A stretch of 62,535 bases of DNA. It comes from Patescibacteria group bacterium. GTDB taxonomy: Bacteria; Patescibacteriota; Microgenomatia; PFEM01; JBHPGO01. The stretch lies in contig JBHPGO010000002.1 of assembly GCA_042570465.1 (NCBI GenBank), positions 1 through 62,535 on the forward strand. The letters run 5' to 3'. Each line of letters starts with the position of its first letter. Positions within the stretch are counted from its first letter, which is position 1. The position numbers and the translations under genes are program-made. Below the pieces are notes generated by a model. It was not told the DNA's origin. It worked only from the letters and a program-made list of their open reading frames with translations, and made no database searches. Shown here one piece after another: positions 1-62,535 of the stretch.

Positions 1-768
1 AATTTTTTTAATGTTGAAACCTATCCCTAAAACTCCTAATTCTTGCTGAAAGAGCTCCACTTCATCTGTTAAAGAGCTTATTCTAGCCGCTCCATCAGGA
101 GTGGCCAACCAAACATCATCTCCATCTGCGTAAACTTTATAATTCCAATGACCTGAAAAGTCATCTATGCTGGTATGAATAAAATCCACCCGGCGAGTTT
201 CGAGATTAACCTTGTAAATTTTATGAAAAGACGGGCTAAAGGTGGATTTATCGCTTGGGTCAGTAAATTCCCAGCACGGGACGTACAAATAAGTACCAAC
301 CACCACAAGATTAGTATCGCAATTACCTATTTTGGGATCACTAAAGCTCAAAATTGACCCGGTTTTTGGATCAAACTCGACTAAAGCACCACTCCCACTC
401 AACCAAATTTTATCTTGATAATGGACAACGCCCCTCACGTTTTTGAAGTTTGGAAAATCATCAATCTCCAACTTTTCAAGAGAAATTTCGTTTAACCCAC
501 TATTTAAAAAGCCACTCTCGACTATCCAGGCTGGAGGCGGTTGGGGAGAAGGCATCGAAGGTAATGGTTGCGAAACAAAGCTTCGTCCTCTTAAATATTT
601 GCTAATAAAAAAGCCAACGACGCTAACCACTAACAAAGAGATAAAAACTCCTAAAAAAACACATTTAAATTTGTTCTTTGATGACTCGTCTTCGGGCGTT
701 GCTACCTTCTCGTTTGGCTGTGGTGGGGATGAATCTGAAGGAATAGTAGTTTCCTCATTCGTTTTCAT
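1..768 (-). CDS. hypothetical membrane-anchored protein, 3' end beyond the left window edge
   Basis: Not in the supplied track. Plus-strand triplets 1-783 in frame 1 contain no tta/cta/tca, and ATG (cat) lies at 766-768. Translation starts MKTNEETTIPSDSSPPQPNEK, has one TM helix (CVFLGVFISLLVVSVVGFFI), then a beta-rich repeat-like region (VHYQDKIWLSGSG, GDDVWLATPDG). The + ORF 443..829 is its antisense shadow. Confidence 0.6.
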   Translation of the reverse strand, partial: MKTNEETTIPSDSSPPQPNEKVATPEDESSKNKFKCVFLGVFISLLVVSVVGFFISKYLRGRSFVSQPLPSMPSPQPPPAWIVESGFLNSGLNEISLEKLEIDDFPNFKNVRGVVHYQDKIWLSGSGALVEFDPKTGSILSFSDPKIGNCDTNLVVVGTYLYVPCWEFTDPSDKSTFSPSFHKIYKVNLETRRVDFIHTSIDDFSGHWNYKVYADGDDVWLATPDGAARISSLTDEVELFQQELGVLGIGFNIKKI

Positions 769-958
769 ATTAACTTCAATATATCACACTTTTTTTGTTT
801 ATAGAAAACTGGCTGAAAAATCTAAATAGTAAAATATATTTCGTTTAACTAGGAATTATACGAACTTTTATTCCTACTACTATTGGTATTCTACTAATTA
901 TACTCAAACCTTCCTAATTTTGAAAGACTTCCACTCAAATCCTATGTCTTTATTAAAA

Positions 959-2035
959 CTATGTATATCCGTACGGGCAAGGATTAGCCGCGGCAATTAA
1001 AATAAATTCAGCTGGGTAACTGACTGTTCCCATTGCCCTGGAAATTGTCACCACCCCATCCTCCATCGGTTGCCTTAAGGATTCTAAAACATGGCGGGGA
1101 AATTCGGGAAATTCATCTAAAAACAAAACGCCTCTGTGAGCTAAGGAAATCTCTCCTGGCTTTGGCTTAGTTCCTCCACCGATTAAACCAATTCGGCTGG
1201 TAGTGTGGTGAGGTGAGCGAAAGGGTCGGCACTTGATAATCGAATTTCCTAAAGAAAGATTTCCGGTAATTGAGTAGATCTTGGTTGTCTCTAAGGCTTC
1301 ATCCTCCGTCAGATCCGGCAAAATTCCCGGCAAAGCCCTGGCAATCATTGTTTTACCCGCTCCTGGTAAACCTCGCATAAAAAGATTATGGCCACCAGCA
1401 GCCGCAATTGTCATCGCCTGCTTAGCATGCTCTTGGCCTTTGATCTCGGCCATATCAAACTCTGCCTCAACTTTGGTAATCAACGAAGAATAACTGATGT
1501 GTTTCTGGGGCTTTGCTTGGCCAGCTTCAATCAAATGATTAAAAAGAACTTGTAAAGAGTCGATCGGATAAACTTCAATCCCCTTAACAATAGCGGCTTC
1601 TTGAGAGTTAGCTCTGGGTAAAAAAACATTTTTCAACTTTTTTTGCTTGGCCAGTAAAGCCATGGGTAAAACACCGTTGGTGTGCCTCAAAGAACCATCT
1701 AAAGAAAGCTCTCCCATAAAAAGAGAGTCATCAAGACAGTCAGTGGTAATTTGCTCGGAAGCAATTAATATTCCTAAGGCAATCGGCAAATCATAGGCCG
1801 GACCTTCTTTAGGAAGATCAGCCGGGGCTAAATTGACCGTGATCCGATGTTTGGGAATCTCATTTCCGGAGTTTTTAATGGCGGTGAGAACCCTTTCCTT
1901 TGATTCTTCGACCGCCTTATCCGGAAGACCAACAATCTTGAAAGCCGGCAGGCCTCGTTTGGTGACATCAACTTCGACGATCACCGGCACACTGTCAAGT
2001 CCAACCGTAGCTCCTGATTTTACTTTAGCTAACAC
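959..2035 (-). CDS. comM: YifB/ComM family Mg-chelatase-like AAA+ ATPase, C-terminally truncated
   Basis: N-terminal Lon-like domain ([24 protein letters not shown]), Walker A GLPGAGKT, Walker [10 protein letters not shown]. It ends at [11 protein letters not shown], inside the conserved NPCPCGY motif. The sensor-2/C-terminal domain expected in family members is absent. Confidence 0.8.
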
Positions 2036-2110
2036 TAAATCAATAATATCAGATTTATGGTTCTAAATTAAGGCTTCTTGAAACGGATTCTGAGAATTGA
2101 AAAGAAAGAA

Positions 2111-2125
2111 GCCGACCGTGTCGGC
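2111..2125 (-). terminator. weak hairpin downstream of relE
   Basis: gccgac-cgt-gtcggc stem-loop, followed on the minus strand by a T-rich run (ttctttcttttc). Confidence 0.3.
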
Positions 2126-2237
2126 CTTTGGCGAGCATTGATTAAATAGTACCAAAATTAGGGATTTTTTTCCAAAACAACTTATCTTTATTTAGCCAAT
2201 AAAGGTTGAAAAGTTCAGAATTGAATCTGGACTGAAT

Positions 2238-2504
2238 CTACTTGAGTAATTGTTTTAAGAGTCGGTAAATATCTTTACGATGACCAATTAAAACTATGTA
2301 GAGCAAGCTTTTTGTTTTTTTATAAACAATTCTATAGAAGCCAATTCTTACACGATAAATGCTTTGATACCCGGTGAGCTTCTCTTTTTGGGAAATTTTC
2401 TTGTCTTTTTTCAGGGAACGAATTTTTCGAACAATGGCAATTTGGTCAGTTTTGGGGATTTTTTTGAACTGTTTTTCAGCTCGAGGAGAAATTATCACCT
2501 TCAT
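2238..2504 (-). CDS. relE: RelE/ParE family type II toxin
   Basis: 88 aa. C-terminal KLTGYQSIYRVRIGFYRIVYK...IVLIGHRKDIYR matches the RelE/ParE signature. 4-nt overlap with the upstream antitoxin gene. Confidence 0.85.
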   Translation of the reverse strand: MKVIISPRAEKQFKKIPKTDQIAIVRKIRSLKKDKKISQKEKLTGYQSIYRVRIGFYRIVYKKTKSLLYIVLIGHRKDIYRLLKQLLK

Positions 2505-2740
2505 AGACCTAGCTCTTTAGCTACTTTCTCAAAATCTTTTCCCTTGGAAAAATCGGTTTTAGCCACCGCTGAACGGTCAATAAAATCCTCGATATAAGCC
2601 ACCATTTTCTCGTACAATTCCTTACCAACCAGGTAGGCCTTAACCTGATTCCTTTTTTCCACTGCCAAAGGATAATCAGCCGCCTGGGAAATGGCTTTGG
2701 CGGGTCGAGCCTTAAGTTGAGAAATTGAAACACTGTTCAT
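2501..2740 (-). CDS. Phd/YefM family antitoxin
   Basis: 79 aa. MNSVSISQLKARPAKAI...AVEKRNQVKAYLVGKELYEKM follows the Phd/YefM N-terminal pattern. Translationally coupled to relE. Confidence 0.75.
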   Translation of the reverse strand: MNSVSISQLKARPAKAISQAADYPLAVEKRNQVKAYLVGKELYEKMVAYIEDFIDRSAVAKTDFSKGKDFEKVAKELGL

Positions 2741-2749
2741 AATATATTT

Positions 2750-2786
2750 ATTATACCGAATAACAGGTCTCTTGTCAAGACCTGTT
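2750..2786 (-). promoter_or_regulatory. consensus sigma70-type promoter with overlapping operator palindrome for the TA operon
   Basis: Minus strand reads TTGACA (2773-2778), a 17-nt spacer, then TATAAT (2750-2755), with ATG 9 nt downstream. A 9-bp inverted repeat aacaggtct/agacctgtt (2762-2770 and 2778-2786) straddles the -35. Confidence 0.7.
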
Positions 2787-2907
2787 TATAGTCAAAAGAC
2801 GGCCAACACTACTAAGATTTAATTTCGATTGGGATTTACTTGGGTGATGTGGGAAGGTTTTTTATTATTTCAGGCACGCTCTAAGCTCAAATTTTCCTAC
2901 TGACTCT

Positions 2908-3390
2908 CTATTTTCCCGGATCAAAACTAAAGCCATGAAGTTGAGAATAATACTTAAGACCTTTGTTAACATTCTTTTTCCTTCCTTTCGTATGCCACTC
3001 ATCATTTCCAAGATACACAAGGCCAATATTGTCCAAGTAACATTTTGCTTTCTGACATAGCTGAAAAGGAGTTAAAATCTCACCTTCTTTGATTTGACAT
3101 CTGTCCATTATTCGCCTATCAACATAGTTATTAAATTCTTCCTTAAGTTTAAAGTCCTTTCTGTGATTCACCACATCGTCACAATGGCCACCCTTGAGGT
3201 GAGAACAACCATCGCAAATACTGTCATAATCAACAACAATTTTGATTTTAAGTTTGGGATTAGAGCGAATCAGTTGGGCAATTCTATGGAACGAATGGCC
3301 ATCAGGATGAGGTTCAATTTTCTTTCCAACTCCAAAATCCCGAATTACATCGTAAAAATGATGAACCCTAAGCCTAACTGATTTATCCAT
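2908..3390 (-). CDS. DUF1284-like cysteine-rich protein
   Basis: 160 aa. LRVHHFYDV start and the ICDGCSHLKGGHCDD cysteine cluster resemble the DUF1284 pattern (LRGHH ... C..C ... C). Confidence 0.5.
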   Translation of the reverse strand: MDKSVRLRVHHFYDVIRDFGVGKKIEPHPDGHSFHRIAQLIRSNPKLKIKIVVDYDSICDGCSHLKGGHCDDVVNHRKDFKLKEEFNNYVDRRIMDRCQIKEGEILTPFQLCQKAKCYLDNIGLVYLGNDEWHTKGRKKNVNKGLKYYSQLHGFSFDPGK

Positions 3391-3479
3391 ACCCCTATTC
3401 TACTAAATACACTCTTTGGGGAAAACTAAAGATACCCATGAAGCTCAAATCTTCCCATTAACTTCTTAATCAGTTAAAT

Positions 3480-3521
3480 CCTTTAAATTAGATGCCACGA
3501 TCGTGGGATGTATTTTAAAGG
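3480..3521. repeat. nested-palindrome repeat, copy 1 of 2
   Basis: cctttaaattagat-gccacgatcgtggg-atgtattttaaagg. The loop holds the perfect palindrome ccacgatcgtgg. Second copy at 61199-61240. Confidence 0.8.
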
Positions 3522-3715
3522 ATTGGTGGGTGATTAATATCAAATTACTATTAATAACTTAAATATCGCTCATGCCTAACTTGCTTCTATGAATTAATTC
3601 ATTAATACAAAAGAAAGGCCATAAAATAATTGAATGAGATTGGCGGACTCGATAAATAATTATGAGAGAAAGGAACAAGTGTCTACCTACTTCAAATTCC
3701 TCGTCCCAACTCGAT

Positions 3716-3760
3716 TCGACTCGCGTCGAAGCGGGTCGACCCGAGGCGAACCTAAGTCAC
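3716..3760. repeat. ACCTAAGTCAC-type structured repeat
   Basis: tcgactcgcgtcga...gggtcgacccgaggcgaacctaagtcac is closely similar to 5798-5830. Confidence 0.7.
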
Positions 3761-3778
3761 TCAAGAAGTGGAAATATC

Positions 3779-4156
3779 TTAAAATATTTTCTGCTTGTGG
3801 CTTGCTACTGAACCAACTTTTATCAACTGATCAATCTCCCTTAATGACTCTTGAGTTAGCTTAATATAGTTCCTTTTCCCACCAAAGGCTCCATGAGTAC
3901 TTTCAAGAATAAAGTACTGATTAGCCCCATCAGAGCACTGATACAATTCCAATCTTTGCTTAACACTGATACCAATCCTGGTTTTGAAATGAGTCGAGGA
4001 AATTTTTCCCAAGAGAGCTACCTCTTTAGCACCAGTCATTAGCCTGATAACTGAGCGTCTTCCCTTCCTGGTGAAGAATAGAAAAATGAAGAATATTGAA
4101 AATAATATAATAAAAACAGAAAAAAAGGTGGAAACTGTATCAATCCCTTCAAACAT
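3779..4156 (-). CDS. hypothetical membrane-anchored protein
   Basis: 125 aa ORF with an N-terminal TM helix (TFFSVFIILFSIFFIFLFF). No recognisable family. Confidence 0.45.
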   Translation of the reverse strand: MFEGIDTVSTFFSVFIILFSIFFIFLFFTRKGRRSVIRLMTGAKEVALLGKISSTHFKTRIGISVKQRLELYQCSDGANQYFILESTHGAFGGKRNYIKLTQESLREIDQLIKVGSVASHKQKIF

Positions 4157-4187
4157 AGCTAAATTCTAACAGAAAAGCTCAACTATA

Positions 4188-4403
4188 TTAAATCAATAAA
4201 TCCACAACTGGCTGAATGTCAAGATAAGTTTCATGATAACCACTCCCTGAAGGTGAATCGGTCATTCTCTGATAATACTCTGTTGCCCAAACTAGCTCTT
4301 CATTAAATAAACACAATATTGTTGGACCATGTGTTGCCCCACCGTCAAGTGAGGCTTGTTCTGGTGAAGATAAACCAAACAATGCTCTTTCACTAAAGCT
4401 CAT
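4188..4403 (-). CDS. hypothetical small protein
   Basis: 71 aa ORF. No recognisable motifs; possibly a gene remnant. Confidence 0.25.
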   Translation of the reverse strand: MSFSERALFGLSSPEQASLDGGATHGPTILCLFNEELVWATEYYQRMTDSPSGSGYHETYLDIQPVVDLLI

Positions 4404-4633
4404 ATAAAAAAATATTATACTATAAATTCAGCATATAAGAGAAAATATTATTCTAGATCCTCTTTGCTCACTGACAATATTCTAACATTGAAATCCAACC
4501 CTTGGGTTAAAAAAGTCATCTTCTTGCAACTGAGAAAATAATATCTTATGATCTACATATAGACAGTAACTTTATTTTTGATATATTTTAAAGTAGACTG
4601 AAAGTGGTTAAAAAATTTAATTAGTAAAAAAAA

Positions 4634-5698
4634 ATGCCTGCCAAGTCAAAGAAAAAGAAATCACCCCGATTTAAGCTTCCTAAAATTGGTCTGACTAAAA
4701 ACCTAAAAATTCTTCTTGTTGTCCTCACAATTTGTACTCTTTTGGGCGGCTTAATCTCCGGAGCTTTAGTTGTCCGAAAAATTATGGCCCCAAGATGCAG
4801 TGAATGCGAAGGGATGATTACTGAAATGACAATGGAATATACCGGAGAAAGACCGGCCAAGGTCAAGGTAGTTCAAAAATCAGATGAGGCGACAGTTTTT
4901 GATGAAACAGTTGAGCCAGGTAAAGAATTCACCTTTAAAGGAACCTGGGACCAGGGAACCTTATCAAACACAATCTCGATTTACACTGATGACCAAATTC
5001 ACACCGTAATTGACACCAGCTGTTCTGACTCAAGAGTCGCCCCGGGTGCCATCTTCGGCAATTTTAAAATCGTCGCCGCCAAAAGCAAGCTGGGGGGAAA
5101 TATTTGCCAAATACCCGAAATTATCTGCCAACAACCACCGGATTTACACTGCCCAGACGGAGGCGAAAAACACGACTCTGGTAGCGGCTCGGTTGAAAAA
5201 AACGGCGTGACAATTTCTTGGAGCGAAAAAACAGTCACTGTTAGTGGTGGAACAGCCACTTTCTGTGTCAAAGCCTCAGTCAGCAACAGCGACAAGGTCA
5301 CCATCACTAATAGTTCTTGGACAGTTGATTGGAAAAATAAAAGCGAGCAAACTCCCAACATCAGCTATCTTGTCGTTTATGAGGCTGGACCCGAGTCCAC
5401 CCCAACGCCAACTTCAACTCCCGAGTCCACCCCAACGCCGACAAACACTCCAACCCCAACGCCAACCGGTACCCCTGGCCCAACCGGTACCCCAACGCCA
5501 ACCTCAACCCCGACGCCGACGGGGACTCCAGTACCGTCTTCAACACCAACCCCAACACCGACCATTAGCCCTGCTTTTGCCGGAGATGGAGACCAACTAC
5601 CCTTGGCCGGCAATAGAGAAACAATCACCTTTTCAATCCTTGGATTACTTCTCTTCCTCTTTGGTGGTTTAACCCTCTTTCTCCCAAGGCGGGAATAA
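4634..5698 (+). CDS. secreted surface protein with Pro/Thr-rich linker and LPXTG-like sorting signal
   Basis: N-terminal signal anchor and a Cys-containing globular region. A roughly 60-aa PT-rich linker ([27 protein letters not shown]...). C-terminal LPLAGN, hydrophobic helix and PRRE tail. Confidence 0.75.
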
Positions 5699-5751
5699 AA
5701 TAAGCAATTCACTCCCAAAACTAAAGAATACTCTATAAAACTGATAATATC

Positions 5752-5896
5752 CCAGGGGTGTCAACCTAAGTCACCCCTGGGGTGGAAAAGGTGGCGTCTC
5801 GACTCGGGTCGATCCGAGGCGGACCTAAGTCACCCCCGCCAAAAACTCACTTTGTTCGTATTCAGGCAGGCAGGCCCTGGGGTGGAAAAGGTGGCG
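5752..5896. repeat. composite GC-rich repeat block
   Basis: Hairpin ccaggggtg-tcaacctaagt-cacccctgg. 22-nt direct repeat ccctggggtggaaaaggtggcg at 5775-5796 and 5875-5896. Palindrome tcgactcgggtcga. Hairpin ggcgg-acctaagtcaccc-ccgcc. Confidence 0.8.
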
Positions 5897-5926
5897 ACAA
5901 TTGAAAAGAGATGATAAAATGGTCAA

Positions 5927-6820
5927 ATGGCTCAAATTAAAAAAGGCGTCATTGCTCTGGCCGGCTTAACTTCTCGCTTTTTACCAGCTAGTAAAGGTTG
6001 CCCAAAAGGTTTAGTTCCGGTCCTAGACAAACCAGTCATCCACTATTTGGTGGAAGAGTTTATGGGAGCTGGTATCAATCAAATTTGTATCATCTACTCC
6101 CATGGCGACCCCAGAATTAAAAGATATTTTACTCCAGATGCCAATTTGCAAAAAGCCCTTAAAAATGGCAACAAGCTTCATTTGCTTGACAGCTTAAAAA
6201 CAATTCAAAAAAAAGTTGAATTTAAATTTATCCCCCAGCCCAGAAAACGATTGCCCTACGGCAACGGGACGCCAGTTTTAGTGGCTAAATCATTTATTGG
6301 CCAGGATTCTTTTGTTTATGCCTTTGGTGATGATATGGTTATTGAAGATAAACCAGGCCAATATTTGGCTGAAATGATTGAAATTTTTGAGAAATTTCGG
6401 CCGACAGTTGTTCTTGGCGCCCAAGAAGTACCCTGGGAAGAAATTCATCTGTACGCCAGTATCAAATACGCTCAAGATTCAAAATATCCCCACCGCGTAG
6501 AGATTATGACAGAAAAATTACCAGCCAATAAAGCCCATTCAAATATCGCCCAGGTCGGCAGATTTGTGTATTCCCCTCGGATAATTGAAGTTTTAGCAAG
6601 TTTACCAACCAGTAAAAAAGGCAGTCAAATTCCCGAACTTTGGTTATCCGATGCCAATGAATATTTGGCAGAAAATGAAATCGCCATCGCCCAACCGATC
6701 AAAAACGGCCTCTGGATCACCACCGGCGATCCTTTGCGTTGGCTCAAGGCAAATCTGGCCCTGGCTTACAAAAATAAAAAATTTAAAAATGAACTTCAGC
6801 AATTTTTAAAAACTATCTGA
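5927..6820 (+). CDS. galU: UTP-glucose-1-phosphate uridylyltransferase-like nucleotidyltransferase
   Basis: GVIALAGLTSRFLPASKGCPKGLVPVLDKPVIHYLVEE parallels the GalU motif AAGLGTRFLPATK..PKEMLP.VDKP.IQY.VEE. The glycine-rich loop is divergent. Confidence 0.7.
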   Translation: MAQIKKGVIALAGLTSRFLPASKGCPKGLVPVLDKPVIHYLVEEFMGAGINQICIIYSHGDPRIKRYFTPDANLQKALKNGNKLHLLDSLKTIQKKVEFKFIPQPRKRLPYGNGTPVLVAKSFIGQDSFVYAFGDDMVIEDKPGQYLAEMIEIFEKFRPTVVLGAQEVPWEEIHLYASIKYAQDSKYPHRVEIMTEKLPANKAHSNIAQVGRFVYSPRIIEVLASLPTSKKGSQIPELWLSDANEYLAENEIAIAQPIKNGLWITTGDPLRWLKANLALAYKNKKFKNELQQFLKTI

Positions 6821-6882
6821 ATTGTTTGACAAGTCTCCAAAAAAAAATTACCAAGAAAATAAATATTTTATAAATTAACACT

Positions 6883-7344
6883 ATGAAAAGCAGTCGAAAA
6901 AAAATCCTTTTGAAAGAACTAAGCTCAGAAATTAAAAAATCCAAAATTACAGCTCTTTCAAGTCGAGAAACCGCCAAGGATTTTAGACGAGCTTCCAGGT
7001 CACAGCAAGGTGATCGGCGCCTTTATGAAAATGCCGCTGATTTGGCCGAAAGCAAGCACGAAGAGCTTCTGGAGTTTCAAAAAGAACTGACCCAAATTTC
7101 AGAAACTGAATCAAAAACAGTCACTCCTTTTTCATACGTTGAGATTAAATATGATGATGGCCAAGTTGGGCAATTATATTTCACCCCTAAACGAGTTCAG
7201 CTCCAAAACCTGTTTTTAGTTTCTCAGGAATCTCCCTTGGGAAAAGCTATCATGAACAAAAAACTTAAGGACAAATTTTCTTTTGAAATTCCCAGAGGCG
7301 AACAAGTAACCAAGGTTTCGGGGCTGATTCTTAAGATCGAATAA
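6883..7344 (+). CDS. greA: GreA/GreB family transcription elongation factor-like
   Basis: Coiled-coil N-terminus. The C-terminal domain carries SQESPLGKAIMNKKLKDKFSFEIPRG, matching the IS..SPLG.ALLGKK.GD pattern. Confidence 0.6.
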   Translation: MKSSRKKILLKELSSEIKKSKITALSSRETAKDFRRASRSQQGDRRLYENAADLAESKHEELLEFQKELTQISETESKTVTPFSYVEIKYDDGQVGQLYFTPKRVQLQNLFLVSQESPLGKAIMNKKLKDKFSFEIPRGEQVTKVSGLILKIE

Positions 7345-7363
7345 AAAAAACCTTAACTTCAAA

Positions 7364-8053
7364 CTAAAAACTATCAGGCAGTGATTCCTCGTCACGACAA
7401 AGAAGGCAAATCTCTTTCACTTTACCAAGATCCTTGATGGTGATGATCTTTCTTGAAGAAAAGATCAAATTCTTTCTCTCCAGCTTCTTAATTTCCAGAC
7501 TGGTTGACTCCCGAGTCAAGCCGGCCAAATCAGCGATTGACTGGTGGGTCAGAGGTAAATTTATTTCAACTAAGTCGTCCTTATTTTTTTGACCAAACCT
7601 TTTGGCCATCATCACCAAAACTGAACTTACCCGCTGAGCGGCGTTTCCAAAAAGCAAATACTCGGTCCGAGTCAAAAAACCATCTAAACCAATTAAGATT
7701 CTTTCGGTGAAATGCCTTAAAATACCTGGCTGATCTTCCAAGAAGTTTAAAAAAATGTTCTTGGGCACCAATTTAACCTTGATGATTGTCATTGCCTCGA
7801 AAAAATATCCATTAGGCCTTCTCCCAATCGCCCAAGTCAAAGGGAAAAGAGAACCTGGTTTGAAAATATTGAGGGTTAATTCTTTTCCTTCCGGAGAAAT
7901 GGCGTAAAGCCGAACATAACCTTTTTCAAGATAAAATATTCCTCGTGGCTCCTCTTGAGCGTTTATTAAAACTTGATTTTTTTGATAAGAACGAGAAGTA
8001 AATGTTTTTAAAAACTTATCTAGTTTAGTAAAAGCTGAGCTTTTATCCATCAT
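7364..8053 (-). CDS. Crp/Fnr family transcriptional regulator
   Basis: cNMP-binding-like beta-roll (RGIFYLEKGYVRLY). C-terminal HTH (LTHQSIADLAGLTRESTSLEIKKLERKNLI). Confidence 0.8.
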   Translation of the reverse strand: MMDKSSAFTKLDKFLKTFTSRSYQKNQVLINAQEEPRGIFYLEKGYVRLYAISPEGKELTLNIFKPGSLFPLTWAIGRRPNGYFFEAMTIIKVKLVPKNIFLNFLEDQPGILRHFTERILIGLDGFLTRTEYLLFGNAAQRVSSVLVMMAKRFGQKNKDDLVEINLPLTHQSIADLAGLTRESTSLEIKKLERKNLIFSSRKIITIKDLGKVKEICLLCRDEESLPDSF

Positions 8054-8089
8054 GAGAAGTATTTTACAGTAGTTCTAGACTAATTTAAA

Positions 8090-8284
8090 CTAACTTTTTA
8101 GCTTAACTTCTCGTGAGCCACAATGTCGACACTTGAAAGCGTCCTGACCTAAAAAACACTGGGGACAAACATAAGCCCCCTTTACCTTTGACAAATCTTT
8201 CTGATGGCAAACGTTACAAAGAAAGCTCACCTCTTCCTGCTTTAGAGGACCGTCTTGCGGACATTCAAAAAGTAATTTTTTCAT
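8090..8284 (-). CDS. small zinc-ribbon protein
   Basis: 64 aa with CPQDG, CNVCH, CPQC and CRHCG cysteine pairs. Confidence 0.55.
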   Translation of the reverse strand: MKKLLFECPQDGPLKQEEVSFLCNVCHQKDLSKVKGAYVCPQCFLGQDAFKCRHCGSREVKLKS

Positions 8285-8332
8285 TATTCAATTTAAACAA
8301 ATTTATTAAAATCATTCTGTAATTAAAATCAC

Positions 8333-8364
8333 AAAAAACCGGAGCTTTTCAAAAAAAACTCCGG
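8333..8364 (-). terminator. rho-independent terminator after the small-peptide genes
   Basis: ccggag(c)tttt / aaaactccgg stem, followed on the minus strand by TTTTTT (8333-8338). Confidence 0.5.
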
Positions 8365-8391
8365 CTAATAACTGAGACTAAATTGAATTAA

Positions 8392-8508
8392 TTAAAACAG
8401 GGGTAATAAATCCCAAACAGCCACCAAGGCCATCCCAACACAAGAACCAACTACAAAAATGGCGGCTAATTTGATCCAATCCACCCATTCATTCTTATTT
8501 TTCGCCAA
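8392..8508 (-). CDS. small single-TM peptide (38 aa), paralogue 1
   Basis: Not in the track. GGGGGTGAAATAAT then TTG start. Translation (M)AKNKNEWVDWIKLAAIFVVGSCVGMALVAVWDLLPLF, TAA stop at 8392-8394. Confidence 0.55.
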   Translation of the reverse strand: MAKNKNEWVDWIKLAAIFVVGSCVGMALVAVWDLLPLF

Positions 8509-8602
8509 ATTATTTCACCCCCTTTAATCTACTAATAATTATCAAGTCAGAATCAAAGATTCTTGCTCAGGTCGACAGTCATTCCCAAGTCATAAAAAAA
8601 TA

Positions 8603-8737
8603 TTACCCGACAAAACCAGCTCCAAAATGAGCCATATCCCAAACAGCTACTAAAGCCATCCCCAAACAAGCTCCAACCACAAAAATTGCTCCAACTTTTG
8701 TCCAATCCACCCAATCCCATTCCTTTTTATTCACCAA
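8603..8737 (-). CDS. small single-TM peptide (44 aa), paralogue 2
   Basis: Not in the track. GGGGGTGAAATA then TTG/GTG start. Translation (M)VNKKEWDWVDWTKVGAIFVVGACLGMALVAVWDMAHFGAGFVG. Shares the core WVDW.K..AIFVVG.C.GMALVAVWD with paralogue 1. Confidence 0.55.
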   Translation of the reverse strand: MVNKKEWDWVDWTKVGAIFVVGACLGMALVAVWDMAHFGAGFVG

Positions 8738-8877
8738 TATTTCACCCCCTCTCTTTGTTCTTCAAACAAAGACAATAACTACCTTTCAAGTTATCAAAAA
8801 TTTACTCCCCTTGTCAACAAGACAAAGCCATTTTGGACTTAGCTGATGACTTCAGCTGTATCTTATTATTTCGTGGT

Positions 8878-9603
8878 ATGATAGAAAAGATGATTAAAAC
8901 CAAACACTTGACTAAAAAATTTGATCAATTAACCGCCGTTAACCAACTGGATCTGGAACTTAAAAAAGGAGAAATCTTCGGCTTTATTGGTCCCAACGGA
9001 GCCGGAAAAACAACCACGATCAAGATGCTCACCGGCATATTACTGCCTACTTCGGGAACGATTAGTATCGGCAAATTTGATTTAATCTCCCAACCGGTTC
9101 AAGCTAAAAAAATTATCGGCTATATTCCGGATGATCCTTATGTTTACCCTGAATTAACCGGCCGGGAATTTCTTTGGCTAGTTGGTCGTCTTTTTGAAGT
9201 TAAAAATATCGAGAATAAAATTAAGCAATTAACACCCATTTACCAAATCGGGAAAATCATTGATGGACCGTTTAAGGATTACTCCCGAGGCAATAAACAA
9301 AAGTTGACCATTTTAGCCGCCCTGCTTCATAACCCTCAGGTCCTGGTGATCGATGAACCGATTTTGGGGCTAGACCCTCAAAGCGCTCAAACAACAATTG
9401 ACCTTTTCAGGGATTTTGCTAAAAAAGGAGGAACAATTTTTGTTTCTACCCACACCCTGAGTGTGGCTGAAAAAATATGCCACCGAATCGGAGTCATCGA
9501 TCAGGGCAAATTGATTTTTGAAGGCAGTTTAAGCCAACTGGAAGAAAAGCTCAAACAAAAAGGCAAGCATTTAGAAGAGCTTTACTTAAAGCTAACGACG
9601 TAA
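8878..9603 (+). CDS. ABC transporter ATP-binding protein
   Basis: Walker A GPNGAGKTT, signature YSRGNKQKL, Walker B VLVIDEP. The track start 8833 is TTG. In-frame ATGs at 8878 and 8890 are more likely starts. Confidence 0.85.
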   Translation: MIEKMIKTKHLTKKFDQLTAVNQLDLELKKGEIFGFIGPNGAGKTTTIKMLTGILLPTSGTISIGKFDLISQPVQAKKIIGYIPDDPYVYPELTGREFLWLVGRLFEVKNIENKIKQLTPIYQIGKIIDGPFKDYSRGNKQKLTILAALLHNPQVLVIDEPILGLDPQSAQTTIDLFRDFAKKGGTIFVSTHTLSVAEKICHRIGVIDQGKLIFEGSLSQLEEKLKQKGKHLEELYLKLTT

Positions 9604-9633
9604 GAAACAATCCCGGATCGAAACCTATCAACC

Positions 9634-11298
9634 ATGATTGACAAAGCTTTTTTTATCCTTCTTGGTAATCAGTTTTTACGATTTTGGTCATTTTTTAAGC
9701 ACCGCCAATGGCCTCGAATTTTAGTGATGATCATTATCTTAGTCTTCATGTTTATTTTAGCCATCGGAATTTTCTTTTTCAGCTACACTACTTTTTCCTT
9801 TTTCGGACAATACCAAGATATTAACCAACCCATCGTAATCTATAGCCTAGCAATAACTTTTATCCTCACCTTTGTCCTGACATTTTTTTCCTCACTCATT
9901 ACTGCTTTGGGAACCCTTTTTCAAAGAGACGACAACCGACTAATCTTTTCTTGGCCCATTGAAATCGAATCAATTTTTGAATTACGCCTCATTGATACGG
10001 CCCTGCTTTCCAGTTGGCCACTCCTGACCCTTACTTTGCCAGTCATCTTTGGTTATGGGTTTGCCTTGAATCTTTCATTGCCGGTAATTTGCCTCTTTAT
10101 TTTAGTGACCTTGTTTTTAGCCTTATCAGCAACTCTTTTAGGAGTTTTGCTGGCCACCTTGATCAGCCGACCCTGGGGAAATTTAAAAAGCAAAACTGTC
10201 TGGTTGGGAGCATTGGGCATCATTCCCTTTTTAGGCTGGGGCCTGATCCAACTCCTCCTTCCTTCCAAATTAACTCAAAACCTGGGCCAACTAGAGATTG
10301 CCCAAATTAGCCAACTTCTTGATCAGCAATTTCTAATGAATCCCTTCTTGCCGACCACCTGGGCGGTTAAATTTGTTAGCCTCTGGCCCCTTGACCCAAT
10401 CTTGGGAATGAGGAATTGGTTTTTCTTATTTGGCTTTTTTACTTTTATTCTTATCGCTTTACTCTTAGTCCGGGGAAAGTTTTATCGAAAAGCAGTTGAC
10501 AAAACAGCTGTCGGACGATTTATCGCTGCCCCTTGGGACAAAGTTTATAAAAAAGCAAAGCCTTTTCCATATTTATTAAAAGGAAAGTTCGGTGCTCTGA
10601 CAGAAAAAGATTGGCTCGTTATTTTCAGATCCTCTCCTCAACTTTTTCAACTCGGCTTCATAGTTTTTTTACAACTGGTCTATTTTTTGGTCATTAACCG
10701 GGTGCCAGCCCACCGCTTTGGGCAAGTATTTGAAAACGGCTCTCCAATCCAGTTGATTTTGACTAACTTTCTTTTTGTAAACTTTTTGGCGTCGGTCTTG
10801 GCGATGCGCTTTTTCTTCCCCATGATCAGTCTTGAGGGGCATAGCAGCTGGATTATTTGGTCAGCTCCGATTAAAAGAATCAAAATCTTTTGGCAAAAAT
10901 TTTTATCTTCTTTTTTGGTGATTCTAGCTTGGATGACAATTTCAACCCTTTTTTCAATAAAGTCTTTGGGTTTACCATTTGGTCAGTATTGGTTTTTATT
11001 CCTCATTAACCTCCCCCTGGGGTTAACTTTAGTAATGATCACCCTCGGTGTCGGCACTCTTAAACCCAATTTTTGGGAAAAAAATCCGGAAAAACTTTCG
11101 ACCACCCCCGGAGGCATCTTGGCAACATTTTTATGCCTCGCCTATACTCTTTGCCTAAGCTTGGGGATATTTTTCTTAAAAGAGGTTTATGCCCTGAACC
11201 AGCTGTGGTTCCACCTTTTTTCCTGGCTGGTCAGCGGCTTGGTATTCTTACCTATCCTTAAACTTATCCCTCAAAAAATTAATCAGTACGAGATGTAA
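9634..11298 (+). CDS. multi-pass ABC exporter permease-like membrane protein
   Basis: 554 aa with at least 10 predicted hydrophobic helices. Starts 30 nt after the ATPase gene. Confidence 0.65.
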   Translation: MIDKAFFILLGNQFLRFWSFFKHRQWPRILVMIIILVFMFILAIGIFFFSYTTFSFFGQYQDINQPIVIYSLAITFILTFVLTFFSSLITALGTLFQRDDNRLIFSWPIEIESIFELRLIDTALLSSWPLLTLTLPVIFGYGFALNLSLPVICLFILVTLFLALSATLLGVLLATLISRPWGNLKSKTVWLGALGIIPFLGWGLIQLLLPSKLTQNLGQLEIAQISQLLDQQFLMNPFLPTTWAVKFVSLWPLDPILGMRNWFFLFGFFTFILIALLLVRGKFYRKAVDKTAVGRFIAAPWDKVYKKAKPFPYLLKGKFGALTEKDWLVIFRSSPQLFQLGFIVFLQLVYFLVINRVPAHRFGQVFENGSPIQLILTNFLFVNFLASVLAMRFFFPMISLEGHSSWIIWSAPIKRIKIFWQKFLSSFLVILAWMTISTLFSIKSLGLPFGQYWFLFLINLPLGLTLVMITLGVGTLKPNFWEKNPEKLSTTPGGILATFLCLAYTLCLSLGIFFLKEVYALNQLWFHLFSWLVSGLVFLPILKLIPQKINQYEM

Positions 11299-11478
11299 TT
11301 ATTTACAGGCTGACTGACCATTATTTGTTTCCCTAATCTGACACCTCTTTGCGAAAGTAAATCGCCAGTGATAAAACCAAAAGAATTTGAAGCGACCTGT
11401 TTTAAAAAAAGTTTTGCAAATATCATGTCAGATTAAGTGTCTCTTTATTAACTTTTTTTGATCTGTTAAGATGAATGC

Positions 11479-11688
11479 ATGTGCATGGCCACTCCCGGAA
11501 AAGTCATTCAAGTTAAGGATAAAAAAGCAAAAATTAAACAGCCTGACCATGAACACTGGGTAGATACTTCAATGATCGACAGTGGAGTCAAACTGGGTGA
11601 TTATGTATTGACTTATCAGGAAGCGGCGATTAATAAAATCTCAACAAAGCAAGCCAAAGAAATATTAACGCTGATTGCTAATGACTGA
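11479..11688 (+). CDS. hypC: HypC/HybG/HupF family hydrogenase maturation chaperone
   Basis: N-terminal MCMATPGKVIQV matches the HypC hallmark MC(L/I)(A/G)(I/V)PGKV. 69 aa, with LGDYVL...EAAINKIS in the C-terminal part. Confidence 0.8.
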   Translation: MCMATPGKVIQVKDKKAKIKQPDHEHWVDTSMIDSGVKLGDYVLTYQEAAINKISTKQAKEILTLIAND

Positions 11689-11747
11689 TGGTTTTTTCCT
11701 TAATAATTTAGAAATTAGATCAATTAAGTTAATTAGAAATTAAAATC

Positions 11748-12665
11748 ATGCTGTCTAAAAAAGAAATCTCGGGAACTGTTTTGATATTAGCCACGGCAAT
11801 AATCTCCGGCTTCTCGATTTTTATTAATAAAATCGGGGGCTTGAGTCTTGATCCTTATGTTTTCACCGGTTCAAAAAACTTTTTAGTCGCTTTGATAATT
11901 TTTTCTTCAATCTTAATCAGCTCAAATTTAAAATCTTTTAATAAACTAAAGTTTAAAAATTGGCTGACCTTGCTTTTGATCGGAATTGTTGGCGGCGGCT
12001 TGCCTTTTTTACTTTTTTTTAAAGGCCTGACCCTAACTTCCCCTGCTCAAGCATCTTTTATTCATAAAAATATGTTTTTATTGGCCGCACCACTGGCTTT
12101 ATTTTTTCTCAAAGAAAAAATATCGCGCCGTTTTTACCTGGTAGCCTTTGTTTTACTCATCGGAAACGCTCTGTTTTTTAAACTCACCACAGTCACTTTC
12201 GGTCAAGGAGACTTATTAATTCTTTTGGCGGCCAGTCTTTGGGCCATTGAAAGTATTATCTCAAAAAAAGCGCTCAAGTCACTGCCAGTAAAAACAGTCG
12301 CCTTTGGCCGGATGTTTTTTGGCTCACTTTTTATCATCGCTTTTTTACTGAGCCGCGGTCAGCTAAACCAAATTACTCAACTTAATCTTCAACAAATCAG
12401 CTGGATTGTTTTGACTAGCTTACTGCTTTTTGGTTTTGTCATTACTTGGTATACTGGCCTCAAATTAGTCCGAGTATCTTTGGCAACTTCCATCTTAGTG
12501 CTCGGTTCACCAGTAACCGCCCTGCTTTCAACCATTTTTATTAATTCCACTTATTCTGCCCCTCAGATTGCCGGCGCGATCCTTATTTTTGGAGGCGTTC
12601 TCACTGTTACCTTTTCTCGCCTCCAAAAACCCCTCCGGACAACCTCGCCGGTATCAAAATTCTAA
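11748..12665 (+). CDS. EamA/DMT family transporter
   Basis: 305 aa with about 10 TM helices arranged as two similar halves. Confidence 0.7.
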   Translation: MLSKKEISGTVLILATAIISGFSIFINKIGGLSLDPYVFTGSKNFLVALIIFSSILISSNLKSFNKLKFKNWLTLLLIGIVGGGLPFLLFFKGLTLTSPAQASFIHKNMFLLAAPLALFFLKEKISRRFYLVAFVLLIGNALFFKLTTVTFGQGDLLILLAASLWAIESIISKKALKSLPVKTVAFGRMFFGSLFIIAFLLSRGQLNQITQLNLQQISWIVLTSLLLFGFVITWYTGLKLVRVSLATSILVLGSPVTALLSTIFINSTYSAPQIAGAILIFGGVLTVTFSRLQKPLRTTSPVSKF

Positions 12666-13435
12666 TGTCTGGACTAAAATTAGCCGCAATTTACGGATTT
12701 CCCCCATTCAAGCTCGGTTTTTGCGGACCCGAGGGTGAAGAGAGCCTTGATTCCTTGATTGGTTTTATTAAGGGCGAGAAGGTCTTGGCTGAAAAATCAA
12801 GAAAAATCTTGAGCCGTTTTGTTGCCGCCTATCCTTATTATCGGCTGATTGCCAACAGCAACAGGATCAAAAATCCTTTTGATAAAAAGGTAGTTGAAGC
12901 CTATTGGCTGGGAAATCAGCTGCTTGACAATATCCCTCCATCAGCTTTAAAAAAAATGATTTTAAATGATTTTTACCAACCGGGTTTGCCGGACCGAATT
13001 CAACTTAAAAAAACCGTTGCCACGATCCCCGCTGCTGCCAAGGCCCACCACAGTTTCCATGTCTTGTTTATCGGTTCAGTTACCGGCAAAGTTGAGTTCA
13101 CTGATAAAGTCAGAGATATTTGCCGAATTGGCTGGGGAAGGGTTAACAAAATCAAAAATCAATCCGCCGGCTGGCGGATAAAAATCAAAAATCGACCACT
13201 AAAGCAACAAAACGATCGATATTACTTAGCTGAGGAAACTAAAAAAGAAATTAATTGGGATCGAGACTTTGTCCCTCAAGTAAAAATCGGCGATATTGTT
13301 TCTTTTCATTGGGGACAAGCTTGCCAAGTTTTAAATAAAAAAGAAGTAGAAAACTTAGAAAAGTATACTCAATTAAATATTAAAGCCTTTAACACACAAA
13401 TATTATCTTCCTCGTTTCACCCTCCAGGAGACTAG
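12665..13435 (+). CDS. conserved hypothetical protein with HypC-like C-terminal region
   Basis: The C-terminal segment ICRIGWGRVNKI ... KIGDIVSFHWGQACQVLNKKEVENLEKY parallels HypC (MCIGVPGQI ... GQWVLVHVGFA...EAEA). The N-terminal 150 aa (YGFPPFKLGFCGPEG) has no family I can name. Confidence 0.5.
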   Translation: MSGLKLAAIYGFPPFKLGFCGPEGEESLDSLIGFIKGEKVLAEKSRKILSRFVAAYPYYRLIANSNRIKNPFDKKVVEAYWLGNQLLDNIPPSALKKMILNDFYQPGLPDRIQLKKTVATIPAAAKAHHSFHVLFIGSVTGKVEFTDKVRDICRIGWGRVNKIKNQSAGWRIKIKNRPLKQQNDRYYLAEETKKEINWDRDFVPQVKIGDIVSFHWGQACQVLNKKEVENLEKYTQLNIKAFNTQILSSSFHPPGD

Positions 13436-13471
13436 CTGAAATATTGCTCCACCTGGAAGGTGGCTCACGAC

Positions 13472-15172
13472 TTAGTGAACCGCACAAGTAATGCAAGGGT
13501 CAAAAGCACGAATCAACATCTCGGTTTCTCTTTCCAATTCCTCATCGCTTCCGTTTCTTTCTTTGACTAATTGCCGGGCTTCAACTTCCAGTGAAGCCAG
13601 ATTAATCTGCGTCGGAGGAATAATATTGTAATCAATGATTTTGCCCGTTTTATTTAATTTAACCTGATGGATCAAAACCCCTCTGGGAGCTTCCAAACAA
13701 GCTTCTCCATAAAAAGAGTCCTGGCTCTTTTTATCTTTAAGCCAACTTTCAAGAGACCGGCCCTTCGTCTTTGATAAATCTTTATTGATCAGTTCTCCCA
13801 CCAGAAACCTTATTTTATCTAAAAAGTGAAGGACTTCAACCGCTTGGGCCAAGTTATTATGGTAAGGATTTCTAAGCTCGAAGGGGTGACTTTCAAATAT
13901 TTCTTTTGCCAGCGGCCGAAGACAATCTTGATACCGACTAATTCTCGACAAAGCTCCAACCTTAACAACCTGATTATTAACTAACCCCAACTTAGCCGTT
14001 GACCCATCTTTAAGACTTTCTTTTACCTGAGGGATCTCGACCGACTTATAAAGCGGATATTCGTTATGAGGTGGCTTGATTGACAAAAATTCAACCGAAC
14101 TATCTATTGGCGGAACAGTAAAAGAAGCAAAAAGATTGACCAAATCTTGAGCTTCATCAATCACGTCATCAGCTAATTCCCTCAATGAAAGCAAACCATC
14201 TAACTTAGGAGGCTTAACAAAACCCCCCAAGGTAGTGTTGACCGGAAAAGCGGTTGAACCGGCGACTACCTCAAGAACTCTTTCACTGACTCTTTTAATG
14301 TTCAGCATCAAATGAAACTCAGCCGGGTATCGCTGAGAAAGATCAAGAGCGCTTTTTAGATTGGCAAAATCAGGTAAAACTAAGAAAAAGAGGTGAACCA
14401 AATGGCTTTTGATCAACTGAGCGCTGGACATTAATTCCCTAAGAATGATTGCCTCTGGAGCCGGCTCAACCCCCAGAGCATCTTCAATTGCCTTCCAAGA
14501 GCAAAGATTATGAGCCACCGGACAAATCCCGCAGATTCGGGAATTAATCACCGGCGCTTGGGAAAAATTTTTGCCAAGCAATAAGCCCTCAATTAACCTT
14601 TCACTTTCTTCAACCTCAAATTCAACCTTTTTTTGTTTAAAGTTGATTTTCAACTGACCATGGCCTTCAATTTTGGCTACATAATCAGGAGGAACAACGT
14701 CTTTAATTTTGGAAGTAACTTCTTTGCCTTGATACTTGATCAAGGTTTTTTTAAAAATTTCTAAATTCGGCGGACAACCAGGGATCTTCTCATCAACTTT
14801 AATGTATTTTTCAACTGGCTCTAAAAACTCAGCTTTAAGACGGTATTTCTCGTCGTAGATTTTGGGAGCTAGTTTTTTTCTCTGATCCGGGGTTAACTCG
14901 GCAAAAAAGTTACCGGAAATGGCACAAGCACCAATGGCAATAACCACTTTGGAAGTTTCCCTGATTTCCTTAAGCAATTTAATGTGCTCTTTGGTCGTCA
15001 CCGCCCCTTCGATGATGGCGATATCAAAGTCGTTTTTTGAATCTTGGGAAAGGAGGCGCCAATTAGTGATTTCAAAATTTTGGAAAATATCCAAAAGTTG
15101 TTCGTTGAGGGAAAGAAGGTGGAATTCACACCCCTGGCACCCGGTTAAATCAAAAACAGCCACTTTGGTCAT
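13472..15172 (-). CDS. fused [NiFe]-hydrogenase small-subunit-like and large-subunit protein (group 3-like)
   Basis: The N-terminal 150 aa carry proximal-cluster-type cysteines (TGCQGCE, IGACAISG, IPGCPPN). Then VAKIEGHG, the L1 motif RICGICPVAH and the terminal L2 motif DPCITCAVH, followed directly by the stop. Confidence 0.85.
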   Translation of the reverse strand: MTKVAVFDLTGCQGCEFHLLSLNEQLLDIFQNFEITNWRLLSQDSKNDFDIAIIEGAVTTKEHIKLLKEIRETSKVVIAIGACAISGNFFAELTPDQRKKLAPKIYDEKYRLKAEFLEPVEKYIKVDEKIPGCPPNLEIFKKTLIKYQGKEVTSKIKDVVPPDYVAKIEGHGQLKINFKQKKVEFEVEESERLIEGLLLGKNFSQAPVINSRICGICPVAHNLCSWKAIEDALGVEPAPEAIILRELMSSAQLIKSHLVHLFFLVLPDFANLKSALDLSQRYPAEFHLMLNIKRVSERVLEVVAGSTAFPVNTTLGGFVKPPKLDGLLSLRELADDVIDEAQDLVNLFASFTVPPIDSSVEFLSIKPPHNEYPLYKSVEIPQVKESLKDGSTAKLGLVNNQVVKVGALSRISRYQDCLRPLAKEIFESHPFELRNPYHNNLAQAVEVLHFLDKIRFLVGELINKDLSKTKGRSLESWLKDKKSQDSFYGEACLEAPRGVLIHQVKLNKTGKIIDYNIIPPTQINLASLEVEARQLVKERNGSDEELERETEMLIRAFDPCITCAVH

Positions 15173-15246
15173 CGATTTATCTTAGCATAAACTTAACCAC
15201 ATCATCTTTTCAAGATTAATTTCAGAAACAAGGGTCGGTTTTATTA

Positions 15247-16230
15247 CTAGTAGAATTTTTCGTTTAGACCTCTGAAGTCAGCAACTGATTTCTCGTACTT
15301 TTCACTAATTTTTTCTTCCAACCATTGGTAGGCATAATCAATCTTTTCTAAAACCCCGGGCGTAAGCTTAACCTGGTTGGCTTTCAAGTTGACCAGTACT
15401 TGTTCGGGACTAGTGGCCCCGACAATCACAAAACCAACATATTTTTGGGCCAACTCCCAAGCAATCACTAACTGCTCGACAGAAACACCCAAGTCTTGAG
15501 CAACCGGAGAAAGAACATCATTGACCCAGGAAGTGATTGTTTTTAACGGGCGAGGTTTCCAGTCCGACCGGCCAACCCGCAAATCTTTTGGCCTCAACCT
15601 GATTGGTTTTAAAACCCGATCAGACAACTGGCTTCTTTCAATTGGACAATAAGGAATTAGACGAACTTTGTGTTCTAAAAGATATTCTTTAAACGGTTCG
15701 TCAATGCTTTGGTTAACCAAGCTAAACCGATTTTGAACAAACTTGACTTTTCCAGCTTTATTGTAGCCTTTTAATTCCGAAAGGTCGACGTTAGAAACAC
15801 CAATCTTTTTTATTTTCCCGTCTTTTTGAAGTTTAACCAAGGCCTCCATGGTTTCATCGTAAAGGATGCCGGGATCAGGGGTGTGGACAAAATAAATGTC
15901 AATAAAATCAGTTTCTAATCTTTTAAGGGACTTTTCGCACTCATTAATAATGTCATCATACCGACAACTTTTTTTAACCGTCCTAAAAGTCTTACCTTTA
16001 ACATCAACATACCCACATTTGCTCATCAGGGAATAATTTTTTCGGGGGATTTTTTTCAATACTTCTCCTAAAAGTCTTTCTACTTTACCAAAGCCATAAA
16101 GTGGGGCGGTGTCAATAAAATAACCGTCATGACTGAGAAAAGTTTTAACAATTTTTTCAGCCTCACTTTTGGTGACTTTCGAAAAAACACTTGCCAGCGG
16201 AAAGGTTCCTAGTCCAACCCGGTTTCTCAT
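15247..16230 (-). CDS. aldo/keto reductase
   Basis: 327 aa. GLGTFPL ... IDTAPLYGFGKVERLLGE and the rest match the AKR fold pattern. Confidence 0.85.
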   Translation of the reverse strand: MRNRVGLGTFPLASVFSKVTKSEAEKIVKTFLSHDGYFIDTAPLYGFGKVERLLGEVLKKIPRKNYSLMSKCGYVDVKGKTFRTVKKSCRYDDIINECEKSLKRLETDFIDIYFVHTPDPGILYDETMEALVKLQKDGKIKKIGVSNVDLSELKGYNKAGKVKFVQNRFSLVNQSIDEPFKEYLLEHKVRLIPYCPIERSQLSDRVLKPIRLRPKDLRVGRSDWKPRPLKTITSWVNDVLSPVAQDLGVSVEQLVIAWELAQKYVGFVIVGATSPEQVLVNLKANQVKLTPGVLEKIDYAYQWLEEKISEKYEKSVADFRGLNEKFY

Positions 16231-16382
16231 ATCTCCTCTTTATCCATTTTAGCAGGTTTTAAAGAAAGTTAGAATAGGCAACGGAAAGTGATCAACTATA
16301 ATAATCACTTTTCCCAAAAAAATAACTAATCAAAAACCAAGTGAAATTGAAATCTGTCACATATTTCCCTTATACTAGCTTA

Positions 16383-17600
16383 ATGATGAAACTGCCTAAA
16401 ATAAATAAGAAATTAAAATTAAAAGCAAAAAAAGTCTTCGGTTGGGTTGCAATATTTGGCATATTTTTTTTAATTCCTCTCATTGTTCCGAGCTTGATTG
16501 TTCTTTGGCAGGAAAAACAAGATTTGGTCAGTCATGTTAACCAATCTGAAAGCGAAAAAGTCAATCTTAAAAAACAATCAATTCTGATGAATCAAGAGCT
16601 GGAAGCTCTCAAAAGCGAAGATCAAAGAGTTCGCAATAACTTGCTCGAAGAAGAAATTGAAAACATTCAAGAGACTTACCAACAAAGCGTCAAAACTTAT
16701 GAAAACTTGCTTTCTCTAAAAGAGAAAACAGACAAAACCGAAAAATTTGACGATCAATATTCCGAAGCCCTGAGTTTACTTTCTAAAAGAAACTATGCTT
16801 CAGCTTCGGCAATCTTCGTTTCGCTTGGCAAGGCAATCGATAAAGAACAAGCCAGCCTGGCAGCAAAATTTGAAATCCCGGCTAACGTGCCCGAGCAAAA
16901 TGCCCCGCCTTCTTCAGGCTACCGCCGCCAAAAAGTCAGGACTGACTTGGGAACTTTTCTCGTTAGCATCGTCACCGCCGACTTGAATTCAGCCCGGGTG
17001 GTGGTCGACACGGCCGCCGAATCAGATTGCCACAATGATTGTCCGGTTGAATCGCTCTCTACTTTTGCCTCCCGCAACGGTGCTTTTGCCGGTATCAACG
17101 GCAGCTACTTTTGCCCGGCTTCTTACCCTTCTTGCGCCGACAAGAAAAACTCTTTTGACACTTTACTGATGAATAAAAATAAAGTCTATTTTAATTCCGA
17201 CAATAATGTCTACAGTACCGTGCCAGTAGCCGCTTTCTACGGCAACACAGCTCGTTTTATGGCCCAATCCCTGGAATGGGGCCGAGACACCGGGGTAGAC
17301 GCTGTCATCGCCAACCGACCGCTGTTAGTTCACAATGGCAATATTGTTTTTACCGGCGGCGGTCAACCCAAGGAAGGCGCCCGAGGCGGTCGCAGTTTTA
17401 TCGGGGCAACCGGTAGCACCGTTTACATCGGCGTTGTCCACAGCGCAACTGTGGCTGAGTCTGCCAAAGCCTTACATACCTTGGGTATCCAAAACGCGAT
17501 TAACCTGGATAACGGTGGCTCAACGGCACTCTGGTCCGGCGGCTATAAAGTCGGCCCAGGTCGTAATTTAGCCAACGCGGTTTTATTGGTTAGAAAATAG
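16383..17600 (+). CDS. phosphodiester glycosidase (DUF2233) family protein with TM anchor and coiled coil
   Basis: C-terminal INGSYFCP ... RPLLVHNGNIVF ... RSFIGATGSTVYIGVV ... NAINLDNGGSTALW. The track start 16341 is GTG; ATG at 16383 precedes the TM helix. Confidence 0.7.
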   Translation: MMKLPKINKKLKLKAKKVFGWVAIFGIFFLIPLIVPSLIVLWQEKQDLVSHVNQSESEKVNLKKQSILMNQELEALKSEDQRVRNNLLEEEIENIQETYQQSVKTYENLLSLKEKTDKTEKFDDQYSEALSLLSKRNYASASAIFVSLGKAIDKEQASLAAKFEIPANVPEQNAPPSSGYRRQKVRTDLGTFLVSIVTADLNSARVVVDTAAESDCHNDCPVESLSTFASRNGAFAGINGSYFCPASYPSCADKKNSFDTLLMNKNKVYFNSDNNVYSTVPVAAFYGNTARFMAQSLEWGRDTGVDAVIANRPLLVHNGNIVFTGGGQPKEGARGGRSFIGATGSTVYIGVVHSATVAESAKALHTLGIQNAINLDNGGSTALWSGGYKVGPGRNLANAVLLVRK

Positions 17601-17614
17601 AAAAAGCAAAACAT

Positions 17615-17644
17615 CCCGAGGTTGCCTACTTGGGCAACCTCGGG
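17615..17644. repeat. GC-rich hairpin repeat, copy a
   Basis: cccgaggttgcc-tacttg-ggcaacctcggg, a 12-bp stem, 14 nt after the stop of the preceding gene. Confidence 0.85.
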
Positions 17645-17702
17645 AGTTGGTAAAACATTTTGCTATAGTTTTAAATAATCGTGGTTATTTATTTCCAATG
17701 AT

Positions 17703-18005
17703 ATGACATTAGAAAAATACACATTGTTTAATGTCTTAATTATCGAAGCTGTATTTTTTATTGCTAAGAGTATTTTAAAAAGAAAAAAACTCGTCGGTGG
17801 TTTTCTAACGTCGTTTATCCTTGGAGTCATAGTATTGTATTTTTCTTTCGGAGGTGCCGTTGCTTCATTCTTGAAAAAAGTGATACTCTCGGGGGGAACT
17901 CCAAAGTTAATCGATATTCTTTTACTTTTCTTCAATATGTTCTATGGATATTTAAGAGGACTTTCTAGAATAGCTTCTCTTAATAAAAAATACGGTAATC
18001 TCTAG
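17703..18005 (+). CDS. hypothetical membrane protein
   Basis: 100 aa with three hydrophobic helices. Preferred over the overlapping minus ORF 17663..17935. Confidence 0.4.
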   Translation: MTLEKYTLFNVLIIEAVFFIAKSILKRKKLVGGFLTSFILGVIVLYFSFGGAVASFLKKVILSGGTPKLIDILLLFFNMFYGYLRGLSRIASLNKKYGNL

Positions 18006-18160
18006 TGGTTAGATTAAGAACAAATCAGCTCCCTAGCTCTAGAGTTCTACATATCTCAATAAACAAGATTATTTCAGCATTTAATGACGTAGTCCAAGCA
18101 GAACTTTTAAAAACCAGATGGAATGAGATAAAACGGCTTTCCTCTCATTCGAATTCTTTG

Positions 18161-18772
18161 TTAGTTGCACCTGTCAAAAGCAGGTAAGTGCTTCTGTTCT
18201 GAAGCGTTCATAAGATTGGTAAATACTGCAACAATGTCTTCGTATCCTTCTACTGCTGGTAGTAATTCATCTTTATATAAAGCCGCGTTAGCAATCTCTG
18301 CATCTACACCAATTTGACAAGCCTCTTGTAGTGTGGCTGGTGCTGATACCTTACTTGGCCAGGTATTTGATGGCACTTCCAATCCATACTTGTCATAAAT
18401 AGCTTTAAGTGAAGCAATGTGCTGTTCTTCAGCACCTTTAATCATTGAGAAAGGCCTAACACTTCCAAACTTTGCAATTACTGACTCATAAGTAGAAAGG
18501 GCTTTATATTCATCATTAATAGCTTCGTCTAAAGCACTTTGCACTTCAGGAGATAGTTCTCCTACCGGATATTCCAAGTCATCAACCAATAAACAATCAT
18601 CTGCTAAACAATTACCCCTGTCTGGTTGTCCATTTTGACCTTGTCCAACCCCGTTACCATAACTCAACTCACTTGTTTGAGTATTAGCCTGTTTTGATTG
18701 GGTAATAGCATATCCTCCCAACACTCCAACAAATAAAGCTATGCCTACATACATTAAAATTTTATTATTCAT
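18161..18772 (-). CDS. DUF2202 (ferritin-like) domain protein, secreted or anchored
   Basis: LSPEVQSALDEAINDEYKALSTYESVIAKFG ... GAEEQHIASLKAIYDKYG ... DAEIANAALY matches the DUF2202 repeat pattern. Strong SD: GGAGGTGAAAGAATATG. Confidence 0.7.
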   Translation of the reverse strand: MNNKILMYVGIALFVGVLGGYAITQSKQANTQTSELSYGNGVGQGQNGQPDRGNCLADDCLLVDDLEYPVGELSPEVQSALDEAINDEYKALSTYESVIAKFGSVRPFSMIKGAEEQHIASLKAIYDKYGLEVPSNTWPSKVSAPATLQEACQIGVDAEIANAALYKDELLPAVEGYEDIVAVFTNLMNASEQKHLPAFDRCN

Positions 18773-18882
18773 ATTCTTTCACCTCCCAACTAAACTTAGT
18801 ATAAGTTATCACATTTGAATATTCTATCTACGCATAAACTCCCACATCTATAGCTATGGGAGCCTGCGCTTTATGAATCGTT

Positions 18883-19278
18883 TTAACGATTCCATCCTCG
18901 ACCCGCACCTTGTCCTTTATTACCCTGGCCTGAACCGTCACCATTACGATTACCTAAACCAAGTCTAAGCTCTTGTCTAATTTGCTTGGCTCCATCTAAA
19001 TTACCTTCTTCGGCTAATTCGTGAGCTTCAGCAAACCTTGCAAAATTCTCTGCTGTAACAACTTGGGTAACTCGACCCTTACCTGACATTAACTCTTTCC
19101 AAGCATTATAATCGTTATTTTCAAATGCTTGTTCCATCGCTTCATGTCTTTCAGCTGTACAGTTTGGACCTTGAACACTTGGGTCTCCTTGATAAGCTTC
19201 AGCTACGCTAGAACCCATCATTATGAATCCTCCTAGCACTAATGCTGTCGCTCCAAGTACTATTGATTTCTTATTCAT
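18883..19278 (-). CDS. secreted hypothetical protein with Gly/Asn-rich tail
   Basis: Signal peptide MNKKSIVLGATALVLGGFIMMGSSVAEA. Upstream SD region is identical to that of 18161..18772. Confidence 0.55.
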   Translation of the reverse strand: MNKKSIVLGATALVLGGFIMMGSSVAEAYQGDPSVQGPNCTAERHEAMEQAFENNDYNAWKELMSGKGRVTQVVTAENFARFAEAHELAEEGNLDGAKQIRQELRLGLGNRNGDGSGQGNKGQGAGRGWNR

Positions 19279-19446
19279 ATTCTTTCACCTCCTTTCACAA
19301 ACATTTACTGTTAATAATGAAGATAATAACCAACAAACTTGAAAAATTGCTGAGAACTATCTACACCAGTAATACAAAAGAAGAGATGAGTTTATTTCAA
19401 TCAAATTTAATGGATACCTCTACTTATGTTTTTATAATCATTAAGA

Positions 19447-19476
19447 CTTGACAACCTCTACATGCAATTTGTATAA
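19447..19476 (+). promoter_or_regulatory. sigma70-type promoter upstream of the DUF5320 gene
   Basis: TTGACA (19447-19452), 18-nt spacer, TATAAT (19471-19476). SD AAGGAGGTGA lies 7 nt before the ATG at 19531. Confidence 0.6.
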
Positions 19477-19530
19477 TGGGTATATATTCATTACTATTAT
19501 CATTTACATCTTGTAAGGAGGTGAAGAAAC

Positions 19531-19785
19531 ATGCCCGGATTTGATAAAACAGGTCCCCAAGGAATGGGTCCGAAAACAGGTAGAGGCTTTGGTCCTTGTG
19601 GCCTAGGATTAGGCCGGAAGCGAAGATTTGGAGCTGGTCGTGGAATGGGAAGGTATTTTGGATGTCGGAATTGGCCCCAAACCAAACAAGACCAATCAAA
19701 AGCTCTCGTTGACTATAGAAAAGCTCTGGAGGAAGAGCTAGAAGATGTCAAGAAAGAGGAAAAAGAACTAAACGAGGCAAAATAA
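19531..19785 (+). CDS. DUF5320 domain protein
   Basis: MPGFDKTGPQGMGPKTGRGFGPCG hallmark N-terminus and a coiled-coil tail. Confidence 0.75.
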   Translation: MPGFDKTGPQGMGPKTGRGFGPCGLGLGRKRRFGAGRGMGRYFGCRNWPQTKQDQSKALVDYRKALEEELEDVKKEEKELNEAK

Positions 19786-19868
19786 AGACGACCCCCGCCT
19801 CGCATCAAAAGATGGTGCGGGGCTAGGGGCCAGCCATCTTTATTGTAACAATTTATAAGGAAATTATC

Positions 19869-20144
19869 GTGCCGAGACCTAAAAAACCCCGCTGTTTGCG
19901 GTTCAGACCAAATGTATATTACTTTAAGCCTCAAGGCATCCCTCTAAGGATGCTAGAAGAGGTTGTTTTAGAGCATGACGAACTAGAGGCTCTAAAACTT
20001 CACGATGTTGATGGTTTAGAACAGATAGAAGCAGCTAAAAAAATGAAAATATCTCAATCGACTTTCGCCAGGGTGTTAGACAAAGCATATAAAAAATTGG
20101 CTGAAGGCATAATTAACGGTAAGGCCATTAAAATTGAAAAATAA
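19869..20144 (+). CDS. DUF134 (UPF0251) putative DNA-binding protein
   Basis: MPRPKKPRCLRFRPNVYYFKPQGIP hallmark and an HTH-like LEQIEAAKKMKISQSTFARVL. GTG start. Confidence 0.8.
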   Translation: MPRPKKPRCLRFRPNVYYFKPQGIPLRMLEEVVLEHDELEALKLHDVDGLEQIEAAKKMKISQSTFARVLDKAYKKLAEGIINGKAIKIEK

Positions 20145-20148
20145 ACAT

Positions 20149-20838
20149 ATGAAAAACAAAAAACTATTACTCTCAAGAGTACTTACAGCTCTTTTTTTCT
20201 CACTTTGTTTTCTAACGATTTCTACTCCTATAATCGCCAAAGATTTTCCAGTAATATATTTATTTTACGGAACAGGGTGTCCGCATTGCGCGCAGGTAGA
20301 AAAGTATTTTGAGGACCAAGATTTGCTGAATAAATACTCCGTAGAAAAGAAAGAGATATATTTTAATCGAGACAATGCAATTCTTTTTAATAAGCTTTTA
20401 AGTGAACGAGGCATCCCAACTGAAGCACAAGGAGTTCCTGCTGTAGTTATTGGCAATAAAGCTATCGTAGGGGACAAACCGATTATCGAAAACTTTATTC
20501 CTGAAGCTGAGATATTTTTACAACAAACCGAAGAGCAATTTAATCTTAATAGTGAATCTCAAAAAGAAGCTCAAGACCAAAGATTGGATTTAACCATAGC
20601 CGTAGTCATTGGAGCCAGCATTGTGGATGCAATAAACCCTTGTGCTTTTGCAGTCTTAATAATCCTGATGACAACAATATTGGCAACGGGTAACGGAAAG
20701 AAAGCATTGAAAGCTGGTGTAGCCTTTGCCTCCTCTATTTTTGTCTCATACTTCCTCATGGGATTGGGACTATACAAAGCTTTGGGGATAGGTGAAGTCT
20801 CAGGATTATCCTGTCAACCCCCGAGGTTGCCTAGGTAG
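20149..20838 (+). CDS. thioredoxin-fold / CcdA (DsbD-family) fusion, truncated after TM2
   Basis: Signal sequence, CPHC redox motif, then CcdA TM1 with DAINPCAF and TM2. The frame then runs into hairpin repeat b (GLSCQPPRLPR) and stops in its loop. TM3-6 and the second conserved Cys are absent. Confidence 0.7.
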   Translation: MKNKKLLLSRVLTALFFSLCFLTISTPIIAKDFPVIYLFYGTGCPHCAQVEKYFEDQDLLNKYSVEKKEIYFNRDNAILFNKLLSERGIPTEAQGVPAVVIGNKAIVGDKPIIENFIPEAEIFLQQTEEQFNLNSESQKEAQDQRLDLTIAVVIGASIVDAINPCAFAVLIILMTTILATGNGKKALKAGVAFASSIFVSYFLMGLGLYKALGIGEVSGLSCQPPRLPR

Positions 20839-20851
20839 GCAACCTCGGGGG
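20818..20851. repeat. GC-rich hairpin repeat, copy b
   Basis: cccccgaggttgcc-taggta-ggcaacctcggggg, a 14-bp stem, lying between two convergent stop codons (20836-20838 and 20857-20859). Confidence 0.9.
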
Positions 20852-20856
20852 TTAAA

Positions 20857-23073
20857 TCAATTTCGAGCAAATTTACTCAATTTCATTGACAGAGAGTTGG
20901 TCACCACGCTCACCGAAGAAAAAGCCATCGCGGCGGCGGCGACCACCGGGCTGAGCAACCAACCGGTAAACGGATAAAGTATTCCAGCGGCGATCGGAAT
21001 TCCCAAGCTATTGTAGAAAAATGCCCAAAATAAATTTTGCCTGATTTTTTTCATCGTAAACCGGCTGAGATCAATGGCTTGCACTACCCCCAAAGGATCA
21101 TTTTTCATCAAAATCACTTCTCCGGCTTCAATGGCAATGTCTGTTCCCGAACTCATCACAATTCCCAATTCGGCCTGAGCGAGCGCTGGCGCGTCATTAA
21201 TCCCGTCACCAACCATCGCCACTTGATGACCTTTTTGCTGAAGCTTTTTCACCTCAGCTGACTTCTCCTGAGGCAAAACCTCAGATAATACTTGATCAAC
21301 CCCTAACTTTTGAGCAATCGAGCGACCGACTCTTTGATTGTCACCCGTGATAATCGCCACTTGCTTGCCCAATTGATGGAGCTTATTAACCGCTTCTTGA
21401 GAACTTTTTTTAAGAGTGTCGGCCACCACCAAGAAACCTAAAACTTTTTTTCTAAAAGATAAATACATGACTGTTTTTCCTTGCCTTTCAAACTTTGCCG
21501 CTGAGGGCTTCAGTGACCCAATTGAAATTTTATTCTCCTCCATTAACCGCTGGTTGCCCAACATCACCTCACTCTTTGATAAACGCGCCCTTACCCCAAG
21601 GCCAACAAGAGCTTGAAAATCTTTAACCGGCAGTAAGCTGATTTTTTTCTTTTGAGCGTATGAAACAACAGATTGAGCCAGGGGGTGTTCGGAATTCTTT
21701 TCCACTGAGGCCGCCAATTTGATTAGTTTTTTTTCAGAACAATCATTTTTTAAAACCATAACCTCAGTTACTTCAGGTTTTCCTTTAGTCAGAGTGCCGG
21801 TTTTATCAAAAACAACCGTGTCGATCTTGCCGGCCTGCTCTAAGGCCCGACTGCTTTTGATCAAAATTCCGTTTTGAGCCGCCAGGCCGGTTCCCATCAT
21901 CACCGCTGTCGGAGTTGCCAACCCTAAGGAACAGGGACAAGCAATAATCAAAACTGAAACAAAAGCTGTTAGGGCAAGAACAAGACCCTGACCAAACAGT
22001 AGCCAAACCAAGAAAGTCAAAACCGCTATTCCCATCACAGCCGGGACGAAATAAAAGGAAATTTTATCGGCCAAAAGTTGAATTGGTGCCTTGCTCCCCA
22101 CCGCTTCTTCAACAATCTTAATAATCTGAGCCAAAATTGTTTCACTCTCCACTTTTTCTGCCATCACTCTAATCACCCCGGTTTGGTTAAGAGTCGCCCC
22201 AAAAACCGAATCGCCAACCTTTTTTTCTACCGGCAAGCTCTCACCGGTAATTGCCTTCTCATCGACCGCCGAATAACCCTCAACTACTTTTCCGTCAATC
22301 GGAATGCTCTCTCCGGGCTTGACCAATAAAATGTCCCCTTTCTTAACCTGGCTAACCAAGACTTTAGTCTCACGACCGCCTTTAATTATGGTTGCCTGCT
22401 TTGGCTGGAGATCGATCAGTTTTTCAATCGCCTGAGTAGTTTTACCTTTTGTCAAGCTTTCTAAATATTTACCCAAAGAAATAAAGACTAAAATAAAAGC
22501 CGCCCCCTCAAAGTAAAGATGAGTATCCCTAACAGATGAAGGGGAAAACCAAACCAACGCTGTCACGACCAGACTATAAAAATAGGCCGCCAAAGTTCCG
22601 GTTTCAACTAAAGAATCCATATTGGGATTACGCTGAATTAATTTCTTTAAACCAGAAACATAAACATGGGCGTTGAGCAGCATGATGAAAGTTGTAATTA
22701 TCAGCTGAACTAAAGCATTAATCCTCAAAGGAATAGCCGGGATTGGTAAACCCAACATCTTGCCCATACTTAGATAGAGCAAGGGTAAACCCAAGATTAA
22801 TGACTGCCAAAAAGTTTTTTTTAATTTCTTAAGATATGCCTTGGGGTTCGCTTGACTACCCTCAACCAAAAGAAAACCAGATTCCTTAACAAAAGATCGG
22901 ATTTCCTCCAGGACAATCTTTTTCGAATCATATTCTAAATAAAGCTTTTCCGAAGCAAAATTAACTTTGGCTGAAATGATTCCTTCTTTATCAGTCAAAA
23001 TTTTTTCGATATTTAGCGCACAACTAGCACAATGCATGCCCTGAATTTTTAAGATTATTTTTTTCTTTTTCAT
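20857..23073 (-). CDS. copA: copper-translocating P1B-type ATPase
   Basis: HMA domain GMHCASC, CPC motif [29 protein letters not shown] at 23073 ([18 protein letters not shown]) is preferred over the track start 23202, which overlaps the upstream gene. Confidence 0.95.
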
Positions 23074-23101
23074 TTTTTTGAAGCTAAAACTATCACTCCC
23101 A

Positions 23102-24592
23102 CTAACTTCCACTACAACCACAACCTTGGACCCCAGATGGAATCTCCTTTTCTTGACCTTTAATAACTGGACCAGATGATCCGCTTGAATCAACCACTTC
23201 AATTATTCCATTAACCATTCCCATCCAACAGCTAAATTTGTAACGGCCAGGTTTTTCTGGAGTAAACTCTTTGATTGTCAGCCCTTGACTCAAATCAACC
23301 TGACCCTCGAACAAACTCCGAGAGACAATCGCATTCGTACAACCGCTAACTCCCTGATTGCTGATTTCCCAACGAACCGGAATCCCGACCTGAACCTTGA
23401 AATAGCTTGGTTCGTACCCATAAGCAAAGGCGTCCATTTTAATAACTTGAAAACCGTTTGGTTCCGTCGCGACTGCTTCAGCTGAATAGCTCGAAAAAAT
23501 CACCCAGTCATTAAGGCTTGGTAAGCCTAAGACATTCAGTTGAGAGTTAAAATTGTAAAAACCAAAAAGAATGACTGCGACGCCGGCGACTTTGAAAAAT
23601 ACTTTCCCCAACTGAGGCTTGAAAACTATTTTTTGGCTGGAAAGTCCAATAGCCAAAAGAATTGGCAAAGTCCCAAGGGCAAAAGATAACATCATCATCG
23701 CTCCTTGAATCATGCTTCCCGAAGCTAAAGCCAAACCTTGAACCGTTAAAGTAAAACCGCAGGGCAAGAAAAAGGTTAAAACTCCTAAAATCCCCGGCAT
23801 TAGCCGACCTTTAAAATTACTTTCATTAACAATCCAACGGGAAAAAAATTTCGGCGAACTAAGCTGAAACCTTGAAAACATTTTTACCCCCAACATCTGA
23901 AGACCAAAAGAAACCATTATCACTGAAACAAGAATTGTTAATATTGAGGCCGCTGTTAAAGAAAGCTGCATCACTTCTCCTAAGGCTCCTAAAAGACCAC
24001 CTAAAACAAAAAAAGAAGCGAGCCGACCGAAATTAAACATCAGGTGAGGCTGAAATATTTTCCAAGAAGAATCTTGATTTTGGTAAACTTCAGCCCAGCG
24101 TTTACTCATCGACAAAACTAACCCCCCAACTAAAGCAGCACAACTGGAAACTCCGGCGACTAAACCAAAAATTAAAAAAGCCAATAGCGGTGAAGAAGCA
24201 TTAACAACCACCCTTGAAGCCAACTGAGAACGAGTTAACCACCAAAAAGAAACCAGTAGGACTGAAATGATCAATAACCCCTGGACGATCGGGAAAAGTT
24301 TCTCTCGATTCAGCAACAATTGCCCATTTTTTACCGTCAGGATTGAAGTTTTCTCCTTTTTTGAAACTGGCTGATCTAATAAACGATAGCCTTGGTTGAA
24401 ACAAAATTTTTCAAATTTCTTCATCAGTGGCTTTTGGCCTTGATAAAATATATTAACCTGACCGTTGGCCGCTGATGCTTCGACCACTTTAATCCCCTTT
24501 TCTTTTAAAAGCTCTCTTTCAACAATTAATTCACAAGAAGCACAATGCATTCCATCAATATGGAGAGTCATTTGTTTGTTTTTACTTGACAT
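23102..24592 (-). CDS. HMA domain / TauE-SafE-like membrane domain / cupredoxin-like domain fusion protein
   Basis: N-terminal GMHCASC, about 6 TM helices, C-terminal [17 protein letters not shown]...[11 protein letters not shown] (cupredoxin-like) and a CGCSGS tail. Confidence 0.7.
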
Positions 24593-24628
24593 TATTCTGC
24601 AAAATATTATTGAAACCAGTTATTTATT

Positions 24629-25192
24629 TTAAAAAAGATCGGCCGCTTTTTGAATATCATCTACTTTCACAATTACTTGCCCCGATTCAACCAAAGCATC
24701 AGAATCTATAGGCCGAGGATTGCACCCACCTCTTTGGAGGGCAATCTCGTCTTTTGAATAAGTTGTTCGACAGTTTTCGCATCTGATTAAATCGCCAACT
24801 TGATTAAAGCCTTCTTGTGAGTCAAAACAAACCTCACAAGCATTAGCTGCCACCCGATAAGTTCCGTCAGAGGCCTTGATTACAAAAAAATAAATGGTTT
24901 TGTCTTCCTGAGGTGAATAATAGTTAAAAGAGTGAAGATTTCCATCATTAACCTTGGCCTCGTCAAGATAAACCAATCCTTCTACCGCTTCAACCACCTC
25001 ACCCTTTTCCCCTAAAAATCCATTTTCTTTTTCAGAAAGAACCGCTGGTCGAACTAACGATGGATCACTTGCCAAAGCATTTTCTTTGACTGGCTCGGTT
25101 TTTCTTTGAAACAAACCAATAACCACTCCCGCCACGATTAAAATCAAAGGAACAAAGATAACCAATTTATTTAATTCAACTTTTATTTGCAT
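24629..25192 (-). CDS. DUF2318-like membrane-anchored Cys-cluster protein
   Basis: TM anchor, then ANACEVCFD...IRCENCRTTY...GGCNP cysteine pattern. Confidence 0.5.
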   Translation of the reverse strand: MQIKVELNKLVIFVPLILIVAGVVIGLFQRKTEPVKENALASDPSLVRPAVLSEKENGFLGEKGEVVEAVEGLVYLDEAKVNDGNLHSFNYYSPQEDKTIYFFVIKASDGTYRVAANACEVCFDSQEGFNQVGDLIRCENCRTTYSKDEIALQRGGCNPRPIDSDALVESGQVIVKVDDIQKAADLF

Positions 25193-25235
25193 TTTGAAAC
25201 CGATTATTTATATTTATGTTTTGGGAGACAATAAT

Positions 25236-25514
25236 TCAATTTTTTTCTTGGAATACTTCCAAAATTTCCTGAAAAACTCTTTTTTTCTCCTTCTCACTTT
25301 TACCCCTAACGGCTCGGGTTACACAAGAATCAAGGTGGTCGGCCAATATTTTCTCATTAACTTTTTTAATGGCGGCAATGACCGCTTGGTTTTGGCGGAT
25401 AACATCAACACAATACCGACCCCCCTCAATCATCTTTAAATTGGCTTTCAGATGACCAATCAAATAGTTCATTCGGCTGGTAAGGCTAGGATTGTGAGGT
25501 TTACTCTTGGGCAT
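25236..25514 (-). CDS. csoR: CsoR/RcnR family metal-sensing repressor
   Basis: LIGHLKANLKMIEGGRYCVDVIRQNQAVIAAIKKVNEKILADHLDSC carries the C-H-C ligand pattern. ATG at 25514; the track start 25526 is TTG. Confidence 0.85.
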   Translation of the reverse strand: MPKSKPHNPSLTSRMNYLIGHLKANLKMIEGGRYCVDVIRQNQAVIAAIKKVNEKILADHLDSCVTRAVRGKSEKEKKRVFQEILEVFQEKN

Positions 25515-25531
25515 GGTTAACACCAAAAAGT

Positions 25532-25559
25532 ATTATACCCCCCCTAGGGGGGTTGTCAA
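25532..25559 (-). promoter_or_regulatory. consensus promoter whose spacer is a CsoR-type G/C-tract palindrome
   Basis: Minus strand reads TTGACA (25554-25559), a 16-nt spacer acccccctaggggggg, then TATAAT (25532-25537). The palindrome cccccctagggggg spans 25539-25552. Confidence 0.75.
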
Positions 25560-25579
25560 GTAGAAGTTTTCTATGAACT

Positions 25580-25618
25580 CCCCGAGGTTGCAATATATGT
25601 CAACCTCGGGGGTTGACA
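25580..25618. repeat. GC-rich hairpin repeat, copy c
   Basis: ccccgaggttg-caatatatgt-caacctcgggg, followed by gttgaca. Confidence 0.85.
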
Positions 25619-25665
25619 ATTTCGTATTTAGTCGGGCAGGCCGGGGGGGGGAAGAAAGAAGAATC

Positions 25666-27720
25666 TTAAAACTCTAGCTGATTAACATCTTGCCAATCAG
25701 CCTCGTTAAGAACAACAATTTTGTCTTCACCAATCACATAAAGATAGTCGTTAATATAAATGGCCCGCTTGGCGCGAATATCAGCGATTGCTTTGGTTAA
25801 ACTAAGTTGGTTGTCCTGGTAGGAAAATATATAACCTCCCCTGCTTCCCGGTAAGAAAAAGATCTGGTGCTGGCTGTCAAGCAAAAAAGCGTGATGAGTA
25901 TTGAGAATATCTGACCAGTACTCATCCATCAAATATTTGCTTACTTCAAGCGGATTGGTCGGCGAAGAAACATCAAATAAAGATATTTTGACCTTTGATC
26001 CTTCCTTCCCGATCCCAAGAATTTTATTTTTATCAATCGGGTGTAAATAAGAAGAGTAACCGGGAATTTTAAGCTCTCCGGTAACTTGAGGGTCCCTGGG
26101 ATTTGAAAGATCTAAAACATAAAAAGGATCAATCTGTCGAAAAGTGACCAGGTAGCCCTTATCAGCAATGAATCGCGCCGAATAGATCTTCTCCCCTAAC
26201 CCCAAATCTAAAACCGAACCAACTTGATCTAAATATTGATCTAAAACATAAACATCATTGGCGCTTTCCCCACCGGCCCTACCCCAACTATTCACCGTCG
26301 TCGCGACTCGCAAATAATTTTGGTACTCGTCGAGAGCAAATTGGTTCAGCGGTCTTCCGGGAAAATTGCCGCTGGCGGTAATGGTGAAATCGTCTAAACC
26401 AATTTTTACCAAGTCTGTCTTTTCCAAATCACGAATACGCTTTTGGAAAAAAGATTGAAGTTGGTTTTGGAATTCATTATTAACCCTCAATCGTTCATCT
26501 TTAGAAAGGGAACGAGAATATTTTTCATAAAGAGAGTCAAACTCCATCATCTTTGTCGCTGAACTCAAATCATAGCTTCGCAACAATCTTATCTTTTCCC
26601 GAAAAGACTCGGGCAGTAGACTTTGACTTTCTTCTTCAATGAATTGCGCCATTAATTCAAAATGGTCCGCTTGGTAAGTATAGGTAAGATAAAGAGAACT
26701 TTCTGACATATAAATCATCGAGTTACTGGTTGAGCCAATCAAGGAAATGTTTTTTTCAATTTCACCGCTTTGAGGATCCAATACAAAAGCATGATAATTA
26801 ACATCAACCGGGACAATAGTTCGGGGATGATAAATGTCTGTACAACTTATTGCCAAACTCCTCTGGTTGAAAATCAAAGGCTCAATCGGGCAGGGGATAT
26901 CATAATTTACCGGACCAGCGGTCACAAAATAAACCTTCCCCTGATAAAGCCGGGCGTTAACCAGGTAATGATTGTCCTGAAAGTCGATTTGCCATTTTTT
27001 GATTGGCGACTCAGGGCGAGAAACATTGTAACCTGAAATACGCTCATTATTTTCGAAGATGGCTAATATCTCGTTGGTCAAAAGCAAGTCACCGGTTTGA
27101 GAAATTTCCGCTTCTTTTTTTAATTGTGCCGGTGGAAAAGCCCTAATTACCTTGGTCCCATTGGCTATCTTCGGCGGAGGAATGATGCTTTCTTCCATAA
27201 AAACAACATTTCTTGGCTGGCGAATTAAATAAGGTGACTGAGGCGAAAAATAGATTTCCTGACCATCAGTTTTGACAATATCCGGCTCATCAATCCCCTT
27301 TACTTGAACATTAGTCTCAGAAACTCTTTCCAAGGCAGCCCCACCAAGACCCGGAGCCATGGCTTCCATTCTCATATCTTCAGCTGCAAATGATCTGTCC
27401 CCAATGGCTTCAATCGGAAAACCCCTACCCATCATCTTGGCTAACTCTTCGGGAGACTCATCTAAATAGGCCTTATAATCAGCTTCTGAGGTGAATTTTT
27501 CAAAGATTGCTTCTTGGGAAGAGAGAGGGACCAAAGGATCACCAGACGAAGATGGTGTCGGAAACCGGAAGGGAGCTGATATTTTTACCAACTTCGAAGA
27601 ATAATAAACTCCCACCAAAATTAAGAAAAACAGCAAAAAGACCATCCCAATAATTGGTTTTTGATGATCTTTCTTTTTCTGATTTAAAAATTCAATCTCC
27701 TGATTTTTTTTGGTCACCAA
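25666..27720 (-). CDS. secreted beta-propeller domain protein
   Basis: 684 aa. TM/signal anchor, then ETNVQVKGIDEPDIVKTDGQEIYF and repeated beta-blade-like segments, as in the Beta_propel family. TTG/GTG start. Confidence 0.6.
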   Translation of the reverse strand: MVTKKNQEIEFLNQKKKDHQKPIIGMVFLLFFLILVGVYYSSKLVKISAPFRFPTPSSSGDPLVPLSSQEAIFEKFTSEADYKAYLDESPEELAKMMGRGFPIEAIGDRSFAAEDMRMEAMAPGLGGAALERVSETNVQVKGIDEPDIVKTDGQEIYFSPQSPYLIRQPRNVVFMEESIIPPPKIANGTKVIRAFPPAQLKKEAEISQTGDLLLTNEILAIFENNERISGYNVSRPESPIKKWQIDFQDNHYLVNARLYQGKVYFVTAGPVNYDIPCPIEPLIFNQRSLAISCTDIYHPRTIVPVDVNYHAFVLDPQSGEIEKNISLIGSTSNSMIYMSESSLYLTYTYQADHFELMAQFIEEESQSLLPESFREKIRLLRSYDLSSATKMMEFDSLYEKYSRSLSKDERLRVNNEFQNQLQSFFQKRIRDLEKTDLVKIGLDDFTITASGNFPGRPLNQFALDEYQNYLRVATTVNSWGRAGGESANDVYVLDQYLDQVGSVLDLGLGEKIYSARFIADKGYLVTFRQIDPFYVLDLSNPRDPQVTGELKIPGYSSYLHPIDKNKILGIGKEGSKVKISLFDVSSPTNPLEVSKYLMDEYWSDILNTHHAFLLDSQHQIFFLPGSRGGYIFSYQDNQLSLTKAIADIRAKRAIYINDYLYVIGEDKIVVLNEADWQDVNQLEF

Positions 27721-27782
27721 TTAAATATATGACTTTCCTCACCAAAAGTCCAGGATTGGCGAATAGAATCTAATGATTTTCT

Positions 27783-28187
27783 CTAGTCCATTAAATGATA
27801 GGACTGCCTCAACCATTCAATAAATTCATCATCAAACTCTTCTAAAGAGTAAATATCAAAGCAGTTTTTAAATGTTTTTTTAGACAAAGGGACAACCTGC
27901 TTCAGTCTTGGACTTTTGATTATTCTGTCTAAAGCAAACCTGACCTCTAATCTGTCTTTTTTTGGCAATGCGGCCAAAAAGTCATTTTTACCAAACAAAT
28001 GAACACAGCAGGGAAGAGAAATTATTTGGCACTCACCAATCTGACTGGTAATTTGTTTAACCAGAAAATCAAAAAGGTCTTTTGCTTTTTCTTTGTTCTT
28101 GAAGTGTTGCTCCAAAGGAATTTTTCGACAACTATGAGGTTGTTTGGTTTTTTTGAAAATTCTCCCACATTTTGAGCAAGTCCACAT
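27783..28187 (-). CDS. conserved hypothetical protein with N-terminal zinc-ribbon-like motif
   Basis: MWTCSKCGRIFKKTKQPHSC start; 134 aa. Possibly DUF5655-like, from memory only. Confidence 0.4.
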   Translation of the reverse strand: MWTCSKCGRIFKKTKQPHSCRKIPLEQHFKNKEKAKDLFDFLVKQITSQIGECQIISLPCCVHLFGKNDFLAALPKKDRLEVRFALDRIIKSPRLKQVVPLSKKTFKNCFDIYSLEEFDDEFIEWLRQSYHLMD

Positions 28188-28205
28188 ACAAGATTAATTG
28201 TATCA

Positions 28206-28955
28206 TCAGTTCTGAAAACGTTTAAAAACCCTGAACATGATTGAAAGAAAATCAATTCTTTTTTCCCATTCCTCAAGTGAATCATAGTTTATAGTTTGCC
28301 ATTTTTTCAAACCGCCAGATTTTTTAATTTCCTTTTTAAACCGATCCGGGTCTTCCCAAGTTAAACCTCTAACCTCTTGATAACCAATTTTCAGTCCAGT
28401 TTGATGAACAAGCAACGGCCATTCAACACAAGCTCCCCAGCTTTTTTCTCGTGAATTATTAAGCATTACCTTAGCCGCTCGACGATTAAATAGAAAAGTG
28501 GCCGCCAAAACATCAACTTGAAAGCCAATTACCTTTGAAACTAAATAGTTGGTGATGATTTCCGTTTTTTGCCAAGAAAAGGGGTAAGTAGAAAAAACTT
28601 TTGGACCCCGACCCGAAATCAAAAAATCTTGAGGAAGTGGTTTGGCTAATATCTCTTTTAATTCCTTGGGGGCAACTTCAAGCCAATGAAAAATTTTATC
28701 AAAATCACAAACAAAAAAATTATCAGTTTCTGTTTGAAGGGCAATCTCAAGAGCTCTTTTCCGAGCCTCTCCCCACTGACCCCCGATAACGAGCTGGCAA
28801 CCTAATTTTTTTAATGATTCAATGACTTTTTTGTCAGTGGCCTTAGTATAGGCAATAATTATCTGATTAGGATAAACAACCAGCTTCTCACGAACTTTTT
28901 TTATCAGAGGCAAAAATCTACCTTCTGGATCGTGAAGAGTGGAAAGAATAAACAT
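28206..28955 (-). CDS. hypothetical protein, possibly GT-A-like
   Basis: 249 aa ORF with a DFD motif (FFVCDFDKIF). No confident family assignment. Confidence 0.4.
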   Translation of the reverse strand: MFILSTLHDPEGRFLPLIKKVREKLVVYPNQIIIAYTKATDKKVIESLKKLGCQLVIGGQWGEARKRALEIALQTETDNFFVCDFDKIFHWLEVAPKELKEILAKPLPQDFLISGRGPKVFSTYPFSWQKTEIITNYLVSKVIGFQVDVLAATFLFNRRAAKVMLNNSREKSWGACVEWPLLVHQTGLKIGYQEVRGLTWEDPDRFKKEIKKSGGLKKWQTINYDSLEEWEKRIDFLSIMFRVFKRFQN

Positions 28956-28994
28956 AAAAATAAATTTACCTGGAAGGCAAAAGCTATCGTTTAT

Positions 28995-29045
28995 CCCGAG
29001 GTCACGCTTTTAACACGATCTGGGCAACCTCGGGGGGGTTGATTG
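28995..29045. repeat. GC-rich hairpin repeat, copy d (degenerate left arm)
   Basis: cccgaggt-24 nt-acctcggg, followed by ggggttgattg. The right half tgggcaacctcggg equals that of copy a. Confidence 0.7.
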
Positions 29046-29046
29046 T

Positions 29047-29460
29047 CTATCGCGTGATGGTGATCGTTTCACCCAGCTCCGCACTAGAAGCGCTGGCCGT
29101 TAAGCGACCATCTGCCTCCTGGAATAAAACATAGTCGGTACTGGCCGCATCACCATCGGCTGGATCAAATGGAACCGCCGGAATATAAGCCGGAACCAAA
29201 TCTGTAGCTAAATTCAAACCACCGGAACCAATGTCTGTCGCCGAACTTGTGATCGCCGCTGGGAAATTGCCATCGTTGGAAACAGCGAATTGGTGACAAG
29301 CATTAAGAGTTTGGTAAATGTCATTCCGTCGCTGAGTGTTTCTGGCTTGGGCAAAATTTCGGGCCGGGTTAACGGCGACCAAAACAATTGCTGCTAATAT
29401 GGCGATGACGCCGATAACAACCAAAAGCTCAATTAGTGTAAAACCCTTATTTTTTTTCAT
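29047..29460 (-). CDS. type IV pilin / pseudopilin
   Basis: MKKNKGFTLIELLVVIGVIAILAAIVL is a class III signal with Gly-Phe cleavage and Glu+5. Alternative upstream starts are TTG at 29469 and GTG at 29484, after a GGGGGTG SD. Confidence 0.85.
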   Translation of the reverse strand: MKKNKGFTLIELLVVIGVIAILAAIVLVAVNPARNFAQARNTQRRNDIYQTLNACHQFAVSNDGNFPAAITSSATDIGSGGLNLATDLVPAYIPAVPFDPADGDAASTDYVLFQEADGRLTASASSAELGETITITR

Positions 29461-29580
29461 ATAAAACAAATCTAATTGATTCACCCCCTCTCCGAGGATA
29501 ATTTCTTATTTAATATTTCTTCTTTAAGGTTAGCAAAGAAAAATTCAGCTTGTCAAGCACTGACTGAAAAACCTCCTTGA

Positions 29581-29781
29581 TTAATCTTTCAATATCTGAG
29601 CCGCTTTTTTTACTTGAACAACATTTAAGGTTGGCCGAAACGATTCAACTAGCTCCGGACGAACTGCCTTTGAGCGGGAAAGACATTCATAGCTCGTTTT
29701 AAACGAATATACCAACCAGCCAACCAAGAAAATTAATAATCCAGCTTTGATGATGATTCCGGTCTTGATTTCTTTTTTCAT
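29581..29781 (-). CDS. small membrane protein of the pilus operon
   Basis: 66 aa, one TM helix. 4-nt overlap with the upstream gene. Confidence 0.45.
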   Translation of the reverse strand: MKKEIKTGIIIKAGLLIFLVGWLVYSFKTSYECLSRSKAVRPELVESFRPTLNVVQVKKAAQILKD

Positions 29782-30539
29782 TCGACAAAAAAGGCCGAGT
29801 CAACATAGAGCCTAACTTGGAAAACAAGGCGACTCTCGGCCTGACTTAATTGGTAAAAATTAATCGTTTTCGCTTTCATTAAAATTGGTAAATTAAAAGT
29901 ATTTGTTAAAAATCGCTCTAAATTTTCAACTCCCCCTCTGGCTTCAATAAAAAGATCTAAATAGTTATTTCCAGCCTCATCTAAACGCGGCTGATCTGTT
30001 TCAAAGCTAAAGACATCAACAACTACTTCGGTTTGTAGTTCAATTCCCCGAAGATGATCAAAAAGATCAATGATTTCTGCTTCATTAGGTAGTGCCTGAC
30101 TGATTAATAAAATCTCATTTTCTACTTGACTAAGGTCAAGAGCCATTTTTTTATAATTAACCCCCATTTCCGAAAGAGCGATCCAGTGGCTTCTTTTTTG
30201 TTCGATTTGCTCAACCAGCAATTTTAATTGAGTTCGAGAATAATGAGCCCCAACCAAAAAGAACAATCCCAAAAAACCGGCCACTGCCAACCGCCAAGAA
30301 AGTTTTGGCGATTTTTTTCCGGCCACCTTTTTCCGGTTATTTTTAAACCAGTTATTTTTCATGCTTGACCCAGTTTTCCCCTTAGCAACTTTTGTTCTGC
30401 CTGGTTTTTTAGCTACTACGGGCGGCTTTTTAGCATTTTTCACCGACAATTTACTCTCGGTATTTTTTACCTGAGTAACCGATTGGGAAAGATTATTTTT
30501 TTTATTTTTGGTCAACGAGGGTGACGGTAAAGTTGACAT
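29778..30539 (-). CDS. PilO-like pilus assembly protein
   Basis: Basic low-complexity N-terminus, one TM helix, coiled coil and a C-terminal alpha/beta domain. Assignment rests on position after pilM/N. Confidence 0.45.
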   Translation of the reverse strand: MSTLPSPSLTKNKKNNLSQSVTQVKNTESKLSVKNAKKPPVVAKKPGRTKVAKGKTGSSMKNNWFKNNRKKVAGKKSPKLSWRLAVAGFLGLFFLVGAHYSRTQLKLLVEQIEQKRSHWIALSEMGVNYKKMALDLSQVENEILLISQALPNEAEIIDLFDHLRGIELQTEVVVDVFSFETDQPRLDEAGNNYLDLFIEARGGVENLERFLTNTFNLPILMKAKTINFYQLSQAESRLVFQVRLYVDSAFFVE

Positions 30540-31920
30540 TCTCCTCCTTTTCTAAACTTGATAATGGAATATGAACTCGAAAAAACTGACCAGAACTTTC
30601 TAAGTTTTGTCGGAATAAGAGTAATTTTCCCCGAGTAGAAACAAAACCATCAACAAAATAACTGGTGGCACTATCATCATAGGCAATGTGGTTAATAACC
30701 ATTTCTTCGGGAACACTTTGGCGAATAAGAGTAACTTTGTCAACAATCATCTTTTCCGAACCAGCAAGATTGATAATTTTTCCTGATTCAAGGTTGAGAA
30801 AAGCCACCTCTTTTTCCAGCCTCTTCGCTTCCATCGTCATTCCAGCCTGAAGTTCGATAATTTCCCCCTCCAAACGCTTCATCTCAAAGTAAACATGGGC
30901 CGCCGTCACACTATAACTGAAAAAAGCCAGTAATAAACCTAAAAGACTAAGCTTAGCCCATGAACTAACTTTTCTAACCTTGGCCACTTGGTCATAAAAC
31001 CCTTGAATCCTGGGGGGAATTAAATTAATTGTCTTTTCATCGACCGGAGAAGCAACTTTCTTTTTAGCCAAAGAAATCAAAGAAAACAAGCCCATTTCTT
31101 TTGGATTAGGGCTCAATAAGGCACTCGGAACCCCGCTACTTTCCCTGATCTTTTTGGCCAAAGCCGTGGTTGCTTTTTCTCCACTAAAAAGAATTTTATT
31201 AACTTTTCGGCTTTTTTCTTTTTCACCAACTTTTTTCCGATAAAAATGTAAAACATTGCTGACTGTTTTTTCAATTTCCCCGATAGCTTCGCTTTCATTG
31301 TCGTAAGTCAAGGTTGAGCTAACTTCAACCCCTCCCCCCGGACCAACAACTACTAAAATTGCTTCGTCTTGCCGGACTTCAACGACCATCGCCGCTTGGC
31401 CACTTTTCTCCACTAGCCTAGCCAAACTTAATGAAGTTGCTTCCAGGGCGATTGGCTGAAGATCTAATTCTTCTAAAAGTTGGACATAGTCATCAACTAG
31501 CTCTTGGGGAAGAGCCATCGCCAGTAAACGAATCGCCTTTTCACTTTTTTGCAATATCATCCAATCAAGATAAGCTTTGTCCAATGGAAAAGGCAAAACC
31601 GGTTCAGACTCCCAACGAACCGCTTCATTAATTTCTTCAAAATCCAGAAGAGGTAAAACAACTGTTCGAGTGAAAGCACGAACTTCCGGCAAGCCAATAA
31701 TGACAAATTTATGCTTTATTTTTGAAGATTTTAAAAGCTGAACTAAGGCTTGAGAAAGTTTTTCCTTTTGCTTGATCTGACCGCGCTCAATTATTCCGGT
31801 CTCAAGCTTAATTTGTAAGTATTTTCGAAGTCGCCCTTTACTGCCAACCTGGGCTAACCGAACCCGAAAGTCGGAAAAAGAAAGGGCAAAATAATCATTT
31901 TTATGACTTATAAAACTCAT
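30502..31920 (-). CDS. pilM: PilM (actin-like ATPase) fused to a PilN-like TM/coiled-coil segment
   Basis: 472 aa. N-terminal PilM-like fold (ALSFSDFRVRLAQV...IGLPEV...), then a TM helix (LSLLGLLLAFFSYSVTAAHVYF) and a periplasmic domain. Confidence 0.65.
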   Translation of the reverse strand: MSFISHKNDYFALSFSDFRVRLAQVGSKGRLRKYLQIKLETGIIERGQIKQKEKLSQALVQLLKSSKIKHKFVIIGLPEVRAFTRTVVLPLLDFEEINEAVRWESEPVLPFPLDKAYLDWMILQKSEKAIRLLAMALPQELVDDYVQLLEELDLQPIALEATSLSLARLVEKSGQAAMVVEVRQDEAILVVVGPGGGVEVSSTLTYDNESEAIGEIEKTVSNVLHFYRKKVGEKEKSRKVNKILFSGEKATTALAKKIRESSGVPSALLSPNPKEMGLFSLISLAKKKVASPVDEKTINLIPPRIQGFYDQVAKVRKVSSWAKLSLLGLLLAFFSYSVTAAHVYFEMKRLEGEIIELQAGMTMEAKRLEKEVAFLNLESGKIINLAGSEKMIVDKVTLIRQSVPEEMVINHIAYDDSATSYFVDGFVSTRGKLLLFRQNLESSGQFFRVHIPLSSLEKEENVNFTVTLVDQK

Positions 31921-32111
31921 GGGCAGGTTTAATAAATTAAAAATTAAATATCAAAAATCAAAAATATTAATTTCGGCTTCGACCATCTAACCATCTAACC
32001 ATTAAACATTTCTGTTCAAGCGTTCAAGCTGTTCAAATCGTTCAAAAAATATGACTCATCACTAGCTCTTTTTATTCTAGTTCCTGAACTCCTAATTTCT
32101 AATTACTGAAA

Positions 32112-32492
32112 TCACTCAATCTCTTGCAAATTACTCACGATCATCTCTCCATCAATAAAGTTCACTTCGGCCTGAAGACGACGAATAGCCTGACCACTAT
32201 CACACTGCGCCGTCATTGTCCACGGGTTTAGGCCACTGATATCAATTGTACAAGGCATTGCTGCCACTTGTAAACTTTCACCTGAGTAATTCGGGTTTCT
32301 CAAGATTCTCATTAATCCGTTTTCGACCGCCCCCTCAACCGAAACCAATACTTTTTCTCCTGTTGAAGAACTGGAACTTAAAAGTAAGCTGCCCAAACTC
32401 AAATACAATGAACCGGCCCCAACAGTTAGGATAATCAACAAAATAATTAGAATCGGAATCAAGGCTTGACCTTGGTTTTTACGTTTAGACAT
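32112..32492 (-). CDS. PilX-N-like minor pilin
   Basis: MSKRKNQGQALIPILIILLIILTVGAGSLYL resembles the PilX N-terminal segment. ATG at 32492 is preferred over the track start 32561. Confidence 0.5.
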   Translation of the reverse strand: MSKRKNQGQALIPILIILLIILTVGAGSLYLSLGSLLLSSSSSTGEKVLVSVEGAVENGLMRILRNPNYSGESLQVAAMPCTIDISGLNPWTMTAQCDSGQAIRRLQAEVNFIDGEMIVSNLQEIE

Positions 32493-32691
32493 TTTAGAAT
32501 ATATGGTTACACCATGGTTATATCTTGTTACACGTTGTTGCAAATTGCTGTTTATTTCCAATTTCTGCCTCTTATTCCATTATTTTTCGTTTCTTATTCT
32601 ATTCCCTATACCCTAAACACTAAACCCAATACGCTATACGCTAATTTCTTAATATCTGATATCTGAATTCTGTATTCTTAATTCTAGATTC

Positions 32692-33198
32692 TCATCTCAA
32701 ACTTATCGTGGTCTTAAAATTTTCCGAGATGGTTCGACCACCTTCAAACAAGTAATTTGAATCAACCGTCATCTGGATCTTGACACTGGCTGTCTGAGTC
32801 GCTTCACCAACATTTTCAAAACTAAGAGCTGTAATCGACACACCATTATCACTCAAGGAAAAAGTAGTTCCCCCATCAACTTTTTCTAAAACCCCATCGT
32901 TAACCTGATAAAGAAGCGTTCCACCGTTTAAAGACAAGTCGGCGGCCGAATTGCCTGATGTCGGTGAAACAACTCCCTCGGCCTTTCTGATTGACTGATT
33001 CATATCAGAAAAAATTCGAATGAAATTTTGCTGAAGATTAGTCATCGCCATTGAATTGGCCGCACTGGTTTTGATGGTGATAAAAAGTTGAGTGATCAGC
33101 AAAAGGAACAAAGAAAAAATCGCTCCGTAAATCAGAACCTCGATTAAAGTGAAGCCAGTTTGGCCGTTTTTGCGATTTGTTTTTTTGATTTTTGTCAT
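32692..33198 (-). CDS. prepilin-type N-terminal cleavage/methylation domain protein
   Basis: GQTGFTLIEVLIYGAIFSLFLLL motif. Confidence 0.75.
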   Translation of the reverse strand: MTKIKKTNRKNGQTGFTLIEVLIYGAIFSLFLLLITQLFITIKTSAANSMAMTNLQQNFIRIFSDMNQSIRKAEGVVSPTSGNSAADLSLNGGTLLYQVNDGVLEKVDGGTTFSLSDNGVSITALSFENVGEATQTASVKIQMTVDSNYLFEGGRTISENFKTTISLR

Positions 33199-33243
33199 TT
33201 GAAATTGTTTAGATTTTAGAAATTAGGATTTAGTAATTTCGTC

Positions 33244-34587
33244 TCAGGGTGAATAATTCAAACTAACATCATATAAAATCGGTGTCTCTTGACCATCCGA
33301 AAAAAGATAGGCCTTATAGCGACAATATTGGCCAAAATTATTTCCTAACCAAATCCCTTCTCCATCAGAATCACTATAAAGATCAGACTCCCCAGTCGTT
33401 CCTCCCGGCCCGTAGTAAACCCAAGGACCAGCCGGATTGTTACTGGTAGCTACCTGAAGCCCAACTGAGGTTTGAAGAGGCAAAAAAGCATTATAAGAAA
33501 TCCGGTTAAAAGCTATCTCATGATGAGCATCAAAAACTGATGAATATAAAGCCCCACTTAAATAATAACCCCCAACTCCACCAGCTAAAGTCATATTATC
33601 TAAATATAAAATCGTCCCGGGCGAAACATTCATCGGTTTGAAAAACAAAAAGTCTAAATTAACTTCATTGTCGCCGCTGATTTCTGCGTAAGCTAAAGAA
33701 ACAAAATGCCATTCCTGAGAAGGAATTACAATTTCCTGGAAAGTTCCACCCCACTCACCATGAATCCCAAAAGACTGCTCAGTTTCAGCAGTGCTGTAAA
33801 CCCAAAATTCGAAACGAGTAAAACCTAAAGTACAAATACTTTGAACATTTCTTAATTTTGTGTCTGCCCCATTAAAGTTAATTAACTCCAAGGCTTTTTC
33901 ACCTTCATAGACCTCCCCTTCCAAAGAAGTAATTTCCCTGATATCGTTTTTCCCTGAAGGATGAACTACCCAAGTATTATAAAACAGCTCATCATAAAGA
34001 ATTGGTCCATCAGGACTTTCGCTGCACCCACCTTCCAACTGAACTTCACCATCATCAACTTGGGTGGTCTCAACGAATTCTTTTTCTCCCAGATCAAATT
34101 CCGCCTGGGTCGTTTGAGTCCAAACCAAATTATCTAAATGACGAGTCAAATAAGTTGTTAGGGAAAATGTCCTCTGCCTTAACGCTTCCCAAGCCACATT
34201 GACTGTCACCACCTTGGTCGCCAAGTCCAATGTTCCCCCTGAGGAAACAATTTGTCCCTGATCATCCCGATAGACCGGCTCAATCAATACCTGGCGATTA
34301 TAAGTATCAATCTCTTCACCATCGGCATCAGGAACCAATTGCCAAACCCCTCCGGAAGAATCAAGGGAATAAACACCATCAATCATCTCCGCCCAATTTC
34401 TTTCTCGAACTGACCTTAAAGCTTCAACAGCCTCCCGGGCCAACCCTTGCGCTCGAACCTCACGAGAAGCAAACCAACTACTCTCCACACTGGCGACTAA
34501 AAAATTCAAAGCCGGCACCAAAATTACCCCTAAAAGCGCGGCGGCCATCAAAACTTCGAGCAAAACAATACCTTTATTTTTTATCAT
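33244..34587 (-). CDS. large minor pilin-like protein
   Basis: MIKNKGIVLLEVLMAAALLGVIL is a prepilin-like leader with Glu+5. A roughly 400-aa beta-rich C-terminal region follows. Confidence 0.6.
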   Translation of the reverse strand: MIKNKGIVLLEVLMAAALLGVILVPALNFLVASVESSWFASREVRAQGLAREAVEALRSVRERNWAEMIDGVYSLDSSGGVWQLVPDADGEEIDTYNRQVLIEPVYRDDQGQIVSSGGTLDLATKVVTVNVAWEALRQRTFSLTTYLTRHLDNLVWTQTTQAEFDLGEKEFVETTQVDDGEVQLEGGCSESPDGPILYDELFYNTWVVHPSGKNDIREITSLEGEVYEGEKALELINFNGADTKLRNVQSICTLGFTRFEFWVYSTAETEQSFGIHGEWGGTFQEIVIPSQEWHFVSLAYAEISGDNEVNLDFLFFKPMNVSPGTILYLDNMTLAGGVGGYYLSGALYSSVFDAHHEIAFNRISYNAFLPLQTSVGLQVATSNNPAGPWVYYGPGGTTGESDLYSDSDGEGIWLGNNFGQYCRYKAYLFSDGQETPILYDVSLNYSP

Positions 34588-34615
34588 AAGTAATTATGTA
34601 ACTAGTAAATTGTAA

Positions 34616-35002
34616 TTAGGATTTTTGCTTTTCCTTAGCTTTCATAGTCGAATTTATCAAACCGTTTAGACTCGGACGCATTTTTTGATAAGTCTGAAGA
34701 TATTTCTTTTCAAATATCGCCTTAGCCTTTTCTCTTTCACTTAAAAGATCGAACCAGTGCCTTGATTCCAATAATGAACCCCGAGAGTTAAAGTAAAACT
34801 TGACTTTATCTAAGTAATGGAAACGTCCGTAGCCTTCGGCAACATTGGCTCCGACAGAATCGGTTGACTCAATAAATTGGTTACCCATTATTTTCTTGTC
34901 CTGCCAATCTAAATCTTGATAGATTTTCCAAGAAATTTTGCTTAATTTCCTGGCTAATTTATAAACTTCTAACTTGTCTAAGGACAAATAGTCTTTGGCC
35001 AT
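34616..35002 (-). CDS. four-helix-bundle protein (23S rRNA IVS / Avd-like family)
   Basis: NQFIESTDSVGANVAEGYGRFHYLDKVKFYFNSRGSLLESRHW matches the family signature Q..RS..SI.ANI.EG. Confidence 0.8.
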   Translation of the reverse strand: MAKDYLSLDKLEVYKLARKLSKISWKIYQDLDWQDKKIMGNQFIESTDSVGANVAEGYGRFHYLDKVKFYFNSRGSLLESRHWFDLLSEREKAKAIFEKKYLQTYQKMRPSLNGLINSTMKAKEKQKS

Positions 35003-35053
35003 TATTAAAGAATCCTAATTACATAATTTCTAATTACTAATTACCAATTACCC

Positions 35054-35533
35054 TTACTGTTCCTCTATCAAAACTACTCCCAATTGGTTAACGCTAATTT
35101 TCTCCCTCATGGATGATTGCTGATCGGCAATCATCAGATAATTATTCACCGGGTCAAAACCAAGAATTTCACCGGTAATTTTTTCAAAAACTATACTGTC
35201 GGCCGGTAAAAAGATTTCGTCAATCCTGACTGAATCCGGCAAAACAAATACTTGATTTTGGGAATTTCCTGAACTGTAAACCGTCCCGGGAAAAAGCGTG
35301 TATTGATCATCTTCAAAATAAACTCCAAAATTAAGTGCCTGACTGCCACCAAGGGAAAAGCCAGCCACGGTCTTAACTCTGGCTTCACTGATGAGGCTCT
35401 CAATTTTCCGAGCTTCGATTATCAAACGATCTTTTTTAACAAAATTGTCATAAACAACTGTTCCTAAAGAAAACAAGATAACCAATAAGGCAATCACAAT
35501 TAATACTTCAATTTGAGAAAAGCCTTTTTTCAT
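35054..35533 (-). CDS. prepilin-type pseudopilin (GspH/FimT-like)
   Basis: MKKGFSQIEVLIVIALLVILFSLG. ATG at 35533. Confidence 0.7.
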   Translation of the reverse strand: MKKGFSQIEVLIVIALLVILFSLGTVVYDNFVKKDRLIIEARKIESLISEARVKTVAGFSLGGSQALNFGVYFEDDQYTLFPGTVYSSGNSQNQVFVLPDSVRIDEIFLPADSIVFEKITGEILGFDPVNNYLMIADQQSSMREKISVNQLGVVLIEEQ

Positions 35534-35557
35534 TTTTGAGTCTTTAAGTAATGACAA

Positions 35558-36787
35558 CTAACTCCCACCGACACTCATCGACAAACTTCCAACAAAAGAG
35601 TAAATCGGAGCGATCAGAGAAACGACGACTGCCCCAACCCCTAAACCAATTGCTAGCATTAAGAGAGGTTCGATCAAGTCGGTCATTGTTTTTAATGAAT
35701 TACTGACTTTTTCTTCATAAAAAACTGCCAAGTCAAAGAGCAACTTATCCAATGTGGCTGTCTTTTCTCCAGTCATAATCATACTGGTCATAATCGGCGG
35801 AAAAAGCTGAGTTTCTTTCAGTACCTCTGAAAGCTGCCGCCCCTGACCAACCTGCTCAGTCAAAAGACCCTTGACCTTCTTGAATCTCGGCAATTTCAAC
35901 ATCCCTGACGAAACTTCTAAGGCACTGACAATCGAAACCCCACTTTTCAGCAAGGTAGAAAGAGTTCGACTAAATCTAGTTATCGCCAAATCAGTATAAA
36001 AATCTTTAATCACCGGCAAACGAGACAAAATATTTACCAATAGTTCTCTACCCCGACGACTGGCTAAAAACATCACCAAACCCGTTCCTAGTGCCCCTAA
36101 GCCGACTAAGAAGAAGAGAATATTTTTTGAAAGGAAAAGGCCAATTTTAAGAATGACCATCGTGTGAGCCGGTAGAGGAAAAGTATCGCTTAACCTTAAA
36201 AGAACCGGAGAAATCTTTGGCACGACAAAGACAAGTAAGCCCAAACCCAAACCCATTGTCGCCATCGTCACGACGACCGGGTAAGCCAAAGTACTTTTAA
36301 TTTTCTGACTCAATTCATAGTCAGCATAAAGCTGTTTCCCTAAGTACTCAAAAGATTGCTCCAAGGTTCCACTGTCTTCACCGGCCTTGATCAAAGTCAA
36401 GAAAACATTATCAAACACTTGAGGGTGCCGAGCAAAAGCATTCGAAAGGAATTGACCTTTTTGGATACCGGAGCGAACATCATCGAGAATCTTTTGCATC
36501 GCCGGATGGTTAATTTCCGCCGATAAAACCTCAACCGCCTCAGACAAAGGCAAGCCAGACTTGATCATCGCCGCCATATAGCGACAAAAATTTGCTTTCT
36601 CAATTAATGGCAACCCTCCGGCAAGAAATTTTTTTCTTTTTTGAACCGATTTTGCTTCTTTAACAAAAAGGGGGGCCAAGCCTTGGTCTTTTATCTGACG
36701 ACCGGCCTCAACTTTAGAATCAGCGACCACTGATCCTTCTTTGATCTTGCCCTTTTTTGTTTTGGCTTTGTAGTTAAAAATGCTCAT
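35558..36787 (-). CDS. pilC: type IV pilus assembly platform protein PilC (GspF family)
   Basis: 409 aa. Two GspF-type repeats with three TM helices, and the typical N-terminus FNYKAKTKKGKIKEGSV. Confidence 0.85.
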   Translation of the reverse strand: MSIFNYKAKTKKGKIKEGSVVADSKVEAGRQIKDQGLAPLFVKEAKSVQKRKKFLAGGLPLIEKANFCRYMAAMIKSGLPLSEAVEVLSAEINHPAMQKILDDVRSGIQKGQFLSNAFARHPQVFDNVFLTLIKAGEDSGTLEQSFEYLGKQLYADYELSQKIKSTLAYPVVVTMATMGLGLGLLVFVVPKISPVLLRLSDTFPLPAHTMVILKIGLFLSKNILFFLVGLGALGTGLVMFLASRRGRELLVNILSRLPVIKDFYTDLAITRFSRTLSTLLKSGVSIVSALEVSSGMLKLPRFKKVKGLLTEQVGQGRQLSEVLKETQLFPPIMTSMIMTGEKTATLDKLLFDLAVFYEEKVSNSLKTMTDLIEPLLMLAIGLGVGAVVVSLIAPIYSFVGSLSMSVGGS

Positions 36788-36803
36788 TTTTTTATATCAA
36801 AAA

Positions 36804-37202
36804 TCAAAATTGTTTTTTACCCTTGAGGGTTAAAATACTTGAACCGATAATTTTTGAAATCTTAATTACTTCATTTAGTAAGTCATTCACTTCTTCAGAA
36901 TCTTCCTGACTGACTTCCTTTACCAAAATCAACCAATATTTTGTTTCATTCGCACTTTTTAAGGCAATCTCAAAATACCTAATGTATTCTCTTTTAGAGG
37001 ATGAAGATTTTGCTTCAACTACATTAGCACCAATTGAGGTAGAACTTCGAATTAACTGATCAATTATTGTCCAATAAAATTTCTTTTCCTTTAATTTATT
37101 TGAAAATTTAATAATTCTTACTGAAAATCTAACTAATCGCCTGGTAAATTCTTTTTTAAATTTTGATTTATCATTCTGATCTTTGAAATTTGATTTTTGC
37201 AT
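36804..37202 (-). CDS. four-helix-bundle protein (23S rRNA IVS / Avd-like family)
   Basis: DQLIRSSTSIGANVVEAKSSSSKREYIRYFEIALKSANETKYWL. Packed 16 nt and 5 nt from pilC and pilB. Confidence 0.8.
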   Translation of the reverse strand: MQKSNFKDQNDKSKFKKEFTRRLVRFSVRIIKFSNKLKEKKFYWTIIDQLIRSSTSIGANVVEAKSSSSKREYIRYFEIALKSANETKYWLILVKEVSQEDSEEVNDLLNEVIKISKIIGSSILTLKGKKQF

Positions 37203-37207
37203 TATCC

Positions 37208-38890
37208 TTACTCCTGCACTACCCGCAATACTTCCTCGATTGTGGTCACCCCTGAGGCAATTTTATCCAAACCATCAGCTAGCATACTAATCATTCCCGA
37301 CTTGAGAGCCATCTTATTGATCTCCTCCGCCGCAACTTTTTTAATGATCAGTTCCCTGATCTGATCATTGATCTCTAAAATCTCATAGATGCCCACCCGG
37401 CCTCGATAACCCGTCCCGCCACATTCATCACACCCCTCTCCATGATAAAAGTCCTGCTTTTCAACTTTCTGGCCAAAATGAGAAATAAAGAATTTCAATG
37501 ACTCTCCTTCCGGCTTGAACCGTTTGATACAAGCCGTACAAATCCGCCGCACTAGCCTTTGAGCAATCACTGCGTTGGTCGTCGAAGCAATTAAAAAACC
37601 TTCCGCCCCAATGTCTAGTAATCTCGGAAATGCTCCCGCCGCCGCATTAGTGTGCAAGGTTGAAAAAACTAAGTGACCAGTCAGGGCCGAGTGAATGGCT
37701 GTTTCGGCTGTCTCTTCATCCCTGATTTCACCAACCATGATAATGTCCGGGTCATGACGAACCAGTGAACGAAGCCCAGCCGAAAAAGTCAGTCCAGTAA
37801 CCGGATTAACCTGAACTTGAGTAATTCGCTTAATACTGTATTCGATTGGGTCCTCAACCGTACAAAGCTTAACTTCAGCGGTATTTAATATGTTTAAAAC
37901 ACTGTAAAGAGAAGTTGTTTTTCCACAACCGGTCGGACCGGTGACCAAAATCATCCCGTTAGGTTTTTTGATATTGCGCCTTAAAACAACCAGGTTTTCT
38001 CCTGAAATTCCTAATTCCTCAAGGCTTAATGGGCGCGCCGATTCAAAAAGCAATCTTAAAACAACGTTTTCACCATAAAAGGCCGGTAAAATCGAAACCC
38101 GAAGAGAAATATAATCTTCACCCAGTTGAAACTTGAAACGACCATCTTGAGGAAGACGATGTTCATCAATCTTTAAGTTGGACAAGATCTTTATCCGGGC
38201 CACTAAAGCCGGATGAACCTCCTTGGGAAGTGAGATGATGTCCCTCAGTATCCCATCAATCCTAAAACGAACCACCAATTCCTCTGACAACAGCTCGATG
38301 TGAACGTCTGAACTTCTTTCAGCCGCCGCATAAGCTAAAAGAGTATCCAATATTTTAATAACCGGTAAATCAAGAGCAATTTTGGCCAGGTTTTTATTGT
38401 CGATTTTCTTAGCTTTTTTCAGATTTTTCTGAATGATTTCTTTAAATTCAAGGCGGATGTTTTTTTTGTACTGAGAAAGACCTTTGCTAATTGCCTCTGG
38501 GGTAGCCAAAAAAGGAGAAACCTTGAGACCGGTTTGCCTTTTGGCAAACTCTAAGGCCTCAAAATCTTCGGGGTCTTCCATGGCTAAAGAAAAAGTTTTT
38601 TCTTTTTTCTCAAAAGGAAGGATCCGATGAGAGCGGGCTAAATTTTCCGGAATCAACTCCAAGGTTGTCAGGGGAATTACCCGATGCCTTAATGAAACAA
38701 AGGGAACTTTGTAGTACTCGGCAATCAATTGCCCCAAAGACTGTTCATTAATCAAACCTCTGAAAATTAGGATATCTTCCAACGGGCGACCAACTTCTTT
38801 AGCCACCTTGGCGGCTTCTTCGAATTCATTACTACTGACAAAACCCTTACTAACAACAATCTCTTTTAATTTTTCGGGCAGGATAGCCAT
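37208..38890 (-). CDS. pilB: type IV pilus assembly ATPase PilB (GspE family)
   Basis: Walker A GPTGCGKTT, GspE N-terminal domain, CxxC...CxxC zinc motif (CTAC ... CDEC). Confidence 0.9.
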   Translation of the reverse strand: MAILPEKLKEIVVSKGFVSSNEFEEAAKVAKEVGRPLEDILIFRGLINEQSLGQLIAEYYKVPFVSLRHRVIPLTTLELIPENLARSHRILPFEKKEKTFSLAMEDPEDFEALEFAKRQTGLKVSPFLATPEAISKGLSQYKKNIRLEFKEIIQKNLKKAKKIDNKNLAKIALDLPVIKILDTLLAYAAAERSSDVHIELLSEELVVRFRIDGILRDIISLPKEVHPALVARIKILSNLKIDEHRLPQDGRFKFQLGEDYISLRVSILPAFYGENVVLRLLFESARPLSLEELGISGENLVVLRRNIKKPNGMILVTGPTGCGKTTSLYSVLNILNTAEVKLCTVEDPIEYSIKRITQVQVNPVTGLTFSAGLRSLVRHDPDIIMVGEIRDEETAETAIHSALTGHLVFSTLHTNAAAGAFPRLLDIGAEGFLIASTTNAVIAQRLVRRICTACIKRFKPEGESLKFFISHFGQKVEKQDFYHGEGCDECGGTGYRGRVGIYEILEINDQIRELIIKKVAAEEINKMALKSGMISMLADGLDKIASGVTTIEEVLRVVQE

Positions 38891-39038
38891 CCCATAATTC
38901 CTTTCAAGCGCTCACTTTTGTTTCACTCAACACAAACTAAGCCAGCTTCTTCAGCTGCCAAAATATTTATTAACCTAACCTTTTTAAGTTTAACCTGAGC
39001 CGACTGGAAAATTCAAGATCAAGAAGTTTTTAAGAAGA

Positions 39039-39581
39039 TTATTTTGCCAAGGTTTGCCTGATCTTTTCGACCACTTGGCCTGGAGTATAATTAGCTTTGA
39101 CCAAAAATTCTTTAACTCCCAATTCTTTGGCTCGCTGAATATCTTGCTCTTGAGAAAGATTAGAAAGAATCATTACCGGAACATTTTTGGTCGCCGAGAC
39201 TAATCGTAACTTTTCCAGAACATCCATCCCGCCTACTTTGGGGATCATCAAATCTAAAACTACTAAGTCTGGCTTCCACTGCTCAATCTTTTTTAACCCC
39301 TCTTCTCCGTCATAAGCCACCTCAACCTCAAAACCCTCAATCTCTAACTTAGTCGAATACATCTTCACCATCGGCGGATCATCTTCAATCATTAAAACCC
39401 GACCACGACCAGCCCCTTTTCGAACTACTTTTTGAGCCCCTTTTTTAACCACTTCTTTTTTCAACTTAACTGGGGCAACTTGATCCCCTTGTCCAGCTCC
39501 TGCTTGAGCCTGAGGAACCGATTGGTCTTTCTTTTCCTCAAGACTATTTTGATTAGCTTTACCTTGTTGATTATCGTCCAT
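39039..39581 (-). CDS. receiver-only response regulator with low-complexity N-terminus
   Basis: REC domain (VLMIEDDPPM ... DLVVLDLMIPKVGG ... KANYTP). No output domain. Confidence 0.8.
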   Translation of the reverse strand: MDDNQQGKANQNSLEEKKDQSVPQAQAGAGQGDQVAPVKLKKEVVKKGAQKVVRKGAGRGRVLMIEDDPPMVKMYSTKLEIEGFEVEVAYDGEEGLKKIEQWKPDLVVLDLMIPKVGGMDVLEKLRLVSATKNVPVMILSNLSQEQDIQRAKELGVKEFLVKANYTPGQVVEKIRQTLAK

Positions 39582-39600
39582 TGTAAACCTCAGGTGGCAT

Positions 39601-40584
39601 TTAAGTTTCTATTACCGGGAGACTAAAATAAAAAGTTGTTCCCTTACTCAGTCTAGACTTAAGCCAAATTTTTCCACCAAACTCAGAGATGAGCATTTTG
39701 CAAATATAAAGACCAAGTCCGGAACCCTTTTTCATCGGCGCATGAGCCCCATTAATTTGAGAAAACTTTTTGAATAAGCCCTTTTGATTTTGCCTGGAAA
39801 TCCCAACTCCAGAATCTTCAACTTCAGTAATCAGCATCCCCTCCTGAAGCCTATTTCTCACCAACACTTGACCATGAGGAGTAAAGTTAATTCCATTACC
39901 AATTAGATTAGCAATGATTTCCCGAATACGATCCGGATCGACCCTTACCTTAGGCAATTTCTTCTTTGACTTTTCGTACTTCAAAGACAAACCATGTTTT
40001 TTAGCTTCATACTGATATTCTTTAACAACTGATTCAATGACTGATTCGAGGTGAATATCATCTAAGCTCATGATTAATCTTCCAGACTCAATTCGAGAAA
40101 CATTAAGCATGTTATTAACTAAACGAATCATTCGATCGTTGCTATTGTAGGCACTCTCTAGAAATTCCTTAACCCTTGGTGGAATTTTACCGGCATCACC
40201 TTCTAAGATCATCGCCAAGTAACCTTTAATGGTCGTCATCGGTGCCCGCAGTTCATGAGAAGCAACTGACACAAACTCGTCTTTTAAAGCCGAAAGCTCT
40301 TGGAGTTTAAGATTGGTCTTTTTCAGCTCGCCGGTAATTTTTTGAATTTCCTTTTGTGATTCATTGTGAGAAAAAACTTTATCAATCAAAACAATCATCA
40401 CCATCAACAATAAAATCAAGACGCTCTCTAAGGTCAAAAAGCTCCGGAAAAAAATTGTTATTACGGTCACGAAAATAAAGATGGCCAACATCAACCGACT
40501 CCAGGAGCGAGTCTCCATCGTCATCCCTGAGGGAAATTTCGCCAGCTTACTGATTAAACCGTTCTTTTTATTCTTCCGAGGCAT
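39601..40584 (-). CDS. sensor histidine kinase
   Basis: H-box SHELRAPMTTIKGY, N-box and G-boxes (GSGLGLYICK), two TM helices. ATG at 40584; the track start 40632 is TTG. Confidence 0.85.
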   Translation of the reverse strand: MPRKNKKNGLISKLAKFPSGMTMETRSWSRLMLAIFIFVTVITIFFRSFLTLESVLILLLMVMIVLIDKVFSHNESQKEIQKITGELKKTNLKLQELSALKDEFVSVASHELRAPMTTIKGYLAMILEGDAGKIPPRVKEFLESAYNSNDRMIRLVNNMLNVSRIESGRLIMSLDDIHLESVIESVVKEYQYEAKKHGLSLKYEKSKKKLPKVRVDPDRIREIIANLIGNGINFTPHGQVLVRNRLQEGMLITEVEDSGVGISRQNQKGLFKKFSQINGAHAPMKKGSGLGLYICKMLISEFGGKIWLKSRLSKGTTFYFSLPVIET

Positions 40585-40697
40585 TAAAAACAGAATATCA
40601 TTTTCCCTGATTGCTTTCAACCACCTTACCAAAAGTAATTTAACCCCATCAGTCTAAGCGACTTCAAAGTGGAAAAACACCCTTTATCGCACATTTT

Positions 40698-40733
40698 CCC
40701 GAGGTTGCAATATGTGTCAACCTCGGGGGTTGA
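40698..40733. repeat. GC-rich hairpin repeat, copy e
   Basis: cccgaggttg-caatatgtgt-caacctcggg, followed by ggttga. It lies in a divergent intergenic region, so it is not in a terminator position. Confidence 0.85.
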
Positions 40734-40828
40734 TTTTATTTACGATTGGTTGACTTCAATCACATTTTCGTGATAGATTTAATTAAATTTTAAACACAGA
40801 TGTTAGGACAAAAAGGGGGTGAAAAAAA

Positions 40829-41233
40829 ATACTCACTTTAAGTAAAGCAAAAAAGGCTCTTCAGGCTAGTGAGGATAAAGCCAATAAATTGGGCTGTGCC
40901 GTTTCAACAGTTATTCTTGACACACAAGGTTCAGTGATTGCCGTCAGTCGAATGGATGGTGCTATTCCTATCAGCCCTAAATTTGCCTATACCAAAGCTT
41001 ACACTTCGGCTTCGTTGGGAATGCCCAGTGAAGGCTTAGCTGAGTACGCTAAAGAGGGCAAACCTTATTTTGGCATTACCACCATTTTTGGAGGTAAATT
41101 AACACCAATCGCCGGAGGCATCCCAATTACAATTGGCGGTAAAGTTGTTGGCGGTGTTGGGGTTGGGGGTTCAATGGACGTCACTCAGGACGCTCAATGT
41201 GCTCAAGCGGCCGCCAAAGTGTTCGAAGGATAA
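40829..41233 (+). CDS. GlcG/HbpS-like (DUF336) protein with ambiguous start
   Basis: ILTLSKAKKALQASEDKANKLGCAVSTVILDTQGSVIAV ... GGIPI..GGKVVGGVGVGG is the typical GlcG pattern. The homologous frame is open from 40823 but has no ATG/GTG/TTG before 40889. ATA at 40829 sits 7 nt after GGGGGTG. Confidence 0.7.
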   Translation: MLTLSKAKKALQASEDKANKLGCAVSTVILDTQGSVIAVSRMDGAIPISPKFAYTKAYTSASLGMPSEGLAEYAKEGKPYFGITTIFGGKLTPIAGGIPITIGGKVVGGVGVGGSMDVTQDAQCAQAAAKVFEG

Positions 41234-41380
41234 AAACCGACCAGACTTGACCTTTAACACAGAATGTTATAGGATGTTGGTGTGGTTATGCACCACGCAA
41301 ATCTTATTGAAATCAAATAATAAGAATCGTCTTACTGACGATTCTTTAATTGTATTAAGAATAACTTAAATATTAAACAA

Positions 41381-42322
41381 ATGGCTTTACTTGTTGAAAA
41401 AACAGAACCGGGGCTAAGGCTTGAGAAATTCTCCATAGTAGCTCCAAAATCAGAAGTTATGGATATTCGCAACCCCACCGATGTGGAGACAGCAGTAGGA
41501 CAGGCAAAACAAGGAGTTCCTTTTGGCTTTGCAGGCATGGGAGTCTACGGGTTTGGTGGAACTAAAGAAGGCATTATTAAAGCCGCCGAACTTAAAACTG
41601 AAGCTGCAAAAGCTTTGGGCTCAACCAAATTTAGAAATTTGGAAAAAGAACCACCGGTTTGTTTACCAAGCTGGCCATTATTACATGAGGCAACTGACTG
41701 GAGAAAATTGGCAGGAAAAAGGTTTGAGCCAGAAGAATTAAGTCTCTTTTTTCATCAACTCTACTTCCGATATCCAAGCCACTTTGTTGTGCCCCTCGAA
41801 AAAGATTTTGCTGCGGAATTTTTACACCCTAAAATGCGAAGTATAAATGGCGAGCAAGCAGCTACTTACGCCTTTGTATTCACTGGCATTAATTACGAGC
41901 TACAAAGACTAATCGAAGCCTTTGAAAAAAAGTGCCAATCTCCAATGTTCGTCATGTCTGCTAACCCAACTGGAGAAAAATCAATTACTCGAGCTGGAGC
42001 GTTTATGGAATCCTTTCCTGGAATCCCAATCCTGACGGACCCTTTAATGGAGGAGGCTTTTTCAGAAAGCTCTACTTCACATCCAATGATTGATGCAACC
42101 CCCTTATCAACAACAGGTCAGATGGCCGTCATTCGAAAAACTAAAGGTCATCCTATCTTATTAGAGACTGCCATAGAAGACTTTGGGTGGCAAAACAAAA
42201 TAAAAGTAGTGGATTCGCCAGATGTTACAATTCTAACGGGGGATTACATAAGAAACATCTCTGATTTAGCTGGAATGATTGAAGTTTTATATGATTTCGA
42301 ACGACCGATATCTACAAATTGA
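41381..42322 (+). CDS. hypothetical protein with weak YrdC/Sua5-fold-like motifs
   Basis: GVPFGFAGMGVYGFGG and PMFVMSANPTGEKS resemble YrdC-family TvYGLG and SAN.SG motifs. Otherwise unassignable. Confidence 0.35.
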   Translation: MALLVEKTEPGLRLEKFSIVAPKSEVMDIRNPTDVETAVGQAKQGVPFGFAGMGVYGFGGTKEGIIKAAELKTEAAKALGSTKFRNLEKEPPVCLPSWPLLHEATDWRKLAGKRFEPEELSLFFHQLYFRYPSHFVVPLEKDFAAEFLHPKMRSINGEQAATYAFVFTGINYELQRLIEAFEKKCQSPMFVMSANPTGEKSITRAGAFMESFPGIPILTDPLMEEAFSESSTSHPMIDATPLSTTGQMAVIRKTKGHPILLETAIEDFGWQNKIKVVDSPDVTILTGDYIRNISDLAGMIEVLYDFERPISTN

Positions 42323-42439
42323 AATAATCGCTGATTTATTTGAGAAAGCTGACATTCGCCTCGGCAAGAAAATACAGCCGACATTGCCCAGAGAAAACCC
42401 TGCCCTTTTGCGGGCAAGGAAAATGTCACTAAAACAAAA

Positions 42440-43789
42440 ATGCCAATATCCTCAGATTTAAAAAAAATTATCATGGGAAAATTGCCTTTGGACTTTAATT
42501 GGAACAATGATCCCCACCCAGACTCACCTATTCCTAAGTCTATTCCCCCAGAGCCAAAGGCAAGACAACTAAAAAAAATTATTATTGATGACGAAGGATT
42601 AAGAGACGGTCTACATGGTGCCCCAGAATACCCGAGAATCAAAGAGATGTTGCGCTATATCAAGGCAAGCAACAAGATAGGTATTAAATTAATGACCGTT
42701 GGAATTTACTCCGGTGGCGGAGTGGTTGACAAAACAACCAAAAAGTTATTAAAAAAAATGGCTGCCGAATATCCCAGTGTTTCCCCGGTTATCTTGTCTC
42801 TGGCTATTAAAGAGTCTTTGCAATGGGCGACTGAGTGCGATCAGTTAAATCCTAATCTTCAGGTGATTGTCTTTATGGGCTCAGCACCATCGAGAATGCT
42901 AGTTGAAGGATGGAGCAAGAGTTTTGTTTTAAAAAATTTGGCTTGGGCAGTTAGAAAAGCCGTCAAGACACACAAACTCACGGTTATCGGCGCCACCGAA
43001 CACACTACTCAAACCCCACCTGATTTATTGCGAGCCATCATCAAAACCCAAGTCACCAACGGAGCAAAATATTTTTGTATTGCCGATACAATTGGCACAG
43101 CCCGTCCCATTGGTGCTTTTAGATTAGTAAAGTTTGTCAAAAAAGTCTTGAAGGATATTAACGCTGAAAACGTCATGATTGATTGGCATGGGCACCGGGA
43201 CATCGGTTTTTCTCAAGCCAACACAATGGCAGCAATAGCCGCAGGAGCCAATAGAGTCCACTTGGTTCCCTGGGGAATTGGTGAGAGATCAGGTAATACC
43301 TCCCTAGAAAAATTTTTGCTCAACACTTGCCAGATATTAAAAGAGGCAGACATCAAACCGCAATGGGACCTGACAGAATTATCTAACTTGTTAAAAATCT
43401 ACCTAGAAATTACCAATAATCAACCTGTTGCTCATGGCTGTTTGAGCCAGAGGGCTTTCTATACTAATTTGGGAATTCATACCTCAGCCATTTTAAAAGC
43501 AGAACAACTAGCTGATGAGGCTGAAAAGAACGGCTATCCTGAGTTAAGCATTTGTTTAAAATCAATGGCCAGAAGAGTTTACGCTGGTATCGATCCTAGA
43601 ATAGTAGGAAGAAAATATCAAATCGGCATTGGCCCATACAGTGGATCATCAACAGTCAAATTGTGGGCAATTAGCAGGGAAATGAAAAAGCCTTCGGCAA
43701 GAACTATCAAAAAAGTCTTGACCACTGCCAAGGGGTTAAGAAGAGGTTTGACCGAAAAAGAAGTTTATCGCTTAATGAACAATAAATAA
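42440..43789 (+). CDS. HMGL-like (DRE-TIM metallolyase) protein; isopropylmalate/homocitrate synthase-like or aldolase-like
   Basis: DDEGLRDGLHG, ADTIGTARP, WHGHRDIGFSQAN, GIGERSGNTSLE. No LeuA-type C-terminal regulatory domain. Confidence 0.7.
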   Translation: MPISSDLKKIIMGKLPLDFNWNNDPHPDSPIPKSIPPEPKARQLKKIIIDDEGLRDGLHGAPEYPRIKEMLRYIKASNKIGIKLMTVGIYSGGGVVDKTTKKLLKKMAAEYPSVSPVILSLAIKESLQWATECDQLNPNLQVIVFMGSAPSRMLVEGWSKSFVLKNLAWAVRKAVKTHKLTVIGATEHTTQTPPDLLRAIIKTQVTNGAKYFCIADTIGTARPIGAFRLVKFVKKVLKDINAENVMIDWHGHRDIGFSQANTMAAIAAGANRVHLVPWGIGERSGNTSLEKFLLNTCQILKEADIKPQWDLTELSNLLKIYLEITNNQPVAHGCLSQRAFYTNLGIHTSAILKAEQLADEAEKNGYPELSICLKSMARRVYAGIDPRIVGRKYQIGIGPYSGSSTVKLWAISREMKKPSARTIKKVLTTAKGLRRGLTEKEVYRLMNNK

Positions 43790-43852
43790 ATTACCGCGGG
43801 CTAAAAGCCCACGGTTTTCGCGAACTGCAAAATAAAAACCAGAGGAATTGGA

Positions 43853-45691
43853 TTAAATTTCTTTTGGATGACAAATCTTTCCGACAATGGCGCTAGCGGC
43901 GACTACTGCCGGATTAGCCAAGTAAACCTCTCCAGGTCCCATTCGACCCGTATAGTTGCGGTTAGAAGCTGAAATTCCCGTTTCACCTGCCTCAACTCTC
44001 CCCGGGCCCTGGCCAATACAAGCTCCACAGGCAGGTAAAACTACCCTGGCACCAGCTTGCTTAAATATTTCAATTAACCCTTCTTCTTCGGCGGCCTGGT
44101 AATCTCTCATCGAGGCCGGGTACACCACCAGTTTAACAGTTTGACCAATTTTTTCCCCCGTCAGCACTTTCGCTGCCGCCCGCAAATCATCTAGTTTACC
44201 TCCGGTGCAAGAACCAATGACCGCCTTTTGAACTGGAATTTCGCCTAAAGCGGCAAGCGGTTGGCTTCTCTGAGGACTACCAGGCCGGGCCACCATCGGT
44301 TCAATTTCTGAAAGGTCAATCTTTATCTCCCCAGCAAATTCAGCACCAGGATCGCTTTTTACCAACATTTCCTTTAGTTGGGTAGACGGTATCCCTCGTT
44401 CCTGACTTAAAAAGTCAATCACCGACGACGTCGGTTCTACCACCGCCGTTAAAGCATTGGCCTCAGCCGCCATGTTAGTTAAAACTAATAGTTCATCCAA
44501 AGACAAACTTGCTAAACCTGAGCCACCGTATTCCAAGACTTTACCCAGGCTTTCACCTGATTGAACCCAGTCCTGAGACAACAAGTGAAGCATGACGTCT
44601 TTAGCCATACAACCACTCCTAAGCCGACCGGCAAAATTAATCCTTGTTGTCTCTGGCACTTCTACCAAAACGTCTTTTGTCACTAAGGCATTAGCCATGG
44701 CGGTAGCTCCAATCGGTATACAAAGAGCATTGAGTGCCCCACCGGTACCGGTATGAGAGTCGGTCCCTACCACGACTTGGCCAGGAAGAATGTGTTCATT
44801 AGCCATTACCCGGTGGCAGATACCACCGTCTTCCTCTTGAGAGTGGCGATGGGAAATTTGATAGCGTTTCGCAAAAGAAGCCTGAGCCTCAAAAAGCGCC
44901 CTCGCTTTTTCTGGACGACAAACAAAGTGGTCAGTAAAAAGCAAAAGTGAATTGGGGTCCTGAAGTGGTTTACCGGAAAGCTCTCCTTTAACCAGCAGCT
45001 TTTCTATTAACGGGGTAAAGACTTCGTAAGAAAAGCGCCAGTCTGCAGGAGTAAAAAATTCATCACCAGGTCTAAGATAACCTTCCTGTCCGGCAAAATA
45101 ATGCTGGGCCAGAATTTTTTCTGTGATTGTCATTGGCCGGGGAGAATTGTTGATTCTTGGTAAGGCTACCTCTTCCCCTAAGCGTAGTTGGTTAAAGGCA
45201 AAAAGGCCTCCTGTTTCCAAAACAACTCGTTTAACCCCACTAAACTCTCTTAAAATCTTTTCGATGGGAATCTTTTCTCTTGCGACCATTCCCTCGAGTA
45301 ATGAAAAATCCGTTGAGGTCAAAACACCGTTGAAGGTACAATTATCCCTGAAGGTAGGATTAAACGAAGAAGCAAGAATCAGTTTTATACCCGCTTCTTT
45401 TAGAGTAATTGCCGCATGCTCTCGGGCCGAACCACAACCAAAGTTTTCACCGGAAACTAAAACAGAAAAAGATTTATCTTGTAAAAAACCATCTCCTATT
45501 AAGCCTTCCCCAAGACCAGTTAAGGCAAAGCAGCCAATATTTTGAAATTCAAAGCAGGCCCAAGCAGGGTAAATTTGATCTGTATCCACTTCATTCTGAA
45601 GCTGAGTAACCAAACTCCCTAAATCAGCTTTTCTTTCCAGTACTATAGGACCCTCATTTGTCAAACCCAAAACACTCTCTGTCTCTCTCAT
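43853..45691 (-). CDS. aconitase-family hydro-lyase with the swivel (small-subunit) domain N-terminal to the catalytic (large-subunit) domains
   Basis: N-terminus has GENFGCGSAREHA (LeuD-like). Then TDSHTGTGGA, GSCTGG, PACGACIGQGPG, SASNRNYTGRMG (LeuC/aconitase Fe-S ligands). Confidence 0.85.
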   Translation of the reverse strand: MRETESVLGLTNEGPIVLERKADLGSLVTQLQNEVDTDQIYPAWACFEFQNIGCFALTGLGEGLIGDGFLQDKSFSVLVSGENFGCGSAREHAAITLKEAGIKLILASSFNPTFRDNCTFNGVLTSTDFSLLEGMVAREKIPIEKILREFSGVKRVVLETGGLFAFNQLRLGEEVALPRINNSPRPMTITEKILAQHYFAGQEGYLRPGDEFFTPADWRFSYEVFTPLIEKLLVKGELSGKPLQDPNSLLLFTDHFVCRPEKARALFEAQASFAKRYQISHRHSQEEDGGICHRVMANEHILPGQVVVGTDSHTGTGGALNALCIPIGATAMANALVTKDVLVEVPETTRINFAGRLRSGCMAKDVMLHLLSQDWVQSGESLGKVLEYGGSGLASLSLDELLVLTNMAAEANALTAVVEPTSSVIDFLSQERGIPSTQLKEMLVKSDPGAEFAGEIKIDLSEIEPMVARPGSPQRSQPLAALGEIPVQKAVIGSCTGGKLDDLRAAAKVLTGEKIGQTVKLVVYPASMRDYQAAEEEGLIEIFKQAGARVVLPACGACIGQGPGRVEAGETGISASNRNYTGRMGPGEVYLANPAVVAASAIVGKICHPKEI

Positions 45692-45949
45692 AAAATACCC
45701 TTTAGTACCCTATATTATACAAAAAAAAGACTATCATTTCTAGTATCTTTTAGTCTTTATACCAAAACAAACGAGCGTCCGGAGTGCCAAATAACTTAGC
45801 CGCAGTTAATGACAATAAAAATCCACCCGGTAAAAATACCCAAAAACCCAATCCCTTTAGGACAAACAGGGCACCATTAGCATCAAAACCCAAAACCAAT
45901 TCTTTAAATAATTCATCTTTGATTCGGATTATTTGTTTGTTATTATATA

Positions 45950-47317
45950 ATGACAGGAGTTTCCATGAAAACTACAAAATATAAAACCCTGACCTACAAT
46001 GAAAAGGAGTTTAAGTCCCTTTCAGGATTGTGGAAAATTGACAGAGTTATCCTTGATACCATTGACTTCGAAGACCTGGCTGAAAAGGTCGTTAATGTTA
46101 TTCTTACTGAACTTGACTACCTAAAACTTGGCTACTCAATTATTGTTCTCACTCTGGTCAATAAGAAAGGAAAAAGTATTGAAAGGGTGTCAATTTCTAA
46201 AACAAAGGCAGCTCAAAAAGCGCTTGAATCAACACCAATACCTTTTGAAAAAATCAAAGTTCCTTTAACTGCTTCACAGAACCTCTTAGTTAAAGCCATT
46301 AAAAACCAAAAAATCTATTTTACTCATGATCTTTCCGATGTTCTTTATCCTGAAGCTAGTCGAGAGATTTGGCGAGAAATTCAAAAAGCTTGCGAAATTA
46401 AAACCAGCATGATTATCCCAATCATTTCAAAAAAAATCAGTCTAGGAGCCATGATTTTCAGTATATCAAAAAATATCACCGATATCAGTAAATATGAAAA
46501 AGAAGTCCTGACGGGATTTACAAACGCCGTTGGTTTGGCAATAGAACATGTTTATTTGTACCGCAGTTTAAGAGAAGCCAACAAAAAGCTTAAGGAACTG
46601 GACAAAATGAAAGATGAATTTGTTTCGGTTGCTTCTCATGAACTTCGTACACCAATGACCTCAATCAAAAATTACCTCTGGATGGTTTTAAATGATAAAG
46701 CCGGTAAAGTTCCTCAAAAACAACGTTTTTACCTCCAAAGAGTGGCCACTTCAACTGAAAGGCTGATTGAATTAGTTAATGACATGCTTACTATTTCAAG
46801 AATTGAAAGGGGTAAAATTGAAGTCAAAACTGAGCCCGGCGACATTGTATGCTTGGCCAGGTCAGTAATATTAGAACTAAAAGGTGAGGCCGATAAGAAA
46901 AAGATTAAACTTTCTCTCAAAACACCTAAAGAAAAACTTCCTTTAATTTTGCTTGATGAAAAAAGAATTAGAGAAGTCTTTTTTAACTTAATCGGAAATT
47001 CCCTTAAATTTACTGATTCAGGGGGGAAGATTATCGTCTCCTTTGAAAAGAATTCAAAAACCGTGACTACTTTTATCAGTGATACTGGAAAAGGAATTGC
47101 CAAGGAAAATTTGCCGAGATTATTTAAAAAATTCGGTCGCCTGGATCGTTCTTTTGCTAAAATTGCTGAAACCGCTGGCACCGGACTGGGGCTTTATATC
47201 AGCAAACAAATAATTGATCTTCATCGAGGTAAAATATCAGTTGACTCTGAATTGGGCGAAGGTTCAGTTTTTTACTTTGAACTAAGAATTGCTAAAGGAG
47301 GTGAGAAATCAAAGTGA
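45950..47317 (+). CDS. GAF-domain sensor histidine kinase
   Basis: H-box SHELRTPMTSIKNY and the ATPase boxes (GTGLGLYISK). ATG at 45965, preceded by AGGAG, is an alternative start. Confidence 0.85.
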   Translation: MTGVSMKTTKYKTLTYNEKEFKSLSGLWKIDRVILDTIDFEDLAEKVVNVILTELDYLKLGYSIIVLTLVNKKGKSIERVSISKTKAAQKALESTPIPFEKIKVPLTASQNLLVKAIKNQKIYFTHDLSDVLYPEASREIWREIQKACEIKTSMIIPIISKKISLGAMIFSISKNITDISKYEKEVLTGFTNAVGLAIEHVYLYRSLREANKKLKELDKMKDEFVSVASHELRTPMTSIKNYLWMVLNDKAGKVPQKQRFYLQRVATSTERLIELVNDMLTISRIERGKIEVKTEPGDIVCLARSVILELKGEADKKKIKLSLKTPKEKLPLILLDEKRIREVFFNLIGNSLKFTDSGGKIIVSFEKNSKTVTTFISDTGKGIAKENLPRLFKKFGRLDRSFAKIAETAGTGLGLYISKQIIDLHRGKISVDSELGEGSVFYFELRIAKGGEKSK

Positions 47318-47694
47318 GCAAAATTATACATAAAATTCTCCTGATTGAAGATGATCAATTAAACAGAGAACTTTATGCAGAGATCTTACAAGACGAGGGC
47401 TACCAAGTCGAAATTGCTACCGATGGAGAAGAAGGCTACTTAAAAATGAAAAAAGGAGGCTTTGATCTGGTTTTAATGGATATCATGCTTCCGAAGATTG
47501 ACGGAGTGAATATTCTTAGAAAGCTTAAAGAAGAAAAGAAGTTAAAAGGAAATAAGAAAATTGTCTTATTAACTAATCTTAGTGAAGAAGCCTTGCTTTC
47601 TAAAGGAGCTGAAGTCAAAAGCTATGACTATTTAGTCAAAAGTTCTGTTGACCCTGGACAATTGATTTCACAAGTAAAAGATTTCCTGAAGTAA
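47314..47694 (+). CDS. receiver-only response regulator
   Basis: 126 aa REC domain (LLIEDDQ ... DLVLMDIMLPKIDG). 4-nt overlap with the kinase gene. Confidence 0.85.
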   Translation: MSKIIHKILLIEDDQLNRELYAEILQDEGYQVEIATDGEEGYLKMKKGGFDLVLMDIMLPKIDGVNILRKLKEEKKLKGNKKIVLLTNLSEEALLSKGAEVKSYDYLVKSSVDPGQLISQVKDFLK

Positions 47695-47698
47695 GGCC

Positions 47699-48067
47699 CT
47701 ATTGCAAAAAAGCCTTGACTTCTCCTAATACTCCATCGGGAGTTAGAGCCGACTTCATTAAGTATCCATCGGCACCCAGCCTAAAAGCGGTTTTAATAAA
47801 TTCGTCTTGATCCAAGACGGTCAACATAACAATTCTTTTATTTTCTTTTTTGGGCTTGAGACGTTTTAGTTCCTTTAAAAAAGTTAAGCCATCTTTTTTA
47901 GGAACCATAATATCCAGTAAAATTAAATCATAACCACCCTCAACCGCTTTTAAAAAACCGCTTTCTCCATCAGCGAAAGCATCAACTTCATAACCCTCTT
48001 CCTTTAAAAGAGTTTGGTAGAGTTCTCTCGTAAACTGATCATCTTCGACCAGTAGAATTCGGGTCAT
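47699..48067 (-). CDS. receiver-only response regulator
   Basis: 122 aa REC domain (ILLVEDDQ ... DLILLDIMVPKKDG ... GADGYLMK). Confidence 0.85.
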   Translation of the reverse strand: MTRILLVEDDQFTRELYQTLLKEEGYEVDAFADGESGFLKAVEGGYDLILLDIMVPKKDGLTFLKELKRLKPKKENKRIVMLTVLDQDEFIKTAFRLGADGYLMKSALTPDGVLGEVKAFLQ

Positions 48068-48178
48068 AATCTCATCATAGCATTAGGTAATTTTCCAGTC
48101 AACTTGGGCAACAATATTTGATTTTTCTGACAAATATCGTAAAATAGATAAAAGCCCAAAACTGCTTTTAATACCCAA

Positions 48179-48409
48179 ATGAGTCAAAAACAAAAAGAAA
48201 ACCAAATCGTTTTTCATGATCTGCTCAACTTTGCCTCTTCGATTCGCAACATACTCTACATCGTCATCATGAAAAAAAACCAGCCGGATAAGCAAACCGA
48301 AGAATACCTTAAAGACTGCCTGAACCGCTGTAACCAACTAATTACTGAGCTTCAAGGCTTTCAAAAAGACTTAAAAACTAAAAGTCCGAAACCAAGCCCC
48401 AAACAATAG
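48179..48409 (+). CDS. putative stand-alone DHp (H-box) helical-hairpin protein
   Basis: 76 aa. IVFHDLLNFASSIRNIL resembles a HisKA H-box helix and is followed by a second helix (EEYLKDCLNRCNQLITELQGF). The overlapping minus ORF 48083..48337 looks non-protein-like. Confidence 0.4.
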   Translation: MSQKQKENQIVFHDLLNFASSIRNILYIVIMKKNQPDKQTEEYLKDCLNRCNQLITELQGFQKDLKTKSPKPSPKQ

Positions 48410-49218
48410 ATTCCAAAAACCCAGAGTTTTCCTTTAGTCAAAACTTTCTTCAAACCAACCAGAGCCCAATAGCCTACTAAACTTGAAATTGCCATCCCGA
48501 CAATTGACTGAGTTAATATTCCTTTTTCAACAAACAATTGCCAGTGACTAGAAATATCAACCAACTGTAAAACTAAAGCTCCAATAATGGCTGGGATCGC
48601 CAATAAAAATGAAAAATAAAAAGCCTCTTCTTGATTTAATTTTTTAAAAAGTCCGGCCGCAATCGTCGATCCTGAACGAGAAACTCCAGGTAAAATTGCC
48701 AGGGCCTGAAAAAAACCAATAAAAAGAGACCTTTGCCAGGTTAAATTAATGACATCTCCCTCATTTTTCCACCTCCGAGGAGGGTGGCATAGTCCATGCT
48801 TCACCTCGGAGATGTTTTTGATTTTGTGGAATTTGGTAGATAGTAAAAATAAAGCAGTGACCATCAAAGAAACTCCTACTAAAGTAATTGAATCAAATAT
48901 TTTGCCTAATCGTGGCTGTAAAATCAGGCCGACTATGACTGCCGGCAGGGTTCCCAAGACTATCACCCCAGCTAATCGCCACGATTGCTTTTTTCTCCGA
49001 ATCAAGCCGGTTGCGATCTTGGCAATTTTTTTCCTGAAATAAACCAGCACTGCTCCTAAAGTACCGACATGAACCATCACATCAAAAAATATTGGCGGTT
49101 TTAGATCAAAATAATTTTGAAAAATTACTAAGTGTCCAGAAGAAGAAATTGGTAAAAACTCAGTCAAACCTTGAACAATAGCTAGAACAATCGACTGAAG
49201 GTAAGTCATCTTTTCCAT
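48361..49218 (-). CDS. uppP: undecaprenyl-diphosphatase
   Basis: LAIVQGLTEFLPISSSGHL and PGVSRSGSTI motifs. ATG at 49218 or 49209 is more likely than the track start 49266. Confidence 0.85.
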   Translation of the reverse strand: MEKMTYLQSIVLAIVQGLTEFLPISSSGHLVIFQNYFDLKPPIFFDVMVHVGTLGAVLVYFRKKIAKIATGLIRRKKQSWRLAGVIVLGTLPAVIVGLILQPRLGKIFDSITLVGVSLMVTALFLLSTKFHKIKNISEVKHGLCHPPRRWKNEGDVINLTWQRSLFIGFFQALAILPGVSRSGSTIAAGLFKKLNQEEAFYFSFLLAIPAIIGALVLQLVDISSHWQLFVEKGILTQSIVGMAISSLVGYWALVGLKKVLTKGKLWVFGIYCLGLGFGLLVFKSF

Positions 49219-49266
49219 CTTAACACACAAAAAATCTCGCTTTCCCCCTCGATAAAACCTTAACAT

Positions 49267-49290
49267 AAGGACCGACGATCGTCGGTCCTT
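49267..49290. repeat. perfect 24-nt palindrome
   Basis: aaggaccgacga/tcgtcggtcctt, between the rnpB terminator and uppP. Confidence 0.7.
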
Positions 49291-49315
49291 ATTGCAAATT
49301 TAGATTAACCCAAGT

Positions 49316-49338
49316 AAAAACCCCGAAAAATATCGGGG
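49316..49338 (-). terminator. rho-independent terminator of rnpB
   Basis: Minus strand: CCCCGA-tatttt-TCGGGG followed by TTTTT. Confidence 0.65.
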
Positions 49339-49346
49339 CCTTTAGT

Positions 49347-49769
49347 GTTCTTGAAAAAATCATAAGCCGGATTCTGTCTTGCCCGCCTAAATATTCCATA
49401 GGAATTTTTGGCGGGTCCTGCAGTCATCTGTCTAACCAAGCCTAATCAGATTAAGCGTTGATTCTCCGAAAATTCGGAGTGCCCTCGAACTTCGGTGTTC
49501 ACCGGGTGCCGGATGGTACCCGGATTACGGAAGACATCGCCCACCAGTCGGAGGTTGCAGCAGGGAGGGTTACCTCTTTTCACTCTCTATCCCTAGTTCC
49601 TTTTTGGAACCGGGTGAGTTGTCGTCTCTGTGGCCCTATCTAGTCCTCGACCCACCAGGGGGTCGGGATGTCCCGTTTCCGGGACCACCCTGTCTTCAGC
49701 TGTCCGGACTTTCCTATCTCGACCCTGATCGAAATCGGGGGTCGGATCGACTGCTCATTTTTCAAGAAC
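49347..49769 (-). ncRNA. rnpB: RNase P RNA, bacterial type A
   Basis: Minus strand contains GAUAGGAAAGUCCGGACAGC (P4 5' strand) and ACAGAAUCCGGCUUAUG (P4 3' strand). P1 pairs GUUCUUGAAAAAU with AUUUUUUCAAGAAC. GC-rich, structured, non-coding. Confidence 0.9.
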
Positions 49770-49980
49770 AAGGCTATTATACCAAAAAAAGGGGCAAATT
49801 TCATCTTTTGAGATGTTCTTAGAGGAAGACTAAGGGTAAAGGTTAAGGGTGAGACAGGGGTGAAATTTGGGGTGAAAAAACAATTTTGGAACTATAGGAT
49901 TTTAAGGGTTTTTAGAGGAAAAGATTAAAGGTGAAAAAGGGTTGAGGGTTGAAGAAAATCAGGATGAAATAAGAAAAAGT

Positions 49981-51336
49981 TTAAGATATTTTTAAGGGTT
50001 CAAGGGCGGGAAGTTTTTTGCCGGCGAGAAACTCCAGGGTCGCTCCACCGGCAAGACTGACGTGGGAAAAGGATCTCAAGTCAGCAAATTGATTGACTGA
50101 CTCGATGGTGTCACCACCGGAAATAACTTTAGTACCGTCAATTTTACTCATCGCTTGAACAACCGCCTTAGAACCGGTAGCAAAACGGTCATCTTCAAAC
50201 AAGCCCATCGGTCCATTGCAAAAAACAGTTTTGGCTTGAGAAATAATTTTTTGATAATGGCTGGCAGTTTGAGGACCAATGTCAAGAGCAACCCAGTCGT
50301 TGGGAACTAATTCCTTTTTCTCTCCACCCCGGGGGAGGCTGGCTTGAGAGGTGGCCCCACCCCCGGGGTGTTTTTCAGTCAGGCCACCATCCGGGGTGTT
50401 TTTAACGGAAACTATTTTAGTTTGTTTGGGATTATTAAGAGAATCGCCAAGGACTAGATCTAGAGGGAGGTGGATTCCTGATCCTCCACCTCGGAGGAGT
50501 CCCTGCGGGCCACCGTCCGAGGTGACTTTGGCTTTTCCCATTATTTCCCGGGCATACTCTACCCAGTCTTTTTTTTCTTTTTTAGCCTTGTCGACGAAGA
50601 CATCTTCCATAAAAGAACTCCCCATTTCAAAACCTTTTGCCTTTAGAAAAACATTGGCCACGCCGCCACCAACTAAAATTTGATCAACTAGGTTCATTAA
50701 ATTATTAATGGCATCGACCTTATCGGAAACTTTAGCCCCACCAATAACAACCACAAACGGTTTTTTGGGCTCGGTTATCAACTTTGAAAAAGCCTCAACC
50801 TCTTTTTGAAGGTAAAACCCGGCACAAGCCGGTAAGTGACGTAAAATCCCGGTGGTCGAAGCATGAATCCGATGGGCCTGGGGAAAAGCATCGAAAACAA
50901 CCAATTCCCCATTTTTGGCTAGTTCCCGAGCAAAACCATCATCGTCGATCATTTCTTCCGGATGAAAACGAGTATTTTCCAGCATTAAAAGTTCCCCCGG
51001 CTTTAAGGCAGTAATTCTTTCCCGAACCGCTTGACCGACACAATCATTAACCTTTTTCACCGGCTGACCCAATAATTCAGATAATCTACTGGCATGAGGC
51101 GTTGTCCGCAACGCTTCGACCACTTTTCCGTCCGGACGCTTTACCCAAGTCAAAAGCACAATCTTGCATTTCTTGCCCATTAAATACTTCAGCGTTGGTA
51201 GAGTGGCTTTAATGCGAGAATCATCTTTAACTTCAAGCTGACCGTTAACCTTTTTAAGACCAATGTCATATGGAGAACGATAAAGAATAATTTTACCTTC
51301 AACCGAAGTTTGCTTGAGGTCGATTAGTTTCATCAA
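49981..51336 (-). CDS. pgk: phosphoglycerate kinase with two loop insertions
   Basis: KIVLLTWVKRPDG, ENTRFHPEE, VIGGAKVSDK, WNGPMG-like CNGPMGLFE, ISGGDT. 451 aa versus about 395 typical. Confidence 0.9.
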   Translation of the reverse strand: MMKLIDLKQTSVEGKIILYRSPYDIGLKKVNGQLEVKDDSRIKATLPTLKYLMGKKCKIVLLTWVKRPDGKVVEALRTTPHASRLSELLGQPVKKVNDCVGQAVRERITALKPGELLMLENTRFHPEEMIDDDGFARELAKNGELVVFDAFPQAHRIHASTTGILRHLPACAGFYLQKEVEAFSKLITEPKKPFVVVIGGAKVSDKVDAINNLMNLVDQILVGGGVANVFLKAKGFEMGSSFMEDVFVDKAKKEKKDWVEYAREIMGKAKVTSDGGPQGLLRGGGSGIHLPLDLVLGDSLNNPKQTKIVSVKNTPDGGLTEKHPGGGATSQASLPRGGEKKELVPNDWVALDIGPQTASHYQKIISQAKTVFCNGPMGLFEDDRFATGSKAVVQAMSKIDGTKVISGGDTIESVNQFADLRSFSHVSLAGGATLEFLAGKKLPALEPLKIS

Positions 51337-51345
51337 TAAGAAATT

Positions 51346-52365
51346 TTATAATGACTTTGAAATTAATTTTAGCAGATCATAGAGCCGAGAGGTATAGCCC
51401 CATTCATTATCGTACCAAGCTAAAACCTTGACCAGTCGTTGACCAATAACATTTGTTGACAACCCATCAACAACCGCCGAGCAAGGCTCTCCCTTATAGT
51501 CAATCGAAACCAATGGTTCTTGACTAAAGCCTAAATAATTTTTCAAATGACTACGGCTGGCTAATCTGAAAGCCTGATTTAATTTATCGGCCGTGGTCGG
51601 TTTTTTTAGTTGGGCCACTAAGTCAATCAGCGAAACTGTCGAAAAAGGAACCCTGACCGACAAAGCGTTAAAGCACCCCTTTAGCTCCGGAAAAATCAAA
51701 CCAATCGCCTTGGAAGCCCCAGTCGTACTAGGAATAAATGAGTCTACCGCCGCTCGGGCAATTCTCATGTTTTTATGATGACTCTTGTCAAGCAGGTTTT
51801 GAGAAAGAGTCAAGGAGTGGATGGTCGTCAGTTGAGCACAACGAAGACCAAAACCAGCTTGAATTACCTTGACTAACATCGCCAAAGCATTGGTAGTGCA
51901 CGAAGCATTAGAAACAATTTGGTGCTTTTGGGGTCGGTACAGATGATGATTAACTCCTAAAACAATCGAAATATCTTCATCTTTGCCAGGGGCCGAGATA
52001 ATCACTTTCTTCGCCCCAGCACTCAACTGTCTTTCACAGTTTTCTCGATCTCGAAATACTCCGGTACACTCAGCAACTAAATCAATACCTTCTTTTCGAA
52101 AATTAATTTTACCGGGATTTTTGTCATCGTAAACCTTAATTTTTTGACCATTTATTTTTAACCAATCTTGGCCATGAGTAACCTTTTCTTTTAATACTCC
52201 ATAGGTCGAGTCATACTTCAGCAAATGAGCATGACTGGCCGCTCCAGCGCGACTATTGATTCCAAGAACTTGAATTTCTTTTTCACCAGATTGTAATAAA
52301 ATCCGATGTAAAACCCGACCAATCCGACCATAGCCATTGATCAATAAACTGGTTCTTTTTGCCAT
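51346..52365 (-). CDS. gap: glyceraldehyde-3-phosphate dehydrogenase
   Basis: INGYGRIGR, SNASCTTNALA, WYDNEWGY. ATG at 52365 is preferred over the track start 52419. Confidence 0.9.
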   Translation of the reverse strand: MAKRTSLLINGYGRIGRVLHRILLQSGEKEIQVLGINSRAGAASHAHLLKYDSTYGVLKEKVTHGQDWLKINGQKIKVYDDKNPGKINFRKEGIDLVAECTGVFRDRENCERQLSAGAKKVIISAPGKDEDISIVLGVNHHLYRPQKHQIVSNASCTTNALAMLVKVIQAGFGLRCAQLTTIHSLTLSQNLLDKSHHKNMRIARAAVDSFIPSTTGASKAIGLIFPELKGCFNALSVRVPFSTVSLIDLVAQLKKPTTADKLNQAFRLASRSHLKNYLGFSQEPLVSIDYKGEPCSAVVDGLSTNVIGQRLVKVLAWYDNEWGYTSRLYDLLKLISKSL

Positions 52366-52369
52366 GTTT

Positions 52370-53797
52370 CTAATCAGCCAGTCCCCGACTACTGCCTCGC
52401 TTGACCTTTTTCCGACCAAAATCAGTTAATTGTTTGTGAATCACCAAGGACCTTGCAAGCTTTCTAACCATTTTCTGAGTGTCCGGAACATTAAGTTGCT
52501 TAAACAAAAAGGTAAACCTTTTTTCCAAGGCACCCTTAATCTCGTCCTTAATTGACGAGCTGATTTGCCAAGTTTCTTTTTTAAACTGACCCCAACCTTT
52601 TTTTCTTAATTTATAGTAAAACTGTTGGTCAGTCTGGCCTTCTTTGCGTTCATCTTGCTTTTCCCGATCCAGCCAATCATATATTTCCTTCAAGAGCTCT
52701 TTAGGAAATTTGGGGTGATCCATGATGATGTTTCGAAAACCGGTCGCCAAATGGACTTCAATTGCTTCAGCTTTAACAAACTCTTTAAAATATTGATCCG
52801 GTAAAGTTGAGGCACCGTGTTGAACCGCACCGCCGATTTGGTACCCTTCCCGACAAGCTCGAGAAATTTCGGCTAAAACTGAAAAATCAACGTCGATGTC
52901 TGCCAAAGAACCATCCGGTAAAACCACGCCACCATGACTGGTGCCGGTCTGGATACTGATCCGACAAATTCCCGCCATTCCAGTTGGCAAACCAGCATTA
53001 AAACTATTCATATAAGCCCGAAATTCTTCAACAGTACTGTTTTTACCACCAACGTGGCCAATCTCTCCACCTAGAGAAACCGTGATTCCTGGTGGCTGAA
53101 TTGAGCGGGTGTATTTAAAAAGTTCCAGAGAATGCTTAACGTTGGGCTTTTGCTGTTCTTCTTCTGACTCCTGACTAAGGTCCACCAAAGTCGAAGTGTC
53201 AACATCAATACAATAAAAGCCGGCCTCAATTGCTTCTTTGATCAAATCTTTAATGGTCTGAACCTCTCCTTTTTTGGGAAAACCAGGTTTTTCTAGTTTA
53301 GTCTGGAAATGGTCTCCTTGAATAAAAAGCGGTCCTTGCCAACCGGCCTTGATTGCTCCGGCCAAAATCACAGCAACATATTCCTCGGGAGACTGGTCAG
53401 TGTAGCCAATCTCACTTCTGGCTATTTCACAAATTAAGGCCCCTACTTTGAGCTTTTTGGCAACCTTGAACAGGGCCTGGGCCATATCGTAAGCAATCCC
53501 CTGGAGGTTAAACGCCGGGACTGTAAAATTCAGTGGTAATTTTCCTCTGCCTCTGGCCAAATAAAAATCATGATTTGATGAAGGGTGGACACCTAGAACC
53601 TGAGCGGCTTCCCAAATTACCCAGCGAGCCGAAGCCTTGTCTTTTTCTTGACCAAAAACTGCCTCCCAAACCAATTGATCTAAAACTTTTTTAAAATTAA
53701 CCTCATCTTTTAACTCGAGCCGATCACCACTGGTTACAATACAATTTTGAGTTATTTTTTTAATTTTGGGTGATAACATCTTTTTATTATTTCTCAC
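52370..53797 (-). CDS. fba: class II fructose-bisphosphate aldolase family protein (long form)
   Basis: FIQGDHFQ, GGEIGHVGG, TGTSHGG, VQHGASTLP follow the class II aldolase metal-ligand pattern. Confidence 0.7.
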   Translation of the reverse strand: MRNNKKMLSPKIKKITQNCIVTSGDRLELKDEVNFKKVLDQLVWEAVFGQEKDKASARWVIWEAAQVLGVHPSSNHDFYLARGRGKLPLNFTVPAFNLQGIAYDMAQALFKVAKKLKVGALICEIARSEIGYTDQSPEEYVAVILAGAIKAGWQGPLFIQGDHFQTKLEKPGFPKKGEVQTIKDLIKEAIEAGFYCIDVDTSTLVDLSQESEEEQQKPNVKHSLELFKYTRSIQPPGITVSLGGEIGHVGGKNSTVEEFRAYMNSFNAGLPTGMAGICRISIQTGTSHGGVVLPDGSLADIDVDFSVLAEISRACREGYQIGGAVQHGASTLPDQYFKEFVKAEAIEVHLATGFRNIIMDHPKFPKELLKEIYDWLDREKQDERKEGQTDQQFYYKLRKKGWGQFKKETWQISSSIKDEIKGALEKRFTFLFKQLNVPDTQKMVRKLARSLVIHKQLTDFGRKKVKRGSSRGLAD

Positions 53798-54801
53798 CTC
53801 TTTTCTTTTTTTAAAAAATATAAAAGAATTTTAACGTCATTTTTCGAACCAATGAAAAGAGGGATTCGCTGGTGAATTTCACCTGGCTTAATATCAAGAA
53901 CTTCCTTTTGACCATTTGAAGCCCTTCCCCCTGCTTGTTCAATAATCATCGCCATCGGGTTGCCTTCAAATAAAAGTCTTAATTTTCCATTGGGATTTTT
54001 TTTGTCCGCCGGATATAAAAATACACCTCCATAAAGCAAATTTCGGTGAAAATCTGAAACCAAAGAACCAATGTATCTGGCCTTATGTGGTTTCTCGTAA
54101 CCCTGGTAACCCTTTTTCAAACTCTTAATATAATTAAAAACCCCGGAATTCCATTTAAAAGAATAACCTTCATTAACCGAGTAAACTTTACCCTTGAGAG
54201 GGGTTTTAATATTCTCGTGAGATAAAATGAATTCGCCGATTGAAGGGTCTAAAGTAAAACCATTGACTCCCTTGCCGGTCGTGTAAACCATCATTGTACT
54301 TGATCCATATAAAATATAACCGGCGCACACTTGCTGCTTGCCTTTTTGTAAAAAATCCTGATTAGTGAGATTACCTGATTTGCTTGTTCTCTTGTAAACT
54401 GAAAAAATGGTTCCGATACTGACATTGGCGTCGACGTTGGAAGAGCCATCTAGGGGGTCGATACAAACAACATACTTTGCCCTTAAGGCGCTTTTTGAAA
54501 AATCTTGAATTTTCTCCATTTCTTCTGAGGCCAAGCCAGCAATATGCTGCCCTCTTTTGAATATTTGGATAAATATGTCATTGGCATAATCATCTAATTT
54601 TTGAACCTCTTCGCCCTGAACATTAACTTTTCCGGTCAACCCTAAGATATCAACTAACCCGGCTTTATTAACTTCTCGAGAAACAATTTTTGCTCCAAAG
54701 GCAATTTCAGTTAGAATGCTGGACAGTTCGCCAGTTGCTCTGGGACTCTTGGCCTCTTCGCTTAAGATAAAACCCTGAATATTTAAAATCTGTTTATCCA
54801 T
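53794..54801 (-). CDS. fbp: fructose-1,6-bisphosphatase class 1
   Basis: DPLDGSSNVD, GSSTMMVY, VNEGY, RYIGSLVSDFHRNLLYGGVFLYP. Confidence 0.9.
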   Translation of the reverse strand: MDKQILNIQGFILSEEAKSPRATGELSSILTEIAFGAKIVSREVNKAGLVDILGLTGKVNVQGEEVQKLDDYANDIFIQIFKRGQHIAGLASEEMEKIQDFSKSALRAKYVVCIDPLDGSSNVDANVSIGTIFSVYKRTSKSGNLTNQDFLQKGKQQVCAGYILYGSSTMMVYTTGKGVNGFTLDPSIGEFILSHENIKTPLKGKVYSVNEGYSFKWNSGVFNYIKSLKKGYQGYEKPHKARYIGSLVSDFHRNLLYGGVFLYPADKKNPNGKLRLLFEGNPMAMIIEQAGGRASNGQKEVLDIKPGEIHQRIPLFIGSKNDVKILLYFLKKEKR

Positions 54802-55652
54802 TAATTTACTCCTTTTCTTTCAAATTTTTTTAAAGCCTGTTCATAATGCTCGGGGTAAGAAATATCAAACCAAGATCCTTCAAAAAGATAGGCCGCCGCT
54901 TTTTTTGCCTTGACTAATTTCGGAAAAACATCTTTTTCCATCATCGCTGGTCTTTTTTTCGGAAAATATTTAAAAGCAACCTCTTCGAGAATATATATCC
55001 CGGCGTTGATTAAATTTGAATCCTGACGAGGTTTTGAGGGCTTTTCATCAAACTCCATCAAATCGATTCCCTTGGCCCGAACAATGCCGTGACGACGCGG
55101 GTCTTGAATCGTCGTCAAAGCTAAGGTAGCTAAATATTTATCTCCATTATGAAAGTCAATCATTGCTTGAAGATCAATATTACTCATCACGTCACCGTGG
55201 ATAACCAAAAACGGACCGTTTTTAAGATATTTCTTCGCCTTTAAGATCGCTCCCGCCGTTCCCAAGGGTCGAGGACCATCAAAAGAATAATTTAGACTAA
55301 CCCCAAAATCTTGACCATCCTTAAATTGTTTAACAATTTTTTCTGACAAGTGACCAACACAAATAACAATTTCATTGATGCCCGCTTGTTTGATTTGGTT
55401 TATCAGATGAGTCAAAAGGGGCTTACCTTTGAAAGGAATCAAAACATTGGGAATCTCATAAGTTAATGGCCGAAAATTAACTCCCGGACCACCGGCTAAA
55501 ATGACAGCCTGACGAACGGTTAGGGGAAGATTACTTTTAACCAAATATTCAATTGCGTGGGATCGATTACGGATTTTTTTACCGTCAATAAATGAATCAA
55601 CTCTTTTTAAAACTTGAGAATCTAAAGTAATGGTCAAGCGGTCTCTTTTCAT
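54801..55652 (-). CDS. ribbon-helix-helix domain fused to sugar-phosphate nucleotidyltransferase
   Basis: MKRDRLTITLDSQVLKRVDSFIDGKKIRNRSHAIEYLV (CopG/Arc-like RHH), then AVILAGGPGVNFRPLT...PNVLIPFKGKPLL (NTP-transferase). ATG at 55652. Confidence 0.75.
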   Translation of the reverse strand: MKRDRLTITLDSQVLKRVDSFIDGKKIRNRSHAIEYLVKSNLPLTVRQAVILAGGPGVNFRPLTYEIPNVLIPFKGKPLLTHLINQIKQAGINEIVICVGHLSEKIVKQFKDGQDFGVSLNYSFDGPRPLGTAGAILKAKKYLKNGPFLVIHGDVMSNIDLQAMIDFHNGDKYLATLALTTIQDPRRHGIVRAKGIDLMEFDEKPSKPRQDSNLINAGIYILEEVAFKYFPKKRPAMMEKDVFPKLVKAKKAAAYLFEGSWFDISYPEHYEQALKKFERKGVN

Positions 55653-55667
55653 CCAAAGGATTTTGAT

Positions 55668-55726
55668 TTGTATGATACTATCATACAATAATAACCAATG
55701 CTACAGAGGGTGAATTCTCTTGTCAA
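55668..55726 (-). promoter_or_regulatory. promoter plus perfect 21-bp operator palindrome upstream of the RHH-nucleotidyltransferase gene
   Basis: Minus strand: TTGACA (55721-55726), 17-nt spacer, TAGCAT (55698-55703). Then ttgtatgata-c-tatcatacaa (55668-55688), a 10-bp perfect inverted repeat. Confidence 0.65.
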
Positions 55727-55734
55727 GAGCCTTT

Positions 55735-56721
55735 TTAAAGAGACTTGAAGTGCTTTAAAGCAAAAAACTCGGAAAGCAAAACCTGAACTAATAAAACCAG
55801 CGGAATTGATAAAACTACTCCGACGACTCCGGCCAATTCAAAGCCAGTCGCCAAAGCCATTACTGAAACCAAAGGGTTTACCCCAACTCCCTTAGACATC
55901 ACTTGAGGCAAAATAAAACTGTTTTCGATTTGTTGAATTAAAAAGTATAAAGCCCCCACGGATAAGCCCATCAAAGGCGAAATCGCCAAACCAGTCAAGA
56001 TCGCCGGAATTGAGGCAATCGTTGGTCCAACGTTGGGAATTACTTCCAAAAGACCAGCCAAAAGGGCCAATGGCAAGGCAAACTCTATCCCTAAAAGCCT
56101 TAAGCCTAAATAAGACATTGCCCCAATCAAAACCATTAAAAATATTTGTGCCCTAACCCAACCCCCGAGTTTTTTTTCTAGTTCATCAACAAATTTTTTA
56201 GCCTTTTTTTCTCCGTCAGTTCCAAAAAGAAACAAAAGATAACGATCTAGCTTTTTTCTCTCGATCAAAAGATAGAAAACAACCACCGCCAAAATAAAAA
56301 CAGCTAAAAGATTATTGAACAAGCTGAAGGTTATTTTTAAAAGATTGGTTGGAATCGAACCTATTTGACCTAATTGAGTCGCCAAGAAATCCTGGTTAAT
56401 CCCGGATAATCCCGAAGTCCGAAAATAATCAGGTAAACGAGAAAGTAAAACAGCTGTTTGATCAATTAATGGCGGAATAATCCCGGCAATCACCAATCCC
56501 AATAACAAAAAGACCATTAAATAAACAAGTAAAATGGCCGCTATCCTGGGAATTCTCATTCTTTCCAGACGACTGACCGCCGGATTAAGAGCCGACATCA
56601 AAACTAAAGAAACAAAGAAAATAACCAGAATCTGCCGAATTTGATAAAGAATAAAAAGAGAGAGCAAGAAAAGCACGGTAAAGATTATCGTTCGATGGGA
56701 AATCTCAACCTTTCTTTGCAT
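55735..56721 (-). CDS. AI-2E family transporter (PerM/UPF0118)
   Basis: 328 aa, 7-8 TM helices, LLEVIPNVGPTIASIP motif region. Confidence 0.8.
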   Translation of the reverse strand: MQRKVEISHRTIIFTVLFLLSLFILYQIRQILVIFFVSLVLMSALNPAVSRLERMRIPRIAAILLVYLMVFLLLGLVIAGIIPPLIDQTAVLLSRLPDYFRTSGLSGINQDFLATQLGQIGSIPTNLLKITFSLFNNLLAVFILAVVVFYLLIERKKLDRYLLFLFGTDGEKKAKKFVDELEKKLGGWVRAQIFLMVLIGAMSYLGLRLLGIEFALPLALLAGLLEVIPNVGPTIASIPAILTGLAISPLMGLSVGALYFLIQQIENSFILPQVMSKGVGVNPLVSVMALATGFELAGVVGVVLSIPLVLLVQVLLSEFFALKHFKSL

Positions 56722-57724
56722 TGTTTTTATTGTACCATCGGCTAGCTAATCGTTCAACTTCCAACTGCCAGTTTTTTTGACTAATATCAAACCACTTAAT
56801 TCCAAATTGCTTTTTGAACCAGGTCATTTGCCTTCTGGCATAACCATGCTCAGCAAACTTCCATTTTTGGATAATTTCTTCTTTTGCCTTTGAACCTTTG
56901 AAATATTCTTCCCACTGACGATATCCCAAAGTGTTACCTAAAGCCGAATTTTTCCAGCCATAACCCTGTTTTAGCAACTTTTCAATTTCTCCCTCAATTC
57001 CCTGCTCAATTCTTTTTTCCACCCTTTGGTCAATCCTTTGGTAGAGATATTGGTTGTCCGCCCTCAAGCCAATCATTAAACTCTGACTTGCTTTTAGTTT
57101 AAAATTATCATTTTGCATTTTGCATTTTGCATTTTGCATTTTTTTAGCTATCTCTATCCCCCTGATTAACCTTCTCGGATTCTGCCTGTCCGACTCGTTC
57201 ATCTTTTGAAGTTTTTCAAAATCGAGACGACGCAATTCATTTCTTAATTTCTCAATTTCTAAATTACTTAATTTCTCTCGTAACTTCCAGTCCGGCTTAA
57301 CCCCAACTGTTTCTACTCCTTTAATCAAAGCCTTAATGTAAAACCCCGTTCCCCCAACTACTATTGGCAATTTGCCCCGCCGCCAAATATCTTCAACCAC
57401 AGCTTGAGCGCAAACTAAATAGTCCGCCACCGAAAATTGATAGTCTGGCCTGACCACATCCAAAAGCCAAACCCTTACATTGTCAAGTTTATAAAAACCA
57501 ATTTGAAATTTGTGATTGGTTTTATTTGAAATTGATTTGCTTATTTGAAATTTGCTTATTTGCTTATTGATATCCTTGCCCGTCCCAATATCCATTCCTT
57601 GATAAACTTGCCTCGAATCAGCCGAAACAATTTCGCCATTGAATTTCTTGGCCAACCCAACTCCCAAACCAGTTTTGCCAGTCGCTGTCGGGCCACAAAT
57701 TATCAAAAGATCTCCTGTCTTCAT
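56705..57724 (-). CDS. miaA: tRNA dimethylallyltransferase with low-complexity insertions
   Basis: ICGPTATGKTGLG P-loop, SADSRQVYQGMDIGT, GGTGFYIKAL. Confidence 0.9.
   Translation of the reverse strand: MKTGDLLIICGPTATGKTGLGVGLAKKFNGEIVSADSRQVYQGMDIGTGKDINKQISKFQISKSISNKTNHKFQIGFYKLDNVRVWLLDVVRPDYQFSVADYLVCAQAVVEDIWRRGKLPIVVGGTGFYIKALIKGVETVGVKPDWKLREKLSNLEIEKLRNELRRLDFEKLQKMNESDRQNPRRLIRGIEIAKKMQNAKCKMQNDNFKLKASQSLMIGLRADNQYLYQRIDQRVEKRIEQGIEGEIEKLLKQGYGWKNSALGNTLGYRQWEEYFKGSKAKEEIIQKWKFAEHGYARRQMTWFKKQFGIKWFDISQKNWQLEVERLASRWYNKNNAKKG
57109..57143. repeat. heptanucleotide tandem repeat inside miaA
   Basis: cattttg x4 plus cattttt, encoding KKMQNAKCKMQND. Confidence 0.9.
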
Positions 57725-57821
57725 AGGAGATATTATACAAGATATCCAAAAGGGATTCTTTTACTACTGACTCGGGGTATTTTCCTCAACCAAGATATGA
57801 TAATATTTAATAAGTATTAAA

Positions 57822-58400
57822 GTGCAAAAAACAATCGAAAACTTAACCAAAGCCTTTATTGGTGAAAGCCAAGCCCGAAACCGTTATTCTTTTTATGCCA
57901 AGATAGCCAAAAAAGAAGGCTTTGAGCAAATTGCTGAAATTTTTTTGATCACCGCCGAAAACGAGAAAGAGCACGCTAAAAGACTCTTTGAACATTTAGT
58001 GGAACTAACCGGAAAGAAAAAAATCAATCAGGTGATGGTTGAGGCTGAAGCACCAGTTGTTTTTGGCAAAACCGCCGAAAATTTAGCTGCCGCCATCAAG
58101 GGCGAAAACTACGAGCACACCCAAATGTATCCGGAATTTGCTAAAGTGGCTCAAGATGAAGGTCTGCCTAGAATTGCCGCCAGGCTTAGAGCCATCGCTA
58201 TCGCTGAAAAACATCACGAAGAAAGATACCAGAAACTCCTTAAGGAAGTTGAATCTGGAACTGTTTTTAAGAAGAAAAAGGCAGTTTGGTGGGTTTGTCT
58301 GGAGTGTGGTTATGTTTCTTTCGGAAAGCAACCACTAAAAGTTTGTCCTTCCTGTGACCATTCACAAGCTTATTACCAACTCCAATGCGAAAAGTACTAG
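57822..58400 (+). CDS. rbr: rubrerythrin
   Basis: Ferritin-like diiron motifs ([37 protein letters not shown]). C-terminal rubredoxin-like CLECG...CPSC. GTG start. Confidence 0.85.
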
Positions 58401-58416
58401 AAAACAAACAACGAAC

Positions 58417-58818
58417 ATGATTGAAATTAAACAGATCTACAAATGCAATATTTGCGGCAACGTGGTAGAAGTTCTTCATGATGGTGTCGGCTCTTTGATT
58501 TGCTGTAATCAACCAATGGTTCTTTTAAAAGAAAAAACTGAGGATGAAGGTCAGGAAAAACATCTCCCCGTAATTGAAAGAAAAGAAAATAAAGCTAAGG
58601 TAAAAGTCAGCTCAACACCCCACCCAATGGAAGAAAAACATTATATTCAATGGATTGAACTTAGCGTCAATGACCAGCGAATTCGCCAATACTTGACACC
58701 TAAAAACAAACCAGAAACTGAGTTTGAAATTCAATCTGACCTGCCAAAAGGCACCCAAATAAGGCTGGAAGCCAGACAATACTGCAACCTTCATGGTCTC
58801 TGGAAAAGCAAAAACTAA
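58417..58818 (+). CDS. dfx: desulfoferrodoxin-type superoxide reductase
   Basis: N-terminal YKCNICGNVVEV...LICC (desulforedoxin-like), then KHLPVI, HPMEEKHYIQWIEL, CNLHGLW. ATG at 58417. Confidence 0.85.
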   Translation: MIEIKQIYKCNICGNVVEVLHDGVGSLICCNQPMVLLKEKTEDEGQEKHLPVIERKENKAKVKVSSTPHPMEEKHYIQWIELSVNDQRIRQYLTPKNKPETEFEIQSDLPKGTQIRLEARQYCNLHGLWKSKN

Positions 58819-58822
58819 AGAT

Positions 58823-59308
58823 ATGAGTCAAAAAGATAGTCTTGACCCAATTTCTCAGAAAGTTCAAGATGCCCTCAATCGTTTGAATATTGAATCTCGA
58901 ATTATTAAGTTAAAAAAGCCAGCTCGGACCGCTCTCGAAGCCGCTGAAGCTTTAAATTGTCAGCTTGGCCAAATCGCCAAATCCTTGGTTTTTAGGGGCA
59001 AAGAAACCCAAAAACCTTTTTTACTTATCGTCAGCGGGGTTAATCATGTCAGCGAACCGGGGATGAACCATAGATTGGGTGAGGCAATCGAAATCGCCAA
59101 TCCGAACTATGTTCAAGAAAAAACCGGGTTTGCTATCGGCGGCGTCCCTCCTCTTGGTCACATTCAACCAATCATAACTTTCCTTGATCAAGACCTTTTT
59201 CGCCACCAAGAAATTTGGGCTGCCGGCGGCACACCTCAAACAGTTTTTAAAATTACTCCCAAACAACTGGAACAATTCACTCAAGGAGAAATTGTTAAAA
59301 TTGTTTGA
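58823..59308 (+). CDS. YbaK/EbsC family aminoacyl-tRNA deacylase-like
   Basis: GQIAKSLVFRGKE...LLIVSG ... GFAIGGVPPLGH ... IWAAGG. Confidence 0.65.
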   Translation: MSQKDSLDPISQKVQDALNRLNIESRIIKLKKPARTALEAAEALNCQLGQIAKSLVFRGKETQKPFLLIVSGVNHVSEPGMNHRLGEAIEIANPNYVQEKTGFAIGGVPPLGHIQPIITFLDQDLFRHQEIWAAGGTPQTVFKITPKQLEQFTQGEIVKIV

Positions 59309-59317
59309 AGAACTGAC

Positions 59318-60532
59318 TTACTTATTAATCATTTTATCAAGTAATCGCCACCTTCTTCGTTTCTCTGCCGGAGAAACATTATCTTTTAACTTAGTCGCCG
59401 CCGTGCCGGGACGAGGTGAATAGCGAGCCACATAAACCTTACTGAAACCAACTTTTTGGCAAAGCTTAACCGTATTTTCAAAGGCCTTTTTAGTTTCTCC
59501 GGGAAAACCGACAATAATATCGGTACCGATTTTGATATCCGGAATTTTTTTCCTGATTTTTTCGACCAATTTTATGTATTGTGCGGCAGAATAACCCCGA
59601 TTCATTTTTTTCAGAATTTCATCATCACCGGATTGGACCGGCAAATGCAAATAGCGATCAATTTTCGGCAAGGTCATTGCCTTGATAATCTCATCCGTCA
59701 AATCCCAAGGATTTGAAGTCAAAAATGAAATTTTTTCAATTTCTTTAATTTTATGAAGACTTTTTAGCAATTTAGCAAACTGCCCCTGATACCGATAAAC
59801 TAGTTTATCGGTATTAACTTTAACCCGTTTTTCTTTTGTTTTAGCTGGTTTTTTTACTGATCTAGTGAGAAAATCTTTACCATAACTATTAACGTTCTGG
59901 CCGATGAGAGTGATTTGTCGGTAACCCTGATTGGCTAATTCTTCAACCTCACAAACAATTTCTTCAAATGAACGGCTGATTTCCTTTTCTCTGGCAAAAG
60001 GAACCACGCAGTAAGAGCAAAAATGACTACAACCTTCCATGATCGGCACCAAGGCGCTGGTAGTCTTTAATCGCTTGGGCTTAACTGTTTTTTTCCCAAG
60101 CAATTCATTGATCGCTTTAAATCCATCGACCCGAGGAAGCCTTAATTTTAACTGGCGCATGGTGTAGCGACGCCTTTTGCCTTTAGCTGAACCGACCATG
60201 CAACCGGTCAAAACAATCTTTGGTTTTTTACCCTTCCACCCCTTCGGGATCACTCCAGTCCACCGATTCAAGGGATCTTCCAAGGAGTTCTTTGAGCCTT
60301 TGGGCCTTTGTACCTCTGTACCTTTTTTAATAAGATTATTTACTAATCCAAAAACGCGGTTTTCAGCAGACTCCCGAACAGAACAAGTATTAATAATAAT
60401 TTCATCAGCTTCCTCAATCCTTTTGGCAATCCGATAGCCTCTATTTTCCATCACCGCGGCCAAACGCTCACTATCGGCTTCATTAGCCGCACACCCAAAA
60501 GTTTTGATAAAGTAGGTTAGTGGTTTTGGCAT
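59318..60532 (-). CDS. miaB: MiaB-family radical SAM methylthiotransferase with insertions and no TRAM domain
   Basis: UPF0004 N-domain (FIKTFGCAANEADSE), radical SAM EGCSHFCSYCVVP, YSPRPGTAA. It ends about 25 aa after that motif. ATG at 60532. Confidence 0.8.
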   Translation of the reverse strand: MPKPLTYFIKTFGCAANEADSERLAAVMENRGYRIAKRIEEADEIIINTCSVRESAENRVFGLVNNLIKKGTEVQRPKGSKNSLEDPLNRWTGVIPKGWKGKKPKIVLTGCMVGSAKGKRRRYTMRQLKLRLPRVDGFKAINELLGKKTVKPKRLKTTSALVPIMEGCSHFCSYCVVPFAREKEISRSFEEIVCEVEELANQGYRQITLIGQNVNSYGKDFLTRSVKKPAKTKEKRVKVNTDKLVYRYQGQFAKLLKSLHKIKEIEKISFLTSNPWDLTDEIIKAMTLPKIDRYLHLPVQSGDDEILKKMNRGYSAAQYIKLVEKIRKKIPDIKIGTDIIVGFPGETKKAFENTVKLCQKVGFSKVYVARYSPRPGTAATKLKDNVSPAEKRRRWRLLDKMINK

Positions 60533-60684
60533 CAAAAACCCTCCTTGAACTGGATTATCGCCCGCCTGAATTGCAATGGGCACCCAAAAGTCTTGATATA
60601 ATATTTCATACCTGTATTATACTGGGAAACAGCGATAAATGGAAAAAAATCGTGGAAGATTTATTATGTGCTAAACTTTAAAAA

Positions 60685-61137
60685 GTGAAATCACATTCTT
60701 TAAACGGCCATCGGTTAGTTTTTACCAAGGGTAAACATAATCTTCTCCATTGGATAGTCGTCTTAATTATCCGCTTGACTAAATTCATCATCTTTGTTCC
60801 CCTTGGCCTTTACCTAATAGCCATCGGCTATTCCCTTTCAATCAAAACCATTGGTCGCTTTATCCCAGATGATCTTTCTTCAAACATTATCATTGCCTCT
60901 GACCGACTTCCATTTTTTGAACAAATTTTAAATCTGATTTTTTCTCAGCTTGGAGATTGGTATTTAAAAGCTTCTGTCTGGATCACGATGGTCATTGGCC
61001 TGCCATTGATCACTGTCGGCTTCATCGTTATCGCCACAGTATTTTTCGACCTTTACTACGCTCTCTTTGTTCCTGAATTTCACCAAACCCACTGCCCTTT
61101 TTGCAAATACCCGATCAAGATAAGAAAGAAACAATAA
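60685..61137 (+). CDS. hypothetical membrane protein
   Basis: 150 aa with 3-4 hydrophobic helices and a C-terminal HCPFC. GTG start. Confidence 0.45.
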   Translation: MKSHSLNGHRLVFTKGKHNLLHWIVVLIIRLTKFIIFVPLGLYLIAIGYSLSIKTIGRFIPDDLSSNIIIASDRLPFFEQILNLIFSQLGDWYLKASVWITMVIGLPLITVGFIVIATVFFDLYYALFVPEFHQTHCPFCKYPIKIRKKQ

Positions 61138-61198
61138 AGATAACTCTTCCCCTTTCTTATTTTTCAAATTCAATAAATAATTGTCTGTCTTTCAAAAA

Positions 61199-61240
61199 CC
61201 TTTAAAATAGATGCCACGATCGTAGTATCTATTTTAAAGG
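61199..61240. repeat. nested-palindrome repeat, copy 2 of 2
   Basis: cctttaaaatagat-gccacgatcgtagt-atctattttaaagg, a perfect 14-bp stem. Confidence 0.85.
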
Positions 61241-61301
61241 ATTAGTTAGTAAATAGTTTGTCTTTTCTGTTTCAATCACAATTCATCAAAATTATCATTT
61301 A

Positions 61302-62096
61302 CTAACTGGAGGCTGAAGAATACCGCCTTAGGGCATAGCGCCAAAAACGAAGCGAGGCCCAGAGAAAAACACCCCCCGCAAAAAGAGACAACAGTATCCA
61401 CGGCCAGGAGAGAACTCCAAGCAAGGCCTTGGCCGGCACCGTAATCAAAACCACTACCGGAATAGTAAAAGTTAAAACAAACCTGATCCCTTTTTGGTAA
61501 ATATCGGTTGGAAAGCGAGCCATGCTGGTTAAGTCCCGATAAACCCAAACTAAATGATCAATCTCAAGAGTAATAACTCCCACTGCACAAACAAAAAGAT
61601 GAAAGGCAAAAGAGATCACTAAACTATTTAACATCAGCACTAAAAATATAAAAAACTGAAAAACGCCTGCCGAAAGTTGATGGTGAAAAACAAACCAAAA
61701 AATATAAACCGATAAAGGCACTAAGGTAATGATGTCTAAAATATCTGTCCAACGGAAAACTGCTGAGAAAGATGAGGGCAAGGGTTTCAATAAATCTAAA
61801 TCATAATTACCGGAGACAATCCGAAAACGGAATTGGTAAACTCCTCGAAATAATACTTGGGCTAAAACGTCAACCAAATTAAAAACAAGAAAAAAGAAAA
61901 TTACCTGCTCTTTATTCAAACCAGCCAAAGATTTAGATGAAGATAAAATGGTGAATAAAAAAACAAAAAATATTAAAAATCTAACTATTTTGCCGATGAT
62001 AAAAAGGGCTCCGGCCCAGCTAGTTAAAAGCTGAGATTGAGCCGCCCGAGAGGTCATCTTTAACCAAACTTTGATGTATTTTTTTAGATTTTTCAT
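61302..62096 (-). CDS. ABC-2-type transporter permease-like membrane protein
   Basis: About 6 TM helices. ATG at 62096 (MKNLKKYIKVWLKM) is preferred; the upstream extension of the track ORF is encoded by a GC-rich repeat. Confidence 0.6.
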   Translation of the reverse strand: MKNLKKYIKVWLKMTSRAAQSQLLTSWAGALFIIGKIVRFLIFFVFLFTILSSSKSLAGLNKEQVIFFFLVFNLVDVLAQVLFRGVYQFRFRIVSGNYDLDLLKPLPSSFSAVFRWTDILDIITLVPLSVYIFWFVFHHQLSAGVFQFFIFLVLMLNSLVISFAFHLFVCAVGVITLEIDHLVWVYRDLTSMARFPTDIYQKGIRFVLTFTIPVVVLITVPAKALLGVLSWPWILLSLFAGGVFLWASLRFWRYALRRYSSASS

Positions 62097-62115
62097 TTTA
62101 GACTTTCTTCCTGTC

Positions 62116-62157
62116 TCCCTCCACCCCGGGGGAAGGCATTCGCCCACCCCCGGGGTG
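62116..62157. repeat. GC-rich CCACCCCGGGG-type repeat, intergenic copy
   Basis: tccaccccgggggaaggc...cccacccccggggtg matches the element inside pgk at 50322-50370. Confidence 0.8.
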
Positions 62158-62165
62158 ATTCGATA

Positions 62166-62535
62166 CTACCCTCCATAAGCACCATAATTCTTAACTCCTT
62201 TTTGCCAAAGCCATTTAGCCAAAAAGTAAAAAACTACCAGCCAAAGACTACAAACAATGATGGCTTTGTAAATTAAAATCAAGGATAGTTGCTCTAACCA
62301 TACCTTAAGCGGGAAAAATACCAAATAAGGAAACGGGGTCAGATATATGATTCTAGACAGCCAAGAAGGTAGAACATCAATTGGGAAAAAGGCTCCGGCC
62401 AAAAATTCTAAAAAAACAATTCCAAAAAGCCAACGAGTGGCCCAAATTTCTTCAGACCAAAAAGCCGTCACTGAGATAAAGACACTTAAAAAGAAAATTA
62501 CCTGCTCTTTATTCAAACCAGCCAAAGATTTAGAT
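62166..62535 (-). CDS. ABC-2-type transporter permease-like protein, 5' end beyond the right window edge
   Basis: The frame stays open to the window edge (...SKSLAGLNKEQVIFF...). Paralogue of 61302..62096, sharing an identical 48-nt block. Confidence 0.6.
   Translation of the reverse strand, partial: SKSLAGLNKEQVIFFLSVFISVTAFWSEEIWATRWLFGIVFLEFLAGAFFPIDVLPSWLSRIIYLTPFPYLVFFPLKVWLEQLSLILIYKAIIVCSLWLVVFYFLAKWLWQKGVKNYGAYGG

Follow-up and report, generated by a model that had tools for sequence, protein, structure and literature searches.

A GC-rich hairpin recurs at five places on the contig analysed here, and a preliminary description took the copies for REP/BIME-like elements that act as junctions for the exchange of accessory gene cassettes. 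What kind of element is this hairpin, and were the gene blocks between its copies exchanged through it? The window referred to below is the whole contig (62.5 kb), which comes from a Patescibacteria (Microgenomates-like) bacterium with a tiny genome.

Sequence and stability of the hairpin family

The arrangement CCCGAGGTTG-N10-CAACCTCGGG is present four times in the window, and a fifth copy (d) combines a degenerate left arm with a 20-nt gap. All five positions reported in the preliminary description were confirmed. The pattern CCGAGGT-N8-30-ACCTCGG gave five matches in the window, compared to 0.00 expected from 100 shuffles, which yielded no match. In a search of the window, exact matches to the 10-mer CCCGAGGTTG or its complement were confined to the five elements and never occurred alone, and an unfiltered covariance-model search found no further copies there, the next best match scoring 15 bits. 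The hairpins have stems of 12-17 bp and folding energies between -16 and -35 kcal/mol; their z-scores reach -8.6. All five copies point in the same direction and carry a one-sided tail (GGTTGA, AGTTGG or GGTTAA) on the + strand. Read on the - strand, GGTTGA is a tag, 5'-TCAACC, that precedes the hairpin.

Ten core pairs are invariant across the five copies, and there is no covariation support for an RNA role. The variable centres are self-complementary and fall into subtypes that had been read correctly from the sequence: copies a and b share GTTGCC/GGCAAC, and copies c and e share the loop CAATAT(AT)GTGT. The description of the left arm of copy d as degenerate was likewise accurate (CCCGAGGTcac). 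Because identical arms carry two different loop subtypes, copying rather than convergence appears to have produced the family. The copies are single units spaced 3.2-11.7 kb apart. Together they span at most 23 kb of the 62.5-kb contig, a clustering that is not significant (~0.07 in a simple span calculation). The genome had been called AT-rich, which at about 40% GC is only moderately true.

No Rfam covariance model matched at the hairpins, either at gathering score or at E<=1, and a text search of the literature with the arm sequences returned unrelated primer matches only. Consistent target-site duplications were not found at the copies; copy a alone is flanked on both sides by AAAACAT (p ~0.0075, uncorrected).

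Gene contexts of the five copies

Four of the five copies are located 1-55 nt past a stop codon. Copy a (core 17615-17644, element 17614..17651, + strand) folds at 17614-17645 into a 14 bp stem with a 4-nt loop (-27.4 kcal/mol; tail AGTTGGT). The stop of a NAGPA-domain gene (16341-17600, +) is 14 nt upstream of it, and a small gene (17703-18005, +) starts 58 nt downstream. Copy b (core 20820-20849, element 20814..20855, +) is a perfect 17-bp stem at 20816-20853 (-34.7 kcal/mol) with the tag on both sides. Lying 1-2 nt past a stop, it occupies the entire gap from nt 20808, where ccdA homology ends, to the stop codon of copA (20857-20859, -). Copy c (core 25581-25610, element 25580..25618, +) forms a 13 bp hairpin at 25580-25611 (-21.6 kcal/mol; tail GGTTGACA), 55 nt past the stop of a beta-propeller gene (25666-27720, -) and upstream of the csoR promoter and operator. 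The degenerate copy d (core 28995-29034, element 28995..29042, +; arms 20 nt apart, -16.2 kcal/mol; tail GGGGTTGA) follows the stop of a pilin-like gene (29047-29484, -) by 12 nt and lies 39 nt before the start of the gene at 28206-28955 (-). Copy e (core 40698-40727, element 40698..40733, +) forms a 12 bp hairpin at 40698-40727 (-18.3 kcal/mol; tail GGTTGA). It is not at a 3' end: as previously described, it is situated between divergent genes, here a histidine-kinase gene (39601-40632, -) and an HbpS-like gene (+).

The genes flanking copies a, c and d are thus co-directional, those flanking b convergent and those flanking e divergent. All units lie between annotated genes, except for copy b, which overlaps the end of a truncated ORF. 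The orientation of the element relative to transcription is mixed, that of copy a being opposite to that of b, c and d. The -35-like hexamers pointed out in the preliminary description are present as sequence; however, the promoter idea attached to them did not hold, as no + strand gene lies downstream of b, c or d. For the same reason, and since no matching -10 was found, the GGTTGA tail was rejected as a -35 element. On the - strand, the loop of copy e gives TTGACA, followed after 16 nt by GAAAAT. The same contig carries at least two other families of repeated palindromes at gene ends (3476-3524/61196-61243 and 3716-3760/5799-5833).

Copy b marks the breakpoint of a ccdA/glutaredoxin fusion gene (20134..20838, +) and is the only copy located at a demonstrable breakpoint. 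The predicted product has 234 aa, compared to 356-385 aa in homologues, and its best matches are from Patescibacteria. Homology stops at residue 225, and the final nine codons (SCQPPRLPR*) are derived from the hairpin, which sits 6 nt past the last ccdA-homologous codon. About 149 terminal codons have been lost, and the missing C-terminal part was found nowhere in the 62.5-kb window. A single hairpin explains the pseudogenised ccdA.

Origin and possible role of the hairpins

Pattern scans were extended to genome, metagenome and viral collections, where most matches were unrelated single hairpins, roughly as expected by chance among millions of terminator hairpins. A near-identical hairpin was found on one other metagenome contig (L052), also after a stop codon. 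Related hairpins, which share the arm (C)AAC[A/C]CCCGAGGTTG, were present on further low-GC contigs, including two that belong to a Saccharibacteria MAG; the core half-sites of these hairpins are 6 to 16 nt apart. The L052 copy and most of these related hairpins lie 7-60 nt past a stop, adjoining clpB, a prfA/B-type release factor, NUDIX or rplD genes, so that mostly it is a housekeeping gene that precedes them. In a ribosomal-protein operon, one separates rplD from the gene that follows, and one lies in frame inside uvrA (contig L055), where it adds a 13-residue insert in a linker. Viral contigs gave a single match and no link to phages. At related loci (L094-L101, 57-70% protein identity) both the hairpin and synteny were absent, and the searched collections contained no strain-level relative. 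As judged from these sequences, the family appears to be lineage-specific.

On balance we lean towards the view that the hairpins are a lineage-specific, tagged palindromic repeat of the REP type, with units of 30-40 nt, which probably provide stable stem-loops and insulation at 3' ends and are prone to rearrangement; this view is based on five copies from a single contig. The preliminary description had likewise called the element REP-like, consistent with one sequence at several intergenic sites and with related hairpins on other low-GC contigs. The five copies show that a unit has been copied to several intergenic sites. The most economical guess is that the copying enzyme is encoded elsewhere in the genome and acts on the tagged hairpin. 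On transcription, each unit would fold into a highly stable stem-loop, placed at the 3' end of a transcription unit or close to it. This structure could pause or attenuate read-through and block 3' exonucleases, thereby insulating neighbouring units. Since copies at the 3' ends of units would separate neighbours in this way, they would appear to bracket operons. At the DNA level, the long palindrome may be liable to deletion or rearrangement.

Patescibacteria/CPR genomes are small and are regarded as poor in mobile DNA. A bolder extension, which we consider unlikely, would place the hairpins in a super-family spread across several low-GC CPR-like lineages and defined by a 15-nt arm, CAAC[A/C]CCCGAGGTTG, with free apical parts. 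Conserved sequence at the stem base and in the tag would point to a new hairpin-recognising enzyme, a functional analogue of RAYT or IS200-type HUH transposases. This enzyme would copy the members of the super-family and, by way of them, truncate genes and re-join operons in reduced genomes with no other mobile elements.

The alternative put forward in the preliminary description is that the hairpins are recombination junctions where blocks of several genes enter, leave or are exchanged. Such exchange is not demonstrated and is mostly unsupported, and we regard it as unlikely. Block A (17645-20817), between the same-subtype copies a and b, is atypical in tetranucleotide composition (only 1% of random windows deviate as strongly), and GC3 is very low in two of its genes; blocks B, C and D, however, are compositionally native. 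Block A had been described as Firmicute/archaeal-like, but its ccdA gene has its best matches in Patescibacteria. Copy b does coincide exactly with the ccdA truncation point, but a lone breakpoint at a long palindrome also fits ordinary palindrome-stimulated deletion, and the other copies are found at ordinary transcription-unit boundaries. The neighbourhoods of the beta-propeller, ccdA and copper genes are wholly different in relatives. However, loss of synteny is expected at 57-70% identity by any mechanism, and because of this divergence synteny breakpoints cannot be scored in the relatives. The copper genes form an operon that is conserved in Patescibacteria, and its gene order is the same in relatives that lack the hairpin. 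Block D, described earlier as an accessory cassette, is not an obvious one: its genes, for a type IV pilus and a two-component system, are of chromosomal housekeeping type and include no mobility gene. In addition, the blocks range from 3 to 11.6 kb and contain between 4 and 13 genes, located on both strands. When 60 ORFs of the window were scanned against Pfam, neither a transposase, integrase or RAYT (Y1_Tnp) nor any other recombinase was found. The earlier statement that integrases and transposases are absent is thus borne out for the scanned ORFs, the five ORFs at 58793-62525 lying outside the scan.

Could the hairpins instead be plain intrinsic (Rho-independent) terminators that share their sequence by chance, with neither mobility nor a role at the DNA level? 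Their GC-rich stems and the location of four of the five copies 1-55 nt past a stop would suit this function, and copy b could serve two convergent genes. On the - strand, a terminator consensus scan flagged copy a; on the + strand it picked out, at c, d and e, a different small hairpin (CAACC-TCGGG-GGTTG) whose tail is T-rich. However, the main stem is not followed by a T-run on the transcribed strand at a (+), b (either strand), c (-) or d (-), where the tails without a U-tract read AGTTGGTA (a, +), GACAGGAT (b, -), AGTTCATA (c, -) and ATAAACGA (d, -). Canonical terminators exist in the same contig, for example at 43793. Moreover, terminators of independent origin do not have 30 identical bases in common, copy e is flanked by divergent gene starts and sits in a promoter region, copy b abuts and overlaps the truncated ORF, and related copies occur inside uvrA and within a ribosomal-protein operon. 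We therefore consider this explanation rather improbable, in agreement with the preliminary description, which held that the copies are not simply terminators.

It is very unlikely that the repeats are operator sites of a dimeric DNA-binding regulator, the five sites forming a regulon. Two invariant 10-bp half-sites around a variable centre, and the location of c and e upstream of promoters, are what such sites would look like. Yet the spacing of the half-sites is 10 nt in four copies, 20 nt in d and variable in the related elements, the centres are self-complementary as in a hairpin and unlike a spacer, most copies are at 3' ends, and the neighbouring genes are unrelated in function. Common metagenome assemblers use k-mers longer than 17 nt. 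An assembly artefact, in which both the blocks and the seeming truncation of ccdA would stem from wrong joins at repeated palindromes, is hardly credible even for a contig from a metagenome assembly in which the gene breaks off exactly at a repeat and block A differs in composition: the longest exact stretch shared by a and b is 14 nt and that shared by c and e 16 nt, the arms are no longer than 17 nt, and even with a wrong join the hairpin would abut ccdA codon 225, so that an insertion into the gene would remain.

Comparison with known repeat systems

Imperfect palindromes that separate gene blocks are reminiscent of integron attC sites. This assignment was rejected: the units have 30-40 nt compared to ~57-141 nt, R''/R' boxes are lacking, and only copy b fits GTTRRRY (GTTAAAT). 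An integron cassette array was rejected as well, since multi-gene blocks of 3-11.6 kb with genes on both strands differ from single-gene cassettes in one orientation, and no integrase was found among the scanned ORFs.

The short inverted repeats at gene ends also resemble the Correia elements of Neisseria, which can terminate transcription, contain promoter hexamers and flag sites of rearrangement; in the present family, a - strand TTGACA is found in the loop of c and e. With 100-150 bp, Correia elements are longer, and they have terminal inverted repeats and TA duplications. Neisseria DNA-uptake sequences occur in pairs and are also abundant as single copies, whereas the 10-mer CCCGAGGTTG is never single here.

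Akin to Rickettsia palindromic elements (RPE) and intragenic REPs, the L055 hairpin is read in frame in uvrA, and the last nine codons of ccdA stem from a hairpin. RPE are 100-150 bp in length. Unlike in RPE, the hairpin in the window brings a stop codon, so that the protein is truncated and not decorated. With intrinsic terminators the family shares a GC-rich stem-loop soon after stop codons, including one copy (b) for convergent genes. It differs from them in lacking a U-tract on the transcribed strand, in having identical sequence at five sites and in its promoter-region and ORF-overlapping copies.

The closest likeness in kind is to the REP/REPIN sequences of Proteobacteria, in which a palindrome of 20-40 nt is present at multiple intergenic sites, as are the five units of 30-40 nt here. 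Published REPs are mostly located downstream of genes and are sometimes intragenic, and their super-families are marked at one end by an unpaired tag, GTAG or CGTC (Di Nocera et al. 2013, PMC3733652). In the present family, too, most copies follow a gene and are flanked by co-directional or convergent ORFs, and an unpaired tag is present at one end. REP elements typically reach tens to hundreds of copies per genome; the local density here is 5 per 62.5 kb. It also forms sub-families by loop and apical stem, has an occasional intragenic relative (uvrA) and is associated with rearrangement. However, its tag is TCAACC, and neither GTAG nor CGTC is found in the flanks of the five copies. Its stems are 12-17 bp long, compared to typically 6-9 bp in REPs, and no gene for RAYT, the Y1 HUH transposase that accompanies REPs and is flanked by them, was seen among the 60 ORFs scanned (five at 58793-62525 lay outside the scan). 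The BIME likeness originally proposed did not survive: BIMEs and REPINs frequently form inverted doublets or clusters, whereas the copies here are single units in the same direction, neither clustered nor alternating. Our literature search returned no report of REPs in Patescibacteria/CPR. If the assignment is true, a REP-type family with a new tag would offer a handle on genome punctuation and rearrangement in this group, and for annotation the hairpins would mark transcription-unit boundaries. The family itself thus looks new, while its kind, the REP palindromic repeats, looks like one already known.

Five tagged hairpins and the ccdA junction

Direct reading of the sequence bore out the coordinates and subtypes of the five hairpin copies (a to e) in the preliminary description. 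The 10-mer CCCGAGGTTG and its reverse complement, with zero mismatches, are confined to these elements in the whole window, and the relaxed pattern CCGAGGT-N8-30-ACCTCGG retrieved exactly the same five sites, with 0.00 expected from 100 dinucleotide-preserving shuffles. With filters switched off, a covariance model made from the copies found no sixth one in the window. In copies a (core 17615-17644) and b (core 20820-20849) the arms are lengthened to GTTGCC/GGCAAC, b pairing perfectly over 20816-20853. Copies c (core 25581-25610) and e (core 40698-40727) share the loop CAATAT(AT)GTGT, and copy d (core 28995-29034) has a decayed left arm, CCCGAGGTcac, with 20 nt between the arms. Orientation, defined by a one-sided + strand tail, is identical in 5/5 copies; copies c, d and e have GGTTGA as the tail, copy b has GGTTAA and copy a AGTTGG, and on the - strand the tail appears as a 5' TCAACC head. 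Folding yielded stems of 12-17 bp (-16 to -35 kcal/mol), and together with their flanks the copies fold far better than shuffles (z down to -8.6), d and e being the weakest.

Copy b lies exactly at a gene-truncating junction, as three observations indicate. The ORF at 20134-20838 encodes a ccdA/glutaredoxin fusion of 234 aa, compared with 356-385 aa in its many homologues, the closest of which (70% identity) is from a Patescibacteria genome. Homology to ccdA ends at residue 225 (nt 20808), 6 nt ahead of the extended hairpin, which itself supplies the end of the reading frame (nine codons plus stop). A search of the whole contig did not find the 149 C-terminal residues that the product lacks.

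This is the single junction that favours the earlier proposal that the hairpins are junctions for cassette exchange. Likewise, block A (17645-20817), between copies a and b, is the single block of odd composition: it is atypical in tetranucleotides, about 1% of random windows being equally extreme, and GC3 is very low in two of its genes. Blocks B (copper), C (beta-propeller) and D (pilus and two-component) have an ordinary, native composition, and the proposal otherwise lacks evidence. The copper gene order csoR, FtrD-like, HMA/DsbD/cupredoxin, copA recurs at ~57% identity in another Patescibacteria genome (L100) and in a looser form on a metagenome contig (L101); the hairpin is absent from the operon borders in both. 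Around the beta-propeller and ccdA genes, relatives at 57-70% identity have wholly different neighbourhoods, from which the hairpin is absent. Since synteny is lost everywhere at this distance, breakpoints are not scorable among these relatives. That an assembly mis-join created the junction at copy b is unlikely, because the longest identical run common to the copies is 14-16 bases, and even then the hairpin would still adjoin ccdA codon 225.

Position between genes and likely function

Copy a lies 14 nt past the stop of the gene at 16341-17600(+) and 58 nt ahead of a small gene (17703-18005(+)), which is real, having full-length homologues of 93-133 aa. Copy b occupies the whole gap between the ccdA ORF (+) and the copA stop (- strand), copy c lies 55 nt past the stop of the beta-propeller gene (- strand) and upstream of a promoter match on the csoR side, and copy d 12 nt past the stop of a pilin-like gene (- strand). 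Copy e, as described previously, separates divergent genes (histidine-kinase and HbpS-like). Thus a stop codon closely precedes 4/5 copies, yet ~80% of the contig's intergenic regions hold a 3' end anyway. A T-run following the main stem on the transcribed strand is absent at every copy; canonical terminators are present elsewhere in the contig, e.g. at 43793.

The hairpins likely function as 3' stem-loops of transcripts between adjacent units. A stable stem-loop of this kind would limit read-through and 3' decay between neighbouring units, with the side effect that the hairpin would form a fragile palindrome in the DNA. A role as operator sites is unlikely: the half-sites stand at variable distances (10 and 20 nt in these copies, 6-16 nt in elements elsewhere), and the sequence between them is self-complementary.

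On the - strand of the c/e subtype, the arm-loop junction reads TTGACA (25598-25603, 40715-40720). At copy e, GAAAAT comes 16 nt later, giving a 10/12 promoter match that faces the histidine-kinase operon, to which, judging from the sequence, the element may contribute a -35 box. Near copy c, a GC-rich palindrome at 25532-25562 (ACCCCCCCTAGGGGGGT) resembles a CsoR-type operator, a putative assignment, and overlaps a predicted sigma-70 promoter that lies just ahead of csoR on the - strand and matches at 12/12 positions (TTGACA-16-TATAAT). In L100 (6576-6609), the hairpin model has a weak match at the corresponding place ahead of csoR, which may be the equivalent of this palindrome.

Other features of the contig

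Immediately right of hairpin c, just past the beta-propeller stop, lies one copy (25621-25655) of a ~35-nt direct repeat, TTCGTATTYAGKCRGGCAGGCC..GGGG.GGAA, the other being at 5853-5888 (~80% identity). A second, AT-rich palindrome family of ~48 nt (AAWCCTTTAAAWTAGATGCCACGATCGT...) occupies intergenic regions with a gene 3' end, between co-directional - genes (3476-3524) and convergent genes (61196-61243). GC-rich repeats and hairpins (TCGACTCGGGTCGAYCCGAGGCG, ACCTAAGTCAC in three copies, and the hairpin CCCAGGGGTG...CACCCCTGGG) cluster in two intergenic regions, 3716-3760 and 5751-5837. The 779 nt at 8054-8832, which hold no confident gene, contain an 81-nt direct repeat (8410-8490 and 8636-8716, 80% identity).

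The window, a complete contig of 62,535 bp from a Patescibacteria/CPR bacterium, has ~40% GC, and its closest named relatives belong to Microgenomates and Patescibacteria. Its gene content is typical and includes glycolytic genes, genes for type IV pili and a fused NiFe-hydrogenase subunit. A negative GC skew along its whole length places the contig on one replichore. The only addiction-module-type genes seen are a ParE toxin/Phd-YefM antitoxin pair (2238-2740(-)). A divergent bacterial RNase P RNA (RF00010; 49348-49764(-), full model length, E=6e-20) scored 70.8 bits, below the gathering score of 100, in a 714-nt gene-free stretch (49267-49980). Two small genes for '23S rRNA intervening sequence protein' (four-helix-bundle, PF05635) lie among the type IV pilus genes at 34616-35002(-) and 36804-37202(-), the latter with an unusually low GC of 0.27. 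At 40819-40891, no canonical start codon serves the first ~20 conserved codons of the HbpS-like gene; a GTG, with GGGGG before it and an A8 run (40822-40829) shortly after, is shifted from the frame by one base. Candidate explanations are an error in sequencing the homopolymer, a frameshift that makes the gene a pseudogene, or expression that depends on slippage.

Relatives beyond the contig and comparison with REP elements

The hits of two large pattern scans were for the most part unrelated single hairpins spread over many phyla, by our own estimate about the chance yield of millions of terminator hairpins set against one 10-bp stem. On a metagenome contig of 40% GC (L052), CCCCCGAGGTTGCCTAGCTAGGCAACCTCGGGGGTTGA differs little from copy b, carries its tail and lies 12 nt past the stop of a cupin gene. 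At several distinct low-GC loci the match extends past the searched core: seven or so, including two of one Saccharibacteria MAG, read AACA-CCCGAGGTTG...CAACCTCGGG-TGTT, and others CAACC-CCCGAGGTTG, like copy b. Their apical parts vary freely while remaining self-complementary, with folded stems of 15-27 bp. Most related hairpins lie 7-60 nt past housekeeping stop codons (clpB, release factor, NUDIX, rplD). One, TCAACACCCGAGGTTGAGCGCTCAACCTCGGGTGTTGA, is in frame in uvrA (L055 5380-5405, equal to L058 4649-4674), translated as STPEVERSTSGVE in the inter-domain linker that joins UvrA's two halves; published REPs likewise occur in frame in repair genes, uvrA among them (PMC3733652). The viral contig scan gave one match. 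In the Saccharibacteria MAG (L028 3140-3270, L036 5840-5930) the related hairpin sits inside a larger composite repeat with flanking CAAGGTCGGGT motifs. We consider it improbable that these hairpins form a CPR-wide super-family copied by a hypothetical enzyme, specific for the hairpin, which would reshape reduced genomes.

Pfam scans of 60 ORFs, with the five at 58793-62525 outside their scope, agreed with the preliminary description in finding no integrase or transposase and likewise contained no REP-associated transposase (RAYT). Akin to REP elements, the hairpins are short palindromes with a tag at one end, form sub-families differing in the loop, lie mostly downstream of genes, have occasional intragenic relatives and are associated with a rearrangement. 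Unlike classical REP families, their tag is neither GTAG nor CGTC, the units are single rather than paired and no RAYT was seen in 62.5 kb. Because the anatomy is of REP type and several classical features fail, we file the hairpins, on the basis of five copies on one contig, as a new family of REP-type tagged palindromic repeats outside the GTAG and CGTC super-families.

Follow-up and report, generated by a model that had tools for sequence, protein, structure and literature searches.

A GC-rich palindromic repeat dispersed in Patescibacteria and placed in frame within housekeeping genes

Introduction

Rickettsia palindromic elements (RPEs; Ogata et al. 2000/2002, summarised in PMC10969869 and PMC3733652) are repeats of ~100–150 bp that occur between genes as well as in frame in many unrelated housekeeping genes; they are reported to end in CGTC (PMC3733652). 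REPs and REPINs, which are moved by the HUH tyrosine transposase RAYT, are short palindromes interrupted by mismatches or bulges that are themselves conserved, and their stem-loop has GT[AG]G (or CGTC) at one end (PMC3733652). They measure 20–40 bp and are mostly found outside genes, downstream of them. MITEs such as ERIC, BOX, Correia and the Anabaena MITEs are small non-autonomous repeats for which in-frame fusions with host ORFs are possible (PMC10969869, PMC2229807). Most MITEs are intergenic, and they carry the terminal inverted repeats of a parent IS together with target-site duplications. The 'byp' elements of yeast mitochondria are GC-rich palindromes that are bypassed by the ribosome rather than translated. 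Finally, palindromes have been described in mitochondrial coding genes of Nematomorpha (PMC6649704).

The window studied here is the whole 62,535-nt stretch of a Patescibacteria (CPR) contig with 40% GC. A preliminary description had reported GC-rich, self-complementary segments in frame in pgk (twice) and uppP, and had likened them to RPEs. Here, these segments are characterized by alignment, structure prediction, covariance modelling and scans of genome and metagenome collections.

Results

One repeat family unites four sequences of the window: two copies in pgk, one in uppP and one between genes. These, their host genes and one further candidate are as follows.

48361-49218, minus strand: uppP (undecaprenyl-diphosphatase, BacA family), host of one copy; PF02673, E = 4e-74; PDB 5OON, 6CB2
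48757-48810, minus strand: uppP insert, SEVKHGLCHPPRRWKNEG, 54 nt = 18 codons; diverged copy of the repeat
49981-51333, minus strand: pgk, host of two copies; PF00162, E = 1e-114; PDB matches 1PHP, 1VPE
50485-50526, minus strand: pgk insert 1, VTSDGGPQGLLRGG, 42 nt = 14 codons; from codon alignment with L001 and L002
50484-50524, minus strand: repeat core of pgk insert 1; match to model R1 spans 50476-50536
50326-50403, minus strand: pgk insert 2, KNTPDGGLTEKHPGGGATSQASLPRG, 78 nt = 26 codons
62111-62169 (core 62119-62157), minus strand: intergenic copy; pattern match; R1 49.8 bits; fold -37.8 kcal/mol, z = -4.3
13418-13462, minus strand: possible degenerate copy (tentative), CACC-TTCCA-GGTGGAG...GTCTCC-TGGAG-GGTG, from a hairpin scan

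Model R1 is a covariance model built in this analysis from 37 copies. The earlier comparison with B. subtilis Pgk was replaced by alignments to PDB chains and close relatives, and the claim of two extra Pgk loop segments encoded by self-complementary DNA was borne out. Opposite 36 residues of 1PHP stand 89 residues of the query. Neither insert occurs in any of the 18 relatives aligned, not even in the four closest (67–74% identity). GC content is 71% in insert 1 and 65% in insert 2, compared to 45% for the whole gene. Insert 1 scores 69.5 bits in R1 (E = 8e-17) and folds into a hairpin of -31 kcal/mol. Insert 2 (hairpin -41 kcal/mol; R1 50.2 bits for 50314-50382) consists of a full copy, with its core at 50322-50370, and a partial extra 5' arm, AAAAACACCCCGGATGGTGGCCTGACTG (50376-50403), before it. 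In an AlphaFold2 model of Pgk with an otherwise normal fold (pTM 0.80), both inserts are predicted as coil with pLDDT below 50 (residues 270-284 and 313-338) and are flanked by confidently modelled strands, which places them in loops at the level of the model. The mapping onto structure proposed in the preliminary description thus returned two low-confidence coil loops.

The related block in uppP also proved to belong to the family. It matches R1 with 29.4 bits (E = 6e-6; 48759-48826), folds better than shuffled sequences (z = -3.0), sits between two conserved alignment blocks and has no counterpart in E. coli UppP or in the 15 nearest representative homologues. A divergent RNase P RNA makes up the GC-rich block separating uppP from pgk, which lies outside the repeat finding.

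As had been noted before, the second pgk element recurs in an intergenic spacer: the copy near 62119-62157 fits the same pattern and matches R1. It lies between two ABC-2 membrane genes (the flanking genes match PF06182), in the orientation of the downstream gene; the likely ATG of an ABC-2 membrane gene follows ~25 nt further downstream, at 62095. The pattern fits pgk-1, pgk-2 and this 62-kb copy, all on the minus strand, where zero matches are expected (100 shuffles). Hairpins of at least 10 bp that are GC-rich and lie inside ORFs number three in the window, and all three are copies of the repeat.

Every sequence quoted in the preliminary description is present in the window at its position, and one of its family assignments was not upheld. 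The miaB stretch 60233-60320, described as a similar insertion, gave no R1 match even at E <= 10 with filters off, folds no better than shuffles (z = -0.49) and is only ~10 residues longer than the corresponding stretch of the solved MiaB 7MJZ. The tentative copy at 13418-13462 lies at the junction of two convergent ORFs and gives a weak partial R1 match (14.6 bits, E = 0.06). Weak R1 matches at 1166, 53057 and 5736 were rejected as ordinary coding sequence or other palindromes. The intergenic hairpins CCCCGAGGTTGC...GCAACCTCGGGG represent a separate family with faint similarity to the repeat (19 bits in R1). A known RNA family was likewise rejected as the identity of the repeat; Rfam at gathering score over the whole window matched none of the copies, and at E <= 1 it gave no match in 48300-51400.

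The family consensus reads (AAGCGAT)AAAGA-CACC-N5-GGTGGC-[variable inner hairpin]-GACTCC-N5'-GGTG-GAGGAAT. Copies measure ~55–85 bp with ~60% GC, in genomes of 35–45% GC, and each forms a single long imperfect hairpin. Its base, AAAGA-CACC...GGTG-GAGGAA, is conserved. Above the base follows a 5-bp stem segment that covaries freely, with one bulged T in some copies, and then an internal module, GGTGGC/GACTCC, which is conserved and asymmetric and contains T·T and G·A mismatches; the variable apical hairpin defines subfamilies. Paired cells in the hairpin amount to 97.7%. The positions left free by the first pattern covary (A-T 25, G-C 12, 0 unpaired). When scanned with the 5' arm unspecified, the N5/N5' stem showed 214 Watson-Crick pairs, 1 G·T and 5 mismatches among 220, with 15 distinct arm pairs, ~11 of them fully complementary; G·U is thus nearly absent (1/220). 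In all six frames, the conserved core modules are free of stop codons. Per frame, 70–87% of the whole copies are open, compared to 51–65% for shuffles.

The repeat is widespread in CPR/Patescibacteria, especially in Microgenomates, and the phenomenon is much broader than the window. Two collection scans and the covariance model added over 100 copies from independent CPR assemblies, most of them Microgenomates. The genome scan found 33 copies on 31 stretches; all come from MAGs of low to moderate GC (34–50%), the majority labelled Microgenomates. Of the 70 matches in the metagenome scan, 53 lie on contigs of ~33–55% GC and have CACC or a one-base variant adjoining a stem in which no more than one position departs from Watson-Crick pairing. 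Twelve of the remaining 17, on contigs of 55–68% GC, have neither these features nor a model match and serve as an internal control. In the fetched loci, R1 gave 53 and 64 non-overlapping matches. One Gottesmanbacteria MAG carries an identical 48-nt core in UvrD and in an unrelated ORF of 704 aa, and a copy with one mismatch in a third gene; the core of the UvrD copy was also found in other genomes. A single PheT gene holds three copies. The same subfamilies are present in distant lineages, and the base and internal-loop modules are near-identical across several candidate phyla. The viral contig collection gave 0 matches, and a phage as vector is not supported.

About 86 of about 110 copies (~75%) lie inside ORFs that continue on both sides. 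The host genes belong to at least 16 Pfam-identified families: ArgRS, UvrD, PheT, TsaD, GatB, M24 peptidase, Mur ligase, 5'-3' exonuclease, a TP_methylase-family methyltransferase, a CoA-ligase (SucD-like) protein, a cytidylyltransferase/DUF359 protein, FtsJ, NiFe hydrogenase, RecF, GAPDH and TatD. The central claim of the preliminary description, a dispersed self-complementary repeat in frame in housekeeping genes, is therefore supported by near-identical copies in non-homologous genes of many CPR genomes. Sense copies use all three frames; their 5' arm encodes DTSDGG, TPRMVA or HLGWW, and their 3' arm DSSEVE, LLRGGG or TPPRWR. Antisense copies occur too. Because of these three frames and the antisense copies, conservation is at the level of the nucleic acid and not of the peptide. 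Genic copies in the GTDB set comprise 33 sense and 7 antisense, whereas the metagenome set holds 23 sense (and 6 near starts) versus 23 antisense. A strong sense-strand bias is therefore not robust (33:7 against 29:23). Copies outside ORFs often lie directly upstream of a start codon in the orientation of the gene, and in L010, L011, L014 and L030 the GGAGG tail of the upstream copy is at Shine-Dalgarno distance.

Core lengths range from 37 to 61 nt with all residues modulo 3 represented, and yet the ORFs are intact, which does not fit a single cut-and-paste unit with constant ends. Random lengths modulo 3 would break the ORF in ~2/3 of the genic copies. Neither a target-site duplication nor any terminal inverted repeat extending past the hairpin turned up, fixed ends were not found either, and no direct repeat consistently flanks the copies. 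Many copies, though not all, have a GA on either side of CACC...GGTG. In part these results come from filled/empty comparisons of highly divergent orthologues.

GatB varies from 438 to 558 aa, and its hot-spot loops are empty in some genomes and filled in others. Depending on the lineage, one and the same loop holds a different palindrome. Orthologous copies decay: at GatB site 3, L013 has an intact copy and L017 a degenerate one. The filled/empty pairs amount to a handful, all at <=50–75% protein identity, and within these the evidence that the flanks represent a Shine-Dalgarno-like target site is mixed. In two cases, pgk-1 and GatB site 3, part of the flank motif belongs to the host sequence, and the junction in the empty orthologue is AAG|GAGG(G)A or AAAAAAG|GAAAA. 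Against this, the empty orthologue at GatB site 1 is without the GGCGATAAAGA flank, and the AAAAA flank of pgk-2 is not in its relatives. As an unoccupied site, the flank motif AAGC..TAAAG occurs only twice in the 62-kb window.

Discussion

The likeness to RPEs claimed in the preliminary description holds for the behaviour of the repeat and not for its family. As with RPEs (PMC10969869, PMC3733652), palindromes are dispersed over intergenic DNA and, in frame, over many unrelated housekeeping genes. The closest Pgk and UppP orthologues are without the inserts. Further features common to RPEs and the CPR repeat are conservation at the DNA level, inserts tolerated in host proteins that appear functional, and small, AT-rich, reduced host genomes. 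Compared by description, the two differ in length (55–85 bp versus ~100–150 bp for RPEs), in the CPR consensus having neither the reported CGTC nor GACG at either end, in the GC-rich, modular hairpin with its variable apical part, and in distribution over several candidate phyla instead of one genus.

With REPs, the repeat has in common an imperfect palindrome that keeps certain mismatches or bulges, subfamilies set apart by complementary changes in the stem, the location of some REPs inside genes and a hairpin that is presumably recognised as single-stranded DNA. In contrast to the shorter and mostly extragenic REPs, about three quarters of the CPR copies are genic. They have no terminal GTAG or CGTC tag (GTGG occurs only within GGTGGC and GGTGGAG), and the G·T pairs common in many REPs are nearly absent. 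A RAYT or IS200-IS605-type gene was not seen in the window, nor noticed in an unsystematic look at the fetched loci. MITEs resemble the repeat in being small, non-autonomous and able to fuse in frame with host ORFs, and differ by their mostly intergenic location and apparently also by their parental terminal repeats and target-site duplications. The GC clusters or 'byp' elements of yeast mitochondria and the coding palindromes of Nematomorpha mitochondria (PMC6649704) likewise form GC-rich or perfect hairpins in coding genes of AT-rich reduced genomes. However, both are organellar systems, and the latter are long perfect inverted repeats that do not constitute a dispersed family sharing a conserved motif (PMC6649704). 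Full-text searches, whose coverage leaves out most subscription journals, found no account of such elements in CPR, Patescibacteria, Microgenomates or Gottesmanbacteria, and in-frame palindromic repeats in CPR housekeeping genes do not seem to have been reported.

We consider the repeat to be, with a probability of roughly 0.75, a REP/RPE-like selfish, non-autonomous, dispersed palindromic DNA element, tolerated in surface loops and translated as part of them. The distribution of the copies suggests that it is mobile, and the conservation of frame argues for translation of the inserts. A hairpin-dependent process would carry copies to new sites. The enzyme might be a single-strand hairpin-recognising HUH/tyrosine transposase of the RAYT or IS200-IS605 type, the best-known precedent. 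Insertions would survive where their total length is a multiple of three and where they meet a permissive surface loop of an essential protein; with genomes ~90% coding and stop-free cores, survival of such insertions is what would be expected. The copies would then be transcribed and translated within the host protein as disordered loops rich in Gly, Pro, Arg, Ser and Asp, and individual copies would decay.

It is unlikely that the cell itself uses the structure as a cis-acting mRNA or DNA hairpin, be it for stabilisation or processing, as a translational pause or for masking Shine-Dalgarno sequences. The 3' arm with its tail, GAGGUGGAGGAA, pairs to a CACCUC arm resembling an anti-Shine-Dalgarno sequence, base and internal-loop modules are kept across several CPR phyla while the stem covaries, and both the GTDB orientation counts and the GGAGG tails ahead of start codons would suit such a role. 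The orientation bias, however, is missing in the metagenome set, the copies take arbitrary positions in unrelated proteins and decay between orthologues, Rfam matched nothing in the region, and the scarcity of G·U differs from typical functional RNAs and from many GTAG-REPs (PMC3733652). It is improbable that copies spread in the absence of a dedicated transposase, entering after DNA uptake through gene conversion or through recombination assisted by microhomology or homology. This account would take A-rich ...AAAG|GAGGAA... sites as the target or homology requirement, outside the element. The 5' flanks of pgk-1 and GatB site 3 do encode host residues conserved in element-free orthologues and their empty junctions have the expected form; the missing target-site duplications and fixed ends and the subfamilies common to distant lineages also agree with it. 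GatB site 1, pgk-2 and the rarity of unoccupied motifs speak against it, and the filled/empty pairs are few and divergent.

Removal of the inserts from the RNA like an intron, or bypassing by the ribosome as for 'byp', would leave them missing from the protein. Strong hairpins within an AT-rich genome and the analogy with mitochondrial GC clusters might be taken in this sense, but nearly all genic copies keep the host frame without an in-frame stop, neither of which excision or bypassing requires. The element is also far too small for a self-splicing intron, and no take-off/landing codon pair is evident, making this explanation very improbable. The peptides DTSDGGEATTSTPPRWR and TPRGWPNGLPRGG are examples of those expected from translated inserts. 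Hardly any weight is left for ordinary lineage-specific loop expansions with incidental GC-richness and self-complementarity, or for assembly artefacts. Pgk insert 1 and the GatB sites do lie in loops that vary among CPR relatives in other ways too (N/K/Q-rich low-complexity segments). Nevertheless, this reading is already contradicted by the chance expectation of zero matches, by dispersal of the same nucleotides over non-homologous genes, frames, orientations and intergenic DNA, and by the covarying stems; copies in many independent assemblies from different projects argue against artefacts.

For a selfish REP/RPE-like repeat, near-identical modules across candidate phyla would be unusual if it were purely selfish and host-restricted, and they could mean conserved function or horizontal spread. 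A speculative and rather unlikely extension is that the repeat would be more than decaying debris, in that the hairpin module is common to CPR phyla and read by a conserved putative enzyme or RNA-binding factor, prefers Shine-Dalgarno-like AAAG|GAGGAA sites including real ribosome-binding sites, and moves between distant lineages, for example after DNA uptake.

Conclusions

CPR bacteria make up a very large, uncultivated part of bacterial diversity, and mobile elements are usually said to be scarce in their genomes. The repeat extends to this group the phenomenon of selfish DNA within protein-coding genes, for which Rickettsia is the best-known case, and in part explains the odd lineage-specific loop insertions of CPR housekeeping proteins. 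Annotators gain a motif and a covariance model, with less misreading of such inserts as functional domains, frameshifts or assembly errors, and the modular hairpin offers a defined substrate for finding the mobilising enzyme. The insertion hot spots are loops of essential enzymes that tolerate 14–40 extra residues. If the hairpin module does move between lineages, essential CPR proteins would be continually remodelled in their surface loops and in the regions where their translation starts.

Palindromic inserts in the window

The genes pgk, uppP and miaB all lie on the minus strand of the window, which has a GC content of 39.9%. The nearest relatives of the window Pgk are proteins of Patescibacteria/CPR MAGs. 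In a comparison with PDB Pgk chains, 36 residues of 1PHP stood opposite 89 residues of the window Pgk, and an alignment with 18 CPR relatives, four of them 67–74% identical, revealed two extra segments. The copies of the main repeat family in the window are as follows.

50485-50526, minus strand: pgk insert 1 (pgk-1), VTSDGGPQGLLRGG, 14 codons, 71% GC
50326-50403, minus strand: pgk insert 2 (pgk-2), KNTPDGGLTEKHPGGGATSQASLPRG, 26 codons, 65% GC
48757-48810, minus strand: uppP insert, SEVKHGLCHPPRRWKNEG, 18 residues
62119-62157: intergenic copy

The whole pgk gene has a GC content of 45%, well below that of its inserts. The site of insert 1 is a loop of variable length in other relatives too; insert 2 was found in the window Pgk alone among the aligned relatives. 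Neither E. coli UppP nor any of the 15 best representative homologues has the UppP segment.

The palindromic strings quoted in the preliminary description were all present in the window, and their predicted folds are hairpins of -23 to -41 kcal/mol each. The three best copies share the form CACC(Y)CGG..GGTGG-loop-TCC(Y)CCG(R)GGTGGAG on the coding (minus) strand, and one pattern caught pgk-1, pgk-2 and the intergenic copy, with 0 matches in 100 shuffles. These three copies scored 50–70 bits with R1, a covariance model of the family, and the uppP copy 29.4 bits (E = 6e-6). The two pgk inserts of the repeat type, the uppP insert and the intergenic recurrence of the second pgk element, all proposed in the preliminary description, are thus real. 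The similar insertion described for miaB is unsupported as a family member, as the R1 search of the window returned no match there.

Distribution and hairpin architecture

GTDB was scanned with the same pattern, using one genome per species in a collection from which the window is absent. This yielded 33 copies in 31 stretches, all in MAGs whose GC content is low to moderate (34–50%), most of them labelled Gottesman-, Chisholm-, Curtiss-, Daviesbacteria, Microgenomates or Parcubacteria. Several loci with the repeat carry the title "uncultured Gammaproteobacteria": L006, L010, L013, L014 and L030, all five from CAZJBV01, and six more, each from a different CAY*/CAZ* assembly. These titles are doubtful and look wrong, since GatB from one such MAG shares 66% identity with a Gottesmanbacteria GatB.

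The consensus of 37 aligned copies (alignment A2, from which R1 was built) is (AAGCGAT)AAAGA-CACCTCGGA(T)GGTGGC-[variable inner hairpin]-GACTCCTCCGAGGTGGAG-GAAT(CA), with conserved flanks of ~11 nt upstream and ~5–9 nt downstream of the core. The repeat matched no Rfam family and was absent from the viral contig collection. A 360-nt stretch of apparently non-coding DNA (L011, 1520-1876) holds three copies, two of them with a different, compensated stem (CACCTTCCAGG...CCTGGAAGGTG).

In A2, 97.7% of the cells are paired, and the positions left free by the pattern covary (25 A-T, 12 G-C, 0 unpaired). In a second scan, independent of the first, JGI metagenomes were searched for GGTGGC...GACTCC-NNNNN-GGTGGAGGAA alone, with no constraint on the 5' arm. 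Of its 70 matches, 53 lie on contigs of ~33–55% GC and show CACC, exact or with one base changed, just upstream; in each of these, the five bases by CACC complement the free NNNNN at all positions or all but one. Among 44 non-duplicate copies with exact CACC, 214 of the 220 stem pairs are Watson-Crick, one is G·T and five are mismatches. The stem arms form 15 distinct pairs, ~11 of them fully complementary. The remaining 17 matches include 12 on contigs of 55–68% GC that lack the CACC/stem features and any R1 match and served as an internal negative control. Non-overlapping R1 matches numbered 53 in the GTDB loci plus window and 64 in the metagenome loci.

Selection acts on the hairpin, and its architecture is modular, because the base and an internal module are conserved while the stem covaries in both A2 and the metagenome scan. 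A conserved base is followed by a 5-bp stem that covaries and in some copies has a bulged T, then by an asymmetric GGTGGC/GACTCC module, conserved and containing T·T and G·A mismatches, and finally by a variable tip that defines subfamilies common to several genomes. The near-lack of G·T pairs is easier to reconcile with DNA-level pairing, or with copying of the palindrome as DNA, than with a typical functional RNA.

Placement in genes and probable translation

By a simple ORF rule, the ORFs of the GTDB set plus window hold ~33 sense and 7 antisense copies, and ~12 copies lie outside; the metagenome set has 23 sense (and 6 near ORF starts), 23 antisense and 12 outside. About three quarters of the copies are within ORFs continuing on either side. 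The sense bias of the GTDB set is only apparent and not robust. Sense copies use all three reading frames, giving 5' arm peptides DTSDGG, TPRMVA/TPRGW or HLGWW/HPGGG and 3' arm peptides DSSEVE, LLRGGG/LPRGGE or TPPRWR; by ORF reading, antisense copies would be translated as well. Whole copies are open in 70–87% of cases per frame, compared to 51–65% in shuffles.

Hosts identified by Pfam include ArgRS, UvrD, PheT (three copies in a single gene), TsaD, GatB, M24 peptidase, Mur ligase, 5'-3' exonuclease, a TP_methylase-family methyltransferase, a CoA-ligase (SucD-like) protein, a cytidylyltransferase/DUF359 protein, FtsJ, NiFe hydrogenase, RecF, GAPDH and TatD. Within one Gottesmanbacteria MAG, UvrD and an unrelated 704-aa ORF share an identical 48-nt core, and a third gene has a copy that differs by one mismatch; the UvrD core recurs in other genomes. 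Identical cores in unrelated genes are a signature of dispersal, not of local loop evolution. The proposal of a dispersed palindromic repeat in frame in housekeeping genes is therefore supported and extends beyond the window to many CPR genomes.

Excision or bypass of the inserts would not enforce frame agreement or a stop-free host frame, yet practically all genic copies preserve the host frame. AlphaFold2, run with the Pgk alignment, predicted a normal Pgk fold (pTM 0.80) with coil of pLDDT < 50 at residues 270-284 and 313-338, overlapping almost exactly with the inserts at residues 270-283 and 311-336. From the kept frames and this coil, we infer that the inserts are translated into the protein, where they form disordered loops at the surface.

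GatB hot spots

In repeat-bearing lineages GatB varies from 438 to 558 residues, with differences confined to three or four loops; every variable loop is empty in the GatB of locus L102 (P0283). Site 1 holds a sense copy in L013, L017, L101 and L103, and an antisense copy of another subfamily in L028. Site 3 has an intact copy in L013, a rearranged one in L103 and a degenerate one in L017; L101 (gene 1501-3018) has an unrelated palindrome, GGGGTCAGACCTTCAACGAATTCAAGGTCTGACCCC, there instead, and L102 and L028 are empty. The same loops in other lineages (proteins P0276-P0330) contain repeat-like peptides (..SPSAPRNDN.., ..FARNDN.., ..IATSPSAPRNDN..) or N/K/Q-rich low-complexity sequence. This shows that permissive GatB loops are colonised repeatedly and that single copies are not maintained, both as expected of selfish DNA. 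Several repeat families seem to live in frame in CPR genes.

Ends and possible mobilisation

Core lengths range from 37 to 61 nt with all residues modulo 3 represented, so a unit with constant ends cannot account for the kept frames. Comparison of the flanks of copies revealed no consistent target duplication beside the hairpin. The flank AAGCC.AAAG, upstream of the element at pgk-1 and GatB site 3, fits the family flank consensus and encodes host residues conserved in orthologues without the element, and the empty junction is AAG|GAGG(G)A. A preference for A-rich, Shine-Dalgarno-like sites, as targets or by homology, is suggested by these two cases. Copies just 5' of start codons (L010, L011, L014, L030) look like insertions into ribosome-binding sites. 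Against such a preference, the flank at GatB site 1 and pgk-2 is missing from the empty orthologue, and unoccupied sites with the flank motif are rare in the window. Filled and empty pairs share 50–75% protein identity throughout, too distant to fix the element ends. To our knowledge, the HUH/tyrosine transposases (IS200/IS605, RAYT) are the sole well-understood machinery using imperfect single-strand hairpins without duplication; as mobiliser of the repeat, this group would be a precedent, not a result.

Other elements in the window

49348-49764, minus strand: GC-rich block between uppP and pgk, a divergent bacterial class A RNase P RNA
49268-49295: perfect hairpin AAGGACCGACGATCGTCGGTCCTT between the RNase P RNA gene and uppP
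17614-17645, 20814-20855, 25580-25611, 40698-40727, ~28995-29034: five copies in 62 kb of a second, purely intergenic hairpin family, (CAA)CCCCGAGGTTGC-loop-GCAACCTCGGGG(GTTGA)
3476-3536, 61195-61255: two intergenic copies, 84% identical, of an AT-rich palindromic repeat, AATCCTTTAAAATAGATGCCACGATCGT...TATTTTAAAGGATT
3716-3760, 5799-5833, 5749-5783: 35-nt repeat TCGACTCGGGTCGATCCGAGGCGGACCTAAGTCAC (89% identity between copies) plus hairpin CCCAGGGGTG...CACCCCTGGG, flanking ORF 4634-5698 on both sides
5399-5584: imperfect tandem ACCCCAACGCCAAC-type repeats within ORF 4634-5698
61302-62095, 62166-62525: adjacent ABC-2 membrane genes (PF06182), with the intergenic repeat copy between them

The RNase P RNA (70.8 bits, E = 9e-21) was missed by the default search because it scores below the Rfam gathering score of 100. 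The hairpin next to it looks like a terminator. The second hairpin family, with a faint likeness to the main family (19 bits), may be a terminator or REP-like element. The tandem repeats appear to encode a Thr/Pro-rich low-complexity stretch. A 59-nt stretch common to the ABC-2 genes (61880-61938 and 62477-62535, 93% identity) suggests tandem duplication.

Comparison with known repeats

In-frame repeats in genes have clear precedent. Rickettsia palindromic elements (RPEs; ~150 bp, ten families) are often in frame in metabolic genes (PMC10969869) and are nearest to the CPR repeat in behaviour; among REPs, it resembles the intragenic minority (PMC3733652). The CPR repeat is shorter than RPEs, GC-rich and mostly genic, lacks CGTC or GTAG end tags and has nearly no G·T pairs, and no RAYT is known for it. 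It belongs to neither the RPE nor the REP family. The full-text literature searched held no description for CPR bacteria; most subscription journals lie outside its coverage, and an earlier report is possible. Within the literature covered, these small GC-rich palindromic repeats, widespread in CPR bacteria and largely in frame in essential genes, are a previously unreported family. The scale is notable: MAGs bearing the labels of several candidate phyla contain the family, and the same GatB loops also house other palindromes. A modular conserved hairpin, together with a putative mobilising activity, merits follow-up.
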